Origin: a virus
Taxonomy: Duplodnaviria > Caudoviricetes
Length of the DNA stretch: 64,000 nucleotides
Virus record (IMG/VR): IMGVR_UViG_3300028833_000067
Span: 64,001-128,000 of that record
Strand: one strand, 5' to 3'
Position numbers and translations under genes: made by a program. Shown one piece after another: positions 1 through 64,000 of the stretch (position 1 is its first letter; every line of letters starts with the position of its first letter). Under the pieces are notes generated by a model. The model saw only the letters and a program-made list of their open reading frames with translations. It searched no databases and had not been told where the DNA came from.

Positions 1-8839: not shown

Positions 8840-11800
8840 ATGGAAAAGACTCTTAATACTTACCTTGATGTGAGCATCTATATCTCTCATACCAGTGAGT
8901 ATCGCGCCGGCCGTATCTACACCAACAATGAGATTGCAAAGCTGGATCTGCATCTGGATGTCCCCTATGAGCAGGCGAAAAAGGAGCTTGCTCGTCTGAT
9001 GCTTCGCACCGGTAAGATGCCCAAGGTTCATCACGGTTCTACCTCTACCATGTATTCCCTCGCCGCTTTTCTTGATTAAGAAAGTATACCCCTCTTTTGA
9101 GGGGTATACTTGTTTTAGATGTATAACATCCAAAATAATGATTTGACATATATAATAATATATGATATTATAATAACGTCCTAAGAAGGACAGAAAGAGA
9201 GGAAAAGAACATGAGAATTGGAAGAATGGTTATTGATACGGACAATATGAGTATTGAGGACATGGAAACCGTTATCCGCGAAATGCGCGCTATTCGCGCC
9301 CGCAAGCTGAAAGCTGAAGAGCTGAAGACCCGGATGCTTGAACTGATCGCGGATGCCAAAGAAAACGGTTTTACCTTCATTGACAAAGATTTCGGACAGG
9401 TTTGGACAGGTAATGATTTTACACTTTATGACGAACGGACTTAAGCGCCTTTAGGCGCTTAGGATATTTGGATGTATAACATCCAAAAGTCGCTCTTGCA
9501 ATTTCCTAAAATAAGAGTATAATTATAGATGAAAAGAGAGAAGGAAAACTCACCAAACCGGAAGGAGATTTAATCATGAAGAAGTATATGGCAGTTACCG
9601 TAACTACTGGCAATAACTCTTGTATTAATAGTGCTTATCTCTATTATTCTGATGAGGAACTGGGATTGGAAATTGCTACTGTCATCTCTTATGAAGAAGG
9701 AATGAAGCAGTTGCGCCAATTGGAAAAGCGTCTGGGCAAGCCCGCACAGATGAAAATCAATCAGTTTGACCGGGAAATTGTTTACAAAGAACTGTACGGG
9801 TTCCTTGACCGGGAGTAATCCCGGTTCATTATATTTGGATGTATAACATCCAAAATCAATGCTTGACATATCATATATGTATGATATAATGATATTGTCC
9901 TAAGGGACAAGAAATAAAAGAAAGAGGGATTTGAACATGAGTTACATCACGAAAAGCAACAACGGTCACGAATACGCCAACACCTATGTCCGGATTTTTG
10001 ACGACAACACCGTTCAGCTGGTAAGCTACACCACAACCGTGATTGAAATCACGCCGGACGGTTGGCTTTCCTGCAATGGGCTGTACAGCATGACCACTAT
10101 TAAACACATCGGCTGGTTCATGCGGGAACGTGGCTTTTCCTACTACCTTGCCAAACAGCTGTATCTTGACAATAAAGAGTTCAACGTATACACCGGCGAG
10201 TGCCGGGACCGGGGCTAATACCCCGGTTTTCTTTTATACTGTATTTGGATGTATTACATCTAAAATTCATTCTTGACTTTTCCCTTATATATGCTATAAT
10301 GATATTGTCCTCAGAGAGAGGAACAAGAAAGGAGATTAAAACAATGTACCTGTTCTATGCTGATCGCACTGGTTGGATTCCTATGGGGAATGATGGACAG
10401 CTTGTAGTGCCAAAGTGTATTCGGTCTCGCCGTGCCCTGCTGAAGCTGGCGGAAAGCTTTCTTGGCAATAGAGCTGGTCGGGTATACCTTATGAACAGCT
10501 GGACTCAACAGATGTGCGAGCTGGGCCCGCGTGCTTTTGAAGAGTATATTGCACGCCACGGAGAGGTTGTGATGTATAAATGATTTCCTGTTTTAAATTA
10601 TCCCGTCCACCGCCCACGGATACTACTCTTGGGCGGTAAAACTTTATTTTCATATTTGGATGTATAACATCCAAAAACTGCTCTTGCAATTTAGCGTATC
10701 TTCTGATATACTATAGATGTTCCAAGAGAGGAACAGAAAGGAAGGAAACGAACATGAATAAGACTTATATCAGCATCAGCATTACTTACTACTCCACCAA
10801 ATGCATTACTCCTGATATCCACTATTACAGCGATGATGGAATTCATCCCGTAACCTCCACTTGGAATAAGCTGACCGTAAGCGAAGCTAACAAGCTGATG
10901 TGGGAACTGGTCAAGCTGGGCGCGAAAAATTCCTATACCGCCAATATGTTCGACAATGGCATCAGTGAACGCCGGGTTACCTTCTGGGGATTCCTGTAAA
11001 AAAATATCCGCCCTATGGGCGGATATTTTTATATCTTATTTTGGATGTATAACATCCAAAAAGATAATTTGACTTTTATTCTAAAATATGATATTATAAT
11101 CATGCGGAAGGGAGAGAAACCTTCCAAGATGAGAAAAAGAAAGGAAAGGGATAGCACAATGACAATGACTATTGAAAAGAAACTGAGAGATTTCCACTTC
11201 TGGGGCGGTGCCGCAACCAATGCCGCTAAGCTGACTCCCGAAGAGCTGGACGCGCTGGAAAACCAGCTGGAAGAAATTATCGGCGATGAAGAGCCTTGGA
11301 GCACCACGGAAGTCAATGACTGGATGTGGTTCGACTTCGAAGATATCTGCAAAGACTGGCTTGGAATTGACTATGAGGAAGTTATGGCAAGGGAGTAATC
11401 CCTCGCCTTAATTTCATTTCATATTTTAGATGTATAACATCCAATTCTATCGTTTGACATTCTTCCCAATTCATGCTATTATATATTTGTCCGAAGGGGA
11501 CAAGAAAGGAAGGTAAGACAAATGGATAACCGCTTTATGATGACAACCGCTTATTCAGACTGTTCCGTCAAGGGCGAGCATGGAAATGATTTAATGTTCC
11601 TTCTCCGCGCAGCTGCAATCTACTGGGAAGACCCTGATTGCGAGTATATCCATATCTGGGATAAAGAAAATGGAAAAGATATACTATCTTTCTCCCGGCC
11701 CCATTAAGGGGCTTTCTATATTTGATGTATGACATCCAATATATGGACTTGACTATTATTCTATATGTGATATAATGATATCGTTCCAAGAGAGAACAGA

Positions 11801-13095
11801 AAGGCGGTAGCAAGATGGTAAAGATTACAAAGGCGCTCGCACGCAAGATGTACAATAACGGCGAAGAAGTTATGATTATTCCCAGCAAAGTCCGTCCCAC
11901 TGGGATGCTTGCCAGCTGGACTACAAAGCCCTCTGATGACCCCGATGCAGATTTTGACAAGCTGTGCAATGCAATCTTCTACTATAACTGTTCCCCTGAG
12001 ACGGGCATGAGCCTTGTCTACTATGCAAAAGAGGTGGTGTGAGCATGAACGAGCTGTATGTATTGATGAGAGACAGCGAGCTGGTCGGAGTTTATACTAC
12101 ACATCGAAAAGCTACGCAAGAACTGATTTTATCCACTCAAAAAGAGGGCCTCACTCTTAAAGACTATTCTTTCGAGTTTGGGGTTGAGTTCTTTACCTAT
12201 GTAGGCGCTCTCCCGTCCAACCTTTATTGTTGGGAAATTCAAGAAGTTACACCCGATAACCGGGTGTAATTTCATTTTATCCTAATTTGGATGTATGACA
12301 TCTAAAATATTCTCTTGACTACATTTCTAAAGTATGATATGATATCAGTGTTGAAAGGGACGGGTTCAAGAGCATGAACCTTAAAGCGGTTAGCATAACG
12401 CATTGTCTGAAACACCGAAAGATACGGAGTAGGTTAAATATATTGACTGAAGCGAAGCCGCCGCCCCAATCACTACCAACTATTATTAAGCTGGAGGGAA
12501 AAATGAAAGTTGTAATTAAGTTTACTCAAATTAACACTGAAAGGAATACTGTTGTTCAGAACTGGGAAAGGGAAATTACCCTTTCATCCATCGAAGAGAT
12601 TGTCACCGCGGCGGAAATGGCTGCTCAGGTTACAGAAGCACTTTATATTAACACCAAAGTATTTTACCGTATTGAAGGTGCCGAGGAATAATCCCCGGCA
12701 ACTTTATTTAGATGTATAACATCCAAATAACACTATTGATTTTCTCATAAGTATATGATAATATATAATTGTTCCAAGAGAAAGAAAACCACTAAACCAG
12801 AAAGGAAATGAAAATGAAGACTCATGTTGAATACGCAATGAAAATACTGGTTCCACTAATGAAGAACGGTAAAATGAATCGTGAAGAAGCAATAAAAGCA
12901 CTCCATGATGCAAAAGCGTGCTCTCTCGTAACATTGGCCCGAGCTGGCGCGGTTCGGCTTCTTAATGACAATGTGTATACTCCTGAGCGCATGAAGGCTG
13001 ATAATGAAGCACGTGAGCGCCAGAAGAAAATGAAAGAACTGCGCGCAAAAATGAAAGAATTGGAAAAAGAAATGGAAAAATTAAAAAAGGCGTAA
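8840..13095 (+). CDS. Small hypothetical cassette genes: 8840-9079, 9211-9444, 9576-9818, 9937-10218, 10344-10583, 10754-10999, 11159-11398, 11522-11707, 11815-12042, 12039-12269, 12503-12691, 12808-13095
   Basis: RBS-led ORFs of 60-95 aa filling palindrome-delimited units. Confidence 0.8.
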
Positions 13096-13230
13096 AGCCT
13101 TTTTATTTTAGAATAAATACACATTATTCTAATATCACATTTTTATATTTAGATGTATAACATCCAAATAACGTTATTGACTTTCCCATTACTTCATGGT
13201 ATTATATGTACATGAAAAGGAGGTACTACC

Positions 13231-15523
13231 ATGAAGGAACAAATGACTTACCATGTAGCGGTTCAAAGAGCAGAAAGAGTAAAGCACATTATTGAAGATG
13301 TAGGTCTGGGTCAGATTATCAAAGAAAAATATACTCGTTTTAGCCTTGAGCAAGCTGGACGCTGGGTTTGTATCACTGATACTGGTATCACCATTATCAA
13401 GGATGAGCCCAAGGAAAAAATTATTACCATGTATGTCACCACACAAAGGGAGCTGGTAGCTGTGTTCGGTGGCACCAAGAAAGTTCCTACTTACCTGCGG
13501 AAAAAGGTTGATTATAATCAGAGTAAGTACACTGAAAGGGGTAAAACGATATGGAAATGAAAAAGCTGTTAAATATCACACGTAAGTTTTCCAATGACCG
13601 CCGTAAGCTGAATCGCAAGCTGAAGAAAGCTGGCATCAAGTTTGAATGGCACACCCTATATGAAGGCTATCAGTGGAGCTTTCCCACCTTTCCCGGCGGA
13701 GATATTGCTATTCACTGCGGCACCTATGGCGCGCGTCGTGGTTACTTTGAATCCTACTGTATGCCGTGGGACGATGGTGATGTAACTATTCTCACAGCAG
13801 AAGAAGCAATCAAGCATCTAACCGAAGGGAAGTAATTCCCTTCTTATAGTTTGGATGTATTACATCTAATTTTATTATTTGACAATTATCTAATTTTATT
13901 ATATAATGCTAATGTAAGGAGGGGATATTATGAGTAAGAAGAAAAACCCAAAACAGAAAACATGGGTTGAAGTATTCCAGTCTGAGCGCAAGAAATTTCC
14001 ACAGGGATATTGCGTTACTCGCATTATCCCCGACAAGCGTCGTAAACCGCCAAAACACAAGGGGAGAGAATTGGAATGAAATTTGTACAGAAAATTACTT
14101 TTGACCTTGGAGAGCTTGAATACTATCGTGATGAACTCGGATGGAATGTTGATTCTATTGAAGATGTAGCCGAACGCATTAAAGATTGGAATGAGGAAGA
14201 ATTACATTCACTTTTAGGATGCGCCATCGATTATGAATGTTGGATAGAAGAAACCGAAGCATAAGAGGAGAGATTGGGAATGACTTATGTTCGTGTAGAT
14301 TGGGATAACGGATATTATGAATATCTCCCCAATGATACAGATTGCGGTGATGGGGAGTTTAGAAACAGTTTTTTACTTCATAACAACTACCAATATAAGC
14401 GTATCCGTTTTCTACCTGAATTACCTAAAGGAAAACATTGTAAAAAAATCTATTACCGCGATGATAAAAAGAACAAAAGTAATTGAATAGAAGAAACCGA
14501 AGCATAAGGGAAGGGAGTATGATGAATGAAACCTTATCACATTTATCAAAATACCAGAGATGGTAAAATTCTCTATGCATGTTTCCGAACAAAAGAGGTT
14601 GCCGAAATGGCTTTAGAAACACTAAAGCGTCGAGAAAAACAATATCCTAAGTGGCTTCGAGCAATATATACTTTGGAGGAAGTACGATGAAATATAAATG
14701 GGTAATTATGCAGGAACTTGAAGATACTAATTGCGCGAATCCTTATTTGATTGTGGATACGGAAGAGCGCGCCGAAGAATTATGCTATAAGTTGGAATCC
14801 GAAAACCCGGGCTTTATCTTCTGGTCTTATATGTGTGAGGAGGAATAATCCTCCTATCTAATTTGGATGTATAACATCTAAAATAATATATTGACATTCC
14901 CATAACTATATGATAAGATATCATTGTTCCGAGAGGGAACACGAAAGGAGATTGAAAGATATGAACACTCTGTATGCGGTAAAGAATTTCGGACGGTATC
15001 ACTTCTTCAAGACCGAGGAACTCCGCAAGGCGTATCTGGACAGTCTGCCCGAATGGGAATCTAAGCACTGTGAAGTTTATGAAGTGCGCTATTGAAAGGC
15101 GGTGTGAGCTGTGACTACTCGTACTTATTATATGCCGAAGAATCGGATTGCTCTCCATGTTATCAACTACATGGTGTCCAAAGTGGGATGTAGTATCGGT
15201 GAGCTGAAAGTCAACAGTCAAGCTGGTACCATCCGTGTTCCCGTAACCTGTAATGATACTGATGTTGCTAAGATTGAGCGCATCCTCAAGACTTATGATA
15301 TGTTGGGAGAATGAAAATGAACGAAAGTACTAAGTTGATTGTAATTGTTTTCATTATTGTATTTATGATTTTCTTTCCTCCATTTCTGGTAATGATTGCT
15401 TGGAATGGTTTTGCTAATGGCTTTAATCTCCCCACCTTCTCTTATTGGCAGTGGTTTATTACACTTCTTGCCATTCGACTTGTCATAGGGCGAGTTAATT
15501 TCAAGAGGATTAGCGAAAGCTAA
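13231..15523 (+). CDS. Short polycistronic cassettes, hypothetical: 13231-13560, 13557-13835, 13930-14079, 14076-14264, 14280-14486, 14526-14690, 14687-14848, 14961-15095, 15111-15314, 15311-15523
   Basis: RBS sites and ATGA start/stop overlaps. The last gene is hydrophobic (membrane). Confidence 0.75.
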
Positions 15524-15838
15524 TCCCCTTGGAATAGATTTAGATGTATAACATCCAAATTAAATAATTGACTTTTTCCAAATTTTGAGTATAATAATAA
15601 TTGTTCCGAGGGACAAGGTGAGGAACCCAACAGAAGGAAATGCTACTATGAAGGCGCCAATTATAGATAGCAGGAAAATGTGGCTCGCAAACATCCGTAA
15701 CCTCGTAACAAAAAAATAACAGATTTAATGCTTGACAAAAAGCAAAAAATCTGATATAATAAAGATGTTCCAAGAGGAAACAAAAATTTGTGCAGGGTGG
15801 TCTGCCGAAACTAAACCACTGAGAAAAAAGGAGTAATT

Positions 15839-16327
15839 ATGACTAACGTAGAAATCCTCAACACTATTCTGTCTATCCCCGGTGCTAACATGGCTCGTGC
15901 CAACAAGACCAACTTTATTGTTATCCCTACTGATGAAGGCTTCGTGAAGGTTGCCGTTTCCAACGCTCTTGCGAAGGATACCAAGGCCCACAAGGCTTTT
16001 AATGCCGAAGCCGCTATTGCCGAGTATAAGGCTTATGAAGCCGAAGTTGCTCTGCGTGAAGCCGAGAAGGCCACCAAGCCCGTCAAGGTTCGTGGCGTGA
16101 ATCCCGAAGCGCAGGCTCGGCGTGATGAGCTTGACGCTAAGATCGCCGCTCTTCCTTCCTTCACCGAGTACACCGCTACCGATATTCTGAAGGCCCTGTC
16201 TGGTCAGGTTGCCGAGAATGTCACCGTGATGGCGGTTGGCCAGAGCGCGAAGCGCCTTGTCGAGAATGGCGTCCTTACGGTTGGTAATCGTGAAGGCGAC
16301 AAGAAGTCCTATTACACCAAGGCTTAA
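15839..16327 (+). CDS. 162-aa protein with C-terminal winged-HTH-like domain
   Basis: YTATDILKAL..VMAVGQSAKRLVENGVLT..KKSYY. Codon usage typical of highly expressed genes. Confidence 0.65.
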   Translation: MTNVEILNTILSIPGANMARANKTNFIVIPTDEGFVKVAVSNALAKDTKAHKAFNAEAAIAEYKAYEAEVALREAEKATKPVKVRGVNPEAQARRDELDAKIAALPSFTEYTATDILKALSGQVAENVTVMAVGQSAKRLVENGVLTVGNREGDKKSYYTKA

Positions 16328-16483
16328 TATGGTGTAATCTCCGTACACTCCCCTTCTGATAGAAGGGGAGCTATTTTATTTTCAATTATTTAGATGTTAT
16401 ACATCCAATTTTATTTCTTGACTTTTCCCTTAACTTCTGTTATACTAAACATGCTCAAGAGAGAGCAGAAGGAGTGAAGAAAA

Positions 16484-16939
16484 ATGATGAAGAGAACAAT
16501 CTGGTTCGACATGGATGGGACTATTGCCGACCTGTATAACGTAGAAAATTGGCTTCCGAAACTGCGTTCCTATGACCCTTCCCCTTATACCGAAGCAAAA
16601 GTCATGTGGAATATGAGCCTGCTTGCCCGGTATCTGAATAAGCTCCAGAAGCTCGGATATTGGATTGGAATTATTAGCTGGGCTTCTAAGGATTCCACGA
16701 AAGAATATGACAGAGCTGTAGCTGACGCAAAGCGCCGTTGGTTAGCTGAACATCTTTCCTCTGTAGAGTTTGACTTCACGCTGATAACAGCCTATGGAGT
16801 ACCGAAGGAATTGTGGATGAATACAACTGATGATATTCTGTTCGATGACAACGAAGAAATTCGTAACGAATGGGATGGCGAAGCGTATGAGCCGACAGAA
16901 ATCTTCTCCGTTCTTTCCTCTCTCATCAAAGGGGAGTAA
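16484..16939 (+). CDS. HAD-superfamily phosphatase (5'(3')-nucleotidase-like)
   Basis: WFDMDGTIAD motif I, IISW motif II, K motif III, ILFDDN motif IV. Confidence 0.8.
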   Translation: MMKRTIWFDMDGTIADLYNVENWLPKLRSYDPSPYTEAKVMWNMSLLARYLNKLQKLGYWIGIISWASKDSTKEYDRAVADAKRRWLAEHLSSVEFDFTLITAYGVPKELWMNTTDDILFDDNEEIRNEWDGEAYEPTEIFSVLSSLIKGE

Positions 16940-17014
16940 TCCCCTTTTAATGTTTTAGATGTATAACATCTAAATCTAATACTTGATTTTTATTAAAATT
17001 ATGTTATAATATAA

Positions 17015-17250
17015 TTGTTCTAAGGGATGAGGACTTCCAAGACCACACATCACGGACTTCCTACATCGCCGTTAGACTGGGTGGTTTGAGGCAGTACTTC
17101 CGCCGAGCGAATAAAAAAAGGGGATTGCTGACGCTTTGCTGCGATGGGCTAGCATGTTCTAAATAGGTAGAACTAAACTCGGAGCCATCATAAGGGGAGT
17201 GTGTGTTGCCCTTATGGAAATTAGGCATGATTAGAGTGCCTAATTTCATT
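17015..17250 (+). ncRNA. Candidate non-coding RNA cassette
   Basis: Palindrome, promoter and leader, no RBS-led ORF, several hairpins, terminal AAATTAGGCA/TGCCTAATTT stem. Confidence 0.5.
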
Positions 17251-17374
17251 TTGTTGACTTAGATGTATAACATCCAATTATAGACCTTGCAATTTTCCTA
17301 ATATATGGTATACTATCATTGTTCCGAGGGAAGACGGAACAAAAGAAATAAAAAAAGAGAGAGGAATTAAAACG

Positions 17375-18358
17375 ATGAAAGTATCTGAAACGATGACCAT
17401 TACCAAGCGGAGTGTTGACGGTGCGTTCTATGGTGAGCGCAATAATGTCCCCTATGTAATTGAGCGTTCTCACGCTGATTATAATGCCTATGATGGCTTC
17501 TATAATGTTATGAGGGCTACGGCTTTCGGCGACCGTCCTCAGCTTTTTAAAGAAATTCTGTCGACCAATCGTTATCCCACGATTTTTGGTCATTCTGAAC
17601 CCACTACGACTGCCCCTGTAGTTCAGCGTGACCCCAAGGATATTCTGATTGACGGAATCAAGCATCTGATGTCCTTCTTCAGCGAATTCTCCTTCACTCC
17701 TTCTTTCCGGTTCACCAATACCTTTGCATATATGGCGTGCAAGGGCACGGAACAGGCAACCGAGTATGTGACGAATTACTTCGCCTTGATGGATTCTTCC
17801 TATGTAAAGGAAGTTCAGCAGAAGGTCAAGAGTTCTGAATTTAAACAGATTATCAAAGATATTGCTCAGTATGGTGAACCTACTTCCCATATCAATACCC
17901 GGTTTAAGGTTTACTTTGGGCCTGCCGGAACAGGCAAGACCACGATTGCGCAGGAAGAAAGCGACAATCGGTGCATTGTGTGTAACTCTTCTATGTTGCC
18001 GTCTGACCTGATGGAAGATTTTATCTTCAAAGATGGCAACCCCGATTTTAACCCTTCCCTTCTGTGGGATTGTATGGAACAGGGCAAAACCATTGTTCTT
18101 GATGAAATCAATCTTCTTCCCTTTGATTCCCTGCGTTTCCTTCAGGGCATTGTGGATGGCAAGAGCGAGTTCTATTACAAGAACCGTCCGGTTCATATCC
18201 ATGAAGGATTCCAGATTATCGGAACAATGAACCTCTCTCTTGGCGGTATGGTCTACGGATTGCCCGAGCCGTTGGTCGACCGTTGCTCTGAAACCAAAGA
18301 ATTTGCGCTTACTGCTGAGCAGTTGACAAAAGCAATTATCGGGTGGGATGCGGAGTAA
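17375..18358 (+). CDS. MoxR/CbbQ/CobS-like AAA+ ATPase
   Basis: GPAGTGKT Walker A, IVLDEINL Walker B, IIGTMN sensor-1, PLVDRC arginine finger. Confidence 0.9.
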   Translation: MKVSETMTITKRSVDGAFYGERNNVPYVIERSHADYNAYDGFYNVMRATAFGDRPQLFKEILSTNRYPTIFGHSEPTTTAPVVQRDPKDILIDGIKHLMSFFSEFSFTPSFRFTNTFAYMACKGTEQATEYVTNYFALMDSSYVKEVQQKVKSSEFKQIIKDIAQYGEPTSHINTRFKVYFGPAGTGKTTIAQEESDNRCIVCNSSMLPSDLMEDFIFKDGNPDFNPSLLWDCMEQGKTIVLDEINLLPFDSLRFLQGIVDGKSEFYYKNRPVHIHEGFQIIGTMNLSLGGMVYGLPEPLVDRCSETKEFALTAEQLTKAIIGWDAE

Positions 18359-18483
18359 TCCGTATCCCAATTTCTTTTTAGACTATTTGGATGTATTACA
18401 TCCATATTTAAAATTTGACTTTTTATATAACTTCTGATATACTTGTATTGTTCCAAGAGAGGAACGGAAAGAGAGGAACTGAA

Positions 18484-20058
18484 ATGGAACTGACCTTTGC
18501 AAGGTGTGAATCAATCGTTAATACTCTTCCTATCGGATTCTATACTGGAAGAAGGATTGGCATTACTCTTGATAAGGAAGCAGAAACTTCCTTCTATGAC
18601 CCAATGGAAGATAAGATTGTTGTTTCTTATCCCATTATTGCCATGCGGATGAAGCAGACTCCTGAAGGAACTTGCGATGAGGAAGAAGCAGTTCGGTCAA
18701 TGCTTTACCATGAAGTTTCTCATGCTATCCTTACTCCTGCAAGTGAAATGCGGAATACCTTTCAGTTAAACTGCATGGAAGATGAACGAATTGAAACGGT
18801 TCTTCGGCATTACTATCATGGTGTAAATTTCCGCAAACAGTTGCTTGATATCCATGGCGGTCACATTCCGCAGGCAAAAGATGCGCAGAGTGCGTTCTTT
18901 AATGCGGTTCGATTTGGTCTGGGTACGGGGAAAGTACAGAAAGAAGTTAATCGAATTATCAATAAATATGCTAAAATGAATCGTAGTACTTCCCGTTGGG
19001 AAAATCATAAAGATTGCTATGGTGCAGGATACTATGAAGACGAAGTTAATGAATTGTATAACTTAGTCCGTAAAGAGTTTAAAGCACATCCCGAAGAGTT
19101 TCAGCCGCAGGGTAGTTCGGGTAAAGATAATCCTCAAGAAATGGATAAAATGGGTGAATCTAATCCCAATGGTAAAGGTAAAAGTAAAGCCGAAAAAGAA
19201 GCCCATGGTAATGGTGAAGAAAAAGCCGACAAATGTGAAACTGAAAATGGTGAAGATGGAGATAATGAACCCGAGGAATCTGAATCCTATAAGGGCGAAG
19301 CACATGAATGTGAACTTTCACCAGATGAAGTAAAGAAAATGGTTGGTGCTTCTCTGGGCGGTCATCCCGATTTGGATGAAGCACAAGTTACCAAACTTGC
19401 CGAGTTCCAAAAGACAGTTGAGATGATTATTGGCAATTTTAACAAAAAGAATAAGGGCGGTAGTGGAATTAACGCTTATTCTGGTGTATTCAATCCTCGT
19501 GCCGTTGCCCGTAAAGATTATCGGTTCTTTGAACGAGCCATGACCACGCAGGGTAATAACAAGTTTGGTACTTGCCATCTGAATCTGATTATTGATTGTT
19601 CCGGTTCATTCCAAGAAAATGTTCCTCTGACTAATGGTATCCTTGCCGTTCTGTCTGAGATTGAACGCAAGAATCGGAACTTCTCCATGGATGTTGCTTT
19701 TATCAATCATAACTTTCATTTATGCGAATCCGTCCGTGAGCGTAAAATGGTTGCCAACGGTGGGAATGATATTCCCGATGATATGAAAGAAATCCTTATG
19801 AAATTGCAGAAACCGCAAACTTGCAACTATAATATTGTCTTGTTCGATGGCGATGCAATTTGTAATCGGTGGGGCAATTATGATGGTAACAAACTGTTTG
19901 GGGTATTTGATATGAAGCAAACAACACTTATCACCGACCCTGACAATGAACAGTACATGAATCCGCCTTTCACTTCCGCCAAGGTGGTGGTCACTCAAAA
20001 CTATACCGAAGAATTGATTGACCATATCATTCATGCACTGACTATCGCCTTCGGTTAA
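18484..20058 (+). CDS. VWA-domain protein with N-terminal HExxH (CobT-like partner of the AAA+)
   Basis: YHEVSHA, N..EDERIE, acidic linker, IIDCSGS MIDAS motif, LFDGD. Confidence 0.85.
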   Translation: MELTFARCESIVNTLPIGFYTGRRIGITLDKEAETSFYDPMEDKIVVSYPIIAMRMKQTPEGTCDEEEAVRSMLYHEVSHAILTPASEMRNTFQLNCMEDERIETVLRHYYHGVNFRKQLLDIHGGHIPQAKDAQSAFFNAVRFGLGTGKVQKEVNRIINKYAKMNRSTSRWENHKDCYGAGYYEDEVNELYNLVRKEFKAHPEEFQPQGSSGKDNPQEMDKMGESNPNGKGKSKAEKEAHGNGEEKADKCETENGEDGDNEPEESESYKGEAHECELSPDEVKKMVGASLGGHPDLDEAQVTKLAEFQKTVEMIIGNFNKKNKGGSGINAYSGVFNPRAVARKDYRFFERAMTTQGNNKFGTCHLNLIIDCSGSFQENVPLTNGILAVLSEIERKNRNFSMDVAFINHNFHLCESVRERKMVANGGNDIPDDMKEILMKLQKPQTCNYNIVLFDGDAICNRWGNYDGNKLFGVFDMKQTTLITDPDNEQYMNPPFTSAKVVVTQNYTEELIDHIIHALTIAFG

Positions 20059-20210
20059 TATAAGGGGAGTTAGACTCCCCTAATTTTATTTTTATATATT
20101 TAGATGTATGACATCCAAAATAATCGTTGACAAATCCTATAATTGATGATATACTATCTACGAAATAAGGGAAGGAAAACCCAAGACAAACCAAAAGGAG
20201 TTTTTGTTGA

Positions 20211-20969
20211 ATGTCTGATTACGCCCTGATTCTGGATACTGAAACCACAAGCCTTGACAAGCCTTTCTGCTATGATTGTTCATGGGTTATCATGCAGAAA
20301 GCTGATGGGAAACTGATTGATTTTAAAGCGAATGTGGTTGAACAGGTTTGGCATAATCTGCCCCTGTTTGAATCCGCGTACTATAAGGAAAAGCGGCAAA
20401 AGTACGTTCAGATGATGCGAAAGCATGATGCCACAATGGATAAATGGGGTTACATCATGCGTAAGCTGAAACAGGATATTATCAAGTACGGAATCGAAGA
20501 AGTGTATGCCTATAATTCCGATTTTGATGATAAAGTGATTGCCTATAATTGTGATTGGTTCAAGTGCAATAACCCCCTTGAGAATGTCGCTGTCTATGAT
20601 ATTTGGGGATATGCAAGCGAATTTATCACGGGTGATTCTGATTATCGTGCTTTTTGCGAAACCTACGAACGCTTTACCGATACTGGAAATTACAAGGGGA
20701 GCGCCGAAGTGGTTCATCAGTTTCTGCTGGATGACCCGGAGTTTATCGAAGAACACATGGGCTTGTTTGATTCTGAAATTGAAGCAAGTATTCTGTTTGA
20801 ATGTGTGAATCGTGGCGCTGAATGGGGCAAGAATTACAAGGTAAATAAAGTGTTGGCTCGTCCGATTCTTCACCCCTTCACCATTAAGATTGACGGAGTT
20901 GAAGTTTATAGTGGTGAATACGTGAAGAAGTTTGTGCGGTCGGATGTGTACAATTTCAAGAGCAAGTAA
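20211..20969 (+). CDS. DEDDh 3'-5' exonuclease
   Basis: ILDTETT ExoI, AYNSDFD ExoII, EHMGLFD ExoIII. Confidence 0.85.
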   Translation: MSDYALILDTETTSLDKPFCYDCSWVIMQKADGKLIDFKANVVEQVWHNLPLFESAYYKEKRQKYVQMMRKHDATMDKWGYIMRKLKQDIIKYGIEEVYAYNSDFDDKVIAYNCDWFKCNNPLENVAVYDIWGYASEFITGDSDYRAFCETYERFTDTGNYKGSAEVVHQFLLDDPEFIEEHMGLFDSEIEASILFECVNRGAEWGKNYKVNKVLARPILHPFTIKIDGVEVYSGEYVKKFVRSDVYNFKSK

Positions 20970-21070
20970 AAAGGTGGGACAGAAATGTCCCACCTTTCCC
21001 CATCTGATATTTGGATGTTAGACATCCAAATCAAATAATTGACTTTTACTGAAATTCTGTTATAATATAA

Positions 21071-21200
21071 TTGTTCCAAGGGACAAGAGATTCCCCCCTC
21101 TGAGGCAGGAAGCCGAGTACGTAAACTGCAGTAAGTCGTACAAAAGAGCGAATCTCAGGGTTGATGTCCTCTCGCCCATTAAGCGAAACATTAACCTTGG
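21071..21200 (+). ncRNA. Candidate structured small RNA cassette
   Basis: GAGATTC/GAATCTC closing stem with inner GTACG/CGTAC stem, then GGTTGATGT/ACATTAACC stem. No ORF. Confidence 0.5.
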
Positions 21201-21302
21201 AAAATTTCAAAAAACCTCTTGACAAACCCAAGAATCCATGATATAATAACTACGAAAGATGAAGAGAAGGAAAACTCTTACAAAACCAGAAAGGATACCG
21301 CT

Positions 21303-21623
21303 ATGAAGAAAGCGTCTATGGAAACCCTCATCAACTACATCGACAACCACAATCTGACCGACCTGTTCCCCATCAAGGATGAACTGACCGCCGAACTGTC
21401 CAAGGGTAAGGCCAAGGCCGATGCGAATCGGGCTTTGTATGATGAGTACCATGACAAGGTTGTCGACGCTCTGAGCAAGGCTTCCGCTCCCGTGACTGCA
21501 CAGGAGATTGCGGATGAAACCGGAATTGCTCGTGGCAAGATTGTATATGGTCTGACCAACTACTGGAAGTCCGAAGTGGTTCGGGATGATTCCGGTAAGA
21601 CCGCCACTTACACTCTTGCGTAA
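21303..21623 (+). CDS. 106-aa winged-HTH protein
   Basis: PVTAQEIADETGIARGKIVYGLTNYW. Paralogue of 24893-25219. Confidence 0.75.
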   Translation: MKKASMETLINYIDNHNLTDLFPIKDELTAELSKGKAKADANRALYDEYHDKVVDALSKASAPVTAQEIADETGIARGKIVYGLTNYWKSEVVRDDSGKTATYTLA

Positions 21624-21786
21624 TCCCCTTCCCACCGCCCTACAGGGCGGTTTTCTTTTAGGCATACTTAGATGTAAGACATCTAAAATTGTATCCAAAA
21701 TACATAGTTGACAAAAGTCAAAATTTATGATATAATTTTTTCAGAAACAGGAGAAGGATACTCCATAAACCAGAAAGGATATGCGT

Positions 21787-24469
21787 ATGGCAAGTAAGGC
21801 AAGTTTGGAAAATGCGCTTCGTGCAGAGATTCTGGAAGTTATTACTAATGCCCTGTCTGAACACTTTGATGTCGATATTATTACTGTCGGAAGTGGCGAA
21901 ATTTCTCTTCCTCTGACCGATGCGGAAGGGAACGAAAAGTATCCCAAGATTAAGGTTTCTATTCCTCGTGGTACTCGCAATGGTGAAGGCGGTTATATTC
22001 CCTATGATGGATATAACGCCGCCGAAGAGTACAAACTTGAACAGGAAAGCAAAGTGCAGGAACGCGCCGTTCGGAAAGCCATGAAGGAAGCCGAGAAGGG
22101 AAAGAAAAAGAATGATTCCGAAGAGTAAGGTTTGGTATAAGAAAGGACAGGCAAGAGCGTGCTCGGCACTCTCTTGCTATGCCCTAAAACTTGAACTTCA
22201 TGATGGAACTATTGTTGATGGCTATTACTATTGTAGACAATTCTATTCCGGCTATGAAAAAATAACTAATGAAGTAAATCGGTGGATGATTCCACAAGAA
22301 GGAGAAAGCGTTAGACTTAACTAACGCTTGAATAACTTGGATGTTATACATCTAAAACTTTCTCTTGCTTTTTTCATAAAAAGTGATATAATATAATTGT
22401 TCCAAGGGAACGGAAGAAAAACGAGAAGGACACTCGATAAAACCAGAAAGGAAATACTGGTATGAAGATGAATCTGGACATGAGCTTTGAAGAAGGTCTG
22501 AATGTTATGGAAGCCCTGCGTAAGTGCGCCATTAAAAATGGTTGGGATGAAGATGAATTAGATGAGTGCGGAGTTCTTGAAGAATATGCTTCCGCCGTGG
22601 ATGCCGCTCTCGCTGCTATGGGTATCGCCGCTTGTATCGACCTTGACAGCGAATCCGAACTCAAAGTCGAAGATGAAGACTTCGATGATGAAGATTGGGA
22701 TGAAGACGAAGAAGATGACTACTTCGATTCGGATGATGAAGATGTAGAAGAAGATGACTGTCCGTATACTCTGACTCCCAAGGGTGAGTTTATTGTACAT
22801 GCTCTTGAAGCGGGCGTTTCTTTTGAAAATGCTTGTGAACTTGCAGATATTTTGTTCGATGATAACGAAGGCGAGTAATCGCCTTCTGCTCATTTAGATG
22901 TCTAACATCTAAAATATCTCCTTGACTTTTCTTTTAGATATGATATAATGTGTATGAACCAAGAGAGAAAGGATGATGAAGAATGGCGAAGGTTACGAAG
23001 AATATTGTGGATAAGGATTTGCGTGAAAAGGTCTTTGAAGATTTGATGGACTTTACTTCTGGTGGTTCTGATTATGATTATACGAAAATCAATGACCGTC
23101 AGTATGGCGTTCTCATCACTGATTTGAATGGCGTTCAGCGCTATTGCCGTATTGGCGTTATCGTTGCCGAAGAACGTGAAGACATGACTGCCGAAGAATT
23201 GATGCAGTCCGAGATTGCCGCTTACAATGCTAAGCAGGCAGAGAAGGAAACCAAGGCTCAGGCTCGCGCCGAAAAGGCGAAAAAGGACAAGGAGCGTCGG
23301 GCGAAGGAAAAGGAGGAAAAGGAAAATGAGTAAATTGAAAATGTATCGGGAAGCCCTTGTGGAAGTTAATGACAATGGTGAAAGATATATTAGTCATATC
23401 CCGTGGTCAGACTTTATCACTGAACGTATTTTGAATTTGTTTGGGAAAATTGACTACCAGCGGCCTTTCTCCATTCGCCTTTTGATGCCATGGGAATGGG
23501 AAATTAGTAAAAGCTAAAACGAAAAAGATTGCTAAAAATAAAGAAAAGCATGAAAATGAAAGGATGGAAAAAGAAAATGTTTAGTGAAGAAAAGTGCCCT
23601 AACTGCGGTTCTGAAGAATACACGATTGACAACTATTGGGATGATTTCGATGAAGACGGCGGTATTCGGGTGTGGAACTGTACTTGCCCGAAATGCCATC
23701 AGAAGTTTGATATCACCTATGCGTACAAATGTACGGAGATTAGTGTGGAAGTTAGTGAAAGCTAACTTCATTTTATTTACTTAGATGTCAAACATCCAAT
23801 TTATTTTCTTGATTTATCCTAATATCTATGATATAATAGCATTGTTCCAAGAGGAACGGAAAGGATGTATAAGAAATGACGATACGAGAGTTAATTAAAG
23901 AATTACAGAAGTATCCGAAAGACACCAAGGTTGCTACCGATGATGGAACTGGCTATGTCGCTTTTGATGTATATTTAGACTATGATAAATCTTTAAAGCA
24001 GATTGGTATTTATGCACATGGACATGACTATGGAGAGGAAGACTGAAAATGCGCACGCCACAGCGGAGAAAAGAACGAGCCGAAATGGTTAAAGCACTTA
24101 GTGATATTATTACTAACTGCAATAATGACGCCGAATTTTTTATTCGTCTTCTCTGGGCAAATGAATGGATTAGCAATCAACTATTAACATTTGAAAGCGA
24201 GGAACAGGAAAATGCAGACGATTAAAAACTGGTTTGGCATTAAGACCGCTTACCGCTTTGAATGGAATGATGTTCGTTGTGGAATTACCCTTTTGAATGT
24301 GATTCTGATTATGCTCTTTGGTCTTCAGGTATCATGGTTCGGCCTTGCTATTGCTGTCTTCGGCGTATGTAAAGACCTTTCACAGCATCGGCATATCAAC
24401 GATGTTCTGATGCACTTGTCAAGCGTTGTTCTTAACCTTTACTTCCTTTCCCTCCTATATGGCGATTGA
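21787..24469 (+). CDS. Hypothetical cassette genes: 21787-22128, 22112-22324, 22462-22878 (very acidic), 22983-23333, 23326-23517, 23578-23765 (zinc ribbon), 24212-24469 (membrane)
   Basis: RBS-led ORFs. CPNCG..CPKC in 23578. 21787 and 22983 resemble each other. Confidence 0.75.
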
Positions 24470-24544
24470 ACCGCCATATCATATTTAGATGTATGACATC
24501 TAAATTAAACAATTGACTTTCTCTAAATTTGTGGTATACTATAA

Positions 24545-24806
24545 TTGTTCCAAGGGGAGAGAGCGGAACGAGCCGAACCGCAAGGTCGCCTTGTTCTCTG
24601 TCGTAAGGGTTTCAAAATAACTAATAAAAAAGTTTGAAAACCCCTTGACAAACAGCAAATCCTGTGCTATAATAAGGATGTTCCAAGAAACAGGGATGGA
24701 CCTCAACGAGGTGAGAACTAATGGATTGCCATGAAAACTCCCGTTGTCCCAAGGAGTGGAAATGGACAGGTTTCCGCAACTTTCCCTGATAAGAAAAAAG
24801 TTGCGC
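24545..24806 (+). ncRNA. Two tandem candidate small RNAs (about 24545-24645 and 24677-24806)
   Basis: Two promoters, each followed by a TGTTCCAAG leader and hairpins without an RBS-led ORF. Confidence 0.45.
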
Positions 24807-24892
24807 CAACTACTTGACATTACACCACAAACGTGGTATAATGAATACGAAACAGGGGAAGGAAAACCCCACAAACCAGAAAGGCATTTATT

Positions 24893-25219
24893 ATGAAGAA
24901 AACTACTCTTGAAACCATCCGCACCGCTCTGACTAACCTTGGTTACACCGATGAAACTGTTCTTGCTGAACTGGACACCGAACTGAGCAAGGGCGCCGCT
25001 GAGAAGACTGCTCGCGCCGCCGAGTATGAGTCCATCCATGATCTGATTATGGAAACTCTGTCCGATACCCCTATTACTTGCGGTGAACTGTGGGAGTCCA
25101 TCGAGGGTAGTGTGCCCGAAGGTATCACCAAGGGTAAGGTACAGTACGCTCTGACCCATCTGTGGCAGGATGAGATCGTCAAGATCACCGGCAAGCCTAA
25201 CACTTACCGTAGGGCGTAA
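24893..25219 (+). CDS. 108-aa winged-HTH protein
   Basis: PITCGELWESIEG..ITKGKVQYALTHLW..KPNTY. Confidence 0.75.
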   Translation: MKKTTLETIRTALTNLGYTDETVLAELDTELSKGAAEKTARAAEYESIHDLIMETLSDTPITCGELWESIEGSVPEGITKGKVQYALTHLWQDEIVKITGKPNTYRRA

Positions 25220-25423
25220 GGTACAAAGGTTTCAAGGGGCTTATCCTTAAAACCCCTTTCCAGATAGCGGTCTAAATTGAATGTGTCACGACCCAAAAAA
25301 CATGGAACATTCATCCGAGCCGTAGGATAGACAATTCGGCACATTCCTGCCTCCAATAAAGAGGCAGGCTTTTTTATATAAATAAAATTGGATGTTAGAC
25401 ATCCAATAAATAAATCCTTCGGA

Positions 25424-26112
25424 CTATATCCGAAGGATTCTTTTTATATTATCACAGAAAGTATCCCACCATGTCTTTTCATATTTATAAAAAGTATCAA
25501 CAAAAATGCGATAAATCGGATAAGTAATATCCGGATGTTTAGGATTAAATTTAATAAGCCAAAGTTCTTGCTCTCGTTTATCATTAGAATACGTCCAAGC
25601 CATAGGATGCCATTCTGTTTTCCCTAATTCATGCACAGAATTAAGAATAGTTTTATCTGATAAGTTCCCATTATATTCTATGCCGCCATAAATAATTTCA
25701 CCAGAACCAATTTTAGAGTATATAAGGCGTTTTACTTTAATTACTTTCACGTTCCCAACACCTGCCTATATGCTATTTCCCAAGCCATATGTAATGCATC
25801 ATGACTTGTCAATTGCTGAGTTTTTCCTGTATAATGCACCAGAAGAGCATTATTTATTTGCTTATATTGTCTTAAATCATCATCGTATGCGGCAACAAGA
25901 TTCAGAATACGTTTCTGATAAGTTTCAATCTCTTGAAGTTCTATATTCTTATCCGACCCATCAGGGAGCATTTCTGTGCTTCCCTTGCATACAATAATCT
26001 TATGGCAGTAAGTTATCATTCTTTGCCTATGCTTGCACAAATTATCTAACAGCCCTTTCATATGGATATCTTCACCGCTCCAAGTATCAGTCTCTTTTTT
26101 CCTTCCAAACAT
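25424..26112 (-). CDS. Two hypothetical proteins (25747-26112, 25424-25750) in an inverted cassette
   Basis: Minus-strand TTGACT 9 bp from the palindrome at 26179. Terminator at about 25411-25445. Confidence 0.75.
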
Positions 26113-26213
26113 ATCTTCATCTCCTTTCCGATTACATACATATTATATCAAAATTAAATAAATAGTCAATAAATTTATTTAGATGTATTACATCCAATTC
26201 CTAAAAGGAGGGA

Positions 26214-26822
26214 TTAGTCCCTACCTTCCGCAATTGCACGAAACATTTCTTTATTGGCAAAAGTATCACACAGTTCATAATAGGTCTCTTCATCAACATA
26301 AAACCATTCTTCTGTATTCTGTGCCACAGCATAGGCATGTTCTGCAATATACTCATGACAGCGTTCTTCAGAATATCTATCTGATTCTTCTGCAGTTAAA
26401 TAAATATTATTATGATAAATCATAGGATTATGACGCACATAGGTCTTAATACGCGCACCAATATCATCAGCCATCCCGACCTTTACACAATAATATTTAT
26501 GATCATCCGGAGTGATGCCAATCATACCAACAAAATACAAGCCTTGCTTATGCGTATCACAATCTACATATGGTATTTTTAATTCGCCCAAACCATAAAC
26601 CGTTTTCTTATAGCCGCCATTATAATGAACACCATTAGCATCATAAGTGTAATATTTTTCTAATGCTCTGCGACAGTTACTATCAAGTGGACGACGAAAA
26701 TCTTGAAAAATTGCATCTAATGCAGTTTGAGAAAGTCCCTCTTCATCTGAAAAGCAATCACACATTTCTTTCCAATGATAGGTATTAATGCGTTCAGCAA
26801 TTTTTTCTTCATAAACAGACAT
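26214..26822 (-). CDS. GIY-YIG / T5orf172-like domain protein
   Basis: GLYFVG..VKVGMADDIGARIKTY..EERCHEYI..EEWF. Confidence 0.7.
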   Translation of the reverse strand: MSVYEEKIAERINTYHWKEMCDCFSDEEGLSQTALDAIFQDFRRPLDSNCRRALEKYYTYDANGVHYNGGYKKTVYGLGELKIPYVDCDTHKQGLYFVGMIGITPDDHKYYCVKVGMADDIGARIKTYVRHNPMIYHNNIYLTAEESDRYSEERCHEYIAEHAYAVAQNTEEWFYVDEETYYELCDTFANKEMFRAIAEGRD

Positions 26823-26929
26823 AATAAAATTCCTTTCTGGTTTATCAGTGTTTTCCTTCACTTCGTAGATAGAGTATAGCATAAAAAAGAATAAATGTCA
26901 AATCAAATTTTTGGATGTATAACATCCAA

Positions 26930-27750
26930 GTCAAGTACTTGACAAATTCCCTAAAATGTGCTTATCCCTTGTATACAGTATACTGTATCCAGTATTTTTA
27001 TATGGCCACTTCTGGCATAAGCATCTTGCCGCTGTCAAGTACTTGACAAGCCGCCGCGTTAAGCTATAAGCTGCATCTATAAGCTGGAAAATTTCGTGTC
27101 AAGTATTTGACATAAGCTGGATAAGCTGGGTTATAGAAGCTGCTGTCAAGTATGTATACTGGATACATGTTTAAGCTGGAAAATTGAATTTCAATTTTAA
27201 TTGAATATGAATGTTCGTATAGGTGCCTCATTCGTTTTACGCTAACGAAAAATCCTATTGCGCAAGGCAACGCTATTCTCGATGTTATCGAGAACTCAGG
27301 AGCTGTGCGCGATAGGATTTTTCGTCGTTGCCATTTTTTGGGGCTAATTTCCTCGCGGCCAATTTTTGCCTCAAAAAATAGGCGCCGCCGCGCGAATCCC
27401 CTTTTTTATTATATCCAATTTTTTCTCTATTTATGCCTGAAAAGGGGTATTAGCGTGAACAGTAGGAAAAAGCTTGACTTCCTGTTATCCAAAGAGGTAG
27501 CATTTTAAGCTGCTTAAAATAATATCATAGCGTGGCAATGCGCAAGCCATTCTACCGTCTTATCCCCCACTTCCGACGGATTTGATATATATATACTATT
27601 TCCGTCAGATAAGGGGGATTCGACGTAGAATCCTATTGCGCAATACCACAGAGTTGGTTAAAATAAGCTGGTCAATGTACTAGGTAGCGGGATGGGAAAA
27701 TCATCGAGAAATCTAACATTTGACTATTACAGTCAAGTATTTGACAACCA
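26930..27750. repeat. Non-coding region with GTCAAGTA(C/T)TTGACA palindromes and AAGCTG repeats
   Basis: Palindrome copies at about 26930, 27033, 27097 and 27732, half-site at 27144. Long hairpin at about 27549-27631. Confidence 0.8.
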
Positions 27751-28062
27751 AATATTTCATATGTTATAATGGTTTTAGAAAGAAAATATTAAGGAATTTT
27801 TAATATTTGACAATATTATTTTGTCGAGCTTAAAATAATTTATTTCTTGACAAAAGCTGGAAATCGGGCACTCCCACATATTCAACTCCTCCCTTCTCTC
27901 CGTTCCCGATGCGCATCGGGGAGTAAGAGTATAGAGGTGCTCGTCGGGCCCAGAGATTCCCTATCTTTCCATCCTTTCCCTCTCTTTTTTCTGAGTTAGA
28001 GGTACCCGTTTCTAATATTTTAGAAAGATTTAAACCGCGCGTACGCTGGAGGTGAGCGTAAG

Positions 28063-28278
28063 TTGAAACAAGAAATAATTAAAGCACTTCGATATTTTCA
28101 CAGCCCCGATGGCCCGAATATTAGTATTAGTACGCTGAGTTTGTATTGCGGCGTTCCTAGTAGTACTTTGCGCGATTACTTAAGTGGGAAATGTACGCCA
28201 AGAGAACCCAATAAGTCAATAATGGAGAAGGGGCTTAGTGATATGTTAAGGGAGATGTTGACGGAATGGCATATATAA
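28063..28278 (+). CDS. Small XRE-like HTH protein
   Basis: GGAGGTG RBS with TTG start; ISISTLSLYCGVPSSTLRDYLSGKCTP. Confidence 0.7.
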   Translation: MKQEIIKALRYFHSPDGPNISISTLSLYCGVPSSTLRDYLSGKCTPREPNKSIMEKGLSDMLREMLTEWHI

Positions 28279-28499
28279 TTGGTGAGTATGATAGGTATAG
28301 GAAATGGGATAGGGAGCATGCACAATATGTGTTTTGCGTTAATGATAAGTGGTCGGCTATTTATAGGGTAGGAATGGAATGGGGCTTGCCGCAAGTAGAA
28401 TAGCGGCTGGAAGATAATAGTAGTTTGAGTACGTATTATGTGTATGAGAGGCTGGAAGATGCTATGGAGTATGTGAAGCTACTTAAGAGATTGAATTGA
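28266..28499 (+). CDS. 77-aa hypothetical protein (one TAG=Gln)
   Basis: Fills the gap before the helicase and is open to TGA with readthrough. Confidence 0.6.
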
Positions 28500-28510
28500 T
28501 GGGTGAAAGT

Positions 28511-30163
28511 ATGAGATAGCATGAGGAAGTTAAGGAATTTGCCGCGAATGATATTATAGAGCTTGTGCGCAAGACGGATTTATCGGATATGAATACGTTT
28601 TTGGTACTCAATGGAGGTACTGGGGTTGGTAAGACTACGGCTATTATGAATAGTGTGCTTGAAGTGCTAGATTAGAAATGCCGCGGGCCGCAAACTATGC
28701 TTGTTGTGGAGAGTAGGAGTATTACGGTGGAGCAGCTGCGGCATAGGTATGGAGAGACAGATGTTTGTTAGAGAATGGGATTCGCAAACATGATAAAGCG
28801 CGGCAATGTTGATTACAATTGGGTTGTGATTGATGAGTGTCATGGGCTGTTTAGTGAGGCTAGCTTTGCGGAAGATACTACTATTATTGGGGAATGGATT
28901 AGGAGCGGCCGCACCTATTAGCATATAATATTTATTACGGCAAATGATGAGTACTTTGAGGAGCTATCGAAGTAGTTTTTTGCGGAAGAGTGTAATTTTA
29001 TTTATTTGTTTCCGGACTTTACTAAGTATGTTAGTAATACGTATGTGAAGGAGATATAGTTTATTAAGACTAGGAATACGAATAGTACGCTTAGTTATTT
29101 TATATAGTAGGAAGAAGGTAAGCGCGGTATTATATTTTTGAAGAGCGCGAGTAAGGTTAAGGATTGGTACTTTCGCTTGATTGATTAGAAGAAATAGGTT
29201 GCGATGCTTGTTTCGCGCGCGAACTAGACATCACTCGCGCTTAGTACTGAATAGGCAAATATTGCGGCGAAAGACTTGCTATTGGATTTAAGCGGCGGCG
29301 AAAGCGGCCTTACACTAGCTGATTTATAGGTGATGGCGGATAAATAGAGAATTGCTGAAGGCAAGGAATCGCTATTTGAAGCATTGGAGAACGAGCACTT
29401 ACCTGATGATATTTCAATTTTAATCGTAACGGATACGCTATAGGAAGGTATGAGTCTCACATTTCCCAAAATTGATTATATGATTATAGATGGGTATGGG
29501 GAAGTGGAAATTAGATAGAAGGTTGGGCGCTTTCGCGGCAACCTTGACTAGCTTTTTATTATATTTAATCCTAATAATGCGATGCGGGATTTTCAAATCC
29601 AATCCGATATGTTTGCGTATTATAGGAAGTTATAGGCAGATGGAGATTAGATTGAGCTGGCGAAGTAGTATGGTTTAATGAAGGGCGCACGCTTTAAGAT
29701 TAGATATATAGTAGAAAGGCAATTTCAAAATGGAACCAAATAGTATGAAGTGAATGAGTAGGCATATTTACACCTCCTGAAAGACCACCGGGACTACTTA
29801 AAGCTAATTTCAAATCCAGAAACCGCTGTATAGGAGATGTATTCATATTTGGGCGCCAGTCCTAAAATGCTAGCCCCCAATGAAGTTCGGATTTCAAATT
29901 AGAAAGACGCACTATTGGAGATTGTGGAAAGGTGGCGCGGCGTTCCCTTAAAGGGCCCCGCCTAGGAAGCATTGATATAGGATTTTGAGAGTATGGATAT
30001 TAGAGATAAGAATTATAGAAAAATAACGTCATTACGAGGATGTACCACATTACTCGCCGAAGCGGGAATTACCGTTGTAGAAAGATAGGCTACACTTAAA
30101 GATGTGGAATAGTGGCCGCAATATCTAAGTAAGGTGAGAGAAAAGTATAGGTGCATCGTTTAA
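28511..30163 (+). CDS. SF2 DExH-box helicase, 550 aa (TAG=Gln); absent from the ORF track
   Basis: GGTGVGKT, VIDECH, FITA, TL(TAG)EG, motif VI (TAG)KVGRFR. About 28 in-frame TAGs and no TAA or TGA. Confidence 0.9.
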
Positions 30164-30384
30164 TATATGGTACTTAGAGGCGCGAGCCTCCTAGGTATAC
30201 TCTTAATTACATCCGGGAGCCGAAAGGCTCCCACTTTTTTATTTGACAATTGGCTCAATTTTTGTTATATTATAATTGATGAAAAATAATAGGATTTAAA
30301 AAAGTTATAATAAAAAATATTTTTTAGAAGAAAATATACAGAGTCTGTCATTCTTATAACACAAATAATATGGAGGTGATAGTG

Positions 30385-30681
30385 ATGGCTCAATTTAATA
30401 ATCAATCAACCGTTAATATTAACAAAACATATGCATGGCTTGATTTTGAAGATACAATAAATGCTTGTCGCACTCTTAATGGCGCCGCATTTAAAGTCTA
30501 TGTATATCTTTCTTCATATACTGGCGGTGAAGTCATTGATTTTTCGCCGCAAGCAGTAGGAGAAGAATTAGGTATTGGCATTTCAACTGCACGCAATGCA
30601 TTTAATGAATTGGCGCGAGAAGGATATCTTGAAAAAATAGCAGATAAAACTTATACTTTTACGGGGCGCCAAAAACTATAA
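30385..30681 (+). CDS. Winged-HTH protein, replication-initiator-like
   Basis: LNGAAFKVYVYL..SPQAVGEELGIGISTARNAFNELAREGYL. Promoter TTGACA at 30243. Confidence 0.7.
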   Translation: MAQFNNQSTVNINKTYAWLDFEDTINACRTLNGAAFKVYVYLSSYTGGEVIDFSPQAVGEELGIGISTARNAFNELAREGYLEKIADKTYTFTGRQKL

Positions 30682-30701
30682 TAACTTTTACAAATTATGC
30701 G

Positions 30702-30856
30702 CAATTTTACAAAACTTGTAGAATTTTACAAAACTTGTAAAAATTTGACAAGTTAGATTAAAAAAATTACAAGTTAGCTACTACAATAATAATAAATAAT
30801 ATATAATAATGTAATAATAATTTAAATAATAATATTTTCGCGCCCGTCGGCGCGGG
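30702..30856. repeat. Iteron-like repeats, AT-rich tract and GC hairpin
   Basis: AATTTTACAAAACTTGTA x2, ACAAGTTAG x2, about 50 bp of almost pure A/T, then CGCGCC/GGCGCG. Confidence 0.7.
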
Positions 30857-30866
30857 AGGAAAATCA

Positions 30867-31518
30867 ATGAAATTATATTCTGTATTTATGACTTGGGCGG
30901 CCGCGAGATTATGCAACTCAGGTTTCCCGATACTCCATATGGGACGAAATCAAAAGAATCCCAAATATATGGTGTATCAATTTGAAGATACACCACAATT
31001 ACGCGAGGCTTTTGCCGCGATATTAGCAGATGAGGTGGACAACCATGGCAGAGAAAGAACAAAAGAAAATGTGGATAGACCGACATGACCCTGGTCCAGC
31101 CAATTATATTAAGATAGGAGATGTAGATTTTTTTAGCGCATATAATCGTTTGACTTATGTAGGAGTAGGGGTTTATGCCTACATATGTTGCCAAGTACCT
31201 AATAGTTATGATGGTAAGAAGAATGTAAAGAATAATCGCCCGCGGCCGTTCGAGCTTTCGCCGCAGGCAATAGCTAACTTTACTGGTATGCCTTATTCTT
31301 CCGCGAAAAAAGGTATTGATGATTTAGTAAATAGCGGTTATATTTATTGCTTAGACCCAAAATTACATTTATATCAATTTATTGATGTACTACCAGAAGA
31401 TAAAGGACAAACAATGGCAGAACATGAATTAGTAAAAGAATATAACTTAGAAGATAGTTTGGCGCAGTTGCAGCAGAAGCGCGATGAGCAATTGCATGAA
31501 ATTGCAAAAAGAATGTGA
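30867..31518 (+). CDS. Hypothetical protein 30867-31088 and winged-HTH protein ~31045-31518
   Basis: The second resembles 30385-30681 (LSPQAIANFTGMPYSSAKKGIDDLVNSGYI). Confidence 0.7.
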
Positions 31519-31530
31519 GGTGTATTTATT

Positions 31531-32286
31531 ATGGAAGAAAAGAAATATACAATTTATAAATTTACTTTTTCTGATGGAAAAGTTTATATAGGATAGACAA
31601 GTTAGCCAGTAGAAGATAGATGGAATCACGGTGAAGGTTATAAAGGACAAGAAGTATATGTACCTATTATATTAGATGGGTGGAATAATGTATAGAAAGA
31701 AATCTTACATACGGGATTAACATCTGAATAGGCAGATAAGTTAGAAAAATATTATATTAAAAAATTCAATAGCCAAGTCCAAGGTTACAATAGGACTGAG
31801 GGTGGAAAAAAGGCCACCAAAACTCGAAGTATAACTCCAATCATTAGTTTTGAACGAATGATAGAATTAGAAAAAACTATTATAGAAAAATTACCAATGC
31901 TGATAAGTAATTCTCCTAATAAAATACTAACTTTTAAAGAATTGCGTGAACTGGCAGAAACAAAGCCATTAGAACAAGTAATTTATTAGAGTCATATGCT
32001 AGGTGAAGCGTGCTGGTTAACAACCGCTGAAAAAGCCGCTAATAGTATTGATGTATGCTTAGGAAGTACTGATTCCTATACTCTTGATTATTTAGCACAA
32101 TGGCGTATCTGGAGCGGTAATCCTGATGTTATAACAGCTATTAGCACGCCATGGTTAATATCTACTGATGTAATAGAATATAATAGTTATTTTATTAAAG
32201 ATAAAAAAGTTATACAATTTTATAAAAAATATAACAGATGGCCAAGTACGCAAGATACTGGTTTTAGAGAATCTATTTACAATTAA
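31531..32286 (+). CDS. GIY-YIG endonuclease domain protein (TAG=Gln)
   Basis: IYKFT..GKVYIG(TAG)T..RW..LEKYYI..GYN. Confidence 0.8.
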
Positions 32287-32325
32287 GTATAAAGGTAGTA
32301 TTTCGCTACCATTTCAGGAGGAAAC

Positions 32326-35300
32326 ATGATAAATTTTATTCAACATAACCCCATACATGCAATATCTATGCAATATAATGGATTTAATGCACAAGAAATA
32401 ATAGATTTCATCGGTGAAGACATTGCAGAATATCATGAACCAACTAAGACAATTACAATCTACCGTAATAGTTCAGTATATTCATTTTTAGAACCAGGAG
32501 ATTATGTAGTACGTAATAAAGCAGGATGGCCGCGTGGTTATAAAGCAGATGAATATATGTATCTTTTTGATGAATTAAATTTACCAGAAGATATAGAATG
32601 GAAACAAGAATGGAATGAGATTCCATCTAAATTTATATAATATAATATTTTGCGCCCAACGGCGCAAAAAGGGCTTCGCCCGATAATGAAAGGAGTATAA
32701 AATGAATTTTAGTATTATAATTGGAATCAGCTTTGCTATATCAATCGCGCAATTCTTACTACTATGGCTTCCATTCTATCTGGACCTTTCCTATTATACT
32801 GATTATGGTAACGATTTAATTTGTATTTCTAATAATCACACCTTCAATTGGTTCTTTACCTACTTTTTCCCAGCTCATGCTACTATATATGAAAATCTAT
32901 GTGAACGCATCAATAATAATGGACTTGCAATACTACTTCTCCTTCTATCTCTAATAACATTACCTACCATTATTCTAATGTCTCTAATTGGCGCAATTGT
33001 GCTTACTATTCGACTGCTTTGGCAGCGCTTTTGTAAAACATTTTCGCGCCAAGATGAAAAGAATATTGACATATCTGACACTTCTAAATAATTGACATTT
33101 TCTAAAATTATGATATAATAATAATAAAGAAAGGAGATAAATATGCATAAATATCAAGAAATATATGAGCAATGTGAAAATACAATCGGCTATGATGATA
33201 TGATTGAGCGCGTAGACGCAGATAACCCAAATCTCCTGCCCCGATATCTCGCAGAGAATTGTAAAATGCGTATTTATACTCTTTTTAGCGCCAAAGCGTA
33301 CGATGTCTATAGTGAATTATTTGACTTCCTCGATGGCAATGGCTTTATTATTGAATCCGTAATGCCAGGTATATTTAGAATAACACCAGTAATTAAAGAA
33401 AAAGGAAGTGTGTCCAAGTGATTACGGCCGCGGAAGCTTACACTGCTACTATTAACAACCACGAACTTAATTCAATTCGTACTCTAATTGCTAATGCGAT
33501 TCGTAGCGGCAATTGCGAATGCTATTATATGCGCCGCACCCTATCCAAGAAAACACGTATTGCCTTGCGGCGGCTCGGCTATCGAGTTTCTGGCGCCGCG
33601 CCATATATTATTAGTTGGAGAAAATAAAATGGATGAAGATATTGAATTTCTACGAAACTTCATAGAATACGATCGTTATCGTATTGCTGAATTAAGTGAT
33701 AGTCTTCCAAATTTAATGAGTATAATTGGACGTCTTCTACGTAGTCATGCTGCAGGCCCATTTAGTGTTGTATACCGTGATGAAAATGATTTAAAATATG
33801 AATTTATTCAACTATTAGACGGAAATAATTTTGAAGTAGATTATGGTTCTACTCGAATAGGGGTAGTATTTATTGGACAAATTACTCCACTTTATCCAGA
33901 AACGACTGCTACAGTTGAATCAAAAATTGAATTAACTGAATATATTCTAGATGAACCAGAAATAATAAATCCGCCACATAGGGGTTTGCGCGCGAAAATG
34001 CCTCTAATAAATGATATTACATTTGATGGAAGGCCATTGAGTGAACTTATAAAGCCACCTTAGTGTAGAAAGGAATAAGTAATGGATATTAGAGAGTGTG
34101 TTAAGTTCTATGATGACGATGATTTGTCGGAGTTAAAGATAAGATATCCAATACATGTAAAACTTTTAACGGAACTAGCTTCCCATAGACAAGATTATTT
34201 TATCGCGGATAAAATGGATGACTTGCTTGAATATGTAGATGGCAATGGTTTTTCCATTACTTATAATGCCTTTATGGATAAATATATTGTAAGGAGAGAG
34301 AAGACAAAATGAACTATAACAATGTATGGCATTTTGCCTATGGCAAACGCTATTATTTAACGCATCCTTGGAAGTGGATAAAAGAAGTTGGCTATAATAT
34401 TCGCGCCGCATGGCAGCGCGCAACTCGTGGCTGGACGTATATGGACGTATGGAGTATGGATACTTGGTTTCTCCATACTATTCCTCCAATGCTTCGTTAT
34501 CTAGCAGAAAATGGCCATACATTTCCAGGCGTTGAGCCGTTTGATGGCGAAGAAGGCCCACAGCGCTGGAAAGATTGGCTCATTGAAACCGCAGATTTGC
34601 TAGAAACTGGCCTTGAAGATTGGCAAGATAAACATAATGAGTATTATGAGGAATATATAAAGCATTTGATGGATGATTGGGAACTACCAGTCAAAGATGA
34701 AAATGGTTTTCTTGTTCATAAGCAGCGCGAATCTACTGAGCTTGATAAGAAATACTTTGCGCGCGCGAATGAACTAATGGACCAAGGCGAAAGAAATATT
34801 CATGAGGCTCTAAATAGGATTTCTCAATTTTTCTACTCCCTGTGGGATTAAGGAGGTGCGCGATGACAGCTAGATTAAAGCGCAATGGGCCGAAATTCCA
34901 TTGCTCGAATTGTATGATGGAGGTTCACCCGCGAGAGGGCCAACTTCCAATTTGTTGTGGATTTTGTTCCGCCGTATTTTCCAATTGGGAAGAAATCGCA
35001 ATTGAAGAATATAAAAAGGAATTGGAACATGCGCCAAATTATTTGAATTCTACTGGAGGTAATTAAATATGAAAATCGTTTACACTGAAAGATATACTGT
35101 ACTATCGCCGCTTATCCGTTCCCATTACTGTGCCTGTGGCAACCATTCGCCTCGACTTGTAGAACAGCTAGAACCATCTACTGAATATAAATGGCGCGTA
35201 GAGTGTCCAGAATGCTGCCGCGAAACCCCTATGTTTTCATCATCTTCCGAAGCAAAGAGAGCCTGGAGTGAAAATAACCTATGCTAACAATGTTTACAGC

Positions 35301-36557
35301 CTTAGAGGCTCGCGCAACAGCATATTTGGTATCATCCGAAGATTACTCACTCTATCAGCATATAGAGATTCGTATTCTTGATAGCGTACAACATGGTGGT
35401 ACTCATATTCTTTATGCTGGAAAAATTACAGAAGGCGTAATTAAGGCGCTACGAGCGCTTGGATATGAGGTTACGCATCTCTACTATGAGGGCACGGAAC
35501 GAATGATACGTATAGATTGGACTAATATTAGGTGCCCGGACAGCTTGATATGTCCGAAAGGAGAATTACAAGATGACTAGACAAGACATGATTGAAAATT
35601 TGGAATACTTGTGCGGCGGAATCAATGCGCTATATACCATATCTACTAAAGATAGTTCTTTTCAAGAACTACTTGATACTTGGGCTACACTTGCTGAAAG
35701 CGTATTAACCGCTTTGGAGGATGAAGAACGTGAAGACGTACGAAGAGGGAATGATTGAGGCTACTCAAATCATAAATAAAATTTATAGCCTAAGTGATAA
35801 AGAACGCAATATTTTATTTGGAAATAAAGGTTTTTCGGCCTTACTAGCCTCTTCACAAAATATCTTATCCTATAAGGATATTATAGAAAGAAAAGATGAG
35901 TTAATACATAAGTATGTAGAGGTTGGAGATGTACTTAGCCGCGACGGAGTTGAGTATGTAGTGACTTATGTATCGCCGGATAATAAATTCGATATAATTA
36001 CTGTAAATGGGCCTCTTAAAGGAAGCGTTATGAAAGATTTAGATTTTGATGCCTTCGGCGCCGAAAGGACTGAAGACAAATTATATAAAATAGATTTACG
36101 GAGGTATTCTTGGGAATGAGTAAGTTTTTGAACAAAGAAGAAGTACAGGCACTAACTAGAGAAAATAAGGATAGTCGGATGCTAATGCAGCAGGAGCGTA
36201 TTGCTGAAACCATTAATAGCGCCGCTTGTAAGGGATTTTATAACTGTGTAATTAAGGGAATTATTTGGCCTAGAATTCGTGACGAACTACTAGAGCTTGG
36301 GTATACCGTAAAGTTTGATAATACTAATACCATTATTAGTTGGGAGGATAATTCAAATGCCGCGGACGCTTGAAGAGCTAGCTGAAATGCTGTCAAAACG
36401 GGATGGAATTAGTTTTGAAGAAGAAATGGCGGCGATAAGAGATACCGCCGCGGAATTGGAAGCGGCCTTCTATGATGGAAATTTGAATCTTGCAGAAGAT
36501 ATTTTGCGGGAGGATTTGGGATTGGAACCGGAATTTTTGGATTTATTTATTTTTTAA
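32326..36557 (+). CDS. Run of small hypothetical genes starting at about 32326, 32702, 33143, 33418, 33629, 34082, 34309, 34863, 35069, 35281, 35573, 35721, 36116, 36357
   Basis: Tightly packed, RBS-led and mostly TAG-free. Sigma-A promoter at about 33092. Zinc ribbons in 34863 and 35069. Confidence 0.75.
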
Positions 36558-36630
36558 AATAGAATAAAAATGATTAGTCAGACCTTTTTCTTAATACTCT
36601 TAAATAGAAGAATATTAAGGAGATGATAAT

Positions 36631-37677
36631 ATGACAGAATTATCTTATATTGATGGAATAGATTATAAAGGCCGAAAATATTAGAAAGCTATACCAAAAG
36701 AATGGCAATAGAAACGATATGCTAATAAAAAGTTTGGCAAATTATTTGTAGAATGTCCTGTGTATGTAAAAGGATTAGTTACTTAGCCAGATAGCACCAA
36801 TGCTATCTGGTTAACGCATTGTGATTGCGGAAACGATTATTGTATTAGTATGTAGTGGATTAGAAAAGAATTAAAAAAGAATCTTATTCCAGATTGCGGT
36901 TGTGGTGCACGTGAAGAGTAGGATAAAAAATATATAGGAAAAACTTATAATTATTTAACAGTAATTGCACGTGATGATGAATATAAAAAACAAGGACATT
37001 TTAGTAATACGAATACATATTATAAATGTCGATGTATTTGTGGTAATATAATTCCTGTACGAATTAATATTTTAACACATGGAGATGTGAAGTCATGTGG
37101 CTGCTTAAAAGAACAATAGGATAAGATTAATCTTATCCCTAAAGAAATGAATGATTTAACAGGATAGCGATTTGGACATTTAGTTGCATTATCCCCATTT
37201 AAAAATATTAATTATACAGGTAAAGAATATTGGTGGCATTGTCTTTGTGATTGCGGCAACTATACTGATGTACGAGGAACTTGTTTAACACGAGGAGATA
37301 CACAATCTTGCGGTTGTATAAAGATAAGCCGCGGAGAAGAATAGATTAAATAGTTATTAGAAGCTAATCATATTCATTATATATATAATACAGCATACTT
37401 TAAAGATTTAATTTTGCCTTCAGGATTTTTAGGCCGTTATGATTTTATATTGTTTGATAATAATAATTAGCCTTATCGTTTAATTGAATATGATGGACAA
37501 CAGCATTATTAGCCTATTGAACATTTTGGTGGAGAGGCAGATTTTAAAATTAGATAGCTTAATGATAATATAAAAAATAATTATGCTCATATGCATAATA
37601 TTCCTTTAATACGTATTCCATATACTATAACAGAAATTACTATAGAAACTTTATTAGGAGATAAATATTTAGTTTAA
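36631..37677 (+). CDS. Homing-endonuclease-like protein: three CxCG..SCGC repeats plus a Vsr/DUF559-like nuclease (TAG=Gln)
   Basis: HCDCGN, CICGN..SCGC, DLTG(TAG)RFG, SRGE, RYDF, IEYDGQQHY, IPLIRIPY. Confidence 0.8.
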
Positions 37678-37783
37678 ATTATTTTTAAAAAAATAAACAA
37701 TACTTTTTATTTCTCCCTCCTACTCAATATAAGAAGAAGTTTATACTTCTTCTTTATTTTTATATAAATGGGGGTGAATAACT

Positions 37784-39205
37784 ATGGAAGCAATAAAGCA
37801 ACAATTCATTTTACCTGTAACGCCATAGCAGACTGCTGTGAAATCATCAGTATACCCCTGGGAACGTACCAACTTATTTGTCTTATGCTAGCAACTTTAT
37901 TCACTTGCCGCAAAAACAGGATATTTAGGTACATTTGAAGAATTTAAGGCGCATTTTGGTGAATACTTAGAATCGGGCGAATCTATTATAGATTATGATA
38001 CTTATACAGGATAGTATGAAGTAACACCATTGCCTAATGTAGCATCAATTTTACGCACTCATAATAAAGTTCTTAAGCATGACGTAGTTATTCAACCTAT
38101 ACCATATTATGAAACAACAAATGAAGCAGGCGGTTATACCGTCATAATTGGATAAGGAGGAGATTTAAATGGCAAATCTATACAAGAATAAAGTTATTTA
38201 TGGCGGCGATGTACTAATTGACTTAACCTAGGACGATGTAACCGCTGCCGATGTAGCCTCGGGCAAGAAATTTCACTTACCTTCTGGCGCGACCGCAACT
38301 GGTACTAATACTTATGACGCCGATACATCGGATGCAACTGCGGTCGCCGCGGAAATTCTTAGCGACAAAACCGCATATAAAAATGGTACGAAGTTAACAG
38401 GTACTATGCCTAATCGAGGTGCGGTTACTGGCTCTATTACTACTGTTGCAGGTGAATATACAGTACCACAAGGTTATCATGATGGTAGCGGCAAGGTTGC
38501 TATCGCGGCGACAGAGCAGGCAAAACTAATTGCTACAAATATTCGTGAAGGTATTACTGTTTTAGGTGTTACTGGTACTATGAGTGGTAGTGAAGGTGTT
38601 AAAGCCACTGCCGCATCCGTTACTCCATATACTACTGCATAGACAATTACACCTGCGAGTTTAGGTGACTTTAATAGTATTACTCAAATCAATGTTGCCG
38701 CGATTGCTTATACAGAAAGTGATAATGCCGCAGGTGGTGTCACAGTTACAATTGGTACTGTTGCGCCAGCGTGAGGTGGTGAAGCATAATGGCAAATAAT
38801 CCTTATATAAATAAAATAAGTTATGGGGATTAGACCTTAATTGATTTGACTGCTGATACAGTTGCGGCAAACACATTATTAAGTGGATATACCGCGCACG
38901 ACGCTTCGGGCGCAATAGTTACTGGTACTATTTAGGCAAAAACATAGAATGATGTGACTATTGACGGCACTGAGGTTAATGTAATAGCAGGATATTATCC
39001 ATCTGTTAATAAGAATATAGATGGGATTTAGCTAACTGTTCCAGAAAGTAATACACATGATTTTTATATTGATTTTCCAGATACTATTGCGCCCGCGTCT
39101 GCTAGTGATTGGTCGCGTATTGTTTTTAGTGTGGATGATGAAGGGAATTCAACGGTGACGGATAGCTAGATGAATTTAATTGCGGCTGAGGAGGTATCTT
39201 TTTAA
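37784..39205 (+). CDS. Three tail-fibre-associated structural proteins: 37784-38155, 38169-38774, 38789-39205 (TAG=Gln)
   Basis: Strong RBS sites. Shared NKV/I.YG...LIDLT.D.V motif; Thr/Gly/Ala-rich. Confidence 0.7.
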
Positions 39206-41130
39206 TGAATGATATTTATACTTTATAGAAATCCACATTGGATGGATTAGGAGATGCTATGCGTAAGCATTTCGATACAACAGATACCTTTACGCCGCTG
39301 GAAATGATTGAAACATTAAATACGGCAGATACTAGTCTACTTGACATACAATTAAATAATAATTTGCATATTAATCCAACTACTGGAAAATGGGAGCGTC
39401 CCGAAACTTGGCCTGACATAGATGCCCTAGCCGCGGAATGCGATGGAGAAGAAGACTGCTTATATCTTACATATGATTTAACTGTTCACCCTGATTATCA
39501 CTGGATAGGGATATTTGTAAATATGTCAGAAGGAGACACTTGGTATTTAGATAGATATGATGAGGGTGAATTTACTCATACGCATCTATCTGCTTCAAAA
39601 AATGATAGAATAAGGTATGACTTAACTGAGGAACCGGATAATAGTACAGTATAGGTTTGGCGGTTAACTTCTAATGGACATATTAATCATTTTGGTTTTG
39701 TGCCAAATACCACGGTAGAAGCAGAAAACTTTGCCAATAACTTACAGCCCTGTGTTGACCGTGCGGGAATATTGCCTTGGTGTGTACGGGTAGGTCCTGC
39801 TGATAATTTCAGTGGCTATAGAGGTCCAAATAGCTATATTGGCACAACATTCTGGCTAGAACATGACGCCTTAACATTCGGAACAAAAGCAAGTGTTACT
39901 AGTTTACGCAATTTTTGGCTTGAAGCGAGACGGTTAGCCGTAATAGATACAAGTAATTGGAATACAAGTGGCTGGGCAGTTACAAGTTTAAATTCTACAT
40001 GGAAATCTTGTACTTCTTTAATAGAATTAGAATTAAATAATTTAGATACAAGTAATTGGGAAGTAAATAATATGGCGAATGCTTGGTCGGAATGTTTATC
40101 GCTACGACAATTGGATTTGAGTAATTGGAATACTTCCAACTGGTCTGTAGCGAATCTTTAGAGTACTTGGTTTCGCTGTTATAGCCTAAAAGAATTAGAT
40201 ATTAGTACTTGGGATACTTCGAATTGGGCGGTTACAACGATACAGGACTGCTGGAATTTCTGTTATAATTTAGAAAAATTAGATTTAAATAATTGGGATA
40301 CTTCCAATTGGCGAGTGTCAACATTAAATAGTACTTGGAATTAGTGTTATAGTTTAAAAAAATTAAATATAGACAACTGGAATGTTAGCAATTGGCCGAT
40401 AACTACCTTATCCTCGACTTGGAATGGTTGTCGATCGTTAAAACAACTAAATTTAAATAAATGGGATACTTCAAATTGGAAATTAACATCTCTACAGAAT
40501 GCTTGGTAGGAATGTTATAGTTTAAAACAATTAGACATTGATGAATGGAATACCGGGAATTGGCTACTAACTACTTTGTCAGGTACTTGGAGATATTGTT
40601 ATAGTTTATAGAAATTAGATTTAAATAGTTGGGATACTAGTAATTGGTCATTAACATCATTATATTCGACTTGGCAAGGTTGTTATTCATTACAAGAATT
40701 AAATATTAATGAATGGAATACACAAAATTGGGAAATACACGATATGCGTAATATAATTAATAGCTGTTATAATTTAAAAATCTTTGATATCGAAGACTGG
40801 GATATAACAAATTGGAGTAATATTAATTTTCAAAGTGCTTTCGAGAACACATGGGTGCTATAGATTTGTCGACTTCCATTAGGACTCCCAGTAACTTCTA
40901 ACTTTGGATATCCTAACGGTATGGCATTAATATATTATTCAGGATATGGTATTAATATTAATCATAATCTTTCGAGTACTAAATTAACAGCTGAATCCAT
41001 CCGATCTATTTTCAGCCGCTTACCAACCATCTCTAACTCATTAACAATTACTCTCGGCGCGGAAAATCTTCTCAAAGTAACCGCAGAAGACATCGCAGTT
41101 GCAACTAACAAAGGCTGGACAGTAGCATAA
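39205..41130 (+). CDS. 641-aa protein with about 10 tandem 28-aa BspA/DUF285-like leucine-rich repeats (TAG=Gln)
   Basis: Repeat L..LD/NL..WDTSNW.V..L..TW..CYS. One frame joins track ORFs 39238, 39700 and 40921. Confidence 0.8.
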
Positions 41131-41144
41131 GGAAGGTGATTTAA

Positions 41145-42596
41145 ATGGCAGATATAAATTTTGGCGTAAACCTAGTCCCTAAATTAGACAGTCTTTACAC
41201 ACTAGGAAACGCAAATTATAAATGGAATATATTCGCTAACTCTATTAATGGCACTTCAATTGCCAATGCCCTTCTACCTTCTGTTACTTCTAATAACAAT
41301 GGACAAATTCTAAAGGTTGATAACGGTGCTTGGACCGTAGGCGAAGCGCCCACCTCGCTTCCTGCTATTTCCGTACTAGACAACAATAGTATCTTATAGG
41401 TATAGAATGGCGGATGGGTTGTTGCGCCATTGAACGAAATGACTGGAGCTACTAGTTCTGCGAATGGAGAAGTTGGCTTAGTACCAGCACCAAATATGGG
41501 AGATTAGAATAAATATTTAAAAGCAGATGGAACTTGGGATACCAATGTAGTGTTTTTAGATTATAATGTAAGTACGTGGAATGATTTTCTTACCGCATAT
41601 AATGCAGGAAAAAGCATTTATTGTAAAGTACAAAACACTACTAATGAATGGAGAATTGTACCACTTACATATATTGATTTAAATGACGGAAATGCAGAAT
41701 TTAACTATTATAGATCAAGAGATATAACTAGTGGATATGCGCCAGATGAAGTACATGTATATAAACTTATGCGAAATAGTAATGCATGGGATACAACTGT
41801 TAGACTTATTAACTTTTCACTTGCGACTACCTCAGCACCAGGGTTACTAGAAGCGGCAGACAAAACTAAATTAAATAAAATTGATATTAGCAATAATCAT
41901 TTCTCTGTTCGTGGCGATATATATATGGAATGTGATGCTGAATTCCTTAATGGACAAAAAGTAGCTAGCGAAAATTATGTTGACACCGCTGTATCAAATG
42001 CTGTTATTTCAAGTGGTAGCGGAGTATCTACTCCAATGGTTGGTGCTTCTGCAAGTCTAGATGGCGCGACGGGTCTTGTTCCAGCACCACAAGCGGGAGA
42101 TTAGGATAAATTCCTCGCTGGTGATGGTACTTTTAAATCTGGTGGATTACCTATGGTTATTTTAAGTTATGGAAATTCTACTTGGAGTGATTTTATTAAT
42201 GCTTATAATAATAATGTTATTGTATATTGCCGCGCTTCATCTAATAGTAATCCCGCGAGCGGTAGTTAGACACGTATGGCATTTATGGCGTATGTAAATA
42301 ATGCATCTTCTCCGACAGAAGTAGAATTTCAATACTATCGTTCTGTTAGCTCGCATAGTGCTACGCAAATGGGCGACCAAGTATTTGTTTATAAATTAAA
42401 TAATAAAGGTACTTGGAGCGTTACGACTCGTGAAGCAAGTATTAAACAAATTAAAGTTGATAGTAACGATCCGGGCACTGTATCTTGGAGCGGTAATGTT
42501 GTTACTCTTAAAAGTGGTCTTCCCAAGGTTTCATCTGCGGATGAAGGAAAAATATTAAAGGTAGTAAATGGCGTCTGGACCGCCGTTGATCCATAA
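41145..42596 (+). CDS. Tail-fibre-like protein, 483 aa (TAG=Gln)
   Basis: LP.V....G.ILKV.NG.W and GLVPAP..GD(TAG).K repeats; internally duplicated domain. Confidence 0.75.
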
Positions 42597-42610
42597 ATGA
42601 GGTGAATTAA

Positions 42611-43323
42611 ATGACAAACGTATATTTCGTCGATCAAGTACAACATAACAAAACTAACGATACTTGGACTAAAGGTGTCGTAATAAAATCTGATCCAGAA
42701 AAAGATAATGAAGCTGAGGCTTTACAAGCATACCATTCTTATCTTGGCGCCTATGCCTATGGCCACGCGCCTGACATTGATTATGTATATTGTCGCTTAA
42801 CTGCTGCTAATAATGTACGTGAGCCAATGGAAGAAGAATGGGAAGCTTTAACTTAACATAGAGGTGATACACTATGGAAAATAAATTCTTCTTACATCGT
42901 ATTCGTAAAGAGGGCGATACTTATACTAAGGGCATTGAAGTACACGATACTCTCGATGCCGCTATCCAAGCCTTCCATTCTCAAATGAAAATGGGATATA
43001 ATAATCCATCTTACCCTAATATGAAATATATTTCTTGTATGGTAACTGATGAACAGGATAATGTTGTGGAAGACTATAATGAGGCTTGGAGTAAAGAAGT
43101 TATAACTGATTTTTTCGTTCATTATATTCGCCATGATGGAGATGCCTACACAAAAGGAATTGATATATATACAGATTATAATGACGCAATTCGTGCGTTT
43201 CATACTCAATTGGAGTACGGTTATGGTAATAGTAAATATGCTAATATAAGCTTCGTTTCCAGCAAAATAACTGGCGGTTCTGGCGTAGAACATCGTGCGG
43301 AAGCTTGGACTAAATCTGAATAA
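42611..43323 (+). CDS. Two related hypothetical proteins (42611-42856 single domain; 42874-43323 tandem duplication)
   Basis: Shared TKG(I/V)..A..A(F/Y)H motif. Terminator at about 43325-43355. Confidence 0.75.
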
Positions 43324-43546
43324 TAATAGCGGCAGAAATGCCGCTATTTTTTTATTTGACTTTCTTCAAATTTATGCTATAATAATTATAGAAAATAGAA
43401 AAGGAGCATAATATGTGTTTTAGGAAATTATGGCATAGGCGTTGCCGCCATAGGTGGACTGTACTTTATCGCGGGAGAATGCAATCTTTATATCATTGTA
43501 TGTATTGTAATAAAGAACGATGGATGAAAACTAATTAAGAGGAAAA

Positions 43547-44241
43547 ATGAATACTGATAAAATTATAGATTGGTGCCTTATTGGCACATATGCAACTATC
43601 ATAGTTCTTCGATTATTTAAGGTAATAAATTTAGAATGGTGGTTAATTTTTTCTCCATTTATAATAATTGGGACTTGTAGTATTAGTATAATAGTATTAG
43701 TAACCATTTTGGCGCTTTGCACAAATCTTTATAAAAAAATTAAAAATAAAAGAGGTACAAAATGAAAGGTATTAAGATGTCTGATTGTCGGTTTTATGTA
43801 AATGAGGCCGAAAGAACGGTTGTTTGTGTAATTCCACAGTTTGTTGAAGAAGGAAACTGGCGTAATTTTACCAGTGATATGGTAACTGATTTTATTTCAG
43901 ATAATTTTACGTTTCCAGAAATTGATTTTGATTATGCAATGGAATCAAAGCTAAAAGATAAGCTAAAAATGCCCAATACATTTATGGGCAAAGCAGTTTG
44001 TTCACCAGATGACGAATGGAATGAAGAAGTCGGTAAGATGATTGCGTTTTCTCGCGCGAAAGACAAGTGCTATAAGAGCTTTTTTAGACGCGCAAATCAC
44101 TTTATACAGACCATTGACCGGCGGCTTAATGATATGATTGAATGTTTTAATAATTTTGGTCTACAACTTGAAGATAAGCATCTCCGTCTGGAAAATAAAA
44201 TCAATGAACTAGTAGATAAAAAAGAAAGTGGGGATGCTTAA
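43547..44241 (+). CDS. Membrane protein 43547-43765 and hypothetical protein 43762-44241
   Basis: Sigma-A promoter at about 43356-43383; track ORFs intact. Confidence 0.75.
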
Positions 44242-44882
44242 AGCATCCCCTTTATTGTTTCTAATGCATTTGCCACTATATCCCTTACTCGCTCTAAATT
44301 AGTTTCCTATTTAATTTCCAATTTCTTTAATGTCGTATGCGGATAATAGAAACTTAATATTTCCCGATAATCTACCCCATGCGCGCCAGCGTATTTACAT
44401 CCTGCCTAACTAAGACCAATACCATGCCCGTTTTTTCTTTCTCCTGAAGCTTCTGTCCACTTGTCTTTTCGGGCAATTAAATATGGGCGCTTACTGCCCC
44501 AGACTTCTTCACAAGAGTAGGTTCGGCCGCCATTAGAATGAGAGAAGTAGGCACCAATATATTTTCCACCATAAGTAAGCACTTCTCCCGCGGTAGCTTC
44601 AACAGCTTTATTACAATTTTCATAATTATTTCTCTCGGCGCGAAAAGCCTATGCTTTTGAGGCGCTATCACTAATTATTTTGCCGCTAAGAACTCCACGC
44701 GCAACCGCAAAAGTTCTCGCGGCAACAGCCTAGGCTTTACATGCTTCAATTGAAGCATTACCAATTTCAGAAGCAACTACGCATTTAATATAATCTTCTA
44801 ATTCAATTTCTTTAATAGTATCTTTTTTACACCCATAATATTTCATATTCCCAGCTGTTGTGATTTTGACTTTAATTTTCAT
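44238..44882 (-). CDS. SpoIID/LytB-family peptidoglycan lytic transglycosylase, 214 aa (TAG=Gln)
   Basis: LEDYIKCVVASEI..EACKA(TAG)AVAARTFA and GHGIGLS(TAG)AG..YREILSFYY. Confidence 0.85.
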
Positions 44883-44959
44883 ATACATCACCTCATTGTA
44901 TAAGTATTTGACTTATATTAAAATTATGGTATAATTTTGTTATAGAAAGGAATGAGATT

Positions 44960-45289
44960 ATGCAGTATTCTGAAATTGTAGAAAAGGTTCGTAATAATGA
45001 AGGTTTAGCTTCAAAAGATATAACTGGTTTTCAATTAATTAGACTTTTACAAGACAAAGAAATTAAAGATGTCGTATATTGTGGCAATAGATTTGAAATA
45101 AATTTTATTCCAATTACATTTACATGGGAACCGTATGTATTAAAAGAAGAAGACTTGCCTACTTTTCAGGATGGAGAAAAAATACTTGAGTATTGGATTC
45201 ATTGTTATGATGCAAAGAAAGCTATATATATACAAATTGAAAAAGAATATTTTGAAATAATAGTAGATTTATTGGAGAGCGCTTTATGA
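44960..45289 (+). CDS. Hypothetical protein
   Basis: Sigma-A promoter (TTGACT at 44908) and RBS. Confidence 0.7.
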   Translation: MQYSEIVEKVRNNEGLASKDITGFQLIRLLQDKEIKDVVYCGNRFEINFIPITFTWEPYVLKEEDLPTFQDGEKILEYWIHCYDAKKAIYIQIEKEYFEIIVDLLESAL

Positions 45290-45711
45290 ATAAACGATAT
45301 TTTAAGTTTGCCCGAGAAGCCGCCATGCAATCAACATATATTGGATCGCATAAGTTTTCTCCCGCAATTGGCGCAGTAGCCGTATATAAAAAGTCCATTG
45401 TTGCGGCTGGGTGGAACTCTAATAAAACTTCTCCTTTACAAGCGCGATATAATGTATATAGATATAAAGACGATGGAAATACCTTAGCAAAAAATCATGC
45501 CGAAACATCGCTTGTGCAAAAATTAAGATGGAAATTTGGTGATTCTATTGAGTGGAACAAGGTACATATTTATTTGTATAGAGAGTATGCAGATGGGAGC
45601 CTTGCGCCAAGTAGATGCTGTGAATCGTGCATGGCGATGTTAAAAGAACTTGGGATTAAAAAAATTTGTTATACTACGGAAGTTGGATATGCTGAAGAAA
45701 AATTTAAATAA
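45286..45711 (+). CDS. Zinc-dependent cytidine/dCMP deaminase-fold protein
   Basis: NHAE and PSRCCESC motifs. Confidence 0.8.
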   Translation: MNKRYFKFAREAAMQSTYIGSHKFSPAIGAVAVYKKSIVAAGWNSNKTSPLQARYNVYRYKDDGNTLAKNHAETSLVQKLRWKFGDSIEWNKVHIYLYREYADGSLAPSRCCESCMAMLKELGIKKICYTTEVGYAEEKFK

Positions 45712-45843
45712 TGCGGCTTGAGGCCGTATTTTTTTTATTACTAGAATTAAAAAGTATTATTGTTTGCTTTTAAATATACTAAACTGTTAGAAAGAGTTTT
45801 ATACTCTTTAACTTTGAAATTTGAGAAAAAGGAGGTAAAAGGT

Positions 45844-48800
45844 ATGGCGTATGATGTATAGACTTGGATTCCGGGAACAGCAATTACTCAGGATAGAATG
45901 ACTCACATTGAAAATGGTATTGCTACGGCATAGACCACAGCTGATAATGCTGTTTCACAGACAGATCCTACGTATAAAAACTTAAAAGATGATGTCAATA
46001 CATTAAAAGATGATATAAATGCAGAATCATATGGCTTAAAAGGTAAAGTTGATAGAGTTTCTTCTTAGGCAACCAATGCAGTAAAAACTGCTAACGAAGC
46101 ATTAGGGCAGATTACTGCAGCAACAACTGGAATTGATCCGAATAAATATCCAAATTTAGCTACGCGTTTAGATACGATGGACGGTGTTAGTACTAATATT
46201 GGCACTGAATTGACACGAACACAAAAGAGTTTAACAATTGTGCAATAGAATGTTGATAATGCTAAACGTTTGGGTATGCCTAATGATACATTAAGTGATC
46301 GTTTTAATTTTATAGAAACTGAAGTATCATCTGTTAAGAGTAATTATACAGCTGCCAGTGGTAGTCCAATTTAGCAAGGTAGTGAACAAGTTCAAAGATC
46401 ACTAAAAGAACGCTTAGATAATATTGATAATGATAGCAAACCTTCTCGTACATTACCCAATATTATTACTGAAATAGACGCCGCTCATAGAACTGATAAT
46501 GACACGTTAAATGCACGTTTTAGTGCAATTGAAACTGAAATTTCGGCTGCTCGTGGAAGTCAAAGTGATTTAGATACAAGACTAGATAATATTGATAATA
46601 GTATTAGTAGCGGTATTAGTAGTTTAAATGAAAGTAAGGTTAATAAAAGTGATATTGTTAATAATCTAGATGCCACTGTAAGTGGCAGTGTATTAGATGC
46701 TGTTCAAGGCAAAGAATTAAAAGATCGTATTACTTCTGTAGCAAGTAGAGCAACTGCTTTAGAAACAAATGTAAATACTATTGCAGAAGAACTTGCTATG
46801 GTTGATGGTAACGCAATTAAAAATACTAATACTCGTATTGATGATTTAGATACTAATGTTAATAGTTTAGACACTCGTTTAACCGGACTTGATGACTCTG
46901 AAACAGGACGTATGAAGGTAGCAGAAGATGCTATTGAAACATTAGAAGCAAACCTAGGTTCTGGCTTCGACAGTACTAACACTGTTGCAAAGAAAATTAC
47001 AGATGCTATCTCTGCTGCGGCAGCAGATGCTACCGCGAAAGCAAACGCCGCATAGGCATATGCAGATGCAGGTCTTGCAAATAAAGCAGACACTACTTAT
47101 GTAAATACCTAGCTTGCATCAAAGGCAAATGCTTCTGATGTGACAAGCGCACTAGAGGGAAAGGCAGATAAAGCCACTGTAGATGCTATTAGTACTACTA
47201 TTGTAAAAATAAACAAAGAAGTAGCATATACAAATGGAGTACCTAGCAATACTCAAACTTGGAATATTGAGGACAAGAATGATTATTTATTATAGGCTGA
47301 AGATGATAAGTACTATTATTGGAAGCATATTAATAATGAATGGCATTTAATGGGCGGCGCAGGTGGCGCTGGTAATAACAATGCTGTTACCTATGAATCT
47401 GAAAGTGAATTTAATACTGCAACCGCGAATGACAAAGATGAAAATACTGATTACTATGTCTTTGAAGAAGAAGTTGGCTATCATCATTATCGTTTTGTTT
47501 ATAATGAAACTGATGAATTATGGACTAAGATTGAAATCGGTGCGGCTGCGAATATTGACATTGCTAATATTAAGAAATATAATATCATTAAACGTAGTAC
47601 GACTAAAAAAGATGACAATGATCAAGATGTTCCTGTTAATTATCTTGATCTATATGAATATGATTATGGAGTTACCAATGAAGATAATTTTAATCCATCT
47701 GAAACTGGCGTAAAACTTCTTACATCAGTTGAACTTCCTATGGGTGGAGGTGGTGGTAGCACTGAATCCGTGATGGATGTACGTCGTATCACTCCTTATA
47801 GTGTTACCGCAGTACAAAAAACTACTGATGTTGTACCATTGCAATTCTTCTTCACTACAGGCGATGTAAGTGGCAGTGGTTTCTACAACTTAACTGTAAC
47901 TCATGATAATAAGACTACCAGCTTAATTGAGCGCGAGGAAATCCTTAGTGGTGATCCAGTAAATGCGTCTTATTCATGGCCAACTAAAGAGATTGAAGTT
48001 GATGGTGAAACTGTTACTGTTGCTATGGAACCAGATGATCCAAACTTACCAGTAGGTTTCTACCAAATCGATATTGGTCCATACTGTACTGAAACTGGCG
48101 TAGATTATATTTATACTCTATCTGTTTTCAATGCTGAAGATACTTCTCAAAACAAGAAACCAGCATGGAGTGTTCGTGTTATTAATCTATCTGTTTCTTC
48201 TCTATATTCTGATAATACAATTCTAAATCTTGGTACAGGAACAACCTTTACTTACATTCCTGTAGGTAATATTGAAAAAACTGCACACATTAAGATTGAT
48301 GGTGTAGAAGTTGCTACTCGTAATTTAGCACGTACTGATCAGAATAAAGAATTTACCTATGATATTGCGGCGAAGAATGTTGCGGGCGTACACTCTGTCG
48401 AAATGTATTTAAGTGCGCGTGTTAGCGGCAAAGATGTCTATTCTAATCATATTTTCAAAGATATTATTTGGAGAGATCCTACAGCTGATACGATTTTCAT
48501 TTCTTCTCCGTATCGTGATAGATCAGAGCGTATTGCTTTACAGCAATATAAAACTATTACCATTCCGTATACTTTGGCTGGTAATATTAATAATAACTAC
48601 ACAGTTCAATACTATGTAGATAGTTTTGATAATTTAATTAATGAAGAAACCTTTGTCAATAATAATATTGGTTCTTGGACTTATCGTGCTACTGACGCTG
48701 GTGATCATGATTTAATTATCAAGTGCGGTGAAACCTATATTACAATTGAAGTAGCAGTTGAATCTCTTCATAATATTGATATTTCTCCTGTTGTTTCTAA

Positions 48801-51800
48801 CTTAGCAATTGACTTTAATCCAATTGGTATAAATAACAATTCTACTAATCGTGAATGGAGCAATGGTAATTACCATTTAACTGTATCTAATAACTTTGAC
48901 TGGTATAATGGTGGTTATGGTAGTGATGCTACTGGTAGTTACTTCCTTGTTAAGGCAGGTACTCGTGCGTACTTTGATTATAAAATGTTTAAGAGTTATC
49001 AGCACGCTGTTGGTGAGAATACTTACGAAACTCGCAGCGCAGTATTCCGTGATGGCGCAGAAATGAAAATCATCTTCAAGACTGCGGCAGTTCGTGACGC
49101 GGGCGCAACTTGGTTTACTAACATGGGTAAAACTAGTGAAAGTGACGCAGCAAAAGAAGTTGGTATTCAATTGAAAGTTCATGAAGGTTGGTTAAGAACT
49201 GATTCTGCTTCTGATAAAGAAATTAATGGAGTCGCCGCAACCAATACCTACTTATACTTCCCATATTCTGAAGAAGATAAGATTGAACTTGATATTAGTA
49301 TTAACAAACAGGCTGATGCTGCAACTAAGGGTCTCTTCTTAATGTCTTATGAAGATGGTTGCCCAAGTAAAGCATATCCTTACAGTGTTACTGAAGCTTT
49401 ATATCATACTACTAATGATGAATCCATTATTACAATTGGTTCCGATGACTGTGATGTTTACATTTACAGATTCAAGATTTATACTACAGCACTTGACACT
49501 GAAGATGTATTACGTAACTTCATTGCTGATGGTAAAGATGTTGAAGAAAGTATTAGCCGTTATGAACGCAATAGTATTTATTGGAACACTCAGAATGCAT
49601 CCTATACTCCTTATGAAGGTGAAGATACCGTTCTAGATCCAGAACGTCTTGCTGTAAAGATGCCTGATGTTAAAATCTTAATGTTAGATACTCCTCATTT
49701 CACTACCAGTAAGAAAGATTTCGTTGCTAACTCTAGTTTACGTTGTATTCATGCGCCAGGTGGTAAGGTATATCCAAGTCGCGGCAAGGAAGATAACTGG
49801 CTATTCTATAACGGTTATCATGCTGGTCAAGGCACAACTTCTGACAAGTATGGTAATGCTGGACGTAATGTTGACTTCTTATTTGAATGCGATGGCATAC
49901 ATAATCCTTCTGATAAGGTTAAGGATGAAAAATTCATTCCTAATTATCAATCCGCATTAATTCGCGGCTATGGTACTGATGAAGCAGAAGAACCTACTTA
50001 CTGTTTAGATTGGAAGGACCAGGATACATGGCAGCCAAATACTGATTATACTTTACTATATACTATGTCTGATGATAGTACTCATCCAATGTTAGTACGT
50101 TATAATGGCAAAGTATATAAGTGTTTAGAAGCACATACAAGCGGTGAAACCTTTGATGCGACCAAGTGGGAAGAACAAGAAGGTTACTCTAGTAAGGTTT
50201 CTTTAACTAGTACCTCTATTCCAAATAACTTCTTCAATTTAAAGGTTAATATCGCATCTTCTGAAAATGTTAATAATGCATTACTACAGAAGAGATACAA
50301 TGACTATCTTACTTATCTATCTCCAGCTTATATGCGTGATCGTCGCATTAAGAATGATATGGAATTTGTTCCTGCACTATTATTTGTGCGTGAAAATGAT
50401 GAAGAACATACTACTGAGATGATTGAGGGTAATGAAGTCATTAACTATACTAACCACAAAGAGTTTAATGATACAAACTGGCATTTCTATGCATTAGGTA
50501 ATATTGGTGACTCTAAGAAAACCGACTACACTCGTGCATATGATCCAACTGATATTAATGAATTTACTCTTGAAATTTCTGATAACAATACCAATAACTC
50601 TCAGTTCTAGTCTGGTGTTTACTACTCTACTATTTATTATGATAGTGTAGAAAGCCCAGTAGTTGCTGATATCGGTAAGTATTATGAAGCTGATGGGGAA
50701 GTCACTCTAGTAGAGGACGAATCCAATCGCTACACTGGTACTTTCGTATTAACAACCGATACTGAAATTGATAATGGTAAGACCTATTATGTACAAGCTC
50801 GTATGATTGAAGCATATCATGCAGAACAAGATAAAGACGATGACGGTACTTTACTTGATACTTTCACCGCTAAATCTGATGCAGGCGAGAGTGTACAGCC
50901 TATGGCTTATGCCTTCCCAATTACAATGGAAGAATGGGCAGGCTTAGATGAAAATGAAGAGCCTCGAAACATGAGATATTGGTCATTATATAACGAAGAA
51001 TTTGATGGTGATCACTCCTTTGAAATGCGTTATGCATATTATGGTAACTATCGTGATGGTAAATTAGTTAATGGTAATAAGGCAGAATCTGAAGCTGTAC
51101 GAAAACGTAATAGCGATGTATGGCGCGCTTTCTACACTTGGCTAATAACTGCAACAGATGAAGAATTTGTTGAACAACTAGATGAGTGGGTAGTAAGGCG
51201 CTCAGTAGCATTCTTCTATGCCTTTACTCATTATTATACCATGATGGATAACCGTGCAAAGAATACATTCTGGCATTTCGCAAAGACTGGTAAACACCGT
51301 AAGGTGCTACATCCTATGAAGGAAATGATTCATACTTATGATGAAAATCCAAGCGGCGATGCTGTAGCTGATGCACAGGATGCAGATATTTGGAATGGTA
51401 CATTCGTTCGTACTTCTGATACCGACCTTGACCCTGAAAAGCAATACTATACCGAATACGCTTTCGATATGTGGGTATATGACTGTGATACTGCTATTGG
51501 TATTGATAATAACGGTGAATTAGTATTCCCATATGGTAAAGAAGATACTGACTATCGTATTGATGGCGATGCTTCTTCTTCCTACGTATTTAATGGTGCA
51601 GGCTCCATCTTTTGGCGCCGCTTAAGTAAGAGCTGTAATAGTGATATTGTTAGCGCATTTACTGGTGCAAATGAAAGATGTTTCAATGCAGAACATTTGA
51701 TTCAAGAGTTCGATAAGGTACAAGGATGTTATCCAGAAGCAATCTGGAGATTAGATGTAGAACGTAAGTATATTCGTTCCTTCACCGGTGACTACGGATA

Positions 51801-54800
51801 CACTAAGGCTAACCCATATCAAAAGGTATTCCTTACCCGCCAAGAAACTCGTTTCTTACGTGATATGATGCAAGGCCGTAAGAAATATCAACGTCGTCAA
51901 TGGTGTAAAGATCAAGATGTTTACTTTGGTAGTAAATATTTACTTCCAAATGTATTCGCTGATCTATTTGAGTTCTCTTGTTATAATCCTGGCGGCATGG
52001 CTGTAACACCGAACTGGGATTTAACAATTACTCCATATCAGGATATGTACATTAATATATCCTATGCTGAAACGTTTGCCCGTCCTTTCCGTGCAAAAGC
52101 TGGTAAAACATATGAGTTTAAATCTATCTTAAATGATATGAATGATTCTCGTATTCGTATTTATGGTGCAAATCATATTCAAGCTCTAGCAGGTAAAGCA
52201 ATCCGTGATGCGGAAACGGGTGAAATTATCGGTGCTGAAGGTCTTGCTTCTTTCTACATGAAGGCAAACAACTTCCAGCATACACATAAATTACGTAAGT
52301 TAATCATTGGTACTCCTAACACTGCTTATGAAAATGGTAACTTTACTACACTTAATATTACAGATGACAACCCAATCCTTGAAGTTTTAGATATCTAGAA
52401 TTGCAATAACTTAGGTGGTCAACTTCCTTTAAGTAAGAGCACTTCTATTCAAAGAATTGAAGCACAAGGTACACAGATTACCTCTGTTAACTTACCTCCT
52501 AACACTGGTATACAAGTACTCCACTTACCAGAAACAATTAATAACATTACTCTATACTCTGCAAAGAGCCTACAAGAAATCACCTTAAAAGAGCGTGATG
52601 GAACAGTTAATACTTCTAATCTAACTACCTTATTAGTTAATGACAGTGACTACTCTTCAGTAAACGGTGAACTGCCAACCGTTAATTGGATGAAACTCGC
52701 GGCAAGTGCCTTGAGTCATATATCTAGCTTACAGTTAATTGGTTTAAGATCCGCTTACATTGGAAACATTTCTGACTTAGAACCTTTTGCTATGCGTAAG
52801 AATCAGTTAGGTACTACCACTAATGAAGCTGGTGACGAAATCTACAGAGTGTGGTTAAGTGGTCAAATCGCAGTTACTGGCGCATGGTCACAAATTGAGA
52901 TAGATGATTATCAGTCTATCTGGCCCATAACTTTTACAACAATTCCCGCTAAGGAGCAATAGAAAGTTAAAGTAACTTATATGGAGAGCGCGCATTGGGA
53001 AGGAAATACTTGGGTAGAAGCACAACAAATAGGCGACTCTATATATGTTGCAGCAACTGGTAAAGATAGCGATCGCACTATCCCCGATATTTATTATGGT
53101 TAGCAGCTTAGCGATTTACCAACTAGACCTTCTACTATTGATGAAGTATTCTCTTTTGGTGAAATTTTAGATGGACAATATTTAATGTATTCTGGCTGGT
53201 CTAAAACTCAAGGGCCTAATGCTGTTCCATTGAATAGTTTAAATGGCGGCAACTATGGTATTAATAATTTATATAGAGCTACTTCAAATGATGTTGAAAC
53301 AGGAATTACATTATATACTTATTATAAAGCATCAGCACATAAGTATACTGTAAGATGGTATTTAGATGATAATACTATAGTTAAATCCATGAGTAATCAA
53401 GATGCACATGGTGGATATACTCTAGAAGCTCCTACTGTTAAAGAAATGAGAACAGGTGTTGTTGATTATTCTAATAAATTAGCTTCATATTCCTTTAAAG
53501 ACGATACAGTAACTTATAAAATTTTTGATGGATGGGAGAAACTTCCTACTGATATTAGTCCAACATTAAAAGAATCAGATACTAGTATATATCGTATTGA
53601 TGCTAAATGGTATGAGGAGACTAAGTCGCTAACTGGAGAAAATGGTCTATTTAAAGATACATCTAATCTTACATTAGATTAGCTATATATCTTATCTCAT
53701 ATGGATAGCTCAATGAAAAATAGTTTTACAGATAGTAAGCAAATTACTATTAATTAGAAATTTAGTTATACAATGGGATATGATGGATTAAAAGATGGTT
53801 TGGTATTTGCTAATAATAAAAACTTTATTAATAGCCCAGCTACTCTCATTGCCGGTGAATATGCTACTGTTAATGGACAACGTATTGCTCCTTTCTCTAA
53901 TAATGATGGCTTTACTATTGCAATAGATTATCAATTTGATAAAAATTAGAATTTAAATTCTAAAGCCGCAGTATTAGTAGGCTGTTATAATAAAAATGAA
54001 GGAAATATTACTGGTTTTGCACTTTATCGAAATGGTGCTTCAACTGGTGAAGTACGTATAGGATATGGAGATTTTATTAATGACAGTAATAAATCTAAAG
54101 TTATTAATAATAGTGGTGCACGAAATATTGTTGTTATACGTCATCCAAAAGGATCATCAATACTATATATTTACTCCAGCGCAGCAAAGAATGATATTAC
54201 TGCTATTAATTTACCAAACGTAGAATCAATTGATGTCAATACACAATTAATTGATAACAATGCATTTATTTGTTTAGGGAATTTACGTACTGATATTAGT
54301 GGCGATTCTGCTCTTTCTGATAATCCTTCTTATACTAATGAAATTAATAATGCCGGTAATGCATACGGAACTATTTATTGGGCAAAATATTGGCCAGAAG
54401 ACTTGGGTGCTGGTGAATGTAAACAACTAGCTGCGTGGCCGCATGAATCTATGACTTCTATGATTGCCGCGATAGGTTCTAATCAAACAACTCTTCCAAA
54501 CATTTATTTAAGCAATCTAAATGCTTCTCAGCATGCTTCAGTATAGCCACGAACATTAGGGAATACTACAGCAGAGCTTGGATGGGGTAATTCTGGAATT
54601 AAGTAGATTTGTGATAATCGTATTTTTGCTGGTTTACCAATAAGAATGCAATCTATTATAGGTAAGATTAATATTGGTTATTATAATTCATATGTTACTC
54701 TTGATGAATATAATGCGCCAAGTTATGGTATAAATAATAATCTATTAACTGATGGGGCCTTTGTATATGTTCCTTCTATTAGTAGCTTAACATCTAGTAT

Positions 54801-55422
54801 GAATACATATAATAAGGAATCAATAGTTGAACGTACTGGAAATTCTAGCAATGATACCAGTGATATTACTCCTTATCCATGGTTAAATACTCCAATATAG
54901 ATTTATGATTGGAATATAAATACAGAAACGCATTGGGTAAAATCAGATATGGTTAGTAACTCTAATTATCTTAATATTCGATTCGCAAATAAATCTTTAT
55001 TATCTTTAGGAAAAGATAATAATTTAAGAATTTTCTGTATTAATGCTCCTAATCCCACTTTAATTAATGGTAGAATATATGATGAAATTAATTCTAATAT
55101 TACTGATGGTATAAAAACAAATGATATTGTCATATTAAATAATATTGCTTATTTGTATATAAGTAGTACTGATTATACTCCTTATGTCATGGATATTGTT
55201 AGTTCCAATACTGACTCTAGACTTAATACAAATGGTAATGGTGGATGGATTAAAAGTATAGCTTATCCAACTCGTTCAGTTTCTTATGGTAACCAATAGA
55301 GCAATTTTATTTATATTAAATAGGATGGTAATATGGTGGTTCCAAGTAGTGGAAGCGATTAGGCATATAATCAAAGTAGCTTTGATAGTAAGCTAAATTT
55401 AACTTATGCATACACAATTTAA
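45844..55422 (+). CDS. Giant 3192-aa virion/tail-associated protein with a CotH-kinase-like domain (TAG=Gln)
   Basis: AGGAGG RBS. All track fragments (46798, 47350, 50803, 52690, 53185, 54646, 54949) share one frame and end in TAG. Contains an N-terminal coiled coil, a CBM-like VYKCLEAHTS motif, and MMDNRAKN..YDCDTAIG. Confidence 0.85.
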
Positions 55423-55473
55423 CGTTAAATGGAGGCGGCTATTTTTAGCCGCCTCCTTCTTGGAGGTAATAAC

Positions 55474-56211
55474 ATGAAATATTTTAAAATCATAAAAGAT
55501 AACACTATTATTGGTGCAGTTACTTCTTAGAGCTTTGTACGTTATTAGCCTGAAACTGGTAGTTTTACTAGAGCAACAGAAGAAAATGGAGAATATTTAG
55601 CTTATAACGGTTATTTTTATAGGGCTACTTGGATGGTACCAATGATTAAAACAATATCTCATATTGATGCATTAATACTTGCTATTAGTGAAGAAGAATA
55701 TAATATTTATATGGATGCTATTTCTAATCATGAACAGTTGCCTGATGAAGAAGTTATTCCTATAGAACCTGATGAGCCAACTCCAGTTGATCCAATAGAA
55801 CAATTATCTATAGATTTTATTCGCTCTTCTAAATTAAAAGAACTGTCTATAGCTTGCCGCCGCGCCATTGAAAATGGAATTGATCTTACTATTCGTGGTG
55901 AAACTAAACATTTTTCACTAACAGCGCAAGACCAACTTAATCTAATGGATCTTAAAACTCTAGTTGAAACTGAAGACTTCATTCCTTATCATGCTGATAA
56001 TGAAGAACAAATGTTCTATACCGCAGCAGAAATAAAACAAATTATTGCCGCAGCATCTGCGCATAAAATTTATCAAACAACTTATCATAATTCTTTAAAA
56101 ACATATGTAAATAGTTTAGAGACAATAGAAGAAATATCTGCTATTACATATGGAATTTCTATTCCAGAAGAATATAAGACTGAGGTACTAAAAACCCTTA
56201 AAACTGAATAA
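55474..56211 (+). CDS. Tail-fibre assembly-like protein (DUF4376-like C-terminus; TAG=Gln)
   Basis: KLKELS..C..AIENG..HFSLTAQDQLNL..YHAD; follows the giant gene. Confidence 0.65.
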
Positions 56212-56225
56212 CGGGGGTGATGTCT

Positions 56226-56585
56226 ATGGCGAATAAAATTGCTGCTGTAGCATTATAGTATAGCAAGTGGCTTAGTCGTTTTATTTGTTGGATTTGGGCT
56301 ATTTATCGTTTTGCGACCTTAATTGGTTCAATAATTCGGCCCGAAGCCGCGGAAGCTTTAGCTTCAACTCTATATAATTTAGATTGGATTATGCTAGTTA
56401 ATGAGGGTACTTATTTAGTTAATAGTCTTGGGGAAAAATATCTTTATAGCGATAAGTTTATTCTTAGATGGCTAGATAAAGGCGGCCTAAAAAATATGAT
56501 TGGACGTGTAACTTCATTGCGGCATGAACCTAAAGAAGATGAACAAGTGTATGAAGAAGAAGAAGAAGGTGAGGAAAATGGCTGA
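56226..56585 (+). CDS. Membrane protein next to the endolysin (TAG=Gln)
   Basis: Hydrophobic N-terminal half and acidic tail. Confidence 0.6.
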
Positions 56586-57378
56586 TATAAAACCATCTGC
56601 ATTAATTGCTAAATTTTAGTATGCCCTAGATAATAAATGGGGCTATATTTTAGGACAATGGCATGCATAGTGGACACAAGCATTGTAGAATTAGAAAATT
56701 AATTATATAAAAAGTAAATATGGAGATGGCTGGAAAACCAGCTCTAGCGCCAAGAGAGATAAATATTATTATGCCGCTCTTTACGGCGCAAAATGGATCG
56801 GCCATTGGGTCACAGATTGCTCTGGTTTATTTTACTGGGCTTTTAAAGAACTTGGTGGGTATATGTACCATGGTTCTAATACAATGTGGAATAAATATTG
56901 CGTGGCTAAAGGTAAATTATCTGGCGGAAAACGTACTGATGGCAATGAATTAAAGCCGGGAACCGCAGTATTTGTTCTCAAGGGAACTTCTGATCGTTCT
57001 CATGTGGGCTTATATATTGGCGGCGGTAAAGTTATTGAAGCTTCTGGTACATAGGCCGGTGTTTGTTATAGTAATGTGAGCGATAAAAAATGGGCAGAAT
57101 GGGGAGAATTAAAAGGAGTTGATTATAAGAGTATAAACTCAGAAGTTGAACCTACTCCTAGTACTCCATTAACACCAATAGAGCCCGGCCCTATAACTAT
57201 AGGTTCTGCACTAGTTAATGCTACCAGAGTTGCTTTACGTTCTGCTCCTTCTACCAGCGCAACAATTCTTACTCGCGTAGATAAAGGCGAGAGAGTATAG
57301 GTATTAGATGATGAATGGACTCGAGTTTCCTATCAAGGGAAAACTGGATATATGATGAGTAAATTTTTAACTCGATAA
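56578..57378 (+). CDS. NlpC/P60 cell-wall hydrolase with SH3b domain (endolysin), 6 TAG=Gln
   Basis: DCSGL catalytic Cys, HVGLYIG His, C-terminal LRSAPST..GYMMSKFL. Confidence 0.85.
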
Positions 57379-57499
57379 AATAGTGGGCAATTAAAGCCCA
57401 CTATTTTTTTATATCTTAAAATAAATAGTAATATTTTTCTCTTCTCCTATTACCTTAAAATAGGGAAATATCCTTAAATTTGTTAAAGGAAGTGATAAT

Positions 57500-59544
57500 A
57501 TGGCATATAAAATGACAAAAAGAGGATCATTAGATAATGAAACCACTAATGAATTTTTCTGTGATACTGCCAGTGATTTAAATAAAATTCCGGCTTCAGA
57601 AATTAATCTTGGGTCTGTTGCTGTTATAGTTGATACTATGGAAGTCTATATTGCAAATAGTAATAAATAGTGGATTAGTATGACTCCCACTAGTGACGAG
57701 GAGAGTGAACCATAATGGATATAATTGATATTATGCTCGCGCGTGCTATGACACCGCAAGGGAAGACCGAAACATATGTAGCAAAGGCCAATGCTGCCGC
57801 AGCAAAAGCAGAAAAAGCAGAACAAGATGCAGCAACTGCAATTAGTACTGTTGAGGCGGCCGCAGATGAGATAGCTACCGCACGCGAGGAAGCCGCGGCA
57901 TTATTAGAAGAAGCGCAAAATACTTTAGAAACCGCTCAGCAAGCGCAAATTAATTTCCCTGAATCCTATAATACAACAGGACAAAATACAGATGGTTATA
58001 TGACTCAGAAAGCAGTAACCGACGCTTTAAATGATAAAGTTAGTATAACTAATTTTAATGTTGCTTTATCTCAAAAAGCAGATACTGCCACTACCGTAAC
58101 TAAATAGTATGTTGATAGTGCTATTGCTTCAATTTCTAGTGGCAGTACAGTTATAGGAGGCGGCGGAAACACTAATCTTGGAAGTGAAAACGCCGGTTAT
58201 TTAGTCGTTGTTGGCGAAGATGGAAATATTAAACCTGGCGATGTAGATGAAATGACTTTAATTAGTTCTTTAATTAATAGTGGTACTTATGTCGCACGAG
58301 AAGCAGTTGGACTAGAAATAGACTATGCCGGTAAAGCAGTTTCTCGTATTCAAGAAGCGGTTGGCCTTAATATGGGTACTGATTTTAATAACTATATTAT
58401 GTATGGCGGCCGTATGCGCTGTAATGTTGCTGATGACGGCACAATAACTGCTTTCTATGGAGACGCAAATTATAAAGAAGATGGATCGAATGGATAGGTT
58501 ATGGTTTATTAGCCAAAATTCTATTATCAAAGAATTCCATTAAATGTACAAGATATTGCTAATGGCCGCGCAGTACGTCATGAGACATTAATTCTTAGCG
58601 CGAAAAAACAAACCGGGTTTAAGCTTCATCCAATTTTTAGTGATGGCAATGGCGGAGAACTTGATTATATATTATTCTCTGCCTATAATGGTAGTTTAGT
58701 TGATAATAAATTAGCGTCTATTGCAAATGTTAAGCCTGCCGCGAATATGAATATTACTCAGGCAGAAACATATGCTATTGCTCGCGGAAATGGCTGGCAT
58801 ATTAATAACATGGCCGCGGTTAGTGCTAATTAGATGCTATAGGTTGTAGAATATGGTAGTATGAATGGATAGGCATCTTTTGAAGATGGTATATCCAATT
58901 TATCTAAAATTACTCCTAATATTAATTGTAGCGCAATTACTGGTTCTACCGCCGCACTTGGTAATGAGAGCGGGCATGCGGAATCTACCATTAATGATAA
59001 TAATGGAGTCGAAGTAACAAACACTCAAGCAGGAGAACGTGCTATTAGTTATCGTGGATTAGAGAATCCTTGGGGCAATTTATGGAATTACATTGGTGGA
59101 TGTAATATTTATGGAGATGGTACTCGTTTTGGTGGTTCTCCATATATTTGTATTGACTTTAATTATACTCCAAGTACCATTGGCGATAATTATGAATATA
59201 TTGGCTTTAATCTACCAAATGCTTATGGTTGGATTAGCGCAATGGGCTGTACTAATTAGAAATATGACTGGATATTTATGCCTATTGAATGTTCTAATAC
59301 TGCGAATAGTTTATTACCAGTAGGCGATAATTTATGGACAGTAGCCAATGTAGATGTAATGAAGACAGCGGCAGTAGGCGGTTCATATTCTTTTAAAGAT
59401 AATAATGGATTATTCTATTATGCTTGTGATAATAATGTAACACGCTCTGCTTCTAATTTTGGCGCCCGTCTAATGTATATTCCAACTAAAAATACAACTT
59501 ATACAGCTAATATAAATAAATGGAAAAATAAAATAGGAGAGTGA
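57500..59544 (+). CDS. 71-aa protein (57500-57715) and 609-aa tail/receptor-binding-like protein (57715-59544), TAG=Gln
   Basis: YRGLENPWGN and C-terminal VGGSY..GLFY..FGARL, as in C-type-lectin-fold phage proteins. Confidence 0.7.
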
Positions 59545-59549
59545 TAGCT

Positions 59550-60199
59550 ATGCGAGAGTATAAAAATATAAGTAGCTCAATAGAACCTAGTGAAATAGAG
59601 TTTACTCCCAATGCTGTTTACATAGCAAAAAATATTACTCCTTATGAAGAAAATTTAGGTGACCGTGTTATTAGTGGATACAAGTATGATTGTACAGAAT
59701 ATAGTAAAGATGAATATATGATTTATTAGAATGAAAAGATAAAATCATTAGAGGATGAATTAAAGGCCGCAAAAATCTTACTAGGAGTTGATTAATTATG
59801 ACATTATTAGACTTAGCAAGAAAACTTCGCCCTTTTATAGAGAAAGCGGCTATATCTTTATCTGATGAAGACGCGCTGGAGGCAGTTAATTTATTTCCTA
59901 ATTGGCATGAGGGTATAGCCTATGAAAAGGATGCCCGAGTAAAATATGAAGAAATATTATATAAATGCCTTCAAGCGCATACTTCATAGAGTGGGTGGAC
60001 TCCTATCGCCGCTCCAAGTTTATGGGCGAAAGTATTAATTCCTGATGAAAATGTTATTCCTGAATGGGAGTAGCCAGATAGTACTAATCCTTATATGAAA
60101 GGAGACAAAGTATTATTTAATAATATAGTATACGAAAGTACAATAGACAATAATATATGGTCACCCGCGGACTATCCGGGAGGATGGCACGCACTTTAA
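59550..60199 (+). CDS. Hypothetical protein 59550-59795 and carbohydrate-binding-module-like protein 59798-60199 (TAG=Gln)
   Basis: LYKCLQAHTS(TAG)SGWTP..SLW, WE(TAG)P..Y.KGDKV. Confidence 0.7.
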
Positions 60200-60254
60200 T
60201 ATTTGACAAATTATTATTCAATATGATATAATAAAAGAAAAAGGAGGTAATGGT

Positions 60255-60593
60255 ATGAACATTACTCAAATTTTACTTGGGATTATTATTTTAATTGGCG
60301 GTGCTATTAGTTTATTTGTAATTCCTTATCTTAAGGCGCATATGACAACAGAGTAGATTGGAATTTTAACTGGTATTGCACAAACTGTAGTATATGCCGC
60401 AGAAAAGATTTTTGGCGCGAAGATGGGCGCAGACAAATTAGCTTATGCTCTAAGAGTGGCTAAAGAATTACTTGCAAAAAAGGGATTATCTTTTGATGAA
60501 GATATAATTCGTGCAGCAATTGAAGCGCAAGTACAACAATTAACTTTAGAAAAAACTACTGTAGAGAATGCAATTGAGGCTAAGAAAGACTAA
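60255..60593 (+). CDS. LL-H-like holin (one TAG=Gln)
   Basis: N-terminal transmembrane segment, V.AAE..G..K, IRAAIEAQV. Preceded by TTGACA (60203)-17-TATAAT. Confidence 0.75.
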
Positions 60594-60874
60594 TGAAAGC
60601 TTCTGTAAAAACAGCTAATAAAGGCGCTTTAAATTTACGTGCTGCACCTTCCTCTTCTGCAAAAATACTTGCACAAATTCCTTATGGGACAGAATTGGAA
60701 GTTTCAACTCTATCGACAGAATGGGTTCCTGTTACTTATGAAAGTGGAACTGGATATGTAATGAGTAAATTTTTAAGTGAATTACAAGATTCAACAGCTA
60801 CAAAAGCTAGTTTAAAAAAAGTCTATGATGAGCTATCTATAGCTCTAAAAATGATAGAAGACATTTTAAAGTGA
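60593..60874 (+). CDS. Stand-alone SH3b-domain protein
   Basis: LNLRAAPS..IPYG..W..V.Y..GYVMSKFL. Confidence 0.8.
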   Translation: MKASVKTANKGALNLRAAPSSSAKILAQIPYGTELEVSTLSTEWVPVTYESGTGYVMSKFLSELQDSTATKASLKKVYDELSIALKMIEDILK

Positions 60875-61044
60875 GGTTACTTTAATGGAAGAACAACTAT
60901 TTGATGAAATTGGATGTTTTTATTGTTATGATAATAAGCATTAGAAAGAAAAGAAACCATTATGGTTTATGGATGCCGCAAATAATTTAAAAGTATGCGA
61001 TTATTGCCCTAAGTGCGGGCGAAAATATGGGGAGGTGCCAATGA

Positions 61045-62284
61045 ATGAATAGTTGGAATCAGCCATAGATGTAGAATAATATGACAATGGGACAAGCGCA
61101 ATTTAATCCATATAGTTCTTGGAACTTCCCTAATCCTTAGCCAAGAACTTTTAATTAGCCTTTACCTACTTATCGCGCTGACCCAATTCATGGAGAAAAT
61201 GCCGCGTGGCAATTTCCTATGGGGCCGAATAGTGAGATTTATTTACCAGATAGCGATAAGGATATCATTTGGTGGATTAGAACTGATCAAAATAATAATA
61301 GATCAGTAATGCCTTTTGATGTTAAACCGCATCAAGAGCCAGCTCCTGTTGATACTAATGATTTAGCCGCAAGGTTAGCAGCTGTGGAGGAATGGATAAA
61401 TGGCAAGTAGAATAAGTCAAATGCGAAACGGAATGCAGCAAATGCCGCAGAACAACAATCTGCAAGTGGAAGCAACGCGTAATTTAATGCAGTAGCTAAA
61501 AACCGCAACTAATTAGCAAGCAATGTTAAATTAGATTTTACAAGGAAATCCAGCAATTGCAAATTTAGTACGTAGCGGCGGAAGTTTAGAGGCATATGCA
61601 AGATAGATGGCCGCAAGCAAAGGTATAGATATTAATTGGTTATTAAAACAATTGCAAGGAGGAATGTAATATGAATACTATTATTTTTAATAATGAAAAC
61701 AGTTTTCAAGTAGAAAGTTATAGTAAGACCACAAATTTTGATGGTGTTAATATATATAGCAATGCTACTGCAACATTATTAGGTTATGGAACAGATGTAA
61801 ATGCTTTAAACGGTATGCTAAATTAGACTATTACTTCTATTAAAATTGTTTCTAATGGTAATACAATTTATGAAATCACTGATCTTAATGCTGAAATTAA
61901 CTCCATTACTGAGTATCTTAGCGGTGATCATATGAGTATCAATTTAAATATGATATTTAAGTGAGGTAATGATATATGAAAATCATTTCCGAGATTTGTG
62001 ATAAAATTGAATGTGAACTTAAATAGGCAGAAAAATATATAGATTGCGCTATTTACGTACAATAGGATTATCCTTAGTTAGCAGAAATTTATTATAAATT
62101 AAGCGATTAGCGCATGAAAGATTAGAGTATGCTACATGACTAGGTTGTAGCTATAATAAATGAATATAAAAAATCTAATGGTGAGCCACCTGAAACTATG
62201 AAATTTCTTTATGAATACCTTCATAAAAAATTTATTGACTGGGCTGCATAGATTAAAATTAAACAAAATTTATATAAGACCTAA
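61045..62284 (+). CDS. Hypothetical cluster: 61045-61482 and 61400-61669 (Gln/Asn-rich), 61671-61964, 61976-62284 (helical), TAG=Gln
   Basis: Frames are open to TAA/TGA only with readthrough, and the TAGs fall within Gln-rich stretches. Confidence 0.65.
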
Positions 62285-62321
62285 TATTTGACAATGAGAA
62301 ATAGAATATGTTATAATAATA

Positions 62322-62407
62322 AGGTGGTATTGAACTGCAGCTTCGCGCCAGTTTTATACTGCAACAATGAGGGGCCACCTTTTGATAAGGGCCCCTTATT
62401 TTTTTTA
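62322..62407 (+). ncRNA. Candidate small structured RNA or leader
   Basis: TTGACA (62288)-17-TATAAT, then AAGGTGG/CCACCTT, ATTG/CAAT and TGCAG/CTGCA stems, then an ATAAGGGG/CCCCTTAT inverted repeat with a T-tract. Confidence 0.4.
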
Positions 62408-62421
62408 TGGAGGTGAGGTAA

Positions 62422-64000
62422 GTGACAGCAGGTAATTTCAACTTAACCTCTTATTATGCTAAAAGGATTATAGGTGATACGGCCGCGGCGAGTTAGAGTA
62501 GTGCGCTATTGTAGACTGGAACAAATATTGCAACAGATACATGGATCTTACATAGAACGAATAGGAGTGAGTTGTATGGTATAAAGTATTATTATGATAC
62601 AACTGAAACTGATAATGTAAATAATGGACATGATAGGATTGAATTGTATGGCGGGTAGCAAGATGATCAAGAACATTATATATCAAGTATTTGGGCATAG
62701 TTAGATACTGGTGATACTTATATATTAGGAAAAGTTGGGATTGGATATGATCCAACTACTGACGGAAATACATATAAATTGTATGTAAATGGTAATTCTT
62801 ATTTTACTGACCATATGTATATAGGAAGAAATGATAGCGCACATATATATTTAATAAATAAAAATTGGACTAAAGGAACGAATCCTAGTTCATAGACATA
62901 TTCTGCTATAGAATATAATGATGTAAATAATAGTCGTGTTGCTTTATTAGAGACTACTTTAGATATATCTGGAAATAGTCGTTTTAATATTTATTTAGTT
63001 CCAAATGTCGAAAATAGTACAAGTTGGAGCGGTATTGTTTTATAGAAAACAAATGATAATGTTTTGACTGTAAATATTGCAGGAACTACAACTGTTAGTG
63101 GAACTATACATGCTAATGGTGGTTATTTAAAATCTACTTTAAATAGTAATACTGTATAGATTGGTTCGCAAAATTCTAGTTTTTGTCATATTACTAATAG
63201 TGCAAATATTCCTTTTTGGTTTAATAAAACTATATAGATAGATGGTAATTTAGTATTATATCAGAAAAATACATCATTAGAACCAGGATATTTGCATCTG
63301 GGTGGAACTACTGATGCAACTATGACTTCCGCTTCAACTAATCCTAGAATTTGCTTTTCAGAGGGCGCGAGCGCCCAACCTGTATACTTGATATATACGG
63401 ATGCGGATTCCTATCGTGCCCCGGCTGGATTAAAAGTGATTGGAGGGACAAGCGCTACTCCTGCTTGGTTTGAAGTTGAAGGAGATATACATGCTGGAGG
63501 AAACTTAATATTCGCAAATAGTGGTACGGCTTTCCGCGGTATCAATTATGGAACTATGGGTGACAATGATCAATGGCGTATAGGTGGGGCAGCAACTGCA
63601 TCTAATGCTGGATATATGGAATTAGCAACTGCTGACGATGGAAATGAACCTATATATGTTAGACAATACACAGGAGTATTTACTACTTTAAAAAGAACAT
63701 TGACATTATTAGATGCTAATGGGAATACAACTTTTCCTGGTAGTTTATATTTAAACAATCGAGGCACAAATATAATTTATAATGGCCCGAATGATGCCGT
63801 AAATGGTGTTGGTGGCGCATTAAATAATTTAGTATTTAGTTCTTGGTATGGTGTATCATTCACTACATCTTGTACTGGACAAACTTATACAGGTACCAAT
63901 GCTGTGTCTATTAACTGCAGAAATGGTAATGTATATGCAGCACATTTTAATGGCCCACTTACAGGTAATGTAACAGGAAATTGTAGTGGTTCTTCGGGCA
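62422..64000 (+). CDS. Tail-fibre-like protein (runs off window; TAG=Gln)
   Basis: GGAGGTGAGG RBS with GTG start. Gly/Asn/Thr-rich beta repeats and GNVTGN. Confidence 0.7.

Follow-up and report, generated by a model that had tools for sequence, protein, structure and literature searches.

An SPbeta-like siphophage of the sheep rumen that very probably reads TAG as glutamine

Distribution of in-frame TAG among the genes of the window

The window, a 64-kb stretch (64,000 nucleotides) of the 176,887-bp genome of a sheep-rumen siphophage, contains long frames interrupted by TAG alone, located where the first-pass annotation had placed them. Its genes and signals are the following.

1–1149, continuing left of the window start, minus strand: large terminase TerL, YonF/SPbeta type (phrog_2, phrog_9)
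1142–2092, minus strand: 316-aa protein, 6 in-frame TAG (phrog_3314)
2055–3356, minus strand: 433-aa protein, 11 in-frame TAG (weak match, sigma-factor-like family)
3591–27200, no strand assigned: TAG-poor block of short gene cassettes headed by promoters; fits either code
27211–28499, plus strand: four small ORFs, overlapping, at which the recoded block begins (5, 3, 2 and 1 in-frame TAG)
27741–27836, plus strand: two sigma-70-type promoter matches (12/12 with extended -10, and 11/12), upstream of the helicase operon
28496–30163, plus strand: SF2 helicase, 555 aa (Pfam DEAD and Helicase_C)
30215–30232, plus strand: intrinsic-terminator-like hairpin and T-run, closing the helicase operon
31531–32286, plus strand: GIY-YIG endonuclease, 251 aa, 5 TAG (Pfam PF01541, E 9e-8)
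36631–37677, plus strand: HNH or homing-type endonuclease, 348 aa, 12 TAG (phrog_374, phrog_559)
38169–39205, plus strand: two phrog_13589 ORFs (PHROGs match), 201 aa (2 TAG) and 138 aa (5 TAG)
39205–42596, plus strand: two large ORFs, 641 aa (7 TAG) and 483 aa (5 TAG) (LRR-like; phrog_4302)
44238–44891, minus strand: SpoIID-like peptidoglycan lytic enzyme, 217 aa (Pfam SpoIID, E 1e-18; PDB 4rwr, E 1e-25, and 5i1t)
45760–55422, plus strand: giant ORF assigned to the tail module, 3220 aa, 21 TAG
55429–56211, plus strand: tail-fibre-like protein, DUF4376, 2 TAG (phrog_1348)
56524–57378, plus strand: NlpC/P60 endopeptidase with SH3_3 wall-binding domain, 6 TAG (Pfam, PHROGs)
57715–59544, plus strand: tail protein, 609 aa, 7 TAG (phrog_5302)
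59798–60199, plus strand: CBM_5_12 carbohydrate-binding protein, 2 TAG (Pfam)
60203–60874, plus strand: lysis cassette (promoter, holin, SH3_3 protein)
60203–60232, plus strand: sigma-70-type promoter match, 12/12, heading the lysis cassette
60255–60593, plus strand: holin, Phage_holin_6_1, one TAG at codon 34, within the domain
60593–60874, plus strand: SH3_3 protein of the lysis cassette, TAG-free
62288–62317, plus strand: promoter match, 12/12, upstream of the tail-fibre gene
62422–64000, continuing to 64908, plus strand: tail-fibre protein, 828 aa, 10 TAG (PHROGs)

The promoters before the helicase operon were called by consensus match and are putative in function. The C-terminus of the 433-aa protein carries a zinc-finger or endonuclease-like domain, and the gene order of the lysis cassette is the same in relatives. 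The NlpC/P60-SH3_3 protein is a candidate endolysin or tail lysin.

Between 28511 and 64000, greedy ORF cover increased from 0.61 under code 11 to 0.92 when TAG was treated as a sense codon, as expected from the recoding that had been claimed for this part. The controls gave 0.65 (TGA sense) and 0.83 (TAA sense), and shuffled sequence 0.15 and 0.38. The recoded block begins earlier than the proposed position 28511, at about 27.2 kb of the window: TAG-bearing ORFs are present from ~27211, about 1.3 kb upstream, and the last two of these four ORFs have the same orientation as the helicase and overlap its start. Recoding was also found in 1–3356, again as claimed, where the minus-strand frames contain 4, 6 and 11 TAG. 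In the TAG-poor block (3357–27200) cover was unchanged (80 to 83%); within 3591–27200 the TAG/Gln ratio is 0.01, GC3 is about 0.45 and CAG is preferred. This promoter-cassette array of 23 kb avoids TAG.

Of the Gln codons, TAG makes up 37–42% in the two blocks of virion and tail genes and ~0–4% in the module of core replication genes and in the array of promoter cassettes; several small TAG-free genes are dispersed within the recoded block. The claim that packaging and tail genes are recoded was borne out by TerL (5 TAG), the 3220-aa ORF and the tail protein at 57715–59544, and that for lysis genes by TAG in the holin, NlpC/P60 and SpoIID genes. For replication genes it held for the accessory SF2 helicase only, the core genes (topoisomerase II, DnaB, primase, RecJ and DNA polymerase) being TAG-free. 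The genes for the major capsid (YonB) and tail-tube (YomU) proteins likewise contain no TAG; their Gln codons are CAG only and their Lys codons mostly AAG. The helicase is the TAG-densest gene of the genome, with 28 in-frame TAG (5% of its codons, 80% of its Gln codons), the first at codon 8. TAG represents 67% of the Gln codons in the NlpC/P60 gene, and all of them in the 138-aa phrog_13589 ORF and in the SpoIID gene (4 of 4; CAA 0, CAG 0). In the 3220-aa ORF the TAGs are grouped in aa 1–512 and 2400–3220, with 2 in aa 520–2400, and this mosaic is also seen in composition, the ends being TAG-rich with low GC3 and the centre TAG-poor with more CAG.

The residue at TAG positions

Aligned homologues place Gln at the conserved TAG columns, not random residues. 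In the helicase (112 homologues found), the TAG columns aa 92, 316, 341 (motif VI) and 385 are Q in 9–11 of 11 full-length homologues, which include the table-11-verified P0003, P0004 and P0012; the motif VI TAG lies exactly at the proposed position (29516–29518, codon 341 in EIR-X-KVGR, X marking the TAG here and below). All 3 alignable TAGs of the SpoIID-like enzyme correspond to Q in both PDB structures, and the motifs noted for this gene were found, at 44730–44732 on the minus strand (codon 54 in KA-X-AVAART) and in GLS-X-AG. Columns aa 261, 266, 373 and 386 of the tail protein are Q in 118–120 of 120 homologues and also in the cultured Clostridium phage CS266P3. TerL (genome 63365–65149, 594 aa) has four of its five TAGs inside the window, at 1–3, 472, 952 and 994. 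A tblastn search with TerL matched Geobacillus E3, Enterococcus H1, Bacillus FADO and phAss-1; the TAGs at aa 66 (PFQ) and aa 383 are Q in 4 of 4, and the TerL TAG columns are Q in 3 cultured Bacillota phages. The PFQ motif had been listed for 28511–64000; the TAG is present (LMPF-X-RVEL) but lies at 950–952, in the 1–3356 part. For the HNH endonuclease 5335 homologues were found; at its TAG column, aa 309, Q is present in 85 homologues and in 4 of 4 NCBI proteins. The GIY-YIG gene does contain an in-frame TAG in the motif named for it (KVYIG-X-TS); to our knowledge, however, the Q of YIGQT is not an invariant position of this family.

Many database homologues are themselves translated with TAG=Q, so the raw Q tallies are partly circular. 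The Gln call therefore rests on the table-11-verified and cultured-phage subsets, where the conserved columns of helicase motif VI, SpoIID, the tail protein and TerL are Q throughout. A Codetta-like log-odds analysis over 47 TAG columns, the kind of inference proposed at the outset, returned Gln as the sole positive residue (+57.9 bits; K -4.4, S -29.8, L -37.9, Y -52.4 bits). Orthologues exchange TAG with CAA or CAG in both directions, as in the tail-protein orthologue of relative G001, which has 8 TAG. CAG accounts for 1.86% of codons in TAG-free genes and 0.31% in TAG-rich genes at a level CAA frequency, and therefore TAG took over from CAG. TAG is not in excess close to ORF ends, is almost never used as a terminator in the TAG-free modules and is followed by bases distributed as after sense codons, with no special downstream context. 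TAA or TGA terminates every gene.

Four independent lines of sequence evidence (homologue columns, log-odds, orthologue codon swaps and CAG depletion) thus support the original proposal. We conclude that the phage very probably uses genetic code 15 with TAG as an ordinary Gln codon, a usage that would extend to the majority of its accessory genes and of those for virion, tail and lysis. Reassignment of TAG to Gln is already well documented in gut phages, and the rumen phage is a new example rather than a new phenomenon.

A split tRNA(CUA) outside the window

The statement that no suppressor tRNA or release factor is visible in the window was correct: a tRNA search of the 64 kb was negative, and an Rfam scan gave no family above threshold. 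Extending the search to the rest of the genome revealed a tRNA(CUA) at genome 140729–140991 (window coordinate 76729–76991), 12.7 kb past the window end, while neither GlnRS nor a release factor was found in the phage genome. It is the sole CUA tRNA of the genome (ARAGORN, introns allowed), with a perfect cloverleaf, T-loop, U1-A72, G73 and encoded CCA. The T-stem, U1-A72 and G73 are shared with the phage's own tRNA-Gln(UUG). The closest annotated sequence is a tRNA-Gln with CUA anticodon from the crAss-like phage cr113_1, which lacks U1-A72 and G73. In the rumen phage tRNA, a 19-nt variable region that shows no obvious stem departs from the usual tRNA-Gln form and would be expected rather in tRNAs for Ser, Leu, Tyr or Sec.

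A 175-nt group-I-like intron interrupts the anticodon between U35 and A36. It matches the full Rfam model RF00028 (36.5 bits, E 1.5e-7; the only such match of the genome), below the gathering threshold of 50 bits. In relative G001, itself TAG-recoded, the same tRNA is uninterrupted and joined exactly at CUCU/AAAA, with exons 100% identical. DNA and RNA contigs of the same rumen samples both skip the 175 nt; because the DNA contigs do so too, the skip reflects intron-less relatives. Bacterial group I introns of tRNA anticodon loops (cyanobacterial/plastid tRNA-Leu(UAA), tRNA-fMet, Azoarcus tRNA-Ile) resemble this element in their insertion in the anticodon loop, the end-to-end RF00028 match, a 5' exon ending in U that can form a U-G wobble with the internal guide GGAG, a terminal G of the intron, and the absence of an ORF within it. 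Unlike them, it is only 175 nt long, scores under the Rfam threshold and belongs to a phage, where it splits a stop-codon suppressor at positions 35/36, with putative self-splicing. We infer that the phage's own tRNA(CUA) decodes TAG. Removal of the intron would have to precede formation of the CUA anticodon and, since no phage GlnRS was found, a host enzyme would have to charge the tRNA with Gln.

Other readings of the TAGs are less compatible with these data. What speaks for true stops, in genes that are fragmented pseudogenes or assembly errors, is their appearance under code 11. Frames of up to 3220 codons without TAA or TGA, TAGs kept or exchanged with CAA/CAG in orthologues of independent samples, and DNA contigs of independent runs that agree with the phage sequence argue against it; conservation refutes this reading, which we give practically no credence. 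Decoding as Ser, Leu, Tyr or pyrrolysine by a long-variable-arm (type II/Sec-like) tRNA would suit the 19-nt variable region and the intron-less allele, whose best Rfam model is tRNA-Sec (34 bits), and ARAGORN labels the tRNA 'Pyl', albeit solely from its CUA anticodon. It is disfavoured by the negative Ser, Leu and Tyr scores, Q in all conserved TAG columns and a TAG gain mirrored by CAG depletion, and we consider it highly improbable. It also seems unlikely that the host reads TAG, as a code-15 host or through a natural suppressor, the phage's split tRNA being no more than a dead relic. We know of no bacterium with TAG as Gln, which counts against this reading, and the ~45 kb of replication core and cassette array that avoid in-frame TAG would do so pointlessly if the host read it as Gln. 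Splicing of the tRNA is predicted, from an intron under the Rfam threshold, which would fit a relic, as would the recoded phages without a detectable suppressor in published surveys (PMC7886860, PMC12386605); against a relic stand the 100% identity of its exons with the uninterrupted tRNA of the recoded G001, and a perfect cloverleaf, T-loop and CCA that have been kept.

Relatives and the timing of expression

The translations of all long relatives (4 of 4) carry the label 'with_TAG=Q', indicating clade-wide recoding. The rumen phage is SPbeta-like. It shares the order TerL, portal, capsid, tube and tape measure with SPbeta-like Bacillota phages (Bacillus SPbeta, FADO, Geobacillus E3, Enterococcus H1; YonF terminase, YonB capsid, YomU tube); its TerL is homologous to theirs (30–36% identity), and language-model features place its capsid and tube in the YonB and YomU families. 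The standard code holds in these cultured phages, whose TerL and tail matches contain no stops. The nearest recoded relative, though a distant one, is phAss-1 (Phassvirus; GenBank OQ749652; NCBI 'Caudoviricetes code 15 clade'; PMC10607447). Like the rumen phage, it is a siphophage of large size whose tape measure is very long, whose genes for TerL, portal, tape measure and tail fibres read TAG as Gln, and which encodes no aminoacyl-tRNA synthetase and has a predicted Clostridia host (PMC10607447). Its TerL is homologous (34% identity) with Q or TAG in the same columns; phAss-1, however, is a 136-kb phage of the human gut with three intact tRNA-Sup(CTA), against 177 kb, sheep rumen and one split tRNA here. 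As in known code-15 gut and rumen phages (Lak megaphages, crAss-like phages and surveyed clades; bioRxiv 10.1101/2021.08.26.457843; PMC6784885; PMC7886860), TAG occupies Gln positions, mainly those of structural and lysis genes, early/replication genes can be read in the standard code, a tRNA(CUA) is phage-borne, and TAA and TGA remain stops. The rumen phage differs from them in its lineage, with an SPbeta-like structural module, in the group-I-like intron of its suppressor, in lacking the phage RF2 of Lak phages, and in TAG-free capsid and tail-tube genes, where structural genes are usually described as recoded.

With such a suppressor, TAG-free genes would be translatable at once by host ribosomes, while products of TAG-bearing genes would be truncated to stubs for as long as mature suppressor is too scarce to outcompete RF1. 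This would hold for the helicase (from codon 8), the holin (codon 34), NlpC/P60, SpoIID, TerL, tape measure and tail fibres. That late and lysis genes are gated in this way, as had been proposed, agrees with TAG in the holin, NlpC/P60 and SpoIID but not with the TAG-free late capsid and tail-tube genes. The capsid and tube proteins are the most abundant of the virion, and their avoidance of TAG points to suppression being slow or costly.

Alternatively, recoding may be real without a purpose-built timer, the early/late pattern being a by-product, a serious possibility that we place somewhat short of an even chance. After the suppressor arose, AT-biased C-to-T changes would have turned CAG into TAG by drift, with TAG accumulating where selection on translation speed is weak and purged from highly or early expressed genes. 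This would explain why TAG replaces CAG specifically, one transition apart, with CAA unaltered, and why the late capsid and tail-tube genes are spared; fast shifts in TAG density among orthologues (28, 19, 9 and 0 in the helicase of relatives), the mosaic 3220-aa ORF and the scattered small TAG-free genes point the same way. A translational lock, in contrast, makes sense of consensus host-type promoters heading the TAG-densest gene and the tail-fibre gene, and drift fits less well with TAG in the holin and two wall hydrolases alike. The suppressor unit (host-type promoter and a TAG-free ORF upstream of the tRNA) is itself TAG-free, like the 'code change modules' reported in bioRxiv 10.1101/2021.08.26.457843.

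Extent of the recoding and the meaning of TAG

In 28511-64000 (window coordinates, unless genome positions are named), where the first-pass annotation had claimed reassignment of TAG to glutamine, gene calling under translation table 11 gave 58 ORFs with a median length of 87 aa and 61% cover, whereas reading TAG as sense gave 45 ORFs and 92% cover. The comparison of coding density under codes 11 and 15 thus bears out the claim. Frames of 3220, 641, 609, 555 and 483 codons were among the ORFs called with TAG as sense. Control readings with TGA or TAA as sense reached 65% and 83%, and shuffled sequences gave 15% and 38%. The same recoding had been claimed for 1-3356, and there too the cover rose, from 56% to 82%. 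It was practically flat in the TAG-poor region 3357-27200 (80% to 83%). Over the whole IMG/VR contig, of which the window is bases 64001-128000 (176,887 bp, linear, estimated to be 98% complete), greedy ORF cover increased from 65% to 92%, and selected genes of at least 150 aa held 499 in-frame TAG and not a single in-frame TAA or TGA. Two positions named earlier were exact: 29516 is codon 341 of the helicase gene, and 44730 is codon 54 of the SpoIID-like gene (minus strand). The recoded block is real, but its start at 28511 has to be moved, since TAG-bearing ORFs begin near 27211. Annotation under code 11 is badly wrong for this genome and its many rumen relatives of 150-190 kb (58 short instead of 45 real ORFs here). 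A sense reading of TAG also has the side effect of spurious antisense ORFs, so our greedy gene list slightly overcounts TAG genes. One such artefact (34357-35037, minus strand, 226 aa, 6 TAG, GC3 0.53) overlies the TAG-free plus-strand ORF 34309-34851 and calls for caution in code-15 gene calling.

Many metagenomic homologues had already been called with TAG as Gln, P0001, P0002, P0238, P0260, P0323 and P0348 among them. Because raw Gln tallies from metagenomic proteins are therefore partly circular, the key claims rest on proteins whose DNA translates under table 11, on NCBI proteins or on cultured-phage sequences. In the SpoIID-like protein (44238-44891, minus strand), all three alignable TAGs fell on Gln in two solved SpoIID structures: the Gln of 'KAQA(L/S)AART', the next conserved Gln and the Gln of 'G(M)SQ(Y/W)G'. 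For the helicase, compared by pairwise BLAST, columns aa 92, 316, 341 and 385 were Gln in 9-11 of the 11 full-length homologues, the table-11-translating P0003, P0004 and P0012 among them, and aa 341, in motif VI (Q-x-x-G-R), was Gln in 63/63. Across its 28 TAG columns, P0003 had Gln at 9 and P0004 at 10, with about 1.5 expected. Four TAG columns of the tail protein were Gln in 118-120 of 120 homologues, and also in four NCBI proteins and cultured Clostridium phage CS266P3. The TAG of the large terminase (TerL) motif 'PFQ' and the TAG at 1-3 corresponded to Gln in 4/4 phages (Geobacillus E3, Enterococcus H1, Bacillus FADO and phAss-1). For the 'YIGQT' of the GIY-YIG protein, comparison with PDB gave no usable alignment. 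A Codetta-style inference over 47 TAG columns, the kind of check proposed in the first-pass annotation, was positive for Gln alone (log-odds in bits: Gln +57.9, Lys -4.4, Glu -7.9, Ser -29.8, Leu -37.9, Tyr -52.4).

Codon usage pointed to the codon that was displaced. CAG made up 0.31% of codons in TAG-rich genes vs 1.86% in TAG-free genes, CAA was essentially unchanged (1.95% vs 1.51%), and TAG reached 2.11%; TAG has thus displaced CAG. The change from CAG to TAG is a single C-to-T transition. At the codon level, orthologues exchange TAG for CAA or CAG in both directions. The base following TAG had the same distribution as after any sense codon, and no excess of TAG was found near ORF ends, which comprised 154 TAA and 61 TGA. 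TAG was practically never a terminator, even in TAG-free modules (at most 1-2 plausible TAG-terminated genes there). Taken together, the alignments and codon replacement support genetic code 15 (TAG as Gln) for this phage.

A candidate suppressor tRNA split by an intron

No tRNA was found within the window, in agreement with the first-pass annotation. The genome carries a tRNA cluster at 142-153.7 kb, in which no CUA anticodon was detected. Two tRNAs missed by default ARAGORN were found by Infernal, tRNA-Met(CAU) (genome 142861-142933) and tRNA-Ala(UGC) (genome 151896-151966), both with weak D-arms. When introns were allowed, ARAGORN detected a tRNA(CUA) at genome 140729-140991, so that the suggested search beyond the window yielded the suppressor candidate, but neither GlnRS nor RF2. 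The tRNA has a perfect 7-bp acceptor stem, the T-arm GTTGG/TTCGATT/CCAAC, U1-A72, G73 and an encoded CCA, and is interrupted by a 175-nt insert between U35 and A36. This insert matched the Rfam group I intron model (RF00028) from end to end at 36.5 bits, which does not reach the gathering threshold of 50 (E = 1.5e-7 in 0.9 kb, 7e-9 genome-wide), and the genome held no other such match. The splice-site context is CUCU|...G|AAAA: U is the final base of the 5' exon and can pair with an intron-internal GGAG, and the last base of the intron is G. In a 189,572-bp relative (IMGVR_UViG_3300021387_000046), whose tail gene has 8 in-frame TAG, the tRNA(CUA) is uninterrupted, with identical exons joined exactly at the predicted point.

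The T-stem, U1-A72 and G73 are shared with the phage's own tRNA-Gln(UUG). In the literature on E. coli GlnRS and on GatCAB, U1-A72 and G73 are known as features that mark tRNA-Gln. A search of 50,697 phage records gave one annotated look-alike only, in the crAss-like phage cr113_1: a 'tRNA-Gln' bearing the anticodon CUA, which has the anticodon arm and the unusual long variable region in common with the tRNA(CUA) of the present phage. The amber suppressor belongs to a family in which this part, GACGGTCTCTAAAACCGTG..GGCCTCTGAAGC, is conserved (L007:1423-1507 in the 189.6-kb relative; L019:127-217 in cr113_1, NC_055896) and which occurs in both the SPbeta-like clade and a crAss-like phage; the stems of the acceptor, D and T arms differ. 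The best Rfam score of the suppressor tRNA was tRNA-Sec-like.

The suppressor unit is free of TAG and consists of a promoter match (genome 140252-140280), a cow-rumen-4 leader, a 116-aa ORF and the tRNA. In both phages, the small ORF just upstream of the suppressor has cow-rumen-4 (L001:1285-1351 in a stretch of the present genome; L007:963-1030) as its leader, Shine-Dalgarno sequence included. A second motif, cow-rumen-3, follows the intact suppressor of the relative after 6 nt (L007:1512-1656); in the present genome (L001:7366-7460) it is 5.4 kb from the suppressor and has a 45-nt deletion.

A joint skipping exactly 175 nt (L001 1761 to 1937) was present in RNA runs and in both DNA runs (two sheep-rumen samples), and the RNA contig with this skip had further joints such as a relative would give. 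The skip therefore reflects an intron-less allele in the community, and we rejected it as evidence of splicing. Summed metatranscriptome contig depth, a rough guide, was 400-2800 at L001:2001-2200 and 3001-3600 (genome 141.0-141.2 and 142.0-142.6 kb) and 5-30 in the neighbouring tail gene, which points to small RNAs of very high abundance in this tRNA region.

Searches of the genome with Pfam models for release factors (PF00472) and GlnRS/GluRS (PF00749) gave no match, while control genomes did. RF2 and GlnRS are optional code-change genes, present in some clades only. As neither is encoded, charging by a host enzyme would be required. We infer that the tRNA(CUA) is functional as a suppressor. 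Such an intron-split suppressor escapes standard tRNA finders, and this may account for some of the 'recoded phages without a suppressor tRNA' in the literature.

Where TAG is used and avoided

TAG was distributed unevenly over the genome.

Fraction of Gln codons that are TAG (TAG/Gln), by genome region
Core replication module, genome 0-22.9 kb: 0.04
Head, packaging and tape-measure block: 0.42
Promoter-cassette array, window 3.6-27 kb: 0.01
Helicase-to-tail-fibre block, window 27.2 kb onward: 0.37
Right arm: 0.15

The core module (topoisomerase II, Sak4, DnaB, primase, RecJ, DNA polymerase) is thus nearly free of TAG, and the earlier statement that replication genes are recoded holds only for the accessory SF2 helicase. 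This gene has the highest TAG density of the genome (80% of its Gln codons); it was absent from the 189.6-kb relative, hence our designation as accessory. Its operon has a 12/12 sigma-70-type promoter match upstream and a strong terminator-like hairpin downstream. The region 27741-30232 resembles a self-contained cassette, in that it combines two matches to the sigma-70-type promoter consensus with three overlapping ORFs and a terminator hairpin rich in GC. The holin gene and the tail-fibre gene at 62422 are likewise preceded by 12/12 promoter matches. The cassette array has a GC3 of about 0.45. All lysis candidates contain TAG: the holin (Phage_holin_6_1, 60255-60593) at codon 34, the NlpC/P60+SH3 protein (56524-57378) six times and the SpoIID-like protein at all 4 Gln codons; TerL and the tail genes do as well. 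The ORF of 3220 aa (45760-55422) is a mosaic, with TAG-rich, CAG-poor ends (aa 1-512 and 2400-3220, GC3 0.14-0.23) and a centre (aa 520-2400) with 2 TAG only, more CAG and a GC3 of 0.23-0.29. It looks as if this centre was acquired from, or is exchanging with, standard-code phages.

Two virion genes left of the window stand apart.

Genes free of TAG within the TAG-rich virion block
Genome 58762-59871 (L011:18762-19871), minus strand: putative major capsid protein, YonB family; CAG:CAA 13:1, no TAG
Genome 53956-54957 (L011:13956-14957), minus strand: putative tail tube protein, YomU family; CAG:CAA 10:0, no TAG

Although embedded in this block, both avoid TAG completely and prefer AAG, while their neighbours have the opposite codon habits. 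The CAG-only style also occurs in an AAA_5 ATPase gene (17375-18358) and at genome 5782-6684, 156857-158380 and 162694-163911.

The proposed gating of late and lysis genes (the model of Borges et al.) finds agreement in the near absence of TAG from the replication core and cassette array (TAG/Gln of 0.04 at most) and from the suppressor unit, and in its presence in holin, NlpC/P60, SpoIID, TerL and tail genes. Against it speak the genes for capsid and tail tube; being free of TAG, they break a simple rule by which late genes are gated. An adaptive gate is one possible reading of the pattern; drift under AT pressure combined with purifying selection has about the same probability. Avoidance of a costly codon in proteins made in bulk would fit the pattern as well. 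A more elaborate form of gating seems improbable to us: some of the genes densest in TAG (the helicase operon, a tail fibre and the holin) would be transcribed from host-type consensus promoters at the onset of infection, their translation would be locked until a suppressor accumulates whose anticodon is made only by ribozyme self-splicing, and the mass-produced capsid and tube would deliberately lie outside the lock. If this were true, the splicing rate of the intron would set the clock for a change of genetic code.

Lineage and relation to known recoded phages

TerL showed 30-36% identity to YonF-type terminases of SPbeta-like Bacillota phages and of phAss-1, and most of the 124 records recovered by tblastn were from phages of Bacillus, Lactococcus and Enterococcus. 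The TerL of phAss-1 has Gln at the same TAG columns. Pfam gave no match for the TerL, portal-position, capsid or tube proteins; Atlas feature scores, used as leads after this search, pointed to a YonB-type capsid (0.99) and a YomU-type tube (0.98). From these similarities, we place the phage with the SPbeta-like siphophages of Bacillota. A crAss-like affiliation, first suspected partly from endonucleases, was dropped because TerL, capsid and tube point to SPbeta-like types.

Published work covers TAG-to-Gln recoding and its bias towards structural and lysis genes, as well as suppressor tRNAs carried by phages and repeated failures to detect them (10.1101/2021.08.26.457843; PMC7886860; PMC6784885; PMC10607447; PMC12386605). 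As the phenomenon is established, it will not surprise a specialist; the refinements are the block's true start, the TAG-free replication core, capsid and tube, the replacement of CAG, the host-type promoters ahead of TAG-dense genes and the hidden suppressor. Code-15 phages gain an SPbeta-like member with a probable Bacillota host, and a clean internal picture of the spread of TAG, which replaces CAG and spares capsid, tube and early genes.

Sheep-gut (rumen) metagenomes and metatranscriptomes contain near-identical DNA. Metagenomic homologues of the tail protein number in the thousands, on contigs of 150-190 kb, and all four large relatives sampled among their carriers were TAG-recoded. NCBI taxonomy includes a 'Caudoviricetes code 15 clade'.
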